Shown: positions 1 to 47,372 of the stretch, in pieces
Position numbering within the stretch: the first letter of the stretch is position 1
Layout of the letters: every line of letters begins with the position of its first letter
Origin: a virus
Taxonomy: Duplodnaviria > Caudoviricetes
Length of the DNA: 47,372 nucleotides
Strand: one strand, 5' to 3'
Virus record (IMG/VR): IMGVR_UViG_3300042298_002142
Coordinates: 1 to 47,372 of that record
Program-made: the position numbers and the translations under genes
Notes under the pieces: model-generated
Databases searched by the model: none
Told to the model about the DNA's origin: nothing
Seen by the model: the letters and a program-made list of their open reading frames with translations, nothing else

Positions 1-23
1 TGAGAGTCTGCTATATCGCCTCC

Positions 24-818
24 ATGAAAATCGACTTCACACCGTTCCCCCAGCAGAGGCAGAAGAAGGAAAACCGTCCCAAGGCCAAGGAGCGCAGGCC
101 CAGCAGGACCACGTTCATCGACCTCACCGGCAAACGCTTTGGCCGGTGGACTGTTCTCCACGAGTCGCCGAAACCCAGGAAAGGCCAGACACGCTGGCAT
201 TGCCTCTGTGACTGCGGCAAGGAGAAGCCCGCTGTCCTCTATGGCGGACTCGTCAGCGGCGCGTCAAAGTCATGCGGCTGTCTCCGCATGGAGGGTCTGG
301 TGAAGCCCACCCACCAAGTCCACGGCCAGCGCAACCCCACCTACCGCATTTGGCAGGGCATGCGGACACGCTGCTACAACCCGCTGCACCCGTCCTACCG
401 CAACCACGGTGAGCGGGGGATCACCATCTGCCCGCAGTGGCAGGATGATTTCGACCAGTTCCTCAAAGACATGGGACCGCGCCCCGAAGGGTTGTCCATC
501 GAACGCATCGACAATGAGGGGAACTACACGCCCGAGAATTGTAAGTGGGGCACCCGCTGTGAGCAGGCAGGCAACACCCGCAGGAACCTCGTGGTCGAGT
601 GGAACATGGTCCAGTGCAACCTGATCGACGTGGCACGCATGGAGAACGTGGATTACGCCAGCCTGCGCTACCACGTCTTCCACAAGGGACGCCCCTTGAA
701 GACGGCAGTGGCGATCCTGCGGGCATCGGGGCAAGCCTTCTACGAGATATCCAGTGAGAAAGGATCAACGCGGAAGAACAAGACCGACGAGAAGCGGAAC
801 AGGAGAATCAAGCTATGA
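24..818 (+). CDS. HNH-family homing endonuclease
   Basis: N-terminal DLTGKRFGRWTVL..WHCLCDCG..SKSCGC module, then YRIWQGMRTRCYNP..RGITICPQW..LSIERIDNEGNYTPENCKW, typical of phage HNH endonucleases. Confidence 0.85.
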   Translation: MKIDFTPFPQQRQKKENRPKAKERRPSRTTFIDLTGKRFGRWTVLHESPKPRKGQTRWHCLCDCGKEKPAVLYGGLVSGASKSCGCLRMEGLVKPTHQVHGQRNPTYRIWQGMRTRCYNPLHPSYRNHGERGITICPQWQDDFDQFLKDMGPRPEGLSIERIDNEGNYTPENCKWGTRCEQAGNTRRNLVVEWNMVQCNLIDVARMENVDYASLRYHVFHKGRPLKTAVAILRASGQAFYEISSEKGSTRKNKTDEKRNRRIKL

Positions 819-1303
819 AAAACCTGCACCCCAGCGAGAACAAATTCCACGTCGGCAACGGGGATGACGGGAAGCACTACTGGCTGACACCACCTGAACT
901 CTACGCAGAGTTGAACGCTGAGTTTCATTTTGACTTCGACCCGTGCCCCTGCCCAAAGCCTGACGATTTCGACGGGCTGACGTGTGAGTGGGGCAAGAGC
1001 AACTGGGTCAACCCGCCATTCGGCAGCATCATCCATGAGGGAAAAAAGAAAGGCCCGACCGCGTGGATGCGGAAAGCTATTGAAGAGCAGCAGAAGGGCA
1101 AACTGTCGGTGGTGGTCTATCCTGTGGACAAATGGGTGTTGATGATGCTCAAAGCCACGGGGGCGACGAACGTGCGCAACCTTGGAGACGTACGCTGGTG
1201 CGCCACGGAAGACGGGTCGCGGGGCAAAGGAACTGGACGGCACATCGCCATGTTCATCCTGCGCCCCGGAGAACCCTCCCCACCAGACGACTTCTGGGGC
1301 TAA
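815..1303 (+). CDS. Phage DNA N6-adenine methyltransferase (Dam-like)
   Basis: WLTPPELY..FDFDPC..WVNPPFG (NPPF catalytic motif); ATGA overlap with upstream gene; ends DDFWG. Confidence 0.8.
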   Translation: MKNLHPSENKFHVGNGDDGKHYWLTPPELYAELNAEFHFDFDPCPCPKPDDFDGLTCEWGKSNWVNPPFGSIIHEGKKKGPTAWMRKAIEEQQKGKLSVVVYPVDKWVLMMLKATGATNVRNLGDVRWCATEDGSRGKGTGRHIAMFILRPGEPSPPDDFWG

Positions 1304-1327
1304 CCCCTCATCTTTACACTTTCTTGA

Positions 1328-1342
1328 TTGACAACCTGTCAA
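1328..1342. promoter_or_regulatory. Palindrome TTGACA-acc-TGTCAA, possible operator overlapping a -35 box
   Basis: Perfect 6-bp inverted repeat in the intergenic gap before ORF 1365. Confidence 0.4.
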
Positions 1343-1364
1343 CCCCGTAGCACCGTCACACCCT

Positions 1365-1646
1365 ATGAGCGAACCACAAGCAAACCCACTCTTCCTCCGA
1401 CGCGCCCGCAAGATCAACACCATCGCCGAGGCCATTGACGGTGCGGCGGGGTACCTGAACAGCGGAGAGTTTGAACGGCAGGCGGCAGCCGCCTTCAATG
1501 GCAACTTCGGCCCCGAGCCGTTCGTCACCTTACAGATCACACTACGACGCGACCCCAAGCAGCCCGGCGCGTTTTCGTACCGCTGCAACACCAACGTCCG
1601 CCACGACATCGGCTCGGGCGTCAGCTTCTACGGACTTCAGCCATGA
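1365..1646 (+). CDS. Hypothetical protein
   Basis: ATG start, GC3-rich codons, ATGA overlap with next ORF. Confidence 0.7.
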   Translation: MSEPQANPLFLRRARKINTIAEAIDGAAGYLNSGEFERQAAAAFNGNFGPEPFVTLQITLRRDPKQPGAFSYRCNTNVRHDIGSGVSFYGLQP

Positions 1647-1957
1647 ACACGATCACACTCAAAGACACTGACGGCGGCGAGTGCCGCTTCACGCAAAACG
1701 AAGATGGGCAGGTTCGTGTGAAGTCGATAACGCTGGATGGAGTAGAGTACTCTGACATCGCCACCCCCGTTGAGGCAATGCTGTTCCAACGCCTGCTCGA
1801 ACTCTCGTGGGTACCCATCATCGAGCGCCTGCCCACGCGGGAAGACGCCAACGACTTTGCCGACGTGGAGTGGTCGGACGGCAAGCAGGTGTGGGAAGGC
1901 ACGTTCAACGAACTCCACGACACCGCAACCCATTGGAAGAGGATCGTGCTCCCATGA
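1643..1957 (+). CDS. Hypothetical protein (C-terminal WVPIIERLP..ATHW, DUF551-like)
   Basis: Coupled ORF; the W.P..ERLP...THW pattern is common in small phage proteins. Confidence 0.65.
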   Translation: MNTITLKDTDGGECRFTQNEDGQVRVKSITLDGVEYSDIATPVEAMLFQRLLELSWVPIIERLPTREDANDFADVEWSDGKQVWEGTFNELHDTATHWKRIVLP

Positions 1958-2169
1958 CCACCGACGAACATCTCGACAAAATCGTGGAGCGGTGCCGTTC
2001 TGTTGCCGCCACCCCTGAAATGCTCCTGGTCCACGCGATGTTCAGCACAACCATCGTCGCCATCGAAGGGCTGCGGCTCATCGCCAGCCAAGGGTCGCAC
2101 CCGGAGAGCAGTTCCGCCAAGTGCGACCTGCACAAGATCATCAATTTTTGGCCTGAAGAACTTCTTTGA
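1954..2169 (+). CDS. Hypothetical protein (MTTDEHLDKIV...)
   Basis: ATGA overlap at 1954; the longer track start at 1807 overlaps another gene. Confidence 0.65.
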   Translation: MTTDEHLDKIVERCRSVAATPEMLLVHAMFSTTIVAIEGLRLIASQGSHPESSSAKCDLHKIINFWPEELL

Positions 2170-2202
2170 CAGCCACACCATTCAACCTTACACATTAATA
2201 TA

Positions 2203-2427
2203 ATGACTGACCTGCCCCAAGACCCGCGCCTCAACCAAACCATACAGGCGTTCTCCGCCTACATGGCGGCATCCGAAGTGGCGCGAGTAGCCATCGGAGT
2301 GATTGAGGTGGCACTGAAAAAGGGGCTGCACCATTCCCGCCCATCGCTGGAGCAGGCTGTCCCGCTGCTCAGAGCGCAGTTGACCGACATCAGCCTGGGT
2401 CTCGACCCCAACACACCACCTTCATGA
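2203..2427 (+). CDS. Hypothetical protein
   Basis: ORF in tightly packed + strand cluster. Confidence 0.6.
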   Translation: MTDLPQDPRLNQTIQAFSAYMAASEVARVAIGVIEVALKKGLHHSRPSLEQAVPLLRAQLTDISLGLDPNTPPS

Positions 2428-2897
2428 AGATCCTCTGCATCCTCCAAAACCAATGGGCCAAAGATCCCGACCGGATTCTCGCCCTGCACGCCAAGCACCC
2501 CGGCAGGCGCAACGAGATCATCACGCGCATGTTGTTCCGTGAATCTCTGACTGGTCAGCGCATTGAGATGGTCTTTGGCGACCTGATGGAGCAGCACGCC
2601 TTTATCTTCGACGAAGCGTCCACCGTGGTCACGCCGTCCAGCAAAGGCAATCCGCCCTACAACGCCAACCACGTCCGCGAAACCATCACTCGCGTCCAGC
2701 CAGATGCCGTCATCACCTTCGGCTCGTCCTCGCGTCGGGCGGTGGAGGATGTGCGCAAAGCCAAACGTCTCAAGATCGACCTGCCTCCGGTGATTGAGTG
2801 TGTCCATCCCGCCATCCAGAAACCCACCTGGATGCGGCAGATGCTAGCCACCAAAGCGGCGCTCAAGGAAATCATTAAACGGCTGCAACCCGTATGA
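2424..2897 (+). CDS. Uracil-DNA glycosylase-superfamily-like protein
   Basis: ILCILQN N-terminal strand, S.TGQRI, QPDAVITFG..A and C-terminal HP resemble the UDG-like fold layout. Confidence 0.45.
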   Translation: MKILCILQNQWAKDPDRILALHAKHPGRRNEIITRMLFRESLTGQRIEMVFGDLMEQHAFIFDEASTVVTPSSKGNPPYNANHVRETITRVQPDAVITFGSSSRRAVEDVRKAKRLKIDLPPVIECVHPAIQKPTWMRQMLATKAALKEIIKRLQPV

Positions 2898-3154
2898 AAA
2901 CCCCCTCCCTGATCGAAGACGGACACACCCTCGACCTGACTCCCTGGTGGCATCGGTGCCTGCAAAAGCTCCTCCCGTTCAAGCGTCGGAAGGTGGTGGC
3001 ACTGGAAGACGTGTTGCCGCTGCTTGATGCACTGGAAAGCGTCGAAGCCCAAGGCCGTCCGCACAGTCGCGTCTGCGGGTGTGAGTTGTGCGAGACCTGG
3101 GATCAAGTTCACTACGCCTACACCAAGTTCATCTTCAAACATCCACTGCCATGA
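2894..3154 (+). CDS. Hypothetical protein with H..CGCELC metal-binding motif
   Basis: Coupled ORF with a Cys cluster. Confidence 0.6.
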   Translation: MKTPSLIEDGHTLDLTPWWHRCLQKLLPFKRRKVVALEDVLPLLDALESVEAQGRPHSRVCGCELCETWDQVHYAYTKFIFKHPLP

Positions 3155-3339
3155 GTACCTCTGAATCTTCCGCAATCGAGTGGTTCACCAAAGACCGCGA
3201 AGGCGAGACACCTAAACGCCCGGACGGTTCCATCGACTTTGAGGATTTGTGCGGGGAGTTCCTGGTTGAAGGAGTGCCCTACAAGACTGTAAAAGAAAAA
3301 TACGACGCACTTCCACCCTATCTAAAACTTGACGTATGA
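3151..3339 (+). CDS. Hypothetical protein (MSTSESS...)
   Basis: ATGA overlaps at both ends. Confidence 0.6.
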   Translation: MSTSESSAIEWFTKDREGETPKRPDGSIDFEDLCGEFLVEGVPYKTVKEKYDALPPYLKLDV

Positions 3340-3632
3340 CCAACTCCCACTGGCTCACCCTCTCCGCCACCCTCCTGATCATCTCCGCCCTGCTGGTCGG
3401 GCGCTGGGTCTATGAGGTGTTCCGCTACACCAAGGAAAAGCGCATCGCGTTGGAGGCCCAACGGCACATGCTGCGTTTCTGCAAACACCCCACACGCCGC
3501 AACTGGGAGAACGCCTGGATATTCATCACTGACAACGAGGTCAAGCTCGGCGAGTTGGACTGGCCGCTGGTCGAGCGGTTCACCAAAACAGCGGTCGCCA
3601 TCAACTTTCCACCCGAGGAGGTGAAGGCATGA
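3336..3632 (+). CDS. Hypothetical membrane protein
   Basis: N-terminal hydrophobic helix WLTLSATLLIISALLVG. Confidence 0.65.
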   Translation: MTNSHWLTLSATLLIISALLVGRWVYEVFRYTKEKRIALEAQRHMLRFCKHPTRRNWENAWIFITDNEVKLGELDWPLVERFTKTAVAINFPPEEVKA

Positions 3633-3847
3633 ATTTCAAACATTTCACATACACCTTCATCGGCGTCGTGTTTTTCAGTTTCGCCGCATTTGTCGGGATG
3701 TTCTTCCTGACCGTCCAACGCAGCAGAGAAGCAAATCGTGTTGCGTTGGACGTTTGGAATCGCACCCACCCTGAGATGCGCCTGACTCGTGAGGAGTTCG
3801 ACGCGCTCAGCAACAGGCGCATGCTGAATCTTAACAAATCCGACTGA
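3629..3847 (+). CDS. Hypothetical membrane protein
   Basis: TM segment FTYTFIGVVFFSFAAFVGMFFL. Confidence 0.65.
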   Translation: MNFKHFTYTFIGVVFFSFAAFVGMFFLTVQRSREANRVALDVWNRTHPEMRLTREEFDALSNRRMLNLNKSD

Positions 3848-4080
3848 TGCCCAACCCTCGCAAAAACCTCAAAGGCAAAACCTACGGCAGCCTCACCGTG
3901 CTGCGTCTGGCGAAGCCTGACAACAGCGGCAACACGCAATGGCTGTGCCTCTGCGACTGCGGCAAGGAAACCACCGTGCGCTACCAGCACCTTTACACCG
4001 GACGCACCAAGTCGTGCGGCTGTGGCAAGAAGCGCGGGCGCAGCCTGGACCCGCTCAGCGAGGAGGCGTTCTGGGGATGA
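3847..4080 (+). CDS. Stand-alone HNH-associated Cys4 DNA-binding module
   Basis: NLKGKTYGSLTVL..WLCLCDCG..TKSCGC is paralogous to the N-terminus of 24..818; no nuclease domain; ends EEAFWG. Confidence 0.7.
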   Translation: MPNPRKNLKGKTYGSLTVLRLAKPDNSGNTQWLCLCDCGKETTVRYQHLYTGRTKSCGCGKKRGRSLDPLSEEAFWG

Positions 4081-4379
4081 GTGCTGACGAGAGCAACTGG
4101 AAACCTGACTACTCCGTCACCCCTCGCCGTGTGGTGTGCGCAGCGAACCGCCACAAGACCAAAGGCATCGTCGTCTGCGGAGTAAGGCATTGGGACAAAC
4201 TTATGAGAGGACAAGTCGATGCCATGGGAGAGAAACCCATCGGCTGGGATCAAGGGTTTGTGGATCAGTTTGGCGATTGGATGAACCGTGAGGAGGCTTG
4301 GAAGATCGCCACCGATCAAAATTAGATTGTCCGAGAAGTGTCCTCGCCGGGAACCCTTTACAGCGAGAATTTGTACTGA
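4077..4379 (+). pseudogene. Conserved phage hypothetical protein interrupted by an in-frame TAG at 4323-4325
   Basis: VVCAANR..G.RH.D..QGFVDQFG..R.EAW.IA family; the frame continues *IVREVSSPGTLYSENLY to TGA 4377-4379, abutting the convergent gene. Confidence 0.6.
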
Positions 4380-4742
4380 TCACCCCTTCTTCGCAGGTTT
4401 CCCCACCTCCCCGATGAACCCTTTCACCGGCTTGACCAGTAGCAGGCGCACGACCTTCCGGTAGTTCCGTTGCACCGTGATCCTGCTCACACCCAGTAGT
4501 TGAGCGATCTTCTTGCAGCCGAGCGTCCAGTCCACCTGCACCCACGAGGACAGCGGGATGAACCGGCGTGTGGTCTTCAACCTCTTGCGCTGATACCCGG
4601 CTTTCATCTCGGCGTGTCTCTCGCACAACTTGCTCTTGGGACAACGGATGGAGGGTTTGCCGCCGCAGATGGGGCACAGGTTTGCCCCCTTGCGCATCAG
4701 CGCCCACCGCTGTTGTTTTGAAAGTTCATCGAAATTTAGCAT
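4380..4742 (-). CDS. Zn-finger + HTH putative transcription regulator
   Basis: CPICG..RC..LCERH followed by KKIAQLLGVSRITVQRNY helix-turn-helix; ATG at 4742; divergent from portal. Confidence 0.65.
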   Translation of the reverse strand: MLNFDELSKQQRWALMRKGANLCPICGGKPSIRCPKSKLCERHAEMKAGYQRKRLKTTRRFIPLSSWVQVDWTLGCKKIAQLLGVSRITVQRNYRKVVRLLLVKPVKGFIGEVGKPAKKG

Positions 4743-4779
4743 TGACCTGATATATACTTGGTGGCAGCATGCGGTCAAT
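4741..4779. promoter_or_regulatory. Overlapping divergent sigma70-like promoters within an ATTGACC...GGTCAAT inverted repeat
   Basis: + strand TTGACC(4742-4747)-17-CAGCAT; - strand TTGACC(4778-4773)-16/18-TATATA/TATATC. Confidence 0.5.
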
Positions 4780-4823
4780 AGCCTATTGCGCCCGTGGGGA
4801 ATGTAGGCTCTTATCCCGGCACC

Positions 4824-7136
4824 ATGCCCGAATTACCCTCATCTCTCGCCAAGCTGCCAACGGAGACTCCCCCGGTCCCGGACGCCACCGCCGCCACTCG
4901 CGTCAAGCGGGCAAGCGACGTGGTCAGCCAGTTCCAAACACTCTTCAACGAGGACTACATCGCCAGCCGCGACAGAGCGGTCGTGCAGTCCATGGCAGAC
5001 CGACAGCCGCCCTACAGCGACGGCGTGCTGCGCAAGCTGGGCATCTCTGGCATCACCAACGTCAACTGGGGCGACTTGGGCGTTGCCCAGGCCGAGGCAG
5101 AGAAGCCGTACAATTCGGTGCTCATGTCGATGTCGCACTTCGGCATCGTGCCCTTCAAGCGTGAGGCGATCAACCAAGGCGTCGTCTCTGAGTCAGACGC
5201 CGAGGGAATGCAGATGGTCGTGGCGGAGGAGCTTCACCGCATGATCACCGAATGGCGAGACTTCCGGTTCTGGTGGAAGCTGCTGGCCCACTACTTCTCC
5301 ATGTGGGGCGTCGGGTTCAACTACCGCGACGACAATCTCGACTGGCGTTGGAAGGCGGCGTCCCTTCAAGAGGTGAAAATTCCTCGCGGCGTCAAAGCAA
5401 GCGTCAACGAGGCCAACCACATTTTCATGAAGGTGGACATGACCCCGTCCGAACTTTTTGCCAAAGTGAAAGACCCCGAGGCAGGCAGGCTTACCGGGTG
5501 GAACGAAGCCGCGATTCGCAAGTCCTGCATCAACGCACAGCCCAAGCCGCTCGAAACGCAGTCGCCCGAAGCAATGGAGGCAATGTGGAAGGATAACGCT
5601 TTTTACGCAGGTAACACCAACGTCGTCATCCAAGCCGTCCACGGATTTGACAAAGAAGTGGACGGCACGGTCAGTCACTACATCGTGGACTACCTGCTCA
5701 ACACGGACGACGCTGAGTTCCTCTACGAGAAGAAGGGCGAGTTCGGCAGCATGTCTGAGTTCATCAACGCTTACCTCTTCGGCGTCGGCACCAATGGCGA
5801 TTTGCACAGCATCCGAGGCAACGCTTTCAACCTGTTCCCCGCCGCCAGTGCCCTCAACAAACTGCGGTGCAAGCTGGTGGACAAGGCCAACGACGAGGCC
5901 AACACCTTTCTTTCCACCGAGAACGAAGATGCGACCATTGACAACATGATCGTGCCTCGTGGTCCGTATTTCCAGCTCTCCACCGGCACCACCTTCGTCG
6001 AGCGGACCACACCCCCGGTCGCCCAGAACCTCGTACCCGCCATCTCCGCGATGAACGAGGTGTTCCGTACGCAGTCCTCGGGCATGGCTCCGCGCTCCAC
6101 CAGCCAGTCGGAGGAGGGGCAGAAGACCAAGTACGAGCTTCAACGGCGGGACGAGATCGACTCCTCGCTCACCAGCGATGCCATGGACATGTTCATGGAA
6201 GCGTGGAAGTGGGACTACCGCGAGGTGGTCAAGAGGGTCATCAACCCGGAGCTTCACCCCGACCATCCGGGCGGTGCGCAGGCGTTTGAGTTTCGCAAAA
6301 GGTGTATCGAACGTGGGGTGCCCGAGCAGGCGTTGCTCTTGCTCGACTACGACCGGATCACCCTCAACACGGGCATCGGTCGTGGGTCGAGCGCCGAGCG
6401 CCGGTCAGTGCTCTCCAACTTGAACGAGACCATCTATGGTCGCCTCGACCCCGAGGGGCAGCAGACCCTCACCCGCGACACCATTGCCGCGCAGACCGAC
6501 TACCGTTACGCCCTGTCGCTCGTGCCACGGATGGCCGGGCAGCGTCCGCCAATCGACAAGCAGATCGCCAACAACGAGAACCAACTTCTTCAGGTCGGCG
6601 GCAACGCCATCATCGTGCCGAACCAGAACCACGAGGTTCACGTCAGCACTCATCTCGAACTGTTGCAGGCGCTCAACGCCGCGCTCTCCAACGTCGAGAT
6701 GGAGTTGGAAGAAGCCATTCCGGTCATGCAGAAGGCGTCCGAGCACTGCGGCATGCACATGGAGTACCTCGACCCAGAGAGTGCCCCCTACCGCGAGTTC
6801 AAGCAGCAGCTTCAACAGCTTGGCGAGGTCATCACCAACGGCGCGAAACATCTGGAGGCCGAACGGCGCAAAGCCGAGAAGGAGCAGGCCAAGATGCAGG
6901 GGATGCCCGCCACCGAGGACGGCACCCCTCCCGGCGTGTTCGGACAGGCGGTGGACGCCGCCGCCAAGATGGAGTTGCTTACCCAGCAGGGTCTCACCAA
7001 GATGGAACTCCAGAAACGGGAGGCCGATCAAAAGCTCCTCATCAACGACGCCTTCGCCGCGCAGAAGCTCAAACACATGGAAGCCCAGCAGCAGGTTAAA
7101 GCGCGGGCACCCCAGAAGACACCTCCCCAAGCATGA
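4824..7136 (+). CDS. Portal protein (putative)
   Basis: About 770 aa; first gene of the head operon, upstream of scaffold and MCP; helical/coiled-coil Q/K/A-rich C-terminus as in P22-like portals; ATG 4824 preferred over GTG 4794. Confidence 0.65.
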   Translation: MPELPSSLAKLPTETPPVPDATAATRVKRASDVVSQFQTLFNEDYIASRDRAVVQSMADRQPPYSDGVLRKLGISGITNVNWGDLGVAQAEAEKPYNSVLMSMSHFGIVPFKREAINQGVVSESDAEGMQMVVAEELHRMITEWRDFRFWWKLLAHYFSMWGVGFNYRDDNLDWRWKAASLQEVKIPRGVKASVNEANHIFMKVDMTPSELFAKVKDPEAGRLTGWNEAAIRKSCINAQPKPLETQSPEAMEAMWKDNAFYAGNTNVVIQAVHGFDKEVDGTVSHYIVDYLLNTDDAEFLYEKKGEFGSMSEFINAYLFGVGTNGDLHSIRGNAFNLFPAASALNKLRCKLVDKANDEANTFLSTENEDATIDNMIVPRGPYFQLSTGTTFVERTTPPVAQNLVPAISAMNEVFRTQSSGMAPRSTSQSEEGQKTKYELQRRDEIDSSLTSDAMDMFMEAWKWDYREVVKRVINPELHPDHPGGAQAFEFRKRCIERGVPEQALLLLDYDRITLNTGIGRGSSAERRSVLSNLNETIYGRLDPEGQQTLTRDTIAAQTDYRYALSLVPRMAGQRPPIDKQIANNENQLLQVGGNAIIVPNQNHEVHVSTHLELLQALNAALSNVEMELEEAIPVMQKASEHCGMHMEYLDPESAPYREFKQQLQQLGEVITNGAKHLEAERRKAEKEQAKMQGMPATEDGTPPGVFGQAVDAAAKMELLTQQGLTKMELQKREADQKLLINDAFAAQKLKHMEAQQQVKARAPQKTPPQA

Positions 7137-7492
7137 ACACACCCATCCTGTCCAGCCCCGAGATCAGCCGGTTCAGGTCTTCTGCCCCGTTGCAGGAAGC
7201 TCTGAAAGCCGAGTTGAAGCTGCCCGGCATTTCCGCCGCTCTCGCCGCCATCGCCAGCACCACGCTGCCACGGAGCATCCCCGGCAGTATTCCCGGCAAC
7301 CACCCGGACACTGCCATCGCGCATCAGTTCTTCCGCATGTTCGGGGTGCAGCAGGTGCTCTCCACGTTGGAAGCCATGTCCGTCGCCCCTGGCAAGCACA
7401 TCCTGGAGCAGGTGCCCGAGGTGGACGCTTTCACCACCACCCTGCCGCCCGAGTTTGCTGATCCCCTCCCGCCTGACCAAAGGAAGAAATAG
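7133..7492 (+). CDS. Small head-module protein between portal and scaffold
   Basis: ATGA overlap with portal; ends in TAG in frame with the scaffold. Confidence 0.7.
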   Translation: MNTPILSSPEISRFRSSAPLQEALKAELKLPGISAALAAIASTTLPRSIPGSIPGNHPDTAIAHQFFRMFGVQQVLSTLEAMSVAPGKHILEQVPEVDAFTTTLPPEFADPLPPDQRKK

Positions 7493-7495
7493 TTT

Positions 7496-8677
7496 ATGTC
7501 CAACCCTACCACACCCGACGCCCCTGAATCTGTTGATCTCGACATGGGGGGACTCGACGCCGCCCTGGCAACCCTCAACCCGGCAAACCCGCCGCCCGTC
7601 GAGGCCGCTCCGGTAACGCCGCCTGACGCCCCTGCGGACGCTCCGAAGCCTGCCGACGCAAAACCCGCCGACGAGAAGCCCAAGAAAGGTCTCGACGCGC
7701 TGCCCGGCGAAGCGGTTGAGGAGAAAAAGGAGGAAGCCAAGAAGGAAGAGCCTGTTGCCGAACCAGAGGTGGATACCTCCAAATGGGCCAAACCCCAGCA
7801 GCAGGCGTTCGCCGCCATGCGTGCGGAGAAGAAACGCGCCGAAGAAACGGCCCGCGATGCCCAGATCCGCTACGACAAGCTCCAGAAGGAGTATGAAGCA
7901 TTCAAAGCCACGCCGAAAGACAGCGAGGAGACTGCCAAAAAGCTCGCAGAACTGGAAACGTGGAAGCGTGCTCACGATTTGAAGAGCACTCCTGAGTGGG
8001 TGTCTGCCGTGGACACTCCCATCCAGCAAAGCCTTAGCCTGTTGGAGCGTATCGCCGGGCACGCCAAAATCGACGCCAAGGCGCTGATCGACGCCACGGA
8101 CGAACCTATCCAGTTCGAGCGCATTCTTGCCATCCGCGAAGTCTTCGAGGCGGCGGAAGAGCCGGTACCCGACACCCTCATCACCGCTGCCGTCAACGAG
8201 GCCGACAAGCTGCACCCGCTCTACGAGAAAGCGGCGAAGATGGAGAAGGAGGCCGAACAAACCCTCAACAGTCTCAACCATCAGACCGAGCAGCAGAAAG
8301 CCGCCGCCGCCAAGGCGGAGGAAGCCGCCTACCTTAAGCACCACGACCACATTTATGACCAGATGGTGAAGAAGCTGCCGTCGATCTTCAACAATCCCGA
8401 GGTCGCCGAGGAGATCAAGTCCGCTCGCCCGGCCACCGATCCAGCCGACAAGGCGTTCCAAGCCCAAGCCGCCGCCGCGCTTCCCACCATCGTCAAGGAA
8501 CTCTTTGCCGTCCGTGAAGAGGTGAAGAAGGAGCGTGCCGCCAAGCTCGCCCTGCTTAACACCCGTCCCGGCGTCAAGCCTTCCAGCACTCCTGTCCAGA
8601 AACCCGCCAGCCCGGAAGACGTGGAACTTGATGAAGAAGGGCTTACCGCCGCCCTGCGCGGGTTGAGGGCGCAATAA
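7496..8677 (+). CDS. Capsid scaffolding protein (putative)
   Basis: P/A/E/K-rich disordered N-terminus, coiled coils, position just before MCP. Confidence 0.7.
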   Translation: MSNPTTPDAPESVDLDMGGLDAALATLNPANPPPVEAAPVTPPDAPADAPKPADAKPADEKPKKGLDALPGEAVEEKKEEAKKEEPVAEPEVDTSKWAKPQQQAFAAMRAEKKRAEETARDAQIRYDKLQKEYEAFKATPKDSEETAKKLAELETWKRAHDLKSTPEWVSAVDTPIQQSLSLLERIAGHAKIDAKALIDATDEPIQFERILAIREVFEAAEEPVPDTLITAAVNEADKLHPLYEKAAKMEKEAEQTLNSLNHQTEQQKAAAAKAEEAAYLKHHDHIYDQMVKKLPSIFNNPEVAEEIKSARPATDPADKAFQAQAAAALPTIVKELFAVREEVKKERAAKLALLNTRPGVKPSSTPVQKPASPEDVELDEEGLTAALRGLRAQ

Positions 8678-8683
8678 TTCTGT

Positions 8684-8712
8684 TTGACATCCACATGCAG
8701 AGTGTATAGTGT
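8684..8712 (+). promoter_or_regulatory. Sigma70-like promoter for the major capsid gene
   Basis: TTGACA 8684-8689; TATAGT at 15-bp or TAGTGT at 17-bp spacing; intergenic. Confidence 0.55.
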
Positions 8713-8875
8713 TTGTCATTGAAGCGTAAAATCGCCTGACCTTCACAGGCATTTAGTAAACTGGAGCGTAAACACGCAGGCACCTCCCCTGACTCAAGCA
8801 ACTCGCCTTGCTTTCGTCATCGGGATAATAACGGTCACGTTGAGCAGGCCAACACCCTCAACTTACCCTACCGTT

Positions 8876-10054
8876 ATGCCTGCCGACGCTATCAACCAGT
8901 ACTTCATCTCCGACGCCTCCCGTATTCAAGGCAAGATCGACAAGGTCATGCGCGTGAAAGGTCGTCTCTCCCCCCTTCTCAAGAAGGATGTCCTGCCCGA
9001 TGGCATGGGCTTCAACTTCTCCACCGTCATCACCAAACGCTCTGTGGGCGTCGGCGGTGGTTGGGTCGCTGTTGCCACTCCAGACGGTTCCGGCAACAAC
9101 TGCGTTCCGACCCCCACGGTCGTTTCTCCTGCTCGTACGCAGATCAGCTACTCTGCCTCGCAGACGGTGCAGTTCTCGGAAGACATCTGCTTCCGCGACC
9201 TTGCTGCCGCCTACGACGCCCGCGATCAGCTTGCCACCGACCGCGACAACTTCGTCGCGAACGTCGTGGACCTGTGGGACATCCAGGACAAGCTCCAGTT
9301 CACCTACTGGGCCGGTCACAAGATCATCTTCAACGGCTCGCTCACGGAGACGACCAACGGCACCACGATGCCCGCGACCATCGCCACCAGCACGATCAAC
9401 CAAGGTCTCCTGGACGTGCTCTACAACCGTGCGACCCAGGACGCCGCTGGTGAAGAGTCCGCCTACGCCAAACGTCAAGGCGCTCCGATCCTGCCGCTGA
9501 TCCTCTCCCAACAGGCGCACCGCACCCTCATCAAGGGCGACGACAGCATCCGCGACGACTTCCGCTGGGCTGACTCCGGCAAAGGCGACGGTGCTGTCCT
9601 GCTCCAGAGCTGGGGCATCGACCGTGAGTACGGCGGTTTCCACCACATCATCGACCAACGTATGCCCCGCTGGGACTTCGTGAACGGTGCCTGGGTGGAA
9701 CGTCCGTTCTACTCCAGCACCGCCACCACCATCGGTGAAGCTGCTGACGTTTCTGCCGCTTACACCGCCGCCGAGTTTGAAGACCTCTACATCTTCAGCC
9801 CGGACGTGATGACCCGTCAGGTGCCGAAGCCCTCGACCTCCTTTGGTTCCGGCTCCAGCGCCAAGGCGATCAGCTTCAACGGTGAAGTCGTGTGGCTCAA
9901 CATCCCCGACAAGGAACTCAATCCGTTCAGCGACATCGGCTTCTTCGCCGCCCGTCTGTATGCGGCTTGGAAGCCCCGCAAGGTGCAATACGGCTACGTC
10001 GTCCGCTTCAAGCGTTGCCCGAACGTCGCCACGACTGACTGCCCCGCCTATTGA
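8876..10054 (+). CDS. Major capsid protein
   Basis: About 390 aa after scaffold; strong codon bias; own promoter and downstream terminator; ATG 8876 (MPADAINQY). Confidence 0.8.
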   Translation: MPADAINQYFISDASRIQGKIDKVMRVKGRLSPLLKKDVLPDGMGFNFSTVITKRSVGVGGGWVAVATPDGSGNNCVPTPTVVSPARTQISYSASQTVQFSEDICFRDLAAAYDARDQLATDRDNFVANVVDLWDIQDKLQFTYWAGHKIIFNGSLTETTNGTTMPATIATSTINQGLLDVLYNRATQDAAGEESAYAKRQGAPILPLILSQQAHRTLIKGDDSIRDDFRWADSGKGDGAVLLQSWGIDREYGGFHHIIDQRMPRWDFVNGAWVERPFYSSTATTIGEAADVSAAYTAAEFEDLYIFSPDVMTRQVPKPSTSFGSGSSAKAISFNGEVVWLNIPDKELNPFSDIGFFAARLYAAWKPRKVQYGYVVRFKRCPNVATTDCPAY

Positions 10055-10079
10055 TAGCAGGGGTTGACACCTCAATCAT

Positions 10080-10118
10080 GGCGGGGAACCTGTTCACGCA
10101 GGCTCCCCGCCTTCTTTT
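10080..10118 (+). terminator. Rho-independent terminator after MCP
   Basis: GGCGGGGAaCCTG-ttcacg-CAGGcTCCCCGCC stem followed by TTCTTTT. Confidence 0.8.
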
Positions 10119-10132
10119 CACCCACTCCCCTC

Positions 10133-10363
10133 ATGATCACGATCCCTGTCCCCGCCGAGTTTGACACCGCCTCCTACGAGATGGGCGTCCCCATTGAAGT
10201 CACCGCTACGGTCATCCTGACCGACAAAGGGATGGAGCTTCAAGCCATCGACGGCATGCCCGTCGAGTCCGAAGAAGCTCCTATGGAGGAAGCAGAAGAC
10301 CTAGAAATGGACGAGGCTGGGCTTGAACAGGCTCTTGGCCGCGCCCCAATGATGGAGGCATAA
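10133..10363 (+). CDS. Small acidic head-associated protein
   Basis: ATG 10133; C-terminal EDLEMDEAGLEQAL motif shared with the scaffold. Confidence 0.7.
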   Translation: MITIPVPAEFDTASYEMGVPIEVTATVILTDKGMELQAIDGMPVESEEAPMEEAEDLEMDEAGLEQALGRAPMMEA

Positions 10364-10367
10364 CACC

Positions 10368-10499
10368 ATGACGACCACCACAACCACAGGCACCGCCGAG
10401 GACGCTGCCGCGCTGGCGGTCATCGGAGGCACGGCTTTCGCTGAAACGGAGGTCGGACTGCTCCAGCAAATCCTCGTCGCCATCGCCAACGCACCATGA
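10368..10499 (+). CDS. 43-aa protein paralogous to the N-terminus of the next gene (absent from ORF track)
   Basis: MTTTTTTGTAEDAAALAVIGGTAFAETEVGLLQQILVAIANAP; ATGA overlap with 10496. Confidence 0.7.
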   Translation: MTTTTTTGTAEDAAALAVIGGTAFAETEVGLLQQILVAIANAP

Positions 10500-11029
10500 C
10501 CACCACTACACTTTTTGGCTCTGATGAAGCACAAGCCGCCCGCGACCTAATCGGGGGGACGGCTATTGGCGAACTGCGCAACGAACTGCTCAAGCAGATT
10601 CTCGTGGCGACGGCTAACCGGGCGGGCGGTCTGCCGTCTGGCAGCACGATCACCGACATCATCAACCAGATTACCAATCCTGTTGAGTACTCGGTCGGCT
10701 ACCTTGGCATCCCGCAGAACTCGAAGAGCGCAGCTTACACCACCGTCTTGACGGATGCCGGGAAGCACATCTACCACCCCGGCGCTGATACCACGGCCCG
10801 CACCTGGACGATTGATAGCAATGCCAATGTTCCCTACCCCATCGGCACCGCGATCACGTTTGTCAATGACACCTCCGCTGGGGTGATCACCATCGCCATC
10901 ACGAGTGATACTCTTGTCCTTGCTGGTGCTGGCACCACGGGTTCACGCACGCTTGCCGCCAACGGCATCGCCACGGCGGTCAAAGTAACCTCAACCCGCT
11001 GGATGATCTCTGGCACTGGACTCACTTAA
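10496..11029 (+). CDS. Virion structural/tail-fibre-associated protein
   Basis: T/A/G-rich beta domain GIPQNSKSAAYT..YPIGTAITFVN..WMISGTGLT, typical of phage fibre/decoration proteins. Confidence 0.6.
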   Translation: MTTTTLFGSDEAQAARDLIGGTAIGELRNELLKQILVATANRAGGLPSGSTITDIINQITNPVEYSVGYLGIPQNSKSAAYTTVLTDAGKHIYHPGADTTARTWTIDSNANVPYPIGTAITFVNDTSAGVITIAITSDTLVLAGAGTTGSRTLAANGIATAVKVTSTRWMISGTGLT

Positions 11030-11725
11030 ATGGGCGCGATTCAACAGGTTTTAGCATCCTATCTGAGCGTCCCGCCATTGCCTGCTGGCCTGACGAACCG
11101 CTGGACGGCTCCGAGCACGGGCAGTGATGGGGACTTGATTGCGACGTTGACGGATTCCATCGCGGGCAACAACGGCACGGCAGCGGGTTCGGCACGTCCG
11201 ACACTCAAGACGGGAGCCAATGGGCTGAATGGTCGGAACGTGTTGCGGTTTGACGGCGTAGCGAATGGCTACGCTCTCGGCACCGCGATCTCGCCGCAAA
11301 ACTTTACCTTTGTGGCTGTCTCCAAAAGAATTGGAACGAATAACATTACTTTTGGTGGCACGGACTTTTACCCGTCTCTGATCACGGCGGTAAATTTGGT
11401 CGCTTTTGGAAACAACAGATGTTTCGGATCGGTCGGCGGTTATTCTGAATCTACAGCCAATCTCGGAACGGGCTGGACGGTTGTGGCCGCAGCTTGGAGC
11501 GGTGCCACCCACCAGAATCCCTTTTATGCCAATGGAGGCTCTCAAACCTTTGGCTCAGTCACTAACTATGGCAATGCAACAGGTTTGAGCCGAATCGGTA
11601 AAACTGCACACCTGTTTGGAAATTGTGAAATCGCCGACATGCTGCTGTGGCAGCGGGCGCTGACTTCTCAAGAGTTGCTGGACGTTTCTGCCAACCTCAA
11701 CGCCACCTGGGGAGGGGTTTACTGA
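11030..11725 (+). CDS. LamG/ConA-like lectin-fold receptor-binding protein (putative)
   Basis: NGLNGRNVLRFDG...EIADMLLWQRALTSQE pattern of LamG-like jelly rolls. Confidence 0.6.
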   Translation: MGAIQQVLASYLSVPPLPAGLTNRWTAPSTGSDGDLIATLTDSIAGNNGTAAGSARPTLKTGANGLNGRNVLRFDGVANGYALGTAISPQNFTFVAVSKRIGTNNITFGGTDFYPSLITAVNLVAFGNNRCFGSVGGYSESTANLGTGWTVVAAAWSGATHQNPFYANGGSQTFGSVTNYGNATGLSRIGKTAHLFGNCEIADMLLWQRALTSQELLDVSANLNATWGGVY

Positions 11726-12063
11726 TGCCCTACGCCGTCGCCATCCTGGTGACTGACCGCGTGAGCGGCACACCGCCGCAAGTGACGGCTGTGCGCGAAT
11801 TGCTCGTAACTCACTTTGGCCGCGAGCCAGAAGTGGCGGCACAGGAGTTTGTGCCTGCGGCCTCGCCAGACGGCCAACTGCCTGCGTCCGCGTGGTGGCT
11901 GGCGACGTTGTTCGCCGAGGACAAGCTGGCACTCGCTCAGCAGATCGCCACGCAATACCCCGGCTCACGCGTGGAACCCTACGACCAGGACACCGAGCCG
12001 CTGAAGCCGTGGGACGTGCTCGCCGAGATGGGGATGCAGCCTCTCAACCATGACGTGCCATGA
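11725..12063 (+). CDS. Hypothetical protein
   Basis: TGATG overlap at 11725 (MPYAVAIL...). Confidence 0.65.
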   Translation: MPYAVAILVTDRVSGTPPQVTAVRELLVTHFGREPEVAAQEFVPAASPDGQLPASAWWLATLFAEDKLALAQQIATQYPGSRVEPYDQDTEPLKPWDVLAEMGMQPLNHDVP

Positions 12064-12597
12064 GTGAATCCACCACGCTATGACATGCAGCTTCCTAAAC
12101 TCACACCAGAATGGCAGGCGATCATTTTCGATGAGTCCCCCGCGCCAATGGCCCTTGTTACTGCTTGCCATCGCTTTGCTCGATGTAACGACGCATATTG
12201 TGCCCTGGTTGGTTACTCGCGTTCTGAACTTCTCTCTCGCACATGGCAGTCTATCACCGCAGGCGAAGACATTGACGGCGATTTACAGGGAGCCGAACAC
12301 CTTGCCGAGAACGACGACTCCCAAATCTATACCGTGGAGAAACGCTACCGAACCAAAGCAGGGCCGCTGGTATGGGTTAAGCTCCATGTTCGCGCTGTCT
12401 GGCTTGAAGGCCATTTCGAGGGCTACTACGTCACCGCCCTACCGCTCGACAAGCCAAGCTCTGCCACTCCCAAGTCTGTCGGCATCATCGAGTGGACGAA
12501 GAAAAACCCCAAAGACGCAACCATTGTTAGCCTTGCAGGAATCCTGCTACTCGGGCGAGATGATTTTGTCGAACTTCTGAAACTTTGGATCAAATAA
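12064..12597 (+). CDS. Stand-alone PAS/PAC-domain protein with hydrophobic C-terminus
   Basis: IFDESPAPMALV..RFARCNDAYCALVGYSRSELLSRTWQSIT..ED..YTVEKRYRTKAG..VWV is a canonical PAS+PAC signature; alternative ATG at 12085. Confidence 0.85.
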   Translation: MNPPRYDMQLPKLTPEWQAIIFDESPAPMALVTACHRFARCNDAYCALVGYSRSELLSRTWQSITAGEDIDGDLQGAEHLAENDDSQIYTVEKRYRTKAGPLVWVKLHVRAVWLEGHFEGYYVTALPLDKPSSATPKSVGIIEWTKKNPKDATIVSLAGILLLGRDDFVELLKLWIK

Positions 12598-12598
12598 A

Positions 12599-13060
12599 AT
12601 GTGGCCGTTCAAATCCAAGCCCAAGACTCCGCTTCGCAGCGCCATCGACGGCGCGACGGTTAAGCTACTTCTCGACATCGCCCTACAGGGCCGCAAGCGT
12701 GCTGACTATCGGCATCTCGGCCAGAAGGAGTCTCTGAGCGTCATCACCCGCGCCGACGTGGACAAGGCCAGCCGTAAGGCGTGGATGCCGTGGTTTGCTG
12801 GCAAGTGGGAATGCGAGGATCAAAGCCGCGCTCTCGTCCATGAGGCGCAAAAGATAGCTGCCGCCGAAGGCCGCTCCTGGGCTATTGGCACTCTCCGCGC
12901 TCGTGCGCCAAAAGGCTTGGACGGCTTCCACGTCTATGTGTGGGCTATCGTCCAGACCGAGGGCCGCTTCGGTGGCCGGGACGTTTACTTCTACGACCCT
13001 ACCGCGCAAAGCTGGGCTAGCGCCGCAGACCTCCACGAAGTCGATTACACGATGACATGA
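12599..13060 (+). CDS. Papain/transglutaminase-like cysteine protease-fold protein (putative)
   Basis: WECEDQS (Cys), HVYVW (His), FYDP motifs. Confidence 0.5.
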   Translation: MWPFKSKPKTPLRSAIDGATVKLLLDIALQGRKRADYRHLGQKESLSVITRADVDKASRKAWMPWFAGKWECEDQSRALVHEAQKIAAAEGRSWAIGTLRARAPKGLDGFHVYVWAIVQTEGRFGGRDVYFYDPTAQSWASAADLHEVDYTMT

Positions 13061-13566
13061 ACACCCCACCTCCCATGCCCTTGATCCGCCCGGTTCGGGA
13101 TTCGAGCTTTGGCTTTGGCTTCCTGCCGCGTATTGGACCGCTCAAGAACTGGATTCAAGGTCCGCTCTTTGAGCTGTGCGAGACGCACGACTTCACGGTT
13201 TGCAACACGGGCTTTGAGAAGCAATACCACATCCCAACGGGATACCAGTTTGACAAGGCCAGCGTGCCCCCTTTGGCGTGGTCGTTCGGATACACGCCTG
13301 ACGGACTCTGCACCGTCCCGGCCCTGGAGCATGATTTCCTATGCGACCTGCATAACGGCGGCTCCGCTTGGCTGCGTGAACGCCTTGGAGAGATTCCAAC
13401 CGCTCCGTCGCCAGCGGTGATTCACAAGCATTTCCACCTGTCCCTGCAAGCCTGGGGAACTCGCGGCAGCAAGGCCAAGGTGATGTACACGGGAGTCGAT
13501 TGGTTCGGCCCTGGCGGCAAAGCGTGGCCGACGAACTGGTTCAAAAGAAAAACTAAACTGTCATGA
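13057..13566 (+). CDS. DUF1353-family protein
   Basis: IPTGYQFDKASVPPLAW..PALEHDFL signature. Confidence 0.75.
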   Translation: MNTPPPMPLIRPVRDSSFGFGFLPRIGPLKNWIQGPLFELCETHDFTVCNTGFEKQYHIPTGYQFDKASVPPLAWSFGYTPDGLCTVPALEHDFLCDLHNGGSAWLRERLGEIPTAPSPAVIHKHFHLSLQAWGTRGSKAKVMYTGVDWFGPGGKAWPTNWFKRKTKLS

Positions 13567-14060
13567 GCGCCTTCACCGAAACTCTCGTCACCATCGCTCT
13601 CGCTGAAGTCGGCGTCAAAGAGGTCGGCTCATCCAATCGTGGTCCTCGCGTTGACCAGTATCAACGTGCGACGTGGCTTGAAGAAAAAGATTGGGGCGCG
13701 TGGTGCGCTTCCTTCGTCTGCTGGTCCATTCGCGAGGCGATGAAAGCCCAAGGAGTCAAAGAGACTAAGGGTTTCAGACGCCCACGCACTGCTGGTGCAT
13801 TCGACTTTGAGCGGTGGTCTCTCGCCCAAGACGCCACCACCGCAACCCGTAAACCGGCAGGGAAAGACATCCAGCGCGGCGACTTAGTCATCTTCTCCTT
13901 CTCTCACATCGGCATCGCTCTCGGACCTCCTGATAAGCAGGGCATGCTTCAGACCGTGGACGGCAATAGTAACGCCAAAGGCTCCCGTACAGGCGGAATG
14001 GTCTGCACACCCGTCCGCCACATTGACCTTGTCCGTTCACGCATTCGTTTCACCATCTGA
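13563..14060 (+). CDS. Endolysin, CHAP-type amidase/peptidase
   Basis: ALAEVGVKE..NRGPRVDQY..WCASFVCW..GDLVIF..SHIGI..TVDGN. Confidence 0.8.
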   Translation: MSAFTETLVTIALAEVGVKEVGSSNRGPRVDQYQRATWLEEKDWGAWCASFVCWSIREAMKAQGVKETKGFRRPRTAGAFDFERWSLAQDATTATRKPAGKDIQRGDLVIFSFSHIGIALGPPDKQGMLQTVDGNSNAKGSRTGGMVCTPVRHIDLVRSRIRFTI

Positions 14061-14065
14061 CCCTT

Positions 14066-14752
14066 ATGGCTGCCACCGACCTCTACCTCATCCGCAAAAA
14101 CCAGCAGTGGGTCAAGTACTCCGCTGTTCTGGATCTCACCGTCACCGGCCAGACTACCCCCTACGGGTCGATCACAGGGGTCGCGAGCACGGATGTTGTG
14201 ACCATCCCCGGACTCACCGCCATCGACGGCATGGGTGTTACGCTCACGAGCCTCACGGGAGGCGCTGGGCTGAGCACGGGCGTCAAATACTACCTCGTCA
14301 ACTCCTCTGGTTCCACAGCCAAGCTGGCGACGAGCCAAGGAGGCGCGGCGATCAACTTCACCACGGACATCACAGCCGGGACGCTCTTGGTGTCAATAGA
14401 CGAGATACTGGTGTGGAGCGGCGAATACCGCGACATCTTTGCTTCGGCCATCTCAATCTCAGGTTCCACAACAGCGGGGAACACAAGTTCGCCAAGCACT
14501 TACAGTGCCCCAGGAACGCTCAGCTCCGCAGCGTTCGTGTCTTCGCTGTCAGGGACCACGGTGACGAGCACTCTCACCCCCACCGCCGCCGCTCCTCAAA
14601 GTGATGAGACAGCACACGAGCCTCTCCGTCAGACGGCGCTCAAGAGAACCTGCTGGAAGTTCGACTACGGCGCGGCAGCCACTCCGAGGTACGGGTATGC
14701 TTTCGTCATGGATGGCGACATCATTGCTAACAACCCACCGGAAACCGTGTAA
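14066..14752 (+). CDS. Virion structural protein (tail-associated, putative)
   Basis: T/G/S-rich beta module GLSTGVKYYLVN..KLATS.GGAAINFT. Confidence 0.5.
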   Translation: MAATDLYLIRKNQQWVKYSAVLDLTVTGQTTPYGSITGVASTDVVTIPGLTAIDGMGVTLTSLTGGAGLSTGVKYYLVNSSGSTAKLATSQGGAAINFTTDITAGTLLVSIDEILVWSGEYRDIFASAISISGSTTAGNTSSPSTYSAPGTLSSAAFVSSLSGTTVTSTLTPTAAAPQSDETAHEPLRQTALKRTCWKFDYGAAATPRYGYAFVMDGDIIANNPPETV

Positions 14753-15585
14753 TGCCGCCTCCCGCCAGAGCACCGCAGCAGCCGGTAGGAGATTACTTCA
14801 ATCTTCTGCCGACACCCAACCCGAGCGAAGTCATGTTCCGGGTCAAGCAGCCTGGGGCCATCTTCAAGTCCACGCAGATGCCTGCCCTCGGCACGCCTTT
14901 TAATCAGTGTGACATTCTTTCGGTGAAATCAGCAGTGCAGCTTCAGGGTTACGGCAGCTACGTCTATGTCATGTGCCGACGAGACAAAGAGAACATGTGG
15001 TTCTACTTCGGCAAGAGTCGCACGCAAGCAGAGCGGGACACTCCCTTCCGCACTTACTACACCAAGCAAAACCATCCGTGGGACGCCGTGCTCGAAGACG
15101 TGTACCCCGTCCGAAGTGTAAAACCCACAACGGACATTCTCAGCGACAACACCAAGATCCCCACTGTGGAGCCGGTGTACCAGATCCGGTACAAATACCG
15201 TCCGGCTGTCACCGTGAACAGTTTAGTTCGTGTTGACCTCTACCTCTCCGAAGTGCCGTGGGATCAGGCAAAGTTTCGTCATGAGCAGCCCATCCCCACC
15301 GACGTTCAAGGCAGTTTCGGCGGGCTAGATGTCAGCTTTCCTCGTTGCCTGCACGGGACCGTGACTTTCCCCGAAGCGTTGGCAGGGGCGCAGGTGGTGT
15401 CGGGTGTGGGCATGGTGAACCCGCCACCGGGGCGTAACCCCTCGAAAATGGTCTTCCCCGCCACCAACTTCACCGACTGGCAACCCTACGTCCTTGACGA
15501 CGAGCAGGAGCCTGTGGACGGGATGTACCTGCGCCAAAAGAAAACCATCCTTCCGCCAACCCAGCCCGAGACGGTAATAACATGA
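14752..15585 (+). CDS. Hypothetical structural protein
   Basis: TAATG overlap; within structural operon. Confidence 0.55.
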
Positions 15586-16220
15586 TCACGACTCCTCAAG
15601 GCAACTTTGAGTCAGACAGTCCTTTCCAACGTCGATCTCAGACGGTGGGGATGCCTGACACTCGCGTCCTTCAAGGCAGCACAACGGTTCTCGGGCGGAA
15701 TGAGTCACCGAAAGTGACGGCGCAAAACGTGACCGGGCTTCAAGGACCGACCGGGCCTCAAGGGCCGACCGGGACACAAGGACCGACCGGTCCGGGCGGG
15801 TCTCAAGGGCCGACCGGGCTTCAAGGACCGAGCGGGGCTTCAGGGCCGAGCGGGCCTCAAGGTCCGACCGGGACTCAAGGACCGACCGGTCCGGGCGGGT
15901 CTCAAGGGCCGACCGGCCCAAAGGGTAGCTTTGTCGAGACCCCCGCAGGAGTTTTTGAGCTTGCCTGCGCAGAAGGCACCCGCCCATACTTCTTTCACGT
16001 TCGCGAAGTGTCGGAGGCGGTGCCAGTGGAGTTCATGCACACCATCTCAGGGGAGCTTATCCGCTTCCTCTCACATGACGGCAAGCATGAACTGTGTTTG
16101 GGTGTTCGCCGAGAGTTTCCTGACTGGTTTATGCCAAGGTCTAACCACAACCAGCTAGCCCACTCAGTCAAGTTTTGGAATCAAGAATACCTACCCCCAA
16201 GCCAACGAGGACCGACATGA
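15582..16220 (+). CDS. Collagen-like fibre protein
   Basis: 21 consecutive Gly-X-Y triplets (GPT/GPQ/GTQ/GSQ). Confidence 0.8.
15735..15923 (+). repeat. Gly-X-Y coding tandem repeat with an internal block duplication
   Basis: 9-nt periodicity; caaggaccgaccggtccgggcgggtctcaagggccgaccgg occurs twice. Confidence 0.9.
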
Positions 16221-16834
16221 CCACTTCAACAGGAGACAACGAAAACCCCTACACCGTAGCCATAGTAGCCATGGGGCCGAGTCATCGGGAGTACCTCGAC
16301 AACTGCTTATCAAAGTCGTCGAGGCGTCAAGTGGCCGATGAGACGTGGGCGATCAACGCCATGGGGGGAGTCATCCAGCACGACAGGCTCATCTGCATGG
16401 ACGCGTTGCCGTACTTTGCGAAAGCCGCCCGGTCAGAGAATCCCGCGCTTGTTGGATACGGCGATTGGCTCTCCAAGCACCCCGGACCCATCTACGCGCA
16501 GCGCGTGTACGAGGGGTTCCCCGGCTCGGTGGAGTACCCTTTGCGGGAAGTCTTGAAGGATTGTGGGTATGCTTATTTTAACAGCACCGTCGCCTATGCG
16601 GTCGGCCTTGCCCTTCTGATGCGAGTCAAGCATCTGAAACTCTACGGTTGCGACTTCACTGCGGGGCAGCATGCGGACGGTCAGACTGGCAGAGCTTGCG
16701 TCGAATACTGGCTGGCGGTGGCTTGCGGGAGGGGCATGAAAGTTACTATCGCCTCCACCTCCACCCTCTGCGACCAAAAGGCGGGGAGACCGTTATACGG
16801 CTACTCATTCCCACCAAATTCAGATAGACTCTGA
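16217..16834 (+). CDS. DUF115/Maf-like (sialyltransferase-fold) glycosyltransferase-like protein
   Basis: [35 protein letters not shown] motifs. Confidence 0.55.
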
Positions 16835-16881
16835 CGCAGAAACCCTTATTCTGGAAACACCCTTTACTCTGACACACTTTT

Positions 16882-17922
16882 ATGGCCTCTGAAGCATTCC
16901 TACGTCGTAATCCCCGCTACCGCGAGGCGGAATGGAAGTCTCGCGGTCCGCGTGAAAAAAAGCCTGAGCCGGGCAGCAATCTCGACACGTTTCATCTTCA
17001 GAATCAAGGTTACTCCCGTGACGAGGCGAAGTATGCGGCAGCCGATCTGAGGGCGCGAGGAACGCGAACCGGGTTTGGCGGCAAGGGAGTAGAACCCAAC
17101 CGCAACCTATCTCCTCGGGAGCGTCGCCAACTGGGTCTGGATCGTCGTCCCGGAGAAACCCGCACCCCCTCTGGACCGACAGACGACCAGCGTAAATGGG
17201 CGCGGAGTTTCCGTGAGAGTCGGAGGCCGATCACCACATCCACGAAACCTACATTGCCGCCCACGGGCATATCCGCCGTGGACATGCTAACACCTCAAGT
17301 CTCCACTGCCACTCGCGGTCCCGCACCTGCGATGAACTTCTCCCGTTCGGCACTCGTCGAAGGTGCCAAGCAGACCGGCGATTTCAAAAAAATCCGTGAA
17401 GGCTTCAACACTCAGTCTAAGCAGGCAGGAACCGGCATGCGGATGAACGACCTTGGGGTCGCGACACCCATCTCCAAAACCAAAGTAGGCTCTGACGGAC
17501 TGACGCCCTACGCCCGCGAAAAGTTTGGGCCTGCGGTTGAGGACATTCGTGCTCGCCGCGACTTCGCCACCGGCAAGTCCACGACCACTTCGGGCACAAC
17601 AGGTCTGTCCTCCGGCATCAATGGCCCGGACGCCGACGAGATGACTCCTGACACCGGAGGTGGCAGACCCATGCAGGCCTCAAACTTCCGCCGCGAAATA
17701 TCCAGCAAGTATGGCAGCGGCTCAAACGTCACACGCACTCCCGGTCAGGCCGGTGGCACCATGACCGACCCTCTCACCGGCAAACCTGTTTCTATGACGG
17801 GCGCTCTTGCCGACCAATCGGCGGTGCAGAAGACCAAGGAGCCGGGTAGCACTTCGGGCGACGACTACTACGACCCAAAGAAACTCCGTCAGAGCATGCA
17901 GAATCGAAAGGGGAGGGTGTAA
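16882..17922 (+). CDS. Hypothetical basic, low-complexity protein (possible internal virion protein)
   Basis: R/G/T-rich and probably disordered; position in structural operon. Confidence 0.55.
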   Translation: MASEAFLRRNPRYREAEWKSRGPREKKPEPGSNLDTFHLQNQGYSRDEAKYAAADLRARGTRTGFGGKGVEPNRNLSPRERRQLGLDRRPGETRTPSGPTDDQRKWARSFRESRRPITTSTKPTLPPTGISAVDMLTPQVSTATRGPAPAMNFSRSALVEGAKQTGDFKKIREGFNTQSKQAGTGMRMNDLGVATPISKTKVGSDGLTPYAREKFGPAVEDIRARRDFATGKSTTTSGTTGLSSGINGPDADEMTPDTGGGRPMQASNFRREISSKYGSGSNVTRTPGQAGGTMTDPLTGKPVSMTGALADQSAVQKTKEPGSTSGDDYYDPKKLRQSMQNRKGRV

Positions 17923-18861
17923 ATGGACACCCGCCTCACACTCGCCGACGTTCGCCCGATTTTGGGGCCGATGATCAACTCGTCGGACCTGAATGACCCG
18001 TTGATCCTGCAAAGAATCAACGAGGGCGAGGAACGGCTCATCAACAGTGGTAAGTGGAAGGGCTGCATTGTCACCCTTCGGTTCGAGTCCTCCTCCGGGT
18101 TCGTCACGATGCCTTATAACTTTGCCGCTGCTTTGGCGTTGACGTATGACCGCTACCCTTTTCCCATCTTCACGCAGTTCCACCAGTACGTCGAAGAAGG
18201 TCCGGGCAAGATGGACGAGGCGCTCAACTGGCCCGGCATCCTCATCGACCTCGGCGACGGGTATTGCACACAAGCCGACATCCCGGCTGCGGGAGTCGTC
18301 CGCATCTACTCCTCGGCGCTCGACAACGGTGACGTGGTGCGTGTGTATGGAAACCTCAACGGTGTCACGGTGTATGATTCGAGCGGCAATGAAGGCGAAG
18401 CGGTGACGCTCGCCGCCCCGTTCGTCGCTACCACCAACCAGTTCACCGAGATCACCGGCTTCACCAAACCGCTCACCACGGCACGGGTGTATGCCAAAAG
18501 TTGGGACGGTGTCACTGAGACGTTGGTGGGAACCTACCAGCCGAACGAAACGAGGCCGTGCTATCGTCGCTACCAGACCGGAGTGGCGGAGAAAGAAATC
18601 CGTCTCATCTGCCATCGCCGGTTCATCCCCACGGTTGCTGAGACCGACTGGATCATTCCCGGCAACATCTCTGCTTTGCGAGCGATCATACAGTCACTCC
18701 TCTTTGAGGATGCTTCCGACATGGACGCTGCCGACGCCTCATTTGCCAGAGCCATCAGTTTCCTCAACGACGAGGCCAAGACTTTCCGTGGAGGCGGTCG
18801 CGCCACTCTCAACACCAACCCGACTCCGTGGACAGCCACACTGAGCCAAAACGTGACCTGA
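17923..18861 (+). CDS. Head-tail adaptor / tail tubular protein A-like
   Basis: LTLADVR..ILQRINEGEERLI..W.G N-terminus and a helical C-terminus, typical of podoviral adaptors. Confidence 0.55.
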   Translation: MDTRLTLADVRPILGPMINSSDLNDPLILQRINEGEERLINSGKWKGCIVTLRFESSSGFVTMPYNFAAALALTYDRYPFPIFTQFHQYVEEGPGKMDEALNWPGILIDLGDGYCTQADIPAAGVVRIYSSALDNGDVVRVYGNLNGVTVYDSSGNEGEAVTLAAPFVATTNQFTEITGFTKPLTTARVYAKSWDGVTETLVGTYQPNETRPCYRRYQTGVAEKEIRLICHRRFIPTVAETDWIIPGNISALRAIIQSLLFEDASDMDAADASFARAISFLNDEAKTFRGGGRATLNTNPTPWTATLSQNVT

Positions 18862-18862
18862 C

Positions 18863-20596
18863 ATGGCAGACGCACTCACCAGATTTGGTCTCTCCCGCCG
18901 CCCCGCCAGCGAGTTGTTCGGAGAAGCCCCACGTCCGAAGCGCTCCTTCGCGTTCGACATGCTTGGCACTCCAGATGTGTCTGCTCCGGGGTGGGGCATG
19001 GCTGCCCGTCGCGGTGTGGAAGAGCATCAAGCAGCCCTCGACGAGGAAGCGGCTATCGCGGAAGAACGGGCGTCACTGGAAGACAGGCGCATGGCCCGCG
19101 AGAGAGAGCGTGAAGCGGAAAGGGTTGCTGACAAGTTCACGACCATCCGCAATCCGAGCGCCCGTGAGAAGTTCTTCGACGAGAACGAAGCCGCCATGGC
19201 TGGGTCGAAGCGTTACAACCAACTCGCCGAAATCCGTCAGCGCCAACCGAGCTTCGCCGACAACGTCCTTGCCAAAAACCTCGCCGCCAAGATCGACGAT
19301 CCCGACGAGCGGAACGTGTTTCTTGGGGCGGTGGCGAAAGGGGCGGGCACGCTTGCCGCTCGTGAGGAGGCGGACCGTTTTAGGATTCGCCGCCAACAGG
19401 CAGCACGTCTTGGTGAGGCTGGCTACAGCCCCGACGAGGCAGACGAGATTCTGGCGAAGGGGGTCGATGAGGCCCGCGTCAACTACGCCATCGCGCAGCG
19501 GAAGAACGAGTCGTCGTTCTCGAAAGACCCTCAAGCCCGAGCATTGGAAAGCTACTACCGCGTCGTGAAAGACCGCGCCCGAGCGGAGGAAAACAGGAAC
19601 GGCAGCGTTTCTGATGAGACAGAGGCAGAGATTCTCCGCGTTTCGTCCCTGCTTGGAAGCAAGTACAAGATGATCGCTGAACCCCCTGCCCCGGCAACCG
19701 CTCCACCACCCGTTCCAGTGGGGACGGGCACCGTGTTGCGCCCCCAAGCTGGAACCACGCCACCTGCTGGACAAAGTTTCAAGCAAGTCATGACTACGGG
19801 CAACAAACCTCCGGCAGTCGTTGCCGAGCCACAGGAGATCGAGCAGCAGTTAGAGCAGGAGATCAACTCCCCCGCCAACGACGAGAACTTCTACACCAAT
19901 CTTATCTCTAATCCAAATGTCTCGGCCAACGCTAAGCAGCAGGCATTGGAGAAGTTTCGCGCTTTCGTGGCGAATCCACCCACCAACCCCTCTTTGACTC
20001 TGTCGCAGGTGTTCGCTCGCAAACAGGATCTTCAGAATAAGCTCGAAGAAGCCGAGAAGGAAGTTGAGTTTCAACCCGTTCGTGAAAAGTACAATGAGGC
20101 GTGGTCCCAAGCTAAGGGAGAGATGGACGCTCTTGTGGACAGCTTTGCAAAATCGCTCGGAGTGAACAAGCAGGCAGTCATCAACTCTATGGCAGCGGGC
20201 GAGAGGCTGTCGGTTCCAGGCAGAGAAACCGCCAACGCCGACCAAGGAGGGGTGTCCATCCCCCAACTGCTGGCCGAACATTGGGAACGTACGCGTGGGC
20301 AGCAACGAGAGCCAGGAGTTGGTCCGAACGCAGTATGGTCGCAGAAAGCAAAAACGCTGGAAGGCTTCGCAGACTCCCCTTTTGCCAGCCGTCTCGGAGA
20401 AAAGTTTGGCCCGATCTCCACAGCTAAGACGTATGGAGATGTTCTGGACGCTTATTTAAAGGAGCAAGGAAAAGCACCTCCCACTCAGCAAGCCGCGCCC
20501 GTCGAGGTGGCCGAAGTGACAACGCGAGAAGAGGTCGAGTCCCTTCCTGTGGGTACGAAGTTCAAAGGTCCAGACGGCAAAATCCGAATCAGGTAA
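18863..20596 (+). CDS. Internal virion (ejection) protein, putative
   Basis: Helical A/E/R-rich; C-terminal EEVESLPVGTKFKGPDGKIR motif; precedes the giant protein. Confidence 0.55.
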   Translation: MADALTRFGLSRRPASELFGEAPRPKRSFAFDMLGTPDVSAPGWGMAARRGVEEHQAALDEEAAIAEERASLEDRRMAREREREAERVADKFTTIRNPSAREKFFDENEAAMAGSKRYNQLAEIRQRQPSFADNVLAKNLAAKIDDPDERNVFLGAVAKGAGTLAAREEADRFRIRRQQAARLGEAGYSPDEADEILAKGVDEARVNYAIAQRKNESSFSKDPQARALESYYRVVKDRARAEENRNGSVSDETEAEILRVSSLLGSKYKMIAEPPAPATAPPPVPVGTGTVLRPQAGTTPPAGQSFKQVMTTGNKPPAVVAEPQEIEQQLEQEINSPANDENFYTNLISNPNVSANAKQQALEKFRAFVANPPTNPSLTLSQVFARKQDLQNKLEEAEKEVEFQPVREKYNEAWSQAKGEMDALVDSFAKSLGVNKQAVINSMAAGERLSVPGRETANADQGGVSIPQLLAEHWERTRGQQREPGVGPNAVWSQKAKTLEGFADSPFASRLGEKFGPISTAKTYGDVLDAYLKEQGKAPPTQQAAPVEVAEVTTREEVESLPVGTKFKGPDGKIRIR

Positions 20597-20600
20597 CATT

Positions 20601-23600
20601 ATGGCGGACACTCCTTCATGGCTTGCCGAATACCCCGAGGCTGCTGAAAAAGATTGGCTCAACGAGTATCCAGAGGCAAAAGACGAACCTTTCTTCGACC
20701 TCTCAGACACATTGTCTGCCGCAGGGCAGGCAGTCACGGGCTTGCCTACAACCGTGCCTCGGGCTTTCAGGCAACTTTACGAAGGTCTCGAAAACCCGTG
20801 GGAACGTGGAGAAGGGTATCTGAAATCTCAAGAAGCCGCCGACGCCTACCAGCAGGAGTTGGAAGCCGCCAACCTGGAAGCCGAGAAATCCGGCGACATC
20901 TCCACCATGTCTCGCGGCATGCGTCAAGCTGGGCAGTCTCTCGGCTTTAGTGCCGGAGCTATGGGCGCAGGTCTCATCGCCAGCACTCCATCTGCGGCTG
21001 CTGGCAGGACTATTGGCGGTCTGGCTGGCCCTGAAGGGGCGGTTGCTGGTGAAATCATTGGACGCGGTGCCGGTGCGCTCGCTTCAGGCTACGGCGCTGC
21101 CTACCGTATGGCTGGAGCGCAGTTCCTCGACGACGCCCGCAAAGAGATCGACGCCAAGTTTTTACAAGTCACGGGCGAACTGCCGAACGAGCAGCAGCAG
21201 GAAGAAGCGTATCAAGAACTCTTGCCGTTGGCGCAGGCGTTCGGGCACGCGGAAGCCGGTCCAGAAGCCATCGGCAACCTCGCCATGGCTGGGGCTGGTA
21301 AGTATGTGTTCGGCCTCGGGCGTAAAACCATTGAAAAACTGGCGGCGAGCGCCTTGGGCAAAACCGGGGCTGCGGCGGGAGCACTCGGCACCGAGCTTGC
21401 AGGCGAGACCATCACAGGAGTTGAGCAAAACCGCATCGACTCGCAGAAGAAGGACATCCTCGAAGGGCGAGACCCTTCAGAACTGCCTTCTCGGGAGATG
21501 GAAGACTACCTCAAATCGTTCAAAGAGGTGGCCCCAGCAACGCTCGCCACCATGGGCTTGATGAGTGTGGCCCCTGCCACCGTCAAAGCCGCCAGCCTCA
21601 TCCGTGGGAAACCTGCGGAAGCGGCTCCCACCGACGACTTTGCCCAACGTGCCGCTATGGAAGGCGCAGTGGGGGAAGCTACCCCCGTCGAAGTGGAAGG
21701 CGTCGTCATCGCCACCATTCCCCCGGAGTCCGACATGACTCCCGAAGACGTGCTCGACTTTGCCAACAGTCCCGAGGACATGGCAATGCTCGCCCGCAAT
21801 GGCAAGATTACACTCCCCGAAGTGGTGGAGCCTATCGACGGCGTTGACCCTGCGATTACCGAAGAGATGGACGCCCGACTTGCAGAGGGCAAGGCTTCTG
21901 GTTTGGCGGATCAAACTTTGGCTGAATTGGAGAGGCAGAAAGCTGCGCAGGGAGCGCCTGCCCCCACTGCCGAAGCACCCGCCCCCACTGCGCCTGTTGA
22001 GTTGCCAGATGTCGAATCTGGAATCATTGATGCAAGGATAGATTTGCCCCGTTTACAGGCGGCCATACAGCAGAAGCCAGATGGAAAAACAAGCGGCCCT
22101 CGTGTTACCGACGTAGTTGCTAACAATGATTTTGCTAAAAATGGAGGGTGGAAGCTGCATCTTTCCGTCACTCCAGAGAACTATCAAGCAGTTGATGAGT
22201 GGTTGCATAAAAACCACAAAGGTCAGTATAAACTTCTAAGCGGTGGATCACCAGAAGAAGGGTCTGATTTCACCGTTTATGTTGGTCATAAAGATGCCGC
22301 CAACGATCTTGCGTCCAAGATTGAATCTGAAATTGGAAACCTTCTAAACCCGTTTGAGAGCGGTCCAGCAAAGGACGCTCAGTTTAATGCCAAGGTTGGT
22401 GGGCGTTTTGATGTTGCACGCACTGGAAACATTAAAGATGTTCCATGGAATTATGCTGGCATGAGTGGCGTTCCATTTGATGAGACGGCCATGGAGGCTA
22501 TCAACAACATTGGTGAAGCTCCCAAAACACGAGAGCAGTTTGCCGCAAAAGCCGCTCCAGAAATTGAGCGAATCAATAAGCAGTTGGTCGCCAAATACGG
22601 AGACCGCTACACTGGATCAAAAACACCTGCCCCCGTTGCCGAAGCACCCGCCCCCACTGCCGAAACTCTTGGTGTCACAGCGCCACTAGCCCCGACGCTG
22701 GAAACCCCCGAAGGCGCGGCACGCAACGCCGACATGCTCCGTCAAGCCGCTGCCCGTGTGGCAGGCACCGAGCGGGGGCCACGAGTTGGCCTGATTCCAC
22801 AACCAAGTGTAAAGTTGAATTTGACTCCTGACGAAACCAGCGGCACAGGTGCGGCGATGAAAGAAGAAAATCAACAGACCGAGAGTGGGGTGGTTCACAA
22901 GGCCGCCGTGCTTTCTAGTATTAACAGCAAATCATCAGTCTCCGCCGAAGCCGTTGACACCTACAAGATCGCCCTTCCCGAAGGCTACGTCAAACAAGGC
23001 GATCTTTACGTCTTCAAATCCCCAGCCGCTACCGAAGGCGCGGTCATGCCGGGAGGCAGTGCTCCTGCTCCTGCTACAACACTATCACGCGGCAAACCCA
23101 GAGAAAGCATCGTTTTCAAAACGCCGGTAAAGACACCTCTTGGTGAGGTGGTTGGCTATTCATGGTCCAGTCAGCTTGTGGAGGACGTGGACAATATGGG
23201 CGAGCCAGTCCTTCGCCGCATCTCTAACTGGGAAGAGGCGACCAACAATGCCGAGACAGGGCGCGACATCGTTCACAAGTTCCTAATCAGGAAGCCAGAC
23301 GGCACAACTTCCGAAGTGTCTCTTGAGAGCACTTTCGGCAAGATGACCGACAGCGACAAGAAGACCATCAAAGCCGTTGTCTCTGCGGCTAAAAGACTGC
23401 CCTTCATGCGCGCAGAACTGGCAGAGCTTCAAGACTTGCAGAAGCAGGCAGAGGCAGACTACCAACGGACGCAGAAGCTCACACCCGACCCAACGAAGTT
23501 GGAACTGCGGGAGCCAGACGTAAAATGGCGGGCTGAAAAAGGTGACAAGGTAGCCTATCTCGGCGGGGTGTTTATCGGCTTTGTCGAGAGCGGCAACATC

Positions 23601-26600
23601 AACGCTAAAGGTGAACTGGCTAACAAAGCCAAGTTCGTGTATGACAACGCTTGGAAGTGGCAAGGTGCGCAGCGCAAGGTTCAGATGACCGAAGCGCAGA
23701 AAGACCGTTTGAAGTCTCTCACTCGCAACGTTAAAAAAGCTGAAGAACTCTTGAAGAGTGAAAATGTTGAAGTCGCGAAAGTGATAACCGATGAGCAACC
23801 AACTTCGCTGGCTGAAGCAGGTCCACCTGCTGCGGAAATGAAGACCCCCTCTGCGACGGCAGATCAGCCAGCCCCAATTTCTAAGGAAGAACCTACCAAT
23901 ACTCAGCGTGGACAGCGAGGGCGTGTGGCTGTTGGCGTACCACCCCGCGATACTGGAGCTACTGATACCCCTAAAAGACCCTCGCTCGGAAGCACCGGAA
24001 AACAAATCATCGACGCTTGGCGATCCCTTCAAGGAGTACAAGTCGCCCCCGGAGAAACCGTTGTCGGGTGGGACGTAAACGGAGGAGGAACCTATGCCTT
24101 CATCAACAATAAACTTGTCAAACTGAAGAGAGACAACAAGGGTTTCGAGTCCACTTACACCGACGCCACTGATGCGGACTGGCAAGAGGTCAGTGATGCG
24201 CTTGACCGTGGTGCTCTCCAAGTGGAAGTACGGAAGATCACAGGGTTGGGTAACTACCCAAAAGTAGATGCAGGTAAGACTGTCAAAGTTCTTCACCAAG
24301 CTACTGGGAAACCTCTGCAAGAGTTTCTGGATACACCAGAAGGGGCAGCCTATGAAGCCCGAATGCAGAAAGCGGTTGCTGAAAGAGGCCCGAAAGAGTC
24401 CCCTGCCCCACAGGCCCAGCAGCCAGCGCCCCAGCGTGACACGTCGAAGCCAGAGCAGATGACGCCGGAGGAGTTTGCCTCTTCTGAGCGCGACCCTGAA
24501 CTGCCAAAGAACTATGTGCTTTCAGATGGCAACGGCAATTTTGTAACCGAAGAGAAGAATGGATGGTTCAGAGTTTGGAGGCTGACAGGTACGCACGCAA
24601 CATTGGCGGGAACGGTAGGCTTCAAAGGCGCTGAAGGGCTAGCCAAAGCTAAGGCACGTCTGAAAGAAGTCAGCGCTGAGAGGCACGAAGAAAAGCTACA
24701 GAATGGTCTTCGCACAAAGAAACCAGTCTCCGCCGCCGCCGTTGACGCCTACGGAATCAAGCTGCCAGAAGGCTACGTCAAGCAAGGCGACCTTTACATC
24801 TTTCAGCCTTCGTCAGAGAAATCTGACTTGGGCGCAGGTGCCGCTACAACTCCTTCAACGGAGCCATTGAAAGTAACAACACCGGAGGCTGGAAAATCTC
24901 CCCAAACCGCAAAGGTAGCCACCGAGTGGACGCCAACCGTCAATGCTCCTGCCGCTTTCACCGCCAATAACGGACAGAAACTCGTAGGCACCGTGCAGTC
25001 GATTGAGGGCGGTAAAGCCGTCGTGAGCTTCTCGTGGAACGGCCAGACTCAGAAGGCGACCGTTCGCCCTGATCGCCTTTCCAGCCCGGTTGCCTCGCTC
25101 ACTGATCCGCCGCGATACCAATACACGCAGGAGCAGAACACGCGAAAGATGGCGAAACACTTCCCATCGGCTCCCGGTGTTCACGCCAATCACGACTTCC
25201 GCAAGTCCTTCGCCTCCATGGCAAAGGACGCGTCGTTGTCGCGCATCTACCGGCAGATCGCCAAGGAGCTGTCGAAGATGTCCGCGTTCGCGAACGTGGA
25301 TCTTCACGTCGTCGCCGACGAGAACACGCGCTACGCAGGCGAGTATTCCCACAGCAACGGCAAGTCAGCCATCGCGGTCAACCTGCGGCAGGTCGGACGT
25401 GGCATGGTCGATGCCCTCGGCACCATCCTGCATGAGGCGCTTCACCACGTCACACTGGCGAAGGTGCGCGATCCGCAGGGGGCTTGGGAGAACGAAGTCT
25501 TTAACAAGCTCGACACCATCCGCGAGAAGGTGTTGGAGTATGCCAAGGAAAAAGGTCTATACGATAGGCTGGACTACGAGCTTGACACTGTGGAGGAGTT
25601 CATCTCTGCCCTCACCAACCCCAACTTCCAGAACTTCCTCGCCTCGATCCCCGACAGTTTCTCGACTGGTGTGTCTGTGGGCAAGTTCCGCTCGGTGCTC
25701 TCCGAAGTGTTCCGCCTCATTGCCGAGTGGATCAAAGGCGAGCCGGTTGCCAGGGGCAGCACGATGGAGCAATACTTTACGACCGTGCTCGCGACCTTCG
25801 AGACTCCGCACCGCGCCTGGGACACGGGCAAGTTGGAAGCGTTGAACGCGGTGCAGAGCGGGGCACAGCAGGCGACTCCCGAGTCAATCCGTCACGCCGA
25901 GTTGGAGGCCAAGTTCAACGCCGGAACGATCACGCCTGAAGAGACTGCGGAGGCGCGGCGGTTGGTGGGTGAGCGGGCGAAGGCGGCTGGGTATGACGTG
26001 GGACCGGTGTACCATGGTACAGAGCAGAAAGGTTTGACCGAGTTTTACGGCGGTTGGTGGTCTGACACAAAGAAGGTCACACGCGAGTTTGGTTCTCAGA
26101 GGTATTCAGCATATTTGAAGGGGCCGCTAGCGGATGGAGATACTCTTCGACAGCTTTACAAAGAGTACAACGGCACTGACATCGACCAAGACTCGGATGA
26201 GCCTCTGTACGATAGCGAAATTGGGGATGCCGCCATGGCTGGTTCTAAGTTTCAAGAACTTGTGCGCAGCAAGGGATACCAAGGAATAGAGGTGTGGGAT
26301 GAGAGCAACGCCGAGACAGGGATGGCTTACGCTGTTTTTGAACCGAACCAAATCAAATCCGCCGACCCCTTCACCGGGGTTCCGCTCGACCAGCGTTTCG
26401 ATGAGAAGTCCAACGACATCCGGGCATCCCGTGCCGAGGGCAGAGGATACCGCTCCCCCACCGACATGCTCGCGGAGGCAGCGCAGAAGGCCAGAGGTGA
26501 AACCGTGGGAACCAAGCCGCAGGGACTCGCCAGCATGTTCAACCCGCAGGCCAAACGCCCGGCCACCGGGGAGCGCAAGTTGCTGGACATGCCACAAACT

Positions 26601-29600
26601 ATCAATCTGCCACAAGCTGATAGCAAACTGATAGCAAACGCCTATCGCGAGGCCGTGCGTGGCTCCAGCACGCAGATGGCTCCGCTCTCCACCGTCTATG
26701 CGCAGGCTCGGCTGCTTCAACCCGGACTCACGCCCGAGACGTTCTTGGCACAGGTGCAGGAAGGCTACGACAACGGCACGCTGTTGCTCGAAGGCGCGGG
26801 CAGCCAGCAAGAAGCCGCACAGTCCAGCCTATCGCTGCCGGGTACTCCCGTGGGAACGGCTGTGCGTATGATGCCAGCACCGCAGGGGACGTTGAAGAGT
26901 AAGGCCGACGACGGCGAACCACCTATCATCGACATCGGCGGCGAAGCAGAACCTGCGGACGGTCCTGAGTTTGCCTTCACTCGCGCTCGCTTTGCTCCGC
27001 CAAAACCGGAGGACCAAATGTATCAAGTCCATTCGGACGAGGAAGCTACCAAGAAAGCCTTTGCCTGGATCAACGCCGTTGGCCCACTCCGGGCTGCCGA
27101 CCTGTTGATGGCAGACCGTGCGCCGAGCGACATGGACCTCAACGTGAAGAACATCGTCATGGGTGGTCTGCTCAAAGGTTTCACAGAGATTTCGATAGAC
27201 CCCAACGCCAGTGAGGACGAGAAAACGGTCGCACGCGCCACCAATCAACGGCTTGGGAAGTATCGAGTACGGATGAACCAAGACGCCGCCCGTGGCATGC
27301 GTCAGATTGGAGTGCAGAACGGTGCAGTGCTTCAACTCATCGCCCCTATTCTTGCAGTGGAAGAGGTGCTCGCAGATCACGGAGAGAAGATTCTGGAGGA
27401 TCAGTTCGAGGGAGGATCGGAAGGTGCGGCTCCGCGAGTAGCCGGTGCTGCCGAGACGGCCACTGCCGAAGCCGACGAACGATTGGAGAACATCATCCGT
27501 CGATTGATGGGCAGCCTGCGTCCAAAGCAAACCTCTGTTGGTGCGCTCGCCCGCATGTTCCGTGGTATGGGACAGCGTGACCAGATCATCGACGAAGTAG
27601 CCAAAGCCTTGATGCTCAAAGCCCGTGGCAACGTGGTCGCTCCCGAACGGAAGACCGCGCTTGCCAATTTGGTGAGCAGCCTTAAAAGCACTCTCGCAGC
27701 CAGTGTGAAGGGTGAGAAGAAGCCCGCGCCCGAGCGCACGCTGCAAGACCTGCTGACCAGCGCATTCGTCAATCAGGTGTCTGAGGGTCCGGCGTTTGAA
27801 TCAGCGTGGAAAGAGGGTCGTCAAAAAGTGCTCGACATGCTGATTGATATGGAGTTGGACAAAACTTTCCATCCAGCCCAAAAGCGTCTGGCCGATCTTC
27901 GTGCCAAACTCACCTATTTGGAGGCTGGAAGTGCCGAACAGCAGGAAGCCAGTGCCGCAGAACGCGCTCAACTCGCCGACCAGATCAAGGTTGCCAAGGT
28001 GGAAACGAAAGCCGCTATGGATGCGGTCAAGGCAATGACGCCTCAACTCGAAGCGCAGCGCGATGCGTTGATGCCCGCCGCTCCAACGGTGGCGTTTGAC
28101 CCCGTGTCTTCCCGTGAAGCGATTGGCCGTGCATTTGAGAAGGCAGGTTACACCGCCGACTTGGCAACGGGTCTGGACAAGTCCGGCAAACGCACTCTCA
28201 GCATCAAAGACGCGCTGCTCAACCGTCAACGCGCCGCTGACGCCGTGATAAAAGTGTTCGACGCGGAGATGCAAGTCCCGGACGCCGCGACTCAAAACGA
28301 TTGGCCGCAAGCCCGCGCCCTTGCACTCAAGGCGGTCAACGAGACTCTCGACTCGTGGCAGGCGCAGACAGACGCCGACAAAGTGGCGAAGCTAGAAGCC
28401 GCCAAGCAGAGTCTTCTCAGCGAGGACTCCAAAGCTCTTGAGAAGCTGGTTAACTCCATCCGCAATAGAATCCTCCCCGACTCAGATTGGTCTGACATTC
28501 TCTACGACCTGCCGCGCACACAGGCGGAACGTCTTGCCGCCATCAAGGACCGTGTCGCCAAACATGAGGCACTGAAGAACCTCACCCCGGATGAGTCGAA
28601 AAAGTTGGCGGAGAGCATCGACAAACTGTGGCAGCGCGAAAGACTCAAAGCGTTCCAAGACGAACTCTTCAAAGCTGGCGTCCTGAAAGCCAAGACCACC
28701 AAGGCTGTTGCGAACGTGGCGTCTGCTGCTCCCGAGCTTCTCCGACTCATGAACCTGGGAGTGTTCAACTCCAGCACTTTCCGCGAAGCGATCTCCAAAC
28801 GGTTCGGCTTGAAGCTCCTGACCGGCGTTCAGGCCGATGCTTTGCGCAAGCTGGCAGCCGAAGCGTGGGGCAGTCCCCAAGGCGTCCTGCGCAATCAGAA
28901 ACTCGGCCAATTGGTTGAAGGCATCCAGCACGCCACTGGTGCGAACTGGGCAGACGTGATGAACTCCTACTGGATCGCCAGTGTTCTTAGCGGTTTGCGC
29001 ACTCACTTCGACACCTGGGGAGGTGTCGTGAATGGTCTCGGCACCAACCTCATTCAAGCAGGAGTCCAACTGTCGAAGGGCAGAGGGGTTGCCGCTTTCG
29101 ACATCCAGGCTCAATGGTGGAAAGGATTGTTCACCGGACTCAATGAAGCCCTGTATCTCCTGCGCACCGGAGACCCCTCATTCACCAAGCGTTTTGAGGC
29201 CGATCTTATCGACGCTCTGAATGGCGAGAAGACCGCGCACCCCATTGCCATCGGCGAGAAGATGTGGAAAAGCGGCAGCCTGCTCCAGAAGATTCCCGGC
29301 GCTCTGATGATGGTGGTCGGTCGTAGCATGGTCGCCGCCGACCACGTGAACAACACCGCCACCACGCAGGGAGCGATGGCCGTGGCTCGGGCGATGAATC
29401 CTGAGCTTTATGAAGGCAAGACATCTTGGACTCAGAAGGAGATCGCCGACGCTCGCAAGCAGGCGATTGCCGAGGCCACGGCAGGAGCGGAACCCGCGAC
29501 CAAATTTGAACGCATGCTGGTCGCCAAGCGCACTCGCGAAATTCTTAACGCCGGGCTGACCGAGGCAGACCAGATGGCTGCTTCTGAAGTAGGAGACATC

Positions 29601-30869
29601 GCCGCATTCCAGAACGATCCGACGGGGTTGTTTGGCGGACTCTACCATGCGGTTAAGTCAGGCTTGTCTTCCGCAGTCCGCAGTCTGGACCAAGTTGCAC
29701 AAGATGAGGAAGCTGCCAAGATCACGCGAGCGTTCGCCGCAGTGACGGCAGGCAGCGTCCACGCCCTCACCGGCACGAGGTTCATGCGCTTCGGCTTCAA
29801 CCTCGGCAACGAGTTCATGCGCTACATGCCCGGCTCGTGGCTGCTGAACAAAGGCACCAACATCCTCGGCAGCAAACTCAGCCCGATGCAGCAGGATATG
29901 CTGATTGGTAAGAACGTGGTCGGGGGCATTCTGCTTGCCACTCTCTATTCTCTGTTTGGAGACGACGACGAATCCGAGGACGGCAAGTGGCACATGGAAG
30001 GTCCGTGGAACGATCTCAGTCTCGGTGAGCAGTCTTCCCGCCTGAGCGCGGGATTGGCGAAGAACTCCTTTTGGCGCAGGAAAGACGGCAAGATTGAGCG
30101 CATCAGCTATGCACAATGGCCGACTGCCGGACTTCTAGCCGCTGTGGGAAGCATGCTCGACGAGAAACGCTACAAGCCTGAAGACTGGAATCAGCGCGGA
30201 GTAGCGGGACACATTCTTCAAGGCGCTGTCACTGGGCTGTTTCAAGTCCAAGATGCTGCCGCCATGCAGCAGGTTGCCGAACTTTTCAGCACCTCGTCCT
30301 CGTACGGGGCGGCACAAGGGATGCCGGAGAAAGTCATTAAAATGGGTACGAACTACCTTGGGGGTCTGGTACCCACATCCGTCAAAGATTTGGACAAGTG
30401 GCAAGACCCACGCAATTTCCGGGCAGACGGCGTCTGGGAAAAGCTCGTCCGCGAGATGCCTGTCGCACGTCGATTTGTCAACGATGGGCGTCCGCAGTTC
30501 AACCGCATCGGTCAAGATGTCCGACTCCACCGCGAGCCTTACAGCCGTCTCTACACAACTGACGAAGCAGACAAGGCGACTGTGGCCTACGGGCAGTTAC
30601 TCGCGAGGGGTATCGACTTTCCTACACCGAGCACCAAACGTCAGATCATCAAGGACGGCAAGAAGGTGCCTATGGACACCCTCGGCAAAGGAGTTACTTA
30701 CGACTTCGAGAAAGCGGTCGCTCTCAGCTATGGCAAGTTCTTGCAGGAGAACGGCGAGCGGATCACAGGAATGTCCACCAAGGCGCTCGACAAACTGATT
30801 CGTGATCGGGCCACGCGCATCCTCGACATCGAGACCCGCAAGGTTCAAGCGAAAGTCAACAACCCATGA
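20601..30869 (+). CDS. Giant polyvalent virion/ejection protein (3422 aa) with lyase-like, zincin and ADP-ribosyltransferase-like domains
   Basis: G/A-rich N-terminus; GWKLHLSV..FTVYVG (~22143); HEALHH (25431-25448); VYHGT..GYQGI..YAVFEPNQIKS (26007-26360); helical C-terminal region. Confidence 0.75.
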   Translation: MADTPSWLAEYPEAAEKDWLNEYPEAKDEPFFDLSDTLSAAGQAVTGLPTTVPRAFRQLYEGLENPWERGEGYLKSQEAADAYQQELEAANLEAEKSGDISTMSRGMRQAGQSLGFSAGAMGAGLIASTPSAAAGRTIGGLAGPEGAVAGEIIGRGAGALASGYGAAYRMAGAQFLDDARKEIDAKFLQVTGELPNEQQQEEAYQELLPLAQAFGHAEAGPEAIGNLAMAGAGKYVFGLGRKTIEKLAASALGKTGAAAGALGTELAGETITGVEQNRIDSQKKDILEGRDPSELPSREMEDYLKSFKEVAPATLATMGLMSVAPATVKAASLIRGKPAEAAPTDDFAQRAAMEGAVGEATPVEVEGVVIATIPPESDMTPEDVLDFANSPEDMAMLARNGKITLPEVVEPIDGVDPAITEEMDARLAEGKASGLADQTLAELERQKAAQGAPAPTAEAPAPTAPVELPDVESGIIDARIDLPRLQAAIQQKPDGKTSGPRVTDVVANNDFAKNGGWKLHLSVTPENYQAVDEWLHKNHKGQYKLLSGGSPEEGSDFTVYVGHKDAANDLASKIESEIGNLLNPFESGPAKDAQFNAKVGGRFDVARTGNIKDVPWNYAGMSGVPFDETAMEAINNIGEAPKTREQFAAKAAPEIERINKQLVAKYGDRYTGSKTPAPVAEAPAPTAETLGVTAPLAPTLETPEGAARNADMLRQAAARVAGTERGPRVGLIPQPSVKLNLTPDETSGTGAAMKEENQQTESGVVHKAAVLSSINSKSSVSAEAVDTYKIALPEGYVKQGDLYVFKSPAATEGAVMPGGSAPAPATTLSRGKPRESIVFKTPVKTPLGEVVGYSWSSQLVEDVDNMGEPVLRRISNWEEATNNAETGRDIVHKFLIRKPDGTTSEVSLESTFGKMTDSDKKTIKAVVSAAKRLPFMRAELAELQDLQKQAEADYQRTQKLTPDPTKLELREPDVKWRAEKGDKVAYLGGVFIGFVESGNINAKGELANKAKFVYDNAWKWQGAQRKVQMTEAQKDRLKSLTRNVKKAEELLKSENVEVAKVITDEQPTSLAEAGPPAAEMKTPSATADQPAPISKEEPTNTQRGQRGRVAVGVPPRDTGATDTPKRPSLGSTGKQIIDAWRSLQGVQVAPGETVVGWDVNGGGTYAFINNKLVKLKRDNKGFESTYTDATDADWQEVSDALDRGALQVEVRKITGLGNYPKVDAGKTVKVLHQATGKPLQEFLDTPEGAAYEARMQKAVAERGPKESPAPQAQQPAPQRDTSKPEQMTPEEFASSERDPELPKNYVLSDGNGNFVTEEKNGWFRVWRLTGTHATLAGTVGFKGAEGLAKAKARLKEVSAERHEEKLQNGLRTKKPVSAAAVDAYGIKLPEGYVKQGDLYIFQPSSEKSDLGAGAATTPSTEPLKVTTPEAGKSPQTAKVATEWTPTVNAPAAFTANNGQKLVGTVQSIEGGKAVVSFSWNGQTQKATVRPDRLSSPVASLTDPPRYQYTQEQNTRKMAKHFPSAPGVHANHDFRKSFASMAKDASLSRIYRQIAKELSKMSAFANVDLHVVADENTRYAGEYSHSNGKSAIAVNLRQVGRGMVDALGTILHEALHHVTLAKVRDPQGAWENEVFNKLDTIREKVLEYAKEKGLYDRLDYELDTVEEFISALTNPNFQNFLASIPDSFSTGVSVGKFRSVLSEVFRLIAEWIKGEPVARGSTMEQYFTTVLATFETPHRAWDTGKLEALNAVQSGAQQATPESIRHAELEAKFNAGTITPEETAEARRLVGERAKAAGYDVGPVYHGTEQKGLTEFYGGWWSDTKKVTREFGSQRYSAYLKGPLADGDTLRQLYKEYNGTDIDQDSDEPLYDSEIGDAAMAGSKFQELVRSKGYQGIEVWDESNAETGMAYAVFEPNQIKSADPFTGVPLDQRFDEKSNDIRASRAEGRGYRSPTDMLAEAAQKARGETVGTKPQGLASMFNPQAKRPATGERKLLDMPQTINLPQADSKLIANAYREAVRGSSTQMAPLSTVYAQARLLQPGLTPETFLAQVQEGYDNGTLLLEGAGSQQEAAQSSLSLPGTPVGTAVRMMPAPQGTLKSKADDGEPPIIDIGGEAEPADGPEFAFTRARFAPPKPEDQMYQVHSDEEATKKAFAWINAVGPLRAADLLMADRAPSDMDLNVKNIVMGGLLKGFTEISIDPNASEDEKTVARATNQRLGKYRVRMNQDAARGMRQIGVQNGAVLQLIAPILAVEEVLADHGEKILEDQFEGGSEGAAPRVAGAAETATAEADERLENIIRRLMGSLRPKQTSVGALARMFRGMGQRDQIIDEVAKALMLKARGNVVAPERKTALANLVSSLKSTLAASVKGEKKPAPERTLQDLLTSAFVNQVSEGPAFESAWKEGRQKVLDMLIDMELDKTFHPAQKRLADLRAKLTYLEAGSAEQQEASAAERAQLADQIKVAKVETKAAMDAVKAMTPQLEAQRDALMPAAPTVAFDPVSSREAIGRAFEKAGYTADLATGLDKSGKRTLSIKDALLNRQRAADAVIKVFDAEMQVPDAATQNDWPQARALALKAVNETLDSWQAQTDADKVAKLEAAKQSLLSEDSKALEKLVNSIRNRILPDSDWSDILYDLPRTQAERLAAIKDRVAKHEALKNLTPDESKKLAESIDKLWQRERLKAFQDELFKAGVLKAKTTKAVANVASAAPELLRLMNLGVFNSSTFREAISKRFGLKLLTGVQADALRKLAAEAWGSPQGVLRNQKLGQLVEGIQHATGANWADVMNSYWIASVLSGLRTHFDTWGGVVNGLGTNLIQAGVQLSKGRGVAAFDIQAQWWKGLFTGLNEALYLLRTGDPSFTKRFEADLIDALNGEKTAHPIAIGEKMWKSGSLLQKIPGALMMVVGRSMVAADHVNNTATTQGAMAVARAMNPELYEGKTSWTQKEIADARKQAIAEATAGAEPATKFERMLVAKRTREILNAGLTEADQMAASEVGDIAAFQNDPTGLFGGLYHAVKSGLSSAVRSLDQVAQDEEAAKITRAFAAVTAGSVHALTGTRFMRFGFNLGNEFMRYMPGSWLLNKGTNILGSKLSPMQQDMLIGKNVVGGILLATLYSLFGDDDESEDGKWHMEGPWNDLSLGEQSSRLSAGLAKNSFWRRKDGKIERISYAQWPTAGLLAAVGSMLDEKRYKPEDWNQRGVAGHILQGAVTGLFQVQDAAAMQQVAELFSTSSSYGAAQGMPEKVIKMGTNYLGGLVPTSVKDLDKWQDPRNFRADGVWEKLVREMPVARRFVNDGRPQFNRIGQDVRLHREPYSRLYTTDEADKATVAYGQLLARGIDFPTPSTKRQIIKDGKKVPMDTLGKGVTYDFEKAVALSYGKFLQENGERITGMSTKALDKLIRDRATRILDIETRKVQAKVNNP
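21957..22660 (+). repeat. 35-bp direct repeats (21957-21991 and 22626-22660) flanking an AT-richer cassette
   Basis: cctgccccc(ac/gt)tgccgaagcacccgcccccactgc, 2 mismatches. Confidence 0.85.
22936..24803 (+). repeat. Diverged ~80-bp direct repeats (22936-23015 and 24724-24803)
   Basis: Encode VSAEAVDTYKIALPEGYVKQGDLYVF and VSAAAVDAYGIKLPEGYVKQGDLYIF. Confidence 0.85.
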
Positions 30870-31453
30870 AACGCCCCTTCAACGAAACTGTGGTCCCGCC
30901 TGGAGGTGGCTGGAAATACACCGACCCCGTCACCGGAGTTCCCGTGTCGTCCAACTCCCTGACCGTCATGCTCCAGCAGGTGAAGGCGCAGCGCGTTGCC
31001 AATGGTGTCGAGGTCGGGAGTGGCTGGGAGCATGTGGTGCTCGACGAGATGTGCGAGCAGAACCCCGGCTTCCGGTGCATCGAGGCTGGAGCGCCCGAGA
31101 TCCACATGACGGGGGACGACGTGAAGCGGTTCCTGCTCACACTTCAAGAGCTGTACGGCAATGAGTTGGTCAGTGACGAAGAGCATCGCCGCCGCGCCGA
31201 CATCTGCCTGTCATGCCCCAAGATGGCTGACGTTGCCTGCACGTTCCCGTGCGGTTGGGTGAGCAAGAAGTTGACCGAGATGCTCGGTGGTCGGAAGATT
31301 CACCGGCCTGCGGAGCTATATAAAAAGGGGTGCAGTGCTTGCGGCTGCGACGTGTCGAGCAAAACATACTACCCCCTCGACGTGCTCAAATCTGTGGACG
31401 TGAAGCTGGGGAAGCAGCCGGACTACTGGGAGAATTGCTGGATGCGGGAGTGA
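30866..31453 (+). CDS. Cys-rich hypothetical protein
   Basis: ATGA overlap; CLSCP, CTFPC, CSACGC and CW motifs. Confidence 0.7.
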   Translation: MKRPFNETVVPPGGGWKYTDPVTGVPVSSNSLTVMLQQVKAQRVANGVEVGSGWEHVVLDEMCEQNPGFRCIEAGAPEIHMTGDDVKRFLLTLQELYGNELVSDEEHRRRADICLSCPKMADVACTFPCGWVSKKLTEMLGGRKIHRPAELYKKGCSACGCDVSSKTYYPLDVLKSVDVKLGKQPDYWENCWMRE

Positions 31454-31847
31454 TCCTCTTCTGGATCAAGAACTGCCGTTGCTCCGAGTCGTCACATAGC
31501 TGGGCCAGCAGGTTCTTGGTGCCTTCGGTGGCTTTCGGCATCTCCGACACGAGGACGGCGCACAGGTTCTTCTCACCTGACAGGAGATCAGCAAACAGCT
31601 TTTCCGGGGAGTGCTCGTTCGGGTGGAACGCGGCTTTCGTGGCAGCGTCCATCCCCAGCTTGGCGAGGTCCATCTTGCTGCCGAGACCAACAGCCCGTTC
31701 AACCACCGAATCGTAGGCCGCGTCGTAGGCTTCGTAAAACTTCCCGAACGTCTTGTGGTCGGCGAAGAACGTCGGCCCTTGCGTGTCGTGATGGGCGCGT
31801 TGGGCAAACAGACGCAGGGTGAGCAGTTGGAGGGCGGCGAGGTCCAT
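31386..31847 (-). CDS. Dps/ferritin-like protein
   Basis: AHHDTQGPTFFADHKTFGKFYE..D..VER matches the Dps H-(W)..GP.F...H..F...Y.....D..AER pattern. Confidence 0.75.
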   Translation of the reverse strand: MDLAALQLLTLRLFAQRAHHDTQGPTFFADHKTFGKFYEAYDAAYDSVVERAVGLGSKMDLAKLGMDAATKAAFHPNEHSPEKLFADLLSGEKNLCAVLVSEMPKATEGTKNLLAQLCDDSEQRQFLIQKRITPASSNSPSSPAASPASRPQI

Positions 31848-31855
31848 GGTGGCGG

Positions 31856-31884
31856 ATTGTAGTGGAGCCGGGGTGATGGGTCAA
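31856..31884 (-). promoter_or_regulatory. Near-consensus sigma70 promoter for the Dps-like gene
   Basis: TTGACC-17 bp-TACAAT ending 8 nt before the ATG. Confidence 0.75.
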
Positions 31885-31897
31885 CCCTTTGCAAGTG

Positions 31898-32048
31898 TCA
31901 TGGAAGGTGCAGCCAAACCCAGCGATACCATACCCGTATAAATAGTTGCCTTTGAACGGTTTTTATCTCAGGGCAGAACAGCCACACCAGAGTAGCCGCC
32001 CACATAGCAAGGAGCCTGCGCATTGGTCTGGTGATGGGGAAGTGCATA
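31898..32048 (-). CDS. Possible small hydrophobic protein (MHFPITRPMRRLLAMW...WVWLHLP)
   Basis: Fills the gap after 32052; below ORF-track cutoff; boundaries approximate. Confidence 0.3.
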
Positions 32049-32051
32049 AAA

Positions 32052-33275
32052 TCAAGCCTCCGTGATCGGGATGGTGTTCTGCACCCAGCCAGCTTTGGCT
32101 ACGGCATATCCGTTGATCGAGAACGTGCCGATGAGGTAGGCCACATCAACTTCCAGCTTCTCCGCCAAGTCGTTGACGCGCATCTTCTTGCCACCGAGGG
32201 CGGCTTCGATGTCGGCGCGGGTGATTTTCTTGACGGGTTTGACCTCGGGGGTTTTGATCTTCACCTCCTCGGGCAACTCGGTAACAGTGACGACGGGTGC
32301 CTTCGTGACGGTGTGAGCCGGAGGCTCGGGAGCCTTCACTGGGATGACCTCGGTAGGCTTCTCATCGTCGCCCCAGAAGGCGTCATCTTGGGCCGGGTTC
32401 GTGGCAGCCTCGACCACGTTTTCTGCCGCCTGCCGAAAGGACTCGACATCCACCTCAACAGTAGTCGTCTCCACGCTCCAACCGCTTCCCAACGTCCGCG
32501 CTTTTTCCCCACGTCCCAACACGATGTCAGCCAGCGACCCGTCTTTGCAGCCATGCACCAGCACGGCCTTGGGGCTGACGACACCACCGCGAGGACGCAC
32601 CACACGGCTGCCGTGATCCACGGACTCACAGACGAGGTTGGTTCCTTCCATGTGGTAGTTCTGCGTGGACCACATGTCGCTGATGAGTTCGGTGTGCGAC
32701 ACGCCGATGTTGCGGATAGGCCAGCGAAGGTACACGTCGAACGGTTCACGCGGGTTCATCGTGTAAGGTTTGGCGAGATCGAGCAGCAGCGGCTTGATCC
32801 GTTCGTCCTTCTCCATGTTGGCGGGGTAGATGCCGGTGCCCATCATCATCTGATCGCCGTCCTTGTAGGCGATCTGTCCGTTCACGTTGAACGGCGTGTT
32901 GACGAGGACGCCACGGAACGGGGTGCCGCCGTAGCGGTAGTCCTCGAACAGGGCGACCGCCCAGCGCGGCTTCACCGGCAGCATGTCTAACTCCATCCAC
33001 AAGAAGGGATCGGTATTGCCCATCTTGGCGAGTGCGAAGACCACGCTGGCGAAGTGTCGGTTGCAGGCGACAGGCGCTCCACCCTCGAAGTCCTGAGTCA
33101 GCGGGTAGGTTTCCGCGCCCAGACGCTCGGCATGCTCATAGGCGGTGTCCTTGGCGGCAGGTGTGGGGAAGAAGATGACGGGATGCTCTTCCAACCCGCC
33201 GAGCTTGAGCAGGCATTCGGTGAGGTCGGGCAGCAGGTGCTTGTCGTGGGCGGATACGGGGATGGCGATTTTCAT
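32052..33275 (-). CDS. GT-A-like glycosyltransferase-like protein with acidic linker and C-terminal HTH-like domain
   Basis: MKIAIPV N-terminal strand, FLWMELDMLP (DxD-like), VHGCKDGS; C-terminal RVNDLAEKLEVD. Confidence 0.5.
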   Translation of the reverse strand: MKIAIPVSAHDKHLLPDLTECLLKLGGLEEHPVIFFPTPAAKDTAYEHAERLGAETYPLTQDFEGGAPVACNRHFASVVFALAKMGNTDPFLWMELDMLPVKPRWAVALFEDYRYGGTPFRGVLVNTPFNVNGQIAYKDGDQMMMGTGIYPANMEKDERIKPLLLDLAKPYTMNPREPFDVYLRWPIRNIGVSHTELISDMWSTQNYHMEGTNLVCESVDHGSRVVRPRGGVVSPKAVLVHGCKDGSLADIVLGRGEKARTLGSGWSVETTTVEVDVESFRQAAENVVEAATNPAQDDAFWGDDEKPTEVIPVKAPEPPAHTVTKAPVVTVTELPEEVKIKTPEVKPVKKITRADIEAALGGKKMRVNDLAEKLEVDVAYLIGTFSINGYAVAKAGWVQNTIPITEA

Positions 33276-33763
33276 GGTTCAGGCGTTGAGGCGTTAAAGA
33301 GTTTGGCTGGGTACAAAGTAGTTAAGAAATAACCCAAAGAGCAAAAAGGGTTGTCTTGTTTGTCTATTCGGTTGACCCACCTTACTTCCAGGATGTCTTC
33401 CGGCATCAAGTTTTCGGGAGTGGATAGGGCTTGAGCAAAAGCGTCGAGAGTAGTTTTTTTCGGGTTCTCGTCTTTGCACAGATAGGTAATATCCAGATAT
33501 GTCCTCCCGACCTCAACGGCTTCACGCCTACCCACGCTCTGAGGCAAACGCAGAGTCCTGTTTTTTATGCACAGGTTGTGCAAGAAGCGGTTGAGAGGAG
33601 TGTCTTCGCTGACAGAATCCGCAAACACTTTTTCCGCCACGAGGGCATACTCCTCGCGATCTTTCTCAGTCTCCTCAGACAGATCAGGACCACCAGTCTG
33701 CACCCATTTCCAGTCTGATAGACCGGATCGGGTGAATTTCATAGGCTCTTTGGAAGTACTCAT
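33272..33763 (-). CDS. Hypothetical protein, AT-richer than neighbours
   Basis: ATGA overlaps at both ends. Confidence 0.6.
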   Translation of the reverse strand: MSTSKEPMKFTRSGLSDWKWVQTGGPDLSEETEKDREEYALVAEKVFADSVSEDTPLNRFLHNLCIKNRTLRLPQSVGRREAVEVGRTYLDITYLCKDENPKKTTLDAFAQALSTPENLMPEDILEVRWVNRIDKQDNPFCSLGYFLTTLYPAKLFNASTPEP

Positions 33764-34125
33764 GGTGCGAGAACGTGTTGGGGGATTCGTAGATATTCTC
33801 CGTTGGCGAAGTTGTATCGGTTCGGGTTCGCGTCGGCCAACACTCCGGGGCGCGACTTGGACATGCCAATAGATAAAGGCTCGTCTTGCCCCTTCCTCCG
33901 AAATCTCAGCAACAATCTCGCCGACCCTTTCTCTTCCACCGTTTGGCGCATCTCAACAGAGAGAGCACTGCTAAAGATCACCACGTCCTCATAAGCCGCT
34001 GTCAGATACTCAGGGTTGACCACATACTTTGCCGCTTTCGGCAGAGCAGGCACCAAGCCGGTGATCTCCATGGCTGCGGCACACGCTGCCCCGGCAAGGA
34101 GTTTGAAGATGGAGCGACGGTTCAT
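33760..34125 (-). CDS. Tat-signal-like protein carrying two MCP-like segments
   Basis: MNRRSIFKLLAGAACAAA twin-arginine leader; segments align with MCP (see findings). Confidence 0.65.
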   Translation of the reverse strand: MNRRSIFKLLAGAACAAAMEITGLVPALPKAAKYVVNPEYLTAAYEDVVIFSSALSVEMRQTVEEKGSARLLLRFRRKGQDEPLSIGMSKSRPGVLADANPNRYNFANGEYLRIPQHVLAP

Positions 34126-35120
34126 AGGCTGTAATTTTCAAGAGCTTGTTGTACGCGGAGAAACTGGGCCTGCCCCCCGTGATCCGCAAAGAAGGCGGGG
34201 CATCGTTCGACATTGGCGTCGTACACGGCGTCCTCGGCATCATCAATAGTGAGATTCTCCCTCTTCGCAACTTCTCTCACCAAAAGTTCAAAGCAGGGTG
34301 AAGCTCCACCGTTGTAGCGCCAGTTCCCCGGTGGCGTGGTGTGGATTTTCTTCTCCGTCTTGGGGCGGACTCCGCGCAGCACGGTGCCGTCTGGCAGCGT
34401 GACCACGCCGTCAGCGACATGGGAGGCGTTGGGGCGGACGTAGATGCAGTCGGGGAAGCCCAGATGAGTCTCTTGAATGAGGTTGTGTTTCAGCCCTTCG
34501 GCGATGGCGTTGGCACAGGACTGGTTGCCGATGAACAGGTCAGACCCTTTGATCAGCCGCGCCACCTCCAACATGTCTGTGGTGGGCTGGAACTCGACGT
34601 AGCCGTGGTGGCCGATGAACTCGCGCCACTCGTGATGCAGTCCGACGAAGAGCAGACGGTTGCGGAGATGAGCCACGATCTCTTTCCACGGGAACCGCTC
34701 GTTGCGATAGCGCCCGGTGCGGTTGATCACCACACGCCCTTTGGAGCGCGGCGACGGTTCGACGCCGTACAGCCACGGCTCGTCGGCGGTGAAGTTCTGC
34801 CCGATGCTGTGCGTCTTGATGAGGTGGTTGAGGTGCGCCCGCATGAGCGTCTCGCCTTTGGTGTAGTGACGTTCGCGGAAGCCCTCGCTCTTCCAGTCCA
34901 CCGGGTCGCCCGGCTGGATGATCTGGATGTCCGCGATGTAGGGTTGCAGCTTCACCAGTGGTGCCAGCAGATCATACATGCGTTGCACGCCTTCCGGTCC
35001 TTTGGCCTTGGTCGAAGACGATGAACGCAGGCACAGGGTGTGTGGGCCGTCGGGGATCTGTTTGAGCAGACACAGCGCAAACACCACATCGCCAATGTCA
35101 CCTGTAGAAGAAATTTTCAT
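34122..35120 (-). CDS. GT9 (heptosyltransferase)-like GT-B glycosyltransferase
   Basis: GDIGDVVFAL N-terminal motif; LIKGSDLFIGNQSCANAIAEGL C-terminal motif. Confidence 0.7.
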   Translation of the reverse strand: MKISSTGDIGDVVFALCLLKQIPDGPHTLCLRSSSSTKAKGPEGVQRMYDLLAPLVKLQPYIADIQIIQPGDPVDWKSEGFRERHYTKGETLMRAHLNHLIKTHSIGQNFTADEPWLYGVEPSPRSKGRVVINRTGRYRNERFPWKEIVAHLRNRLLFVGLHHEWREFIGHHGYVEFQPTTDMLEVARLIKGSDLFIGNQSCANAIAEGLKHNLIQETHLGFPDCIYVRPNASHVADGVVTLPDGTVLRGVRPKTEKKIHTTPPGNWRYNGGASPCFELLVREVAKRENLTIDDAEDAVYDANVERCPAFFADHGGQAQFLRVQQALENYSL

Positions 35121-35164
35121 GTGTTGGGGGATATTTCTTATTTCGTCATAAAATCTCCCCACGG

Positions 35165-36391
35165 TCAAATGAAGTTCTTATGCCGTGGCTCCGGCCCCAC
35201 TGGCTGCGGGTCAGCCCCTTTCCAGATAGCGTCCAAGGCGCGGTTCTGCGTGCCGAACACGCATTTCTGGCAATGCACCATCGGGTCGATCAGCGAACGC
35301 ACAGGCTGCTCGTAGAGTTCATGAATGGTGTCCCAGCGTCCGATGACGTAGGCGCTGCCGCCCTGTGAACGGTTGGCTTGATCCAAAAGGGTTACGCTAT
35401 CGCAGGGTGTCACGTCGCCGGAAGGCCATAACACGGGATGTGAATAACCAAGCAGACAACAGGTGTGGGGGGCTGGCGGCTTGTACTGCACCATGATGCG
35501 AGGGTCCACTTCCAACGCCAGTTGTTCCAACTCGATGCACCGTTCCGGGATCTTCTGAATCTCGTAGCAGTTCGGCAGCGCACGGATGTAGGTGAACGGT
35601 TTGGTGGAAAGCAACTCCTTCAATTTCTGCTTTATGAACGGGAGGCGGTCCTTGCCATAGGTCACGCGCTCCGCTTCATCGCCTGCGAGCAAAGGAGTTT
35701 GAAGGTCTTCGGGACGACTGACTTTTCCGTGCCGGTCGAGCGGATCTTTGTAGGAGTCGTGATACACCCAGCTTCCGCCAAGAGCAGTCAGTTCTGGATT
35801 GATGTCAGGCACTTCCACTTCCTCACCATGGTCCCACGCGCTGAGAGAGATGCGAATCCATGTCAACTTATCCAAGGTTTCAGGCCGAACGGTTCTCCAA
35901 GAGGTCCGGCCATCGGGATACTGCACCATGTTCTTGAGGCCGTTGCTGATCAGCCCGATTTGCAGACCTTTGCCATGCAGCGTGTCCACCAAGTCGTCGA
36001 AATCGTAGCCCTTTTCGCGGTCCTTCCACAATATGGGGTTCCCTCCCCCGCTCAGAATAACGGCTTTCAAACCCAATGGAATGAGCTGATCCACATATGT
36101 TTCCACCTGATGCAATGTCAGGGCGGCGTTGCCTCGGTTGGCAGTAGAACAGAAAGAACACTTGTGCTGGCAGGCGTCTCCCACAAAAATCCCGCTCACC
36201 TTGGGCACTCCTTTGCCTTGATGCAGCCCCTCGATGATGTCGCGGTGCCAAGGGATTTTGGATGAGGTGCTGGTGAACTCGTTGAGCAAATCCTTCATGG
36301 ACTCAGGAGTCTCGTGATTACACGTCTCTGAGTCGCCGGGGATGGTGTCCAGTTCGGGCTTGTCGGCGATGGCGGAAGGGAGGGTGTTCAT
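35165..36391 (-). CDS. Radical SAM protein with SPASM/Twitch-like C-terminus
   Basis: CQHKCSFC (CxxxCxxC), ILSGGGNP, C..G...L.PSGDVTPC..IG..CQKC. Confidence 0.85.
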   Translation of the reverse strand: MNTLPSAIADKPELDTIPGDSETCNHETPESMKDLLNEFTSTSSKIPWHRDIIEGLHQGKGVPKVSGIFVGDACQHKCSFCSTANRGNAALTLHQVETYVDQLIPLGLKAVILSGGGNPILWKDREKGYDFDDLVDTLHGKGLQIGLISNGLKNMVQYPDGRTSWRTVRPETLDKLTWIRISLSAWDHGEEVEVPDINPELTALGGSWVYHDSYKDPLDRHGKVSRPEDLQTPLLAGDEAERVTYGKDRLPFIKQKLKELLSTKPFTYIRALPNCYEIQKIPERCIELEQLALEVDPRIMVQYKPPAPHTCCLLGYSHPVLWPSGDVTPCDSVTLLDQANRSQGGSAYVIGRWDTIHELYEQPVRSLIDPMVHCQKCVFGTQNRALDAIWKGADPQPVGPEPRHKNFI

Positions 36392-36969
36392 AGAGGTTTC
36401 CGTGCCCACATCTCCAACGAGAAGATACGGCGGTTAAGTTTTGGCACGATCTCGGCAACCGTGGGCGAGTGGTTCTCGTCTGAGTTGACAAGGAGATGGA
36501 CGTGGTGTGAGGGGAAACCTGCGCGGACAAAATGTGCCCACATGGAATCCTCTGTGAAGATTTGAGCGTGCTGGTCAAACCACAAAGCTGCCTCGAACCA
36601 CGTTGGGATAGGGTTCGGTGGATCTGTCACCTCGAACAAACGAGGCCAGTTCTCGTTGCGGTCCTCGTCGTGGACAGAACGGAAGTAGGTGGCGTCTGGC
36701 ACGCTCACCAGTATCACGCCACCAGGGTTGAGCACTCGCAGCACTTCCTTCATCACCTTGACCGCTTCACGGCAGTCCATGTGCTCCAGAACATGGCTGC
36801 ACAAACAGCCGTCAAACGAGTTGTCGGGAAAAGGGAGTGGCTGGCGCAGATCGTGCCGGACGAAGTTCGGCTCGTTGATCTCATGACCACCGCCCTCCCA
36901 GTTGTCGAGGTTGACCCAGATGTTGTCGATGGGTCTTGTTGACCCGGCTCCGAGGTTGAGAATTTTCAT
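36388..36969 (-). CDS. Class I SAM-dependent methyltransferase (type 11-like)
   Basis: LNLGAG, DLRQPLPFPDNSFD, SHVLEH, RVLNPGG, VPD. Confidence 0.85.
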   Translation of the reverse strand: MKILNLGAGSTRPIDNIWVNLDNWEGGGHEINEPNFVRHDLRQPLPFPDNSFDGCLCSHVLEHMDCREAVKVMKEVLRVLNPGGVILVSVPDATYFRSVHDEDRNENWPRLFEVTDPPNPIPTWFEAALWFDQHAQIFTEDSMWAHFVRAGFPSHHVHLLVNSDENHSPTVAEIVPKLNRRIFSLEMWARKPL

Positions 36970-37703
36970 ACTTTCAAGTCGTGTTCAGTTTGGTCGAGGA
37001 TGCTGGAATAGTCCAGTCCGGTGATGGCGCTGGCCTCGTCAAAGTGGGCCTTCTGCTGCTCCAGGGTGAGCGGGCGCAGATCAACGCCGGGGTTGGGGTA
37101 GGGCAGTTCTTGGGAGAACGTGATCAACCGGCGCGACTGTTTCTTGACGAAGAGGGTCAGCCCGTTGTCGGAGTGGAGGTCGAGTTGCTGCCAATCTGTA
37201 AGCCCTCCCAACCTGTCGGTCAGTCCGTCCACCAACATGCGGGGACCAACGCAGTTCTCCACGTCATCGAAGGCTATAAAGGAAGCGCCTCGGTTGATCG
37301 CCGTCTTCATCTCGAACAGCGCGGCCTCGTGGCTGTGCCAAGCGTCGATGTAGATAAAATCCACACGCTCCGGCCAGATGCTCAAGTTCTTGGTGTCACC
37401 GTCATGGAACTCCACCCAATCGCGGACACCGAGATGAGTCAGGTTCTCCTCGGCGTGTTGCTTCGGCGTCTTACCTTCAAGGATGTGTACGTGCTCCAAT
37501 AACGACCAGTTGTCGAGGCAGTGGACGCGGCCTAGGTTGTTCTCTTGGCAGGCTTTCGCCATCCATGCGGCAGACAAGGCCCGGTAAGTGCCACAATCGA
37601 CGATATGCTGCGGCTTCAGACAGCGGGTGAATCCGTGCAGCAGGCGCGGGCTGTCGTAATTCCAAGAGGCGTAAACCTTGTTGATTTCTTCGTAAAAACT
37701 CAT
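36966..37703 (-). CDS. Class I SAM-dependent methyltransferase (Methyltransf_24-like)
   Basis: IVDCGTYRALSA, HCLDNW, DFIYIDAWHS, IAFDD. Confidence 0.8.
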   Translation of the reverse strand: MSFYEEINKVYASWNYDSPRLLHGFTRCLKPQHIVDCGTYRALSAAWMAKACQENNLGRVHCLDNWSLLEHVHILEGKTPKQHAEENLTHLGVRDWVEFHDGDTKNLSIWPERVDFIYIDAWHSHEAALFEMKTAINRGASFIAFDDVENCVGPRMLVDGLTDRLGGLTDWQQLDLHSDNGLTLFVKKQSRRLITFSQELPYPNPGVDLRPLTLEQQKAHFDEASAITGLDYSSILDQTEHDLKV

Positions 37704-38479
37704 GCTTTTGGTTGGTGTGAAATCCACATGTCTTTGGTGCATCCCGGCATCAACGCCTCGTAGGTGGCGATGTCCTCGGTGTTCTGTTCAGGCTCCATGG
37801 CTCGATAGTGGTGCGAGTAGTGGTCGATGTAGAGCGACCCGTCAGTCACCCGGATAAACTTTGGCTCGGCCCATGTTGGCGTCCATATCAGGCGCTCGTG
37901 CATCTTCACCTCCGGGTCGTAGCACAGGAAGGGGGTGTTCTTCAATAGCCTGAGTTGCCAGTCGTGCTCCGCGTGCCAGTTCTGGCAGGGGCGGTCCCAC
38001 TCACCGGGAGCACCGAACCAGTGACGGCGGGACACGCAGATGGCGAGAGCTTGCTCTGCCTCGGCATGCCCGATTAAATGCCGCAGCTTCTCACGCTGGT
38101 TGACGTTGCCGCCAGCACCCGTTTGGTTGGAGACGTGCAGATCGGGGGTGAGTGTCTCGGGGAACTTGCCGGTGCCAGTGACGCCGAGGATGGGGGCAAG
38201 CGGCCACACCCGTTCATCCGCGTCCAAGATCATCACCCATTCGCAGGACGAATACCCGATGCAGCGGGTTCGTAATGCTCCGAAGCCCTGGCTCAGGGTA
38301 TCGTGGATGAGCTTGTGACCGGACGCCTCTGCAATGGCAATCGTCTCAGGGTCAGCCGGGGTGCCGTCCATGGGAGAGGATACGAGCACGATCTCGTCGA
38401 ACATTCGCTCGGCGGTTTCGATAAAGCCGGGCAGAGCATGGCGCTCGTTGTGGAAATGACAGACTGCGGAGATTCTCAT
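37700..38479 (-). CDS. Glycosyltransferase family 2
   Basis: ISAVCHFHNE, FGALRT, WVMILDADER, QLRL..HE. Confidence 0.85.
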   Translation of the reverse strand: MRISAVCHFHNERHALPGFIETAERMFDEIVLVSSPMDGTPADPETIAIAEASGHKLIHDTLSQGFGALRTRCIGYSSCEWVMILDADERVWPLAPILGVTGTGKFPETLTPDLHVSNQTGAGGNVNQREKLRHLIGHAEAEQALAICVSRRHWFGAPGEWDRPCQNWHAEHDWQLRLLKNTPFLCYDPEVKMHERLIWTPTWAEPKFIRVTDGSLYIDHYSHHYRAMEPEQNTEDIATYEALMPGCTKDMWISHQPKA

Positions 38480-39111
38480 ACTCGCGTAAATTGGATAAAC
38501 CCGCAGGACTTCGGCACCTCAGAGGAGGCAGGTTTGAGTCCGGGGTAGTGCCATGAACCAGTGATGCACCCTTCGTCTAAGGAGACACTCTCCCTGAACA
38601 AATCCATCCACATGTCCAGCGGCCATGCGTTGCAGTGTGACGGGTCGGAGTTGTCCTCGTCGCGGAGGTAGGGACCGTCGGGATGGTGAGTCAGCGGGAC
38701 GATGGCGAGTAGGTGCTTCCGGGTGGAGGCGAGCAGTTGTTTGAGCAGAGGACGAAGTTGATCGAGCAGGATGTGCTCTGCCACATCCTTCAGGATGATG
38801 TGATCAAACCGTTCATCGGGCATCACGTTGGACACATAACCCTTCACCCCTTCGTCGCAGTTCTGGATGGCCCACTCGCTGCTGTCGTATCCGAAAGCGT
38901 TCACCCCGCGCATGCGTAACGCCTTGACGAGGTAGCCTCGGGCGCACCCAAAATCGAGAACCGTGTCGCCGTCCTTAATGTGCAGGACGCGCTTGAGCCA
39001 GTCCGCCATGGGGAGCGTGAGATCGGGCTTCCAACTGTAATCGACGTAGTTTGATTTGCCGGATGTCGGGCCGGTCAGGTAGTACTCGGCGTCGTAAAAT
39101 TCAGATTCCAT
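38476..39111 (-). CDS. Class I SAM-dependent methyltransferase
   Basis: VLDFGCARGYLV, GYDSSEWAI, DVAEHI. Confidence 0.85.
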   Translation of the reverse strand: MESEFYDAEYYLTGPTSGKSNYVDYSWKPDLTLPMADWLKRVLHIKDGDTVLDFGCARGYLVKALRMRGVNAFGYDSSEWAIQNCDEGVKGYVSNVMPDERFDHIILKDVAEHILLDQLRPLLKQLLASTRKHLLAIVPLTHHPDGPYLRDEDNSDPSHCNAWPLDMWMDLFRESVSLDEGCITGSWHYPGLKPASSEVPKSCGFIQFTRV

Positions 39112-39146
39112 GGGTGCGGCGTTCTTCGTGTTTGATAGGGTGAATG

Positions 39147-41111
39147 TCAATGGAAACTTTGATCAGCCCAGCCCTGATTGGCGCTGAGTGAGGCGGTGAT
39201 CAGGTCCGAGTATTTGCCCCGTCCCTTCGTGTCGGTCACGGCTGCCACCAGATGAGCGTGACGGACGGACATGGGGTTCTTGGGCGCGTTCGACGGCAAC
39301 GCGGTTCGGCGGGCAGCCTTGACCAGCGAAGTCAGCCCATGACGGCGACGGGCGATCTCGATGCAGCCGAAGAAGGCGTCGGCGCGGTCGGGGCTTCTGC
39401 CGTTGGTCCGCTGCTTCATCACCTTCTTGGACTCCACCTCAACTTTCTCCCGGTCCACGAGCTTGTACATTCTCGCACACATCTGGATGCACGTCTCTGG
39501 GTCGAGGCCACGAATCTGTCCGGCCTTGATGAAGTCTTTGCCGACGTACCACAGCTCGGACACCCGGTTGGCGAACCTGTCCTTGCCGGTGCGCGAGTTG
39601 GTGGTGCCCACGGTCTTGTCTGACGGCGCTCCCGCGAAGCTCACCATCTGGAAGCCCCGGCCCATCTTGATCGCCATGAGCGAGGCGAACGGATCACCGG
39701 CCCCTGTGGAGTCGGAGCCTCGGTCTTCCACTTTGACGCCGCGCTTGGCGCACTCGGCATCGTAGAGATTCACCAACTGCTGATTGCGGTCCACCGTCTT
39801 GTTACTGGCATCGACCAAGGCCATGAGGTTGATCGTCTCAACCAGTTCAATACCTTTGACGGTGCGCTGGTGGATGGCTGAGTAGTAGTCGCCCACCCGA
39901 CAAAAACAGGCGTCCGCTTCGTCTCCACCATGGCTGAAGGCCGGGTCGAGGAAAGCAATTGGGGTGGGCGGGGTGAGCCATGTGCTGACTCTGTGCTGGC
40001 TGCCGCTGCTGGTGATCTCGACTTCCGTGTAGATGGCATTGGCGTCTCCATCGGGGGAGAGGAAGCCGCGCACCATGCGGTAGTACTCCGGCGACTTCGG
40101 GCCAAGGTCTCGACGCAGATCCGTGACGGTGCGCAGGCTGAGAATGCCCTTCCACACCTCCCGACCGGCGAGCACGTTGGGAGACTTCTCCCCGTCAAAT
40201 CGAATGCAGTAGCCACGTTTGGTCTTCCACCCGTCGAAGGTTTCGTCGATGGAGTTCCACCCTTCCTCCGGCTCCATGAACACGCCGAGCGGGTCAAACG
40301 GCGAAGTGGGGTTGCCAATGCCGATGAACTGCAAGTACTCATTGGACTGCAAGTTGGTGATGGCGGTGTTGTAAAGACTGTGGGTGAGCAACGGCAGTTC
40401 GTCCGCGATGAAGATCACACAACGGTTCTTGAAACCGATCTTGGTCGAGGCGTCCTTGTCCTGTCCCTTGCCGCCAGCAACGAGAGTGATGCCTGCGAGC
40501 TGGTTCTGCTTGCCATCAGAATTGACGCGCACGATCTTGCCGAGGGAGGACACCAGCTTGGCCTGCATGTACTGCTCGCCGCCGAAGAACCGGCAAATCT
40601 CCGCCCAGTAGCCCTCGACGACGCCCCAGATACGACCGCGAGACTCGTCCAACGATGTCGAGGTAATGAACACCTTCACATACTCAGGAGATGCCACAGG
40701 GCAGTCGGGAAAACGTGCGCCGATGAGGAAGCGCCCAATGGCGTAGAGGGCGAAAAATTCAGACTTGGAGCAACTGGCGTGCCCCGCGACGGCGAGGAAG
40801 TTGTTGGAGTAGGCTTCTTCCAACATCCGCATGGCGTACGGGTTCCACTCGAAGCGGTAGCGGGGGTTGGTCTCGGGACGATCCAGCATCAACGAGATGA
40901 ACCTGCGGAAGTGCCACGTCCACGGGTTGAGCTGGCTGCCCGGCAGATTAACGAAATGCTCGTAGTTGCCCAAGATAAACTTTTCGAGATCCACCTCCTG
41001 CAACAGCTCATACCCGGCGCTCGTCTTGGGCACGCCGGGGAGACGTTTCCACCACCGCCCATAGCGAGCGATGTGGGTGCGTTCCATCTGCTGGGGAGAG
41101 GGTTGGGGCAT
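39147..41111 (-). CDS. terL: Terminase large subunit
   Basis: Walker A-like AVAGHASCSKS, Walker B VIFIADE, IGIGNP coupling motif, nuclease FLDPAF..GGD and RSPDRADA; TGATG overlap at 41111. Confidence 0.8.
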   Translation of the reverse strand: MPQPSPQQMERTHIARYGRWWKRLPGVPKTSAGYELLQEVDLEKFILGNYEHFVNLPGSQLNPWTWHFRRFISLMLDRPETNPRYRFEWNPYAMRMLEEAYSNNFLAVAGHASCSKSEFFALYAIGRFLIGARFPDCPVASPEYVKVFITSTSLDESRGRIWGVVEGYWAEICRFFGGEQYMQAKLVSSLGKIVRVNSDGKQNQLAGITLVAGGKGQDKDASTKIGFKNRCVIFIADELPLLTHSLYNTAITNLQSNEYLQFIGIGNPTSPFDPLGVFMEPEEGWNSIDETFDGWKTKRGYCIRFDGEKSPNVLAGREVWKGILSLRTVTDLRRDLGPKSPEYYRMVRGFLSPDGDANAIYTEVEITSSGSQHRVSTWLTPPTPIAFLDPAFSHGGDEADACFCRVGDYYSAIHQRTVKGIELVETINLMALVDASNKTVDRNQQLVNLYDAECAKRGVKVEDRGSDSTGAGDPFASLMAIKMGRGFQMVSFAGAPSDKTVGTTNSRTGKDRFANRVSELWYVGKDFIKAGQIRGLDPETCIQMCARMYKLVDREKVEVESKKVMKQRTNGRSPDRADAFFGCIEIARRRHGLTSLVKAARRTALPSNAPKNPMSVRHAHLVAAVTDTKGRGKYSDLITASLSANQGWADQSFH

Positions 41112-41656
41112 CAGTCTGTTCGTGGTTTCTTCAGTTGGCCTGCGCATTCGGCATACCCGATGATGTCAACCAGGGTGTCTCGCTTCGTACTCGTCTTGGC
41201 TCGGCTGACTTTCAACAGAATCATCATCTGCGCCACGTCCCACGGGGAGATGTGCGACCCTGTGTAGGCGCTCCACAGTTTCGCGATGCGAGCGAAAGAG
41301 TCGTTCACGTCGCCGTAGTCGGCTGCACGGTCTCCAGCCACAATGGCTGCGGCCTCTTCGGCGAGGGATTGAGGGGCTTTGGGGTCTGTGTCGGGGGATA
41401 CTACACGGTAAGGCCCGCGCAGGTGCAGGGTTTCGTCGTCGGTTTCGACGTTCGGCACGGCGTACCAAGAGTTGAACTGCTCTGCATGTAGGTGTGCCCC
41501 AATCAGCAGACTGGGTCGCCACTCGTGGGGGCACCCTTCGAGATCGTTTTTCGCATCCCAGACCAACGTGTCCTGTGGCACTGGGTCTGGCACGTCTTTC
41601 CCGAGCATCACTGTGTAACCTTCCGGCGCTTTTGGTCTTTGGTCGTCGTCTTTCAT
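41111..41656 (-). CDS. DUF6378-family protein
   Basis: EAAAIVAGDRAADYG..SFARIAKLWSAY..DVAQMMILLKVSR..DTLVDIIGYA. Confidence 0.75.
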   Translation of the reverse strand: MKDDDQRPKAPEGYTVMLGKDVPDPVPQDTLVWDAKNDLEGCPHEWRPSLLIGAHLHAEQFNSWYAVPNVETDDETLHLRGPYRVVSPDTDPKAPQSLAEEAAAIVAGDRAADYGDVNDSFARIAKLWSAYTGSHISPWDVAQMMILLKVSRAKTSTKRDTLVDIIGYAECAGQLKKPRTD

Positions 41657-41677
41657 GGTGTTTGTATGGTTAAATGT

Positions 41678-43120
41678 TCATCCCCAAAAATCTTCTTCGT
41701 TGAAATCCGGTTCTTCGGCTGGCTTGACGCTCAAACCGACATCGCGGGAGCTTTCTAGCATCATGAGCGCGGACAAAAGCCTGTCCTCAGTGTCGCGTTT
41801 GTCCTCCAACACGGTAGCGATAGCGTCGTCCACGGTGCCGGGGCACATCAGGCGGTACACGTCCACGTTACACACCTGACCGGGACGTGCCAGACGAGCG
41901 AGCATCTGGGTGTATCGGCGGTGGGAATAGATGAGAGACATCCAGACCATGGTGCTGCCACCCCACTGCATGTTCAGCCCGTGGCTGGCGGAGAAGGGGG
42001 ACACAACCAAGATGGGTATCTCTTTGCGGTTCCACTCAGCCAGCATCTTCGTTTGCGCTGCAAGGGTGGTGGCGTCGGCAAAGAACGTGGCGTTGGGGAA
42101 CGCTTCTCGCAACCGGGCCTGCTCGTGCTTGAAGATCGCGGCCACCAGAACCGGCCCTTTGGTCTTCTTGATGATCTTCCTGAGAGCGTCAATCTTGAGA
42201 TCGTGGATGCAGTGGTAGGTGCCGTTTTCGTCGTACACTGCGCCGCTGGTGTATTGCAGTAGCTTGGTCACAAGGGCTGCCGCGCTGGGGGCTGTGATCG
42301 TTACCGAGCTTTTCAGTTCCAACACCAACTCCCGTTCAAACTCCTGATACTTGGAAAGTTGATCCGGTGTCATGTGGACATCCACATCCTGCACCACCGC
42401 GTCCGGCATGTCAGGCATCCACTCAGAAGCTCGCAACGTGATGGTGATGTCACAGATGCGTTTCTCAATCAGTTCCTTCGCCCCGTCGTTGGCGTCCCAC
42501 TTGTATCCCATGTAATCGGCTTTGTGGAAGTAGGTGGACTTGAAGTGCTGGAAGCTGCGGCCCAGTCGTTCTCCACCATCTAGCAGACGGAACTGTGCGA
42601 ACAAGTCCACCAGCTTGTCCATAGGAGTACCAGTCATTCCGATGCGTCGTCTCACTTGGGGGGCTTCTCGGCGTAGCAGGGCTATGCGCTTCGAGTCAGG
42701 GGATTTCGCGGAATCAACTTCATCGTACACCACGGTATCGTAGGGCACGGTGCCTCCTCGCTTCTCGATCAACTTCACCAACAGGGGGATGCTGTCGAAG
42801 TTGATTAAATATATGTCTGCCCTACCGGCGATGAAGGCTTGACGACCAAGAGGTGTGCGCAGGTTGGCAACTTTGAAATTCTTGAAATCCGACCACTGTG
42901 AAATTTCAAGAGGCCAGACCAAATTCGCCACACGGAGAGGCGCTATCACCAACATTCCAATGGTGTCGAGCGACGAGTGCCACTCTTTGAAAGCACTAAG
43001 CACCGCCGCCGTCTTCCCGAGACCCATAGAAATGCTGCCATAAACCACGTCATGCGACAGCATGTGGTCGATGAAAGCCTTCTGCGCTGGGCGTGGGGAG
43101 AACTTGCTCACGCCCTCCAC
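41678..43120 (-). CDS. SNF2-family helicase
   Basis: MGLGKT, VIAPLRVA, VVYDE, MTGTP, HGLNMQ, ARLARPGQ; ends EEDFWG; start may be GTG 43111. Confidence 0.9.
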   Translation of the reverse strand: MEGVSKFSPRPAQKAFIDHMLSHDVVYGSISMGLGKTAAVLSAFKEWHSSLDTIGMLVIAPLRVANLVWPLEISQWSDFKNFKVANLRTPLGRQAFIAGRADIYLINFDSIPLLVKLIEKRGGTVPYDTVVYDEVDSAKSPDSKRIALLRREAPQVRRRIGMTGTPMDKLVDLFAQFRLLDGGERLGRSFQHFKSTYFHKADYMGYKWDANDGAKELIEKRICDITITLRASEWMPDMPDAVVQDVDVHMTPDQLSKYQEFERELVLELKSSVTITAPSAAALVTKLLQYTSGAVYDENGTYHCIHDLKIDALRKIIKKTKGPVLVAAIFKHEQARLREAFPNATFFADATTLAAQTKMLAEWNRKEIPILVVSPFSASHGLNMQWGGSTMVWMSLIYSHRRYTQMLARLARPGQVCNVDVYRLMCPGTVDDAIATVLEDKRDTEDRLLSALMMLESSRDVGLSVKPAEEPDFNEEDFWG

Positions 43121-43425
43121 CCCTCCACCGTGCGATACTCAATAGGACGACCGGCAAGCTGCGCTGCACGAACACCAAACTCCATGCCGCGACTGATGCC
43201 GCAGTCGGTGTACACGACGGTCTTGTCCGCTTTCCACGCCAGTCCTGCCGCGATGCCCATGGCACGGTCGGTCGGGTCTTCGTCGTCAAGGACTTGGGTG
43301 TAGAGCAGGTGGCTCACCATCGGCGCTTCGCCGCGCAACAGCGAGTCGCGCATGGCGGCACGGGCGTAGCGGATATTGCGTTGCAGGTTGCCTGCGTAGG
43401 GCGATTCGAGGATTACGGTGGTCAT
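43108..43425 (-). CDS. Conserved phage protein (nucleoside deoxyribosyltransferase-like fold)
   Basis: VILESPYAG..NIRYAR..GEAPMVSHLLY..GISRGMEFG. Confidence 0.65.
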   Translation of the reverse strand: MTTVILESPYAGNLQRNIRYARAAMRDSLLRGEAPMVSHLLYTQVLDDEDPTDRAMGIAAGLAWKADKTVVYTDCGISRGMEFGVRAAQLAGRPIEYRTVEGWRA

Positions 43426-43426
43426 G

Positions 43427-43873
43427 TCAGAAAGGGTCTCCTTCATTATCTGCTGCGTGCTGTCGTGCGCCGATCTTCGCATCAACGAACCGTTGCCGAC
43501 GTTCCGCGTGCTCTTTCTCCACGTTCTCCGTGCATGTGAGCACCTGGATGTTGTCCTCCTCGTAGCCACGGGTGCTGTCCTTGCGGTCGATGTGCAGACA
43601 GAATCGCTCCTTACCCTTCTCGTCCATGTAGCAGGTCGGCAGGATGGCGGCTTTGAACTGATCGAAGGTCAAGGTGAAGGCGATCTTGCGCTTGCGAGCG
43701 GATGCCCGGAGGTTGTCGAAGGCACAGTGAACGGGGTTGTTCAAACGCCATTGCTGCTTGGCGTGGGAACCGCAGAGCTGCGTGGAGGTAGGATGGTCGG
43801 ACAGGTTGCGCGGCACACCTTTGCACCGGCTGACGGGGCAGCGACCAGGGATTTTGATTTTGCGCAGTTTCAT
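43427..43873 (-). CDS. HNH-like endonuclease
   Basis: RKRKIAFTLTFDQF..LHIDRKDSTRGYEEDNIQVLTCTEN. Confidence 0.7.
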   Translation of the reverse strand: MKLRKIKIPGRCPVSRCKGVPRNLSDHPTSTQLCGSHAKQQWRLNNPVHCAFDNLRASARKRKIAFTLTFDQFKAAILPTCYMDEKGKERFCLHIDRKDSTRGYEEDNIQVLTCTENVEKEHAERRQRFVDAKIGARQHAADNEGDPF

Positions 43874-44178
43874 CCCCAGAACCCCCTAGGGCTTATCAAG
43901 CCATCCACGAAGTCTTTGCCGTCCGACACGTTGTCGCACCAGCCTGTGTTGGCACCCACCTTCGCCAGCAGTTCCATTTCTGCTTCCTGTGCCTTGGTCG
44001 GCTTGCACCCACCGCGCTTGATCTCCAAAAAGCCGACCACCCCGCCCGGCGCAATGATCAGACGGTCAGGCACCGAACGGTTGTTGGGTGAGACGAACTT
44101 GCGGACGTAGCAGCCTTTCAACTTGGCGTAGTCGCAGATTTTTTTCTCGATCTCCTTTTCGAGGGGTGGGGGTTTCAT
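43870..44178 (-). CDS. VRR-NUC domain nuclease
   Basis: EKEIEKKI..KFVSP..VPDRLII..FLEIKR..PTKAQ; ends GFWG. Confidence 0.85.
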   Translation of the reverse strand: MKPPPLEKEIEKKICDYAKLKGCYVRKFVSPNNRSVPDRLIIAPGGVVGFLEIKRGGCKPTKAQEAEMELLAKVGANTGWCDNVSDGKDFVDGLISPRGFWG

Positions 44179-44264
44179 AAGTCGTGGTCTCCATAAATTA
44201 CCCAATGGATGGTCAGAAGAACCAATCCAGAGAAGACGAGGATGAAAGGAAGGTGCTCACTCAT
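44175..44264 (-). CDS. Very small membrane protein (MSEHLPFILVFSGLVLLTIHWVIYGDHDL)
   Basis: ATGA overlaps at both ends; single TM helix. Confidence 0.45.
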   Translation of the reverse strand: MSEHLPFILVFSGLVLLTIHWVIYGDHDL

Positions 44265-44407
44265 TTCCTTCTCCTCTTTTTGATTTTGTTGGCGTGATAT
44301 TGCATCCGGCATGGCGGGCACATTAGAAAGTCGGCTTCGTCTGTGTGCAACTTGAATGTTCTGCCGCACCGACAAATGCGACCTCGGGTGTGTGGTGTTT
44401 CGGACAT
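44261..44407 (-). CDS. 48-aa Zn-ribbon protein (absent from ORF track)
   Basis: MSETPHTRGRICRCGRTF..MCPPCR..KKRRRK; starts just after the polymerase stop. Confidence 0.55.
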   Translation of the reverse strand: MSETPHTRGRICRCGRTFKLHTDEADFLMCPPCRMQYHANKIKKRRRK

Positions 44408-44412
44408 GGTGG

Positions 44413-46461
44413 TTACTTGGTGTAGTAGGGTTGAACTTTACCATCGGCTGCCACGGGCAGACCTTTCGTCCACTCAGGCACATTGGTCATGTGTCCAACC
44501 AATTCTTCGATGGACTGGCTTTCACGAGTGTAGGTGAGAATCTGGTCATGGATCAGCGAGCACACCTCGTAGCCCGCTGCCTCTGATTTGATGATGCCGT
44601 TGTTGAGCAGGTCAGCGCCGACCCCTTCGCAGAAATTCTGGAGCAAAAGACCTCCGTATAGACCGCATCGACCCCAGATAGTTTTGCCGCGAATCTGCCC
44701 CCAGTAGGTGAGAGATTGACGAGTTTTGATCTTGCCGCTTTCCCACGTCTCAATCTCTCCGGTCTTCTTGTTCCGACTGACGGTCTCCTCAATTTTGGGA
44801 TCGCGGTAGGCGAGACGACGACCTGACGGCAGTTTGGCGAACAGATACTTGGTTCCCGCCGTTACCGCGCAAAAGAACTCGACTTTGCCCGCCTGATGGC
44901 GGGAACCAAAATTACTCACGGCGGCTTTGGCCGCACGATCATAGGCGTGCCAGACTTTGACGATGTTCGGATTAGCTTCTCGCCATTGCTCGACCACCTC
45001 CTCCAACTCTTCCTCCTTCACCCCCATGTCGAGAGCACCCATGTCTTTGAGAGCTTCCACTCCGCCCTGGTATTGAAGTGCCAAACTTGCGACCTTACCC
45101 TTCTGTCGGTCTGGGTGATGTTTGCCGTGCTCTTTGGCGTAGTCTAGCATCTCCTGCAAAGGCATCCCAGACATGCGGCATGCGGTCGCCTCGTAAATCT
45201 TGCCGTGAGTGCGGAACACTTCAAGCGTCCACTCCTCGTTCGCCAACCATGCCGCGATACGGGCTTCGATACTGCTGAAGTCCACGTCGAAGATCGGCCC
45301 AGCTTCGTCGTGAATGAAGTGACGGATGCACGAGCCGATGACCTCCAGCAGAGGTCCGTAGAATATTTCGATGTGTGCCTCGCTCGCTCCCGCCATGATG
45401 TCGGCGTAGGCGGCGTCGGTGTTTTTGATCGTGGGGCGTTTGAAGTTCTGCGGCTGAACCAGTCTGCCGGATGCACGACCCGGACCTGCGCCGTAGAATT
45501 GAATGGTGCCGCGCACCCGGCTGTCAGCACACGCACACTCGATCATTGCTTTCACCTTCTTGATGCTGGCAAAGCTGAGAGACTTTTTGATGGTGAGCAC
45601 GCGACCAACCGTCGTGGTGGGGTCAAAGGCTTCATCCTCCAACTGTTCGTCCAGTGTGTCGGCGCGGAGGTTGTCGCCCTCATACCCGTGCTCCTTGAGC
45701 CACTTCAACAGCACGTCACGTTGGGTCGGGTTGAAGCCGGTGAGTTCACGGAACTCCTCGGTCATGCGAGCCTCGTTGGCTTCGATCAGCGTTTGAGCGT
45801 GACGCAGGGCGGGCAGGTTGACCGGCAGACCACGGGAGTTGATGGCGAGGTCAGCCTGGAACGCTGCCAGCGTGTTGCCGGTCAGCTCGAAGTGCTTGAG
45901 AGTTTTGTGGATTCCCTGCTCCGCACGAACGTCTTGGATACAGTAATTGCAGAATGCAATAAAGTCGTCCTGTCGGTCAATGGGTTGAATGAACTTGCCG
46001 GAGGCTTTCTGCGGGATGGAGAACTTGCGGATCAGTGCTTTGCCTTTGCTGTCCTTCTGTTGCAGCAAGCCCAGCGTCTCGGCAGCTTTCTCCAGGGATG
46101 GCGGGATGGCAGCGCGGCGGGACATGGCGGCGGTGCAGCGCCAGCGGCGGTAGTCGATCTTGAACCAACGGTTGTTCGGGCAGTGGTTGGTGATCGCCTG
46201 CTCGAAGTAGGCGTTATGCGCGTACACCGGAGCATCGTTGCGGTTCATCTCGGCAATCAGTTCGTCCACCCCTGGCGACGACCGGCACACGGACATGTCG
46301 TCGAACTCGAACTTGGGATTCACCCACAGCAGCGGACCCTCGCCGTCGCGAGCTATGGCTGCGCACAGGATCTCAGTGGACGGGTCTTCCGCGTACCGAA
46401 AAGCGCCTGTGCGCTTGATGTCCGCCGTTGAGCGTGTCTCGAAATCCAGATGAAAATTCAT
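44413..46461 (-). CDS. Family A DNA polymerase (APSE/SPO2-like) with 3'-5' exonuclease
   Basis: HLDFETRS, AHNAYFE, YCIQDV exo motifs; DFSSIEAR (A), RQKGKVASLALQY (B), IHDQI (C). Confidence 0.93.
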   Translation of the reverse strand: MNFHLDFETRSTADIKRTGAFRYAEDPSTEILCAAIARDGEGPLLWVNPKFEFDDMSVCRSSPGVDELIAEMNRNDAPVYAHNAYFEQAITNHCPNNRWFKIDYRRWRCTAAMSRRAAIPPSLEKAAETLGLLQQKDSKGKALIRKFSIPQKASGKFIQPIDRQDDFIAFCNYCIQDVRAEQGIHKTLKHFELTGNTLAAFQADLAINSRGLPVNLPALRHAQTLIEANEARMTEEFRELTGFNPTQRDVLLKWLKEHGYEGDNLRADTLDEQLEDEAFDPTTTVGRVLTIKKSLSFASIKKVKAMIECACADSRVRGTIQFYGAGPGRASGRLVQPQNFKRPTIKNTDAAYADIMAGASEAHIEIFYGPLLEVIGSCIRHFIHDEAGPIFDVDFSSIEARIAAWLANEEWTLEVFRTHGKIYEATACRMSGMPLQEMLDYAKEHGKHHPDRQKGKVASLALQYQGGVEALKDMGALDMGVKEEELEEVVEQWREANPNIVKVWHAYDRAAKAAVSNFGSRHQAGKVEFFCAVTAGTKYLFAKLPSGRRLAYRDPKIEETVSRNKKTGEIETWESGKIKTRQSLTYWGQIRGKTIWGRCGLYGGLLLQNFCEGVGADLLNNGIIKSEAAGYEVCSLIHDQILTYTRESQSIEELVGHMTNVPEWTKGLPVAADGKVQPYYTK

Positions 46462-46568
46462 AGTGCGGAAAAAGGTGCCAGCGCCAAGGATACCAAGCAG
46501 GCTGGCGGCTACTCCAATAGAAGGGTAAAGAGAAAACCCTCGGTTGCGACTCTCTTGGCTTATCGGAT

Positions 46569-46682
46569 TGGTGACTCAAGTAGGACTCGAACCTACGGTC
46601 TAGGGTTTTACGGATTGCTCCGCGTGTATGAGCCTAGCTTGGAATGCACTCCAATGCGTGCCGCCTTCCACGCTTTTGAGTC
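46569..46682 (-). tRNA. Atypical 114-nt tRNA-like gene (CAU-containing arm plus two extra hairpins)
   Basis: Acceptor GACTCAA/TTGAGTC + A-CCA; T-arm GTAGG-TTCGAGT-CCTAC; D-stem GCGT/ACGC; CTAGG-CTCATA...CCTAG arm. Confidence 0.7.
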
Positions 46683-46689
46683 GAATTGG

Positions 46690-46932
46690 TCAGCAACCCC
46701 ACCGTTTACGCGCAGCCTTGCCGCGTTCGCCGGTCCACCCGCTGGAGCGAGCGCAGAAGCTAGCCTTTCGGCCTTTGTCCGCGTCGGTCTTGGGGCTTGG
46801 TGCTGGCGGCTTCAGGTTGGAGCCGGTAGCCGCGTTGTATTTTGCACGACCCTTGGCGGTGAGTCCTGCACCTTTGGACACAGGCAGCTTTTCGCCTCGT
46901 CCGACACTGAGATTTGGTTTCTTGTCTGGCAT
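46690..46932 (-). CDS. Small basic conserved phage protein (DUF6321-like)
   Basis: GAGLTAKGRAKYN..TGSNLKPP..RKASFCARS.GW...ARKRWGC; ATG at 46932. Confidence 0.7.
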   Translation of the reverse strand: MPDKKPNLSVGRGEKLPVSKGAGLTAKGRAKYNAATGSNLKPPAPSPKTDADKGRKASFCARSSGWTGERGKAARKRWGC

Positions 46933-47059
46933 GATGTTTGGGTGTTGGCGAGCTACCACATTGTCAGCAGGTTGCTCAGTCTCCGTTCGGAAGGTGGAGT
47001 CTTTAGTTCTTGGATTGGGTACCAAGCGATCAAGACGATATAGCCACCTCCAAAATTCT

Positions 47060-47372
47060 TCACATGTCGTCGATGCTAAGATCGGCGGCAGGTTTCTTCG
47101 CAGCCGGTTTGGTGGCTGGCGCGGGTGCGCTCTCGGACTCGTCGTCCAGATCAATACCGGCAAACTCGGACTCGGCGTCCACCGGGGCAGCGCCGAAGGG
47201 TTCGCCGTCAGCATGGAAGATGACCACACGCAGCTCGGCGTTGATGCGCTTGCCGAACTTGTTGTCCATGGCCCAGAGGCGCACAGAAGCGTGGACGTAG
47301 CAACCAGCGTAGGGCTTGCCGTCCTCGGGAGACAGAGGCTCGAACGCCTTGTTGACCACACGAGGTTTGCGG
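47060..47372 (-). CDS. ssDNA-binding protein (DUF2815/T7 gp2.5-like), 5'-truncated by window edge
   Basis: PYAGCYVHASVRLWAMDNKFGKRINAEL..DGEPFG and an acidic tail; next to DNA polymerase. Confidence 0.8.
   Translation of the reverse strand, partial: RKPRVVNKAFEPLSPEDGKPYAGCYVHASVRLWAMDNKFGKRINAELRVVIFHADGEPFGAAPVDAESEFAGIDLDDESESAPAPATKPAAKKPAADLSIDDM

Follow-up and report, generated by a model that had tools for sequence, protein, structure and literature searches.

An acidic Phe-Trp tail shared by unrelated DNA-acting phage proteins, probably a docking motif at replicating DNA

Described systems of shared tails

According to the available text of the sources cited here, the bacterial SSB-Ct, both acidic and aromatic, organises DNA metabolism and binds an OB fold as well (PMC7584906), and RPA70N is an SSB OB fold that reads the loose acidic-hydrophobic motifs of more than 20 partners (PMC10479964). 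In phages, the tails of T7 gp4 dock on the gp5 polymerase (PMC12593628), the tail of the Enc34 SSB sits in the groove of its neighbour (PMC5686142), and the C-termini of T4 gp43, gp55 and gp33 bind gp45 (PMC2988020).

The window analysed here, a 47,372-nucleotide stretch of the tailed-phage record IMGVR_UViG_3300042298_002142, encodes several unrelated proteins that end in Phe-Trp-Gly. As in T7 gp2.5 and gp4, the tail is acidic, flexible and C-terminal with an aromatic tip, and a SPO2-type family A DNA polymerase (PolA), a T7-type SSB and a primase-helicase are present (PMC12593628, PMC5686142). In contrast to T7, about ten unrelated clients carry it, including methylases and the small terminase, the FWG form is absent from the SSB and the primase in the window's lineage, and the tag changes genome-wide between lineages, with PolA a doubtful reader. 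The T4 gp45 system likewise has a hydrophobic-acidic C-terminus common to unrelated proteins, but its sequence is different and its clients are fewer. No sliding clamp or clamp loader was found among 50 window ORFs and 62 proteins, mostly of the complete genome G010, although a remote homologue could be present.

The bacterial beta-clamp motif has the consensus QL[SD]LF, whereas the profile of 29 tags has no Gln or Leu positions. The SSB-Ct consensus tip is of the D-x-P-F type, whereas the tags end in FW-x, and only the [DE]PF ends of an endonuclease VII-like protein resemble it. In addition, SSB-Ct is one tail serving many pockets, whereas here many tails would serve a presumed single pocket. 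RPA70N is eukaryotic and has a dedicated protein-binding OB domain; here the candidate reader is a single OB fold that binds ssDNA too. The literature covered, in which subscription papers were mostly absent, gave no account of a tail shared in this way within the replication module.

Copies of the tag in the window

In six-frame translation, FWG occurs seven times in the window: four copies adjoin a stop codon, one is in frame inside a gene, and two are background matches (out of frame at 17960, antisense at 7117). On the plus strand, the Dam-like methylase (gene 815-1303) ends in DDFWG-stop at 1286..1303 (FWG 1292-1300), and a stand-alone Cys4 domain protein (gene 3847-4080) ends in EEAFWG-stop at 4060..4080 (FWG 4069-4077). 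On the minus strand, the SNF2 helicase (gene 41678-43120) closes with DFNEEDFWG-stop at 41678..41704 (FWG 41681-41689), a low-confidence tail past the last helix, and the VRR-NUC nuclease (gene 43870-44178) closes with RGFWG-stop at 43870..43887 (FWG 43873-43881), where no acidic residue adjoins FWG. The internal copy, DDAFWGDDE at 32361..32387 on the minus strand (FWG 32370-32378), lies in the acidic linker of a 407-aa GT-like/HTH protein (gene 32052-33275) and is retained in frame in four relatives (G003, G005, G010 and G012).

A sequence-only reading of the window had reported these four ends and the internal copy, together with codon variation in TTC/TTT, GGC/GGA and TAA/TGA, and we find both as it described them. 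It had also judged four identical ends improbable by chance, which agrees with our estimates for 55 hand-picked window genes, among which 0.003 FWG ends are expected and the probability that any one tripeptide closes four genes is about 8e-6 (~1e-5). Its remark that two copies have no overlapping downstream start requires correction, as an ATG overlaps three of the four stops, although the one at the helicase stop opens only a 3-codon frame here; in G005, G012 and G013 the next gene is called from that ATG.

The labels that it gave to the proteins were partly borne out. The Dam label matches PF05869 (E 2.5e-6, slightly below the curated cut-off) and the SNF2 label PF00176, VRR-NUC is based on phrog_93 with no Pfam match, and 'GT-like' is weakly supported. 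The Cys4 protein corresponds to the N-terminal part of the phrog_374 HNH family, with 47% identity to the window's HNH protein, and its sister-lineage homologues carry DFWS and QDFC at their ends.

Selection on the peptide and change between lineages

Selection acts on the peptide, as had been proposed. Synonymous codons vary (Phe TTC 10 and TTT 11 in 21 tags, with the four Gly codons and three stops all represented), and of 52 non-redundant TTYTGGGG sites in seven genomes of relatives 37 are in frame versus 4 in other sense frames, which means that the DNA motif is not kept whatever the frame; the genomes compared share ancestry, and tag patterns were picked after the data were seen. A collection-wide scan for the motif returned mostly chance matches, and a match closes a frame of at least 90 codons at 26/26 family loci versus 6/66 others.

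The tag on the four proteins is real, but its scope is wider than first described, since FWG is the form taken in one lineage by a tail that many genes change in concert. The clients have unrelated folds, lie on both strands and in several operons, and comprise the SNF2 helicase, VRR-NUC, a Cas4-like nuclease, the small terminase, several methylase families, and HNH-type and small DNA-binding proteins. Across eight genomes (G028 and G029 left out), a terminal tag is found on 0/218 genes of the virion block versus 59/450 other genes. Largely the same protein set carries FW, FC, WI, IW, WD or DF in sister lineages: the FC end is found on primase, Cas4, methylase, VRR-NUC and SNF2 in G015, WI/WV in G043, IW in G028 and DF in G019. 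The primase is tagged in the FC, WI and IW lineages; in the FW lineage it is untagged, the SSB ends in IDDM, and Cas4 has no FWG in 9/12 records. In JS26 and V11, SSB and primase are both tagged.

End-dipeptide permutation gave significance in 18/26 records. The remaining eight have split endings (G020, G018), are fragments (G017, G011), have no replication module (G014, G032, G007) or, in G006, carry a non-aromatic tail invisible to this test. Family members without the module (G014, G032) have no repeated tail. Among ten cultured phages with the same replication module, five share the tail habit and four show a weak shared tail or none.

The claim that the ends are conserved in relatives and absent from most outgroup homologues is upheld. 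Among 120 Dam homologues, one ends in FWG, one in DDFC and 118 are untagged, with the fold ending about ten residues earlier, and 60/120 SNF2 homologues fall in no tag class. The nearest VRR-NUC homologues end in FW plus 0-2 residues in 62/66 cases, while the residues before FW vary and many of these tails keep FW without acid. Furthermore, mobile genes gain the local version of the tail, as seen in the 2/120 tagged Dam homologues and in a C5 methylase of G013, where both overlapping frames close with FWG. The last tag residue varies among G, D, E, K, R, A, S and V.

A docking tail and its candidate readers

Selection maintains the acidic-Phe-Trp(-Gly) end as a short linear motif on unrelated DNA-acting proteins, and we infer, in line with the hub proposed from the sequence alone, that it likely docks them on a single common partner where phage DNA replicates. 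The two aromatics would enter a hydrophobic pocket and the acidic run would lie on its basic rim, joined to the client by a flexible tether; Phe-Trp would form the core, and the last residue and acidic run would be tunable. Docking would concentrate helicase, nucleases, methylases and small terminase at the site of DNA synthesis, methylation, resolution and transfer to packaging. New copies may arise partly through insertion with target-site duplication, after which selection would retain them. Structure models place residues 457-476 and 478-480 of SNF2 and residues 869-878 of an FC-lineage primase below pLDDT 50 with no self-docking of the tail, in single chains that say nothing on oligomers. 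Speaking against docking at the fork, small repressor-like and HTH proteins are among the clients, and they have no evident task there.

More tentatively, phages with the PolA-SSB-Cas4-SNF2 module may use a private, fast-evolving address code, in which one phage-encoded socket would read the tail of replication, recombination, modification and packaging-initiation proteins, incoming genes would join by gaining three to eight residues, and each lineage would rewrite plug and socket together. If so, this rewriting would insulate a lineage from co-infecting relatives. A shared tail reveals which proteins belong to the machine, connects replication with methylation and the initiation of packaging, and illustrates how a few codons can wire in a mobile gene. 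Rare residues and natural swaps make the FW, FC and WI lineages an unusually clear example. The module is found in about 1,500 cultured phage records and has no known clamp to organise its parts, and cultured phages whose hosts are harmless, Ruegeria phage V11 and Caulobacter phage BL94, allow direct testing.

As for the reader, the phage T7-type SSB (T7/Enc34-type, 47060..47372, minus strand, truncated where the record ends, with SIDDM as its own tail) is a possible first candidate. PolA (44413..46461, minus strand), never tagged in its family, comes second and is doubtful; SSB is ranked above it because JS26, whose polymerase is itself tagged and gives no blastp match to PolA, retains the tails. 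A host replisome protein is about as improbable as PolA, and the primase-helicase or Cas4 somewhat more so. Within the FW clade, SSB comes in two types with about 44% identity, and so does PolA, with no change of tag. The SSB tree conflicts with the tag classes twice, as G029 (WV) falls among FW SSBs and G018 (IC/FC) among WI SSBs; Cas4 and primase follow the tag better.

Alternative explanations

The alternative that survives best, though unlikely, is a degron or a handle for an unfoldase, through which phage proteins bound to DNA would be removed ahead of packaging or their turnover would be timed. Nearly all clients are DNA binders, repressor-like proteins included, most copies lie at the extreme C-terminus, and in some FC genomes DAA closes both the SSB and the adjacent protein, an end that resembles the ClpX type. 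This option, raised by the sequence-only reading, is weakened because internal copies exist: conserved in-frame copies lie 2-110 residues before the end, in disagreement with the free C-terminus that a degron or PDZ-type ligand requires. Moreover, the final residue varies freely, no protease or unfoldase gene was found among the 50 window ORFs and 62 proteins of relatives, and an acidic end is usually a block to C-terminal degrons.

Rather less probable is an intramolecular DNA mimic that damps the DNA binding of its own protein with no shared reader. The basic DNA-binding surfaces of all clients would suit such a role, and the Enc34 SSB tail governs DNA selectivity according to the available text (PMC5686142), but the joint change of hydrophobic residues across unrelated proteins is left unexplained and acid is missing from many FW-bearing VRR-NUC tails.

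Some copies of the tail originate in target-site duplication. That the tail is functionless and passively copied when genes insert at a gene end, duplicating or capturing the last 20-30 bases, is improbable to a slightly greater degree, and passive copying as the sole cause is already largely refuted. Near-identical ends of 24-28 nt flank inserted methylases in G013 and G005, and an inserted PAPS-reductase-like gene in G013 bears the tail where Cas4 bears it in G010. However, G013, which has no Dam gene, has no FWG sequence to copy at the matching site, distant core genes switch in unison on both strands and their synonymous codons have diverged, and FW is kept in the 62/66 VRR-NUC homologues despite variable preceding residues.

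Very improbable is a DNA or RNA signal in TTYTGGGG (a promoter-upstream element or translational-coupling cassette) with the peptide as by-product. The view that no DNA signal overlaps the tags was too simple, since TTGAC overlaps 11/28 tagged versus 16/324 untagged ends; 45/58 FW ends overlap ATGA or TTGAC, and G005 retains TTTTGGGGTTGAC behind the Cas4 stop. Peptide-level selection nevertheless stands, given the frame bias of 37 to 4. ATGA overlap is at background (10/28 tagged versus 118/324 untagged ends), no FC tag overlaps ATGA or TTGAC (0/29), the motif precedes only 0-3 of 117-171 TTGAC sites per genome, SD-like sequences precede only 31/251 starts, and the 11 TTGAC cases are mostly orthologues. 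Where the Cas4 tag is lost without insertion, the FW codons have decayed or gone in 5/6 records and TTGAC is retained.

Equally remote is a capsid-targeting signal on methylases and replication starters injected with the DNA, for although several methylase families gain the tail and the phage's virion block holds a 3,422-aa protein, the small terminase, resolvase-type nuclease and repressor-like proteins would be unlikely cargo, no virion-block protein bears a terminal tag, and G014 is untagged despite having capsid and terminase families in common with this phage.

Neighbouring genes and relatives

No relative was found by capsid or terminase among GTDB genomes, and one Dam homologue is labelled Verrucomicrobiota, which is too little for host assignment. 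A 'MutS domain I-like' label for one client was set aside as weak (E 0.45 to MutS structures, E 0.009 in 1/10 members, atlas blank). The endonuclease VII-like gene (43427..43873, minus strand) carries a different tail, [DE]PF-stop, which is invariant across the lineages.

The FWG tail in the phage family

The window is a linear record of 47,372 bases with an estimated completeness of 72%, in which the virion block occupies the plus strand and the replication/modification arm the minus strand. Six-frame translation yields seven FWG tripeptides, two of which are background, while four stand directly before a stop codon and one lies in frame inside the 407-aa GT-like/HTH protein. The four terminal copies, on the Dam-like methylase, a stand-alone Cys4 domain (phrog_374 HNH family), the SNF2 helicase and a VRR-NUC-type nuclease, and the internal copy are found where the sequence-only reading had placed them. 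Its claim that four shared ends are improbable by chance also holds, as the probability for any tripeptide closing four of 55 hand-picked window genes is ~8e-6. The FWG tail is a real feature, and its retention in relatives, a check set beforehand, is supported as well, since the FWG-stop pattern has matches in 7 of 14 related records (at most nine per record), and FWG ends 27 of the SNF2 proteins in a set of 120 homologues that includes the window's own. A reversed control pattern has no match in the same 14 records.

Of those 27 SNF2 ends, 26 fall among the best 37 homologues, and the other ends are FWx (7), DFC (7), acid-W (19) or something else (60). Among VRR-NUC homologues, 63 of 86 end in FW followed by zero to two residues. 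In five related genomes (G003, G005, G010, G012 and G013) the tagged proteins comprise SNF2, VRR-NUC, a small-terminase-like protein, a weakly MutS-I-like protein, an HTH protein, small repressor-like proteins, the Cys4 and GT-like proteins, Dam, N6/N4 and C5 methylases and a PAPS-reductase-like enzyme, together with the Cas4-like DUF2800 nuclease in G010 ("repressor-like" and "HTH" are our own sequence reading). In 8 of 10 genomes, which are kin, none of the 218 virion-block genes has a terminal tag, against 59 of 450 genes outside the block; the two genomes with a mis-delimited block were left out, and the patterns were set after the data had been seen.

Peptide and nucleic-acid signals

Selection acts on the peptide: seven genomes have 52 non-redundant TTYTGGGG sites, of which 37 are read in frame by called genes, 4 fall in other sense frames, 6 are antisense and 5 lie outside any called gene. 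Of the last group, 3 sit in overlapping methylase frames missed by the caller. The third codon positions of the tag vary as far as the codons permit. The opposing possibility, a DNA motif conserved regardless of frame, thus fails with respect to frame, but has support at some ends, where the tag overlaps TTGAC (11 of 28 FW ends versus 16 of 324 untagged ends), an enrichment that weighs against a purely peptide reading. ATGA overlap of FW ends is at background level, and none of 29 FC ends overlaps TTGAC or ATGA. In six records where Cas4 lost its tag without an insertion, the tag codons are intact in one and decayed or gone in five, and TTGAC is retained. We read some operon ends as double coding, for a peptide and a DNA signal.

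Lineage specificity and gain of the tail

Sister loci, found by helicase and terminase alignments and supplemented with fetched records, have mostly the same kinds of tagged protein but with different endings, namely [DE]FC or [DE]IC (G015, G018, G021, G023, G024, G027), [DE]W[IV] and xFV (G017, G026, G034, G043, G029), IW (G028), WD (L263) and DF (G019). A permutation test of end dipeptides is significant in 18 of 26 records. No row of the comparison table has a tag on PolA, the large terminase or the small XRE protein, and family members without the PolA-SSB-Cas4-SNF2 replication module (G014, G032) have no tag. The tag forms a lineage code. A second, sub-terminal motif, also lineage-dependent, is common to SSB (window 47060-47372) and the relatives' Cas4, and is of the DFAG[VI]DL type in FW, VFSDE in FC and FDDE in WI lineages.

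Among 120 Dam homologues with 77-96% identity, one ends in FWG, one in DDFC and 118 lack a tag, therefore the tail was gained on arrival in this phage family. Insertion with gene-end duplication explains some gains (G013, G005). In G013, an inserted C5 methylase consists of two overlapping frames, each with an FWG end, encoded by two copies 29 nt apart; the arrangement of frames resembles M.EcoHK31I (PMC2836561). Neither the window's Dam tag nor the concerted switch of core genes is explained by insertion with duplication.

Cultured phages and candidate readers

The Cas4-like gene has matches in about 1,500 cultured phage records. Judged by eye, 5 of 10 cultured phages each have a tail common to at least three of their own proteins, which is DLV-like in BPP-1, EEL/DDL-like in 13AC503A and JS26, DLLG in Ruegeria phage V11 and ends in V in Caulobacter phage BL94. 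SETP3 has one on two proteins, and in 4 of 10 it is weak or absent. The SSBs of SETP3 and rolling (L405, L409) have arginine-rich tails, and the primase and Cas4 there end acidic. The JS26 polymerase has no blastp match to PolA, shows family B-like motifs in our reading and bears the local tail.

The structure model of SNF2 has the tag beyond its last helix, in a tail of low confidence. For a flexible tail found only on DNA-acting proteins, acquired by incoming genes and switched across genes together, the best explanation would be a single common reader that takes up the tails of these proteins. SSB ranks slightly ahead of PolA as a candidate reader: it is present wherever the region is covered, and its own tail is related but weaker, although its tree conflicts twice with tag class. 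PolA is never tagged in the window's family, and the tag classes agree with its tree. Against PolA, it exists in two types of ~44% identity inside the FW clade, and JS26 lacks it. Cas4 (at least 70% identity within FW) and primase (at least 66%) track the tag best, but are tagged themselves. Domain and family scans of 50 window ORFs and 62 proteins of relatives, mostly from G010, found no clamp gene.

The docking-tail principle is already known from T7 gp4 tails on gp5 (PMC12593628) and T4 gp43/gp55/gp33 on gp45 (PMC2988020), and further precedents are the Enc34 SSB tail held in a neighbour's groove (PMC5686142), RPA70N (PMC10479964) and SSB condensates taking up the SSB tail peptide (PMC7584906). 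Our literature searches returned no description of a lineage-rewritten tail common to ~10 DNA-acting proteins. The present case contributes the clarity that comes with rare residues, six tag classes within a single family, acquisition of the tail by mobile genes, and the polymerase swap as evidence against a simple T7 reading.

Other motifs and genes

A scaffold-like protein (window 7496-8677, plus strand) and a small protein after the capsid gene (10133-10363, plus) share a near-terminal [LM]DE[EA]GLxxA[LM], also present in G010, G011 and G012, which is possibly a capsid-binding helix. Nearly all lineages, whatever their tag class, have [DE]PF as the end of the endonuclease VII-like protein (window 43427-43873, minus), and this end resembles a host SSB tip. 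The small-terminase-like protein (L030:10767-11381, L024:8327-8869) carries QIQLSLF ~25 residues ahead of its tag; this resembles a beta-clamp motif, but may instead be the oligomerisation strand. A promoter-like TTGAC...TATAGT with a 20-nt spacer (usually 17) after the MutS-like gene is conserved in G003 (near 30140), G005, G010 and G012, and behind the window's Dam gene (1330-1345) lies the inverted repeat TTGACA-ACC-TGTCAA, which may be an operator or two divergent -35 elements. The plus strand also encodes a PAS-domain protein within the virion/lysis block (12085-12597) and a 3,422-aa protein (20601-30869), in which residues 1803-1922 form an ART-PolyVal domain. The counterparts of this large protein in relatives range from ~2,000 to 4,500 aa. 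An ARAGORN tRNA-Ser call (46170-46263, plus), antisense to the polymerase gene, is probably spurious.

What the first reader, a model, noticed from the sequence alone, without database searches (positions are those of the whole stretch)
12064..14060. Stand-alone PAS sensor inside the lysis block
Seen: a clear PAS/PAC domain with no kinase or output domain and a short hydrophobic tail (ATIVSLAGILLLG), tightly coupled to a Cys-protease-like gene, DUF1353 and the CHAP endolysin. No conventional multi-TM holin is visible here. Known: PAS domains sense ligands, redox or light and are normally parts of bacterial signalling proteins. Inference: a sensor-gated holin/antiholin or lysis-timing device responding to host metabolic state, or a decoy that jams a host PAS-kinase.
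Basis: partly seen in the sequence, partly recalled or inferred. Interest (0 to 1): 0.8.

Follow-up and report, generated by a model that had tools for sequence, protein, structure and literature searches.

The report
PAS sensor hiding a membrane gene
An uncultured phage opens its cell-bursting gene cluster with a sensor-type (PAS) protein gene that carries a second, shifted reading frame kept open in all examined relatives and predicted to encode a one-helix membrane protein, so this one stretch of DNA likely encodes both a membrane-damaging trigger and a sensor that would tune its timing; nothing has been tested at the bench.

Summary
The PAS gene is real (true start 12085, 170 aa). It belongs to a phage family of at least 64 clusters with a 13-residue apolar tail. 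It heads the lysis cassette. Close relatives without it carry a 1- to 4-helix membrane protein in the same slot, and one carries an unrelated TM-coiled-coil-PAS.

- An in-frame ATG is present in 23 of 23 representative loci (3 of 82 control genes).
- Over PAS codons 1-150 there are 2 stops against 77.6 expected in 21 clusters; neighbouring genes show no deficit.
- Codon choice builds a hydrophobic helix with a D-x3-H/R pair (21 of 23).

Best reading: a two-frame, dual-start module with a holin-like nested protein and a membrane-tethered PAS regulator. Against it: two clusters also carry a Pfam holin, distant PAS-membrane genes of jumbo contigs lie outside lysis cassettes, and translation is unshown. 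DUF1353 is likely phospholipase A2-like. This scan noted PAS proteins in lysis cassettes before on other DNA; my look-ups found no note of this nested frame.

The parts
12085..12597 (+). PAS-anchor protein, 170 aa: cytoplasmic PAS domain, variable linker, C-terminal three-helix membrane anchor
12106..12447 (+). PAS domain (about residues 8-121), ligand unknown
12481..12594 (+). Tail: amphipathic helix, 13-residue apolar helix between D144 and R158 (12517-12555), second amphipathic helix
12080..12580 (+). Nested +1-frame ORF, 166 aa, ATG 5 nt upstream of the PAS start: basic N-terminus, predicted membrane helix, long Ser/Thr/Pro-rich tail. Holin-like candidate; translation not shown
12149..12214 (+). 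Predicted membrane helix of the nested protein (W24-V45) with the Asp35-x3-His39 pair
12060..12083 (+). 7-codon minicistron; its start overlaps the upstream gene's stop and its stop overlaps the nested ATG (possible translational coupling, seen in the window only)
12599..13060 (+). Papain-like Cys-protease-type protein (Cys72, His111, Asp133), substrate unknown
13057..13566 (+). DUF1353 protein, likely phospholipase A2-like; His92-Asp93 kept, His123 where other members have Asp
13563..14060 (+). CHAP/NlpC-P60-type endolysin

Best explanation
The PAS gene carries a second reading frame that is kept open across the family, and the two frames likely form one lysis-timing module: the +1 frame would make a single-pass, holin-like membrane protein, and frame 0 makes a PAS domain predicted to be tethered to the inner face of the membrane, where it would set or delay triggering according to a cytoplasmic signal. 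Shown: PAS fold, conserved tail, position at the head of the lysis cassette, exchange of that slot with 1- to 4-helix membrane proteins in close relatives, and selection on the +1 frame (start codon, stop avoidance, hydrophobic codons, D-x3-H/R pair). Inferred: translation of the nested frame; N-in/C-out topology; competition of two starts 5 nt apart setting the ratio of the two proteins, by analogy to dual-start holins; contact between the two products; ligand binding; help from the phospholipase-like and papain-like enzymes in breaching the envelope before the endolysin acts.
For: Slot swap: relatives with capsid protein 84-94% identical carry a 103-aa TM+coiled-coil (L197, then the same papain-like and DUF1353 genes), a coiled-coil+TM (L196), a 4-TM protein (L194) or an independent TM-coiled-coil-PAS_3 (L195, E 1.4e-10) at this position. 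None of 5 such records matches the family profile, 3 of them at least 90% complete. 20 of 27 DUF1353 clusters have a membrane protein within four genes upstream (read by eye) and 0 of 27 printed representatives have PAS. Firm cell-wall hydrolase downstream in 7 of 21 PAS clusters; 5 firm and 4 putative among the 11 with at least 3 kb of sequence. Nested frame: upstream ATG in 23 of 23 loci against 3 of 82 control genes; open 126-178 codons in 23 of 23 against 1 of 82; stops 2 against 77.6 expected, then 40 against 31.2 past codon 150; hydrophobicity 2.09 against 1.10 in codon shuffles; D-x3-H/R in 21 of 23 and more Lys/Arg before the helix than after (2.6 against 1.0); neighbouring genes show no stop deficit. 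Precedents: two-protein holin systems (PMC13056207 abstract; PMC5589764 passages), a cytoplasmic holin regulator (PMC12894885 section 7), nested lysis genes (PMC6139136 passages).
Against: L024 and L032 keep both frames and also encode a Pfam Hol44 holin, so the nested protein is not the only holin there. No cell-wall hydrolase was recognised near L024 or L029. In L046 the gene lies on the opposite strand to the putative endolysin. The second half of the nested helix is hydrophobic (mean above 1) in only 13 of 23, so it may be a signal peptide or a short anchor. The nested protein matches no PHROG family beyond one hit at E 0.08. In the window alone the open frame is not significant: 1 stop against 3.7 expected, and 7 of 17 other genes have a +1 stretch of 120 codons or more. 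The clusters share ancestry. Distant PAS-membrane genes on four contigs (L017, L048, L060, L064; three of about 190 kb) show no lysis genes nearby. No expression or binding data.
Confidence: 0.45

Rival explanations
1. Both products are accessory lysis factors of the XhlA or LysF1b kind that act on a separate holin (Hol44 or small 2-TM ORFs in some relatives, an unseen gene here); the nested protein does not form holes itself.
For: Separate holin or holin-like ORF in 6 of 21 clusters (2 by Pfam; 4 by eye). Slot alleles weakly resemble XhlA (E 0.005 and 0.01, far below cutoff). 1-TM activators of 2-TM holins are described (PMC13056207 and 10.64898/2026.08.27.747656, abstracts).
Against: No multi-TM ORF in this cassette or window. 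The complete relative L197 has only a 1-TM slot protein and a 31-aa TM ORF in its cassette.
Confidence: 0.22
2. The PAS-anchor protein is itself the sensor-gated holin, and the nested frame is its antiholin or a translational decoy that limits its synthesis.
For: The tail is under strong purifying selection (dN/dS about 0.13) and is rich in small residues. Sister forms fuse PAS to a longer TM, in one case with a coiled coil like the slot proteins (L242; L015 and L048). An out-of-frame ATG 5 nt upstream would compete for ribosomes.
Against: The apolar stretch is 13 residues between charges in 64 of 64 members, short for a bilayer span. A pure decoy would not need hydrophobic codons, an ion pair or 150 stop-free codons.
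Confidence: 0.15
3. The module does not control lysis: the PAS protein is a membrane-tethered decoy or modulator of a host PAS kinase, and the nested protein is a surface or exclusion protein; the locus only supplies late expression.
For: Related PAS-membrane genes sit among metabolic or unknown genes in L017, L060 and L064. L031, L039 and L046 lack same-strand lysis genes downstream. The family nests among short phage-type PAS proteins whose outgroups are bacterial multi-domain proteins.
Against: Exchange with membrane proteins in the same slot, and a second independent PAS recruitment to it. In the window it is the only membrane candidate of the cassette.
Confidence: 0.13
4. The nested protein works at the outer-membrane step as a lipoprotein-free spanin substitute, its Ser/Thr/Pro tail crossing the periplasm.
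For: Nested +1 architecture as in Rz/Rz1 (PMC6139136 passages). No lipoprotein in the window cassette. Tail enriched in Ser and Pro beyond shuffles.
Against: No lipobox and no conserved hydrophobic C-terminus. Many family loci have their own lipoproteins.
Confidence: 0.05

Closest known systems
T4 lysis inhibition: holin T with antiholins RI and RIII (PMC11413866 and PMC9636201, passages)
   Same: Single-pass holin whose timing is set by partner proteins in response to a signal.
   Different: There the signal is periplasmic DNA and the partners are separate genes; here the sensor is a cytoplasmic PAS in the other frame of the same gene. No homology found. A GAF-like fold of T is recalled only: neither paper contains the term and the structure paper was not held.
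Dual-start holin/antiholin pairs lambda S105/S107 and phi21 S68/S71 (PMC9636201, passages)
   Same: Two nearby starts on one mRNA would set an effector-to-regulator ratio.
   Different: Those starts are in frame and give near-identical proteins; here they are out of frame and give unrelated proteins.
Nested lysis genes: lambda Rz1 in the +1 frame of Rz (PMC6139136, passages); hol187 inside ply187 (title seen in a reference list); phiX174 E in D (recalled)
   Same: A membrane lysis protein written in another frame of a structured gene and missed by gene callers.
   Different: The host gene here is a PAS sensor, the two starts are 5 nt apart, and there is no lipobox.
Two-protein holin systems XhlA/XhlB (PMC5589764, passages) and LysF1a/LysF1b (PMC13056207, abstract); phiKZ gp143 regulator (PMC12894885, section 7)
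   Same: A 1-TM or cytoplasmic partner needed for, or tuning, holin action; slot alleles of relatives have the 1-TM plus helix build.
   Different: None has a sensor domain or an overlapping frame; XhlA scores are below cutoff.
TtaP, a DUF1353 phospholipase A2 (PMC11525133, abstract and passages)
   Same: DUF1353 with the His-Asp motif; best fold match is the same Tuber PLA2, 4aup (Z 5.5, rmsd 3.0, 81 aligned).
   Different: The second catalytic Asp appears replaced by His123 in this subfamily (alignment inference); activity is untested and Z is modest.

Membership tests
PAS domain superfamily | Profile match above curated cutoff and PAS fold | tested here: met
   PAS_3 36.5 bits against 25.6; model and Foldseek
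LOV / flavin or heme PAS sensors | LOV Cys motif or conserved heme His / flavin Trp (motifs recalled) | tested here: not met
   The family has WQSIT at the LOV motif position and no conserved His or Trp in the long helix
LOV / flavin or heme PAS sensors | Bound cofactor | not testable with these tools
   needs purified protein
Known holin families (PAS-anchor protein) | Match to a Pfam or PHROG holin profile | tested here: not met
   Whole protein gives PAS only; tail alone gives no PHROG family at E 0.5
Known holin families (PAS-anchor protein) | Full-length transmembrane helix | tested here: inconclusive
   13 uncharged residues in 64 of 64; could be re-entrant or extend through the flanking helix
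Class III-type holin (nested protein) | One TM, N-in/C-out, soluble outer domain | tested here: inconclusive
   Charge bias fits; second half of the helix hydrophobic in 13 of 23; tail low-complexity
Class III-type holin (nested protein) | Timed lethal membrane permeabilisation | not testable with these tools
   bench test
Overprinted (nested) gene | Conserved start and stop avoidance beyond codon-usage expectation | tested here: met
Overprinted (nested) gene | Selection on the alternate-frame protein | tested here: met
   wobble T, rare Arg and Ala codons, hydrophobicity above shuffles
Overprinted (nested) gene | Translation shown | not testable with these tools
   no ribosome or proteome data
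Embedded o-spanin (Rz1 type) | Lipobox Cys after a signal peptide | tested here: not met
   no conserved Cys after the hydrophobic stretch
XhlA family (slot alleles of relatives) | PF10779 above cutoff | tested here: not met
   17.3 and 16.4 bits against 34.7
DUF1353 / TtaP-type phospholipase A2 | DUF1353 profile and His-Asp motif | tested here: met
DUF1353 / TtaP-type phospholipase A2 | Second catalytic Asp and PLA2 fold | tested here: inconclusive
   His123 at the inferred position; 4aup ranks first at Z 5.5; Foldseek found nothing
CHAP endolysin | PF05257 above cutoff | tested here: inconclusive
   Window protein below threshold; homologues at 55-61% identity pass

The most novel reading that the evidence does not exclude
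A dual-frame lysis clock: one 520-nt stretch makes a holin-like protein and, from a start 5 nt downstream in another frame, a ligand-binding PAS regulator of it, so these phages burst their likely Verrucomicrobia hosts in response to a cytoplasmic metabolite, with a phospholipase and a Cys protease standing in for spanins.
Probability: 0.3. Interest if true: 0.92.

Novelty: new variant of a known kind. Interest (0 to 1): 0.78.

Why it matters
The regulated lysis systems I read about respond to superinfection or to protein ratios; a cytoplasmic small-molecule sensor coupled to lysis would be a new input, and five of my paper searches bearing on this listed no such case. The nested gene is missed by gene callers (0 of 6 nested sequences are in the 15-billion collection), which may explain apparently holin-less cassettes. 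The module is small and can be cloned frame by frame, so the claim is directly testable in laboratory E. coli. The cassette also points to DUF1353 phospholipases as envelope-breaching enzymes in phages of an under-studied host group.

Tried and rejected
- A single-protein scan of viral contigs and tblastn of cultured phages found no relative.
- No full-length family member among the best 80 of 181 GTDB loci (79 of 80 lie in long ORFs). Among 301 genomes of the order of G006, 5 matched at E 1e-35: four multi-domain proteins and one sister form without a nested frame.
- The homotetramer prediction gave no answer and is not used as evidence.
- Foldseek found no match for DUF1353; the papain-like alignment found no solved relative (best E 0.05).
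- The profile search with the tail alone never left the queue, and no search for longer or shorter PAS-family forms was run, so fusions of the tail to other domains and longer forms remain untested.
- Promoter and terminator scans were at chance level; GC content is flat across the cassette.
- Cellulophaga phi18:3 gp090 (172 aa, two genes before a GH108 endolysin) fits a Foldseek hit by length only; it did not match the family profile or Pfam, so it is left as a lead.
- Mutual exclusion of holin-like ORFs (6 clusters) and lipase-type genes (9 clusters) among the 21 PAS clusters was seen by eye, but DUF1353 loci L226, L238 and L240 have both, so it is not claimed.
- A frameshift joining the nested helix to the PAS tail was considered; the nested ORF ends 164 and 116 nt before the PAS stop in L031 and L041, so it cannot be general.
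- A genome-wide open +1 frame was rejected as the cause.

Full report
Setting. The window is a linear virus record of 47,372 bases, about 72% complete. The four genes of the finding lie on the + strand after the putative capsid gene and tail-fibre-like genes, and abut or overlap. The host is likely a Verrucomicrobium: close DUF1353 homologues occur in Prosthecobacter, Brevifollis and Verrucomicrobiota assemblies, and one PAS homologue is labelled Verrucomicrobiota. This is inference.

Observation. The PAS call holds (PAS_3 E 6.2e-09; model pLDDT 85.8 with helices at 134-140, 142-156 and 158-169; PAS domains fill the top of the PDB search). Homologues start at the ATG at 12085. Two searches limited to about 90-315 residues gave 77 proteins; 64 clusters are full-length family members. 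All 64 have exactly 13 uncharged residues in the tail, between Asp144 and Arg158, flanked by amphipathic helices. On a FastTree of sampled domains the 16 family members form one clade (support 0.96) inside a clade of short phage-type PAS-membrane proteins (0.94). Pooled dN/dS is about 0.22 in the PAS part, 0.13 in the tail and 0.65 in the linker (non-independent pairs). No LOV, heme or flavin motif is seen (motifs recalled), so the ligand is unknown.

Neighbourhood. Forty family loci fall into 21 clusters at 85% identity. The gene usually follows tail-fibre-like genes and opens the cassette. A firm cell-wall hydrolase lies downstream in 7 of 21 clusters (CHAP type, Amidase_3 or M15). Among the 11 clusters with at least 3 kb downstream, 5 are firm, 4 putative and 2 show none. 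The next gene varies: papain-like, alpha/beta hydrolase, DUF1353 or a small holin-like ORF. L024 and L032 carry a Hol44 holin above the Pfam cutoff. Exceptions: L031 and L039 show no lysis gene downstream in short contigs, and L046 lies on the opposite strand, tail to tail with a putative endolysin. Distant PAS-membrane genes L017, L048, L060 and L064 show no lysis genes nearby.

Slot exchange. None of the 12 loci found with the window's endolysin (59-91% identical; several truncated upstream) showed a PAS match; the seven printed carry 2- or 4-TM proteins, often with a lipoprotein. Of six capsid-matched loci, two are identical to the window and end before the cassette; the other four differ at this slot. 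L197 has a 103-aa TM plus coiled coil followed by the same papain-like (47%) and DUF1353 (86%) genes. L196 has a coiled coil plus C-terminal TM. L194 has a 4-TM protein. L195 has a TM-coiled-coil-PAS_3 protein, a second and independent way of putting PAS here. Five such records have no family match, three of them at least 90% complete (the same profile matched a known carrier). Of 27 DUF1353 clusters, 20 have a membrane protein within four genes upstream (by eye; one block was cut from the output) and none of the printed representatives has PAS. A sister form in a bacterial assembly fuses PAS to a TM and coiled coil ahead of an alpha/beta hydrolase. The PAS gene is therefore an optional allele of the cassette's membrane-protein slot.

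The nested gene. The PAS starts share ATG-NN-ATG. Of 40 loci, 36 had a complete start: 32 have ATG at -5, two at -8, one at -11 and one has ATA, and all 36 are open for at least 125 codons in the +1 frame. In 23 representatives the ORF is 126-178 codons; among 82 control genes 3 have such an ATG and 1 is open for 120 codons from its start (my script preferred PAS starts that had an upstream ATG, but they agree with the protein alignment). In 21 clusters, 2 stops occur over PAS codons 1-150 against 77.6 expected, and 40 against 31.2 afterwards. Homologues of DUF1353, the endolysin and the papain-like gene show no deficit (148/115.1, 57/53.3, 47/41.2). The protein is selected too. Wobble T is near fixation at PAS codons 26, 27, 29 and 31 against a background of 0.21; Phe31 is TTT in 21 of 23 and Arg33 is CGA or AGA in 20 of 23. 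This builds a hydrophobic helix (2.09 against 1.10 in shuffles) with D-x3-H/R in 21 of 23 and a positive-inside bias. The tail is richer in Ser and Pro and poorer in Arg and Cys than shuffles. The frame is closed in nine distant PAS genes and in L242. Limits: the window alone is not significant, the clusters are related, the helix's second half is hydrophobic in 13 of 23, and no family match exists.

The enzymes. DUF1353 was shown to be a phospholipase A2 in one member (PMC11525133, abstract and passages; supplements not opened). The window protein keeps His92-Asp93, has an invariant His123 where other members have Asp, and its model (pLDDT 88.1) ranks Tuber PLA2 first at Z 5.5, a modest score. 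The 153-aa gene is papain-like and also occurs without PAS, so the PAS protein is unlikely to be its dedicated substrate.

Mechanism. A 13-residue anchor is short for a pore former, while the nested helix could span the bilayer in about half the members and has the build of the 1-TM slot proteins. I therefore favour the nested protein as trigger and the PAS protein as its membrane-tethered regulator, with the ratio set by two competing starts (0.45). Rivals: both are accessories of another holin (0.22); the PAS protein is the holin (0.15); no lysis role (0.13); spanin substitute (0.05). That the nested frame is a real gene I put near 0.9, and that the module acts in lysis near 0.8.

Literature and novelty. 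Read: PMC11413866, PMC9636201, PMC5589764 and PMC6139136 (passages), PMC12894885 (abstract, section 7), PMC13056207 and 10.64898/2026.08.27.747656 (abstracts), PMC6023083 (one reference line). Searches for PAS with holin or endolysin in phages, for GAF with lysis inhibition, for embedded holins and for Verrucomicrobia phage lysis listed no PAS-coupled lysis gene; I saw only listings there, and most subscription papers are not held. This scan has noted PAS proteins in lysis cassettes of other genomes (19 findings) and nested membrane genes elsewhere; sequence look-ups for this family and its nested frame were empty. Verdict: a new variant of multi-gene lysis control, with strong sequence evidence for an overprinted gene and an untested sensing mechanism.

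Noticed in passing
window 5130-7136: The putative portal gene has 8 stops in the +1 frame against 19.9 expected, with an open stretch of 237 codons; further nested ORFs may lie here.
   Followed up: no
window 20601-30869: 3422-aa protein with an ART-PolyVal domain at residues 1803-1922: a polyvalent-protein-like gene.
   Followed up: no
window 34122-39150 (- strand): Run of radical SAM, three methyltransferase and one GT2 glycosyltransferase genes; possible surface or DNA modification pathway.
   Followed up: no
L195:13659-14279: TM-coiled-coil-PAS_3 protein in the same slot of a close relative: independent recruitment of PAS.
   Followed up: partly
L018:993-1737: PAS-only gene without a membrane helix directly followed by an XhlA-like 76-aa protein.
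   Followed up: partly
L017:6004-6555, L060:5956-6501, L064:549-1100, L014:5971-6540, L016:5923-6534: PAS fused to a two-helix hairpin; outside lysis genes in the first three, directly after a tail-tip-like gene in the last two.
   Followed up: partly
L242:1495-3040: PAS-TM-coiled-coil gene followed by an alpha/beta-hydrolase-like gene in an unnamed bacterial genome, the same pairing as in phage loci L002, L021, L025 and L195.
   Followed up: partly
L197:12797-12892, L196:10545-10646, L025:4892-4984, L037:1845-1946: A 30-35-aa single-helix ORF sits just before the endolysin in many relatives and is missing in the window.
   Followed up: no
L196:9431-9730: The +2 frame of this slot gene has no stop over its 99 codons.
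   Followed up: no
L004:7664-9676: An intein-bearing nuclease-like gene interrupts the cassette between DUF1353 and the endolysin.
   Followed up: no
L180:39102-40734: Cellulophaga phi18:3 gp090 (172 aa, N-terminal helix) lies two genes before a GH108 endolysin and matches the length of a weak PAS-like Foldseek hit.
   Followed up: partly
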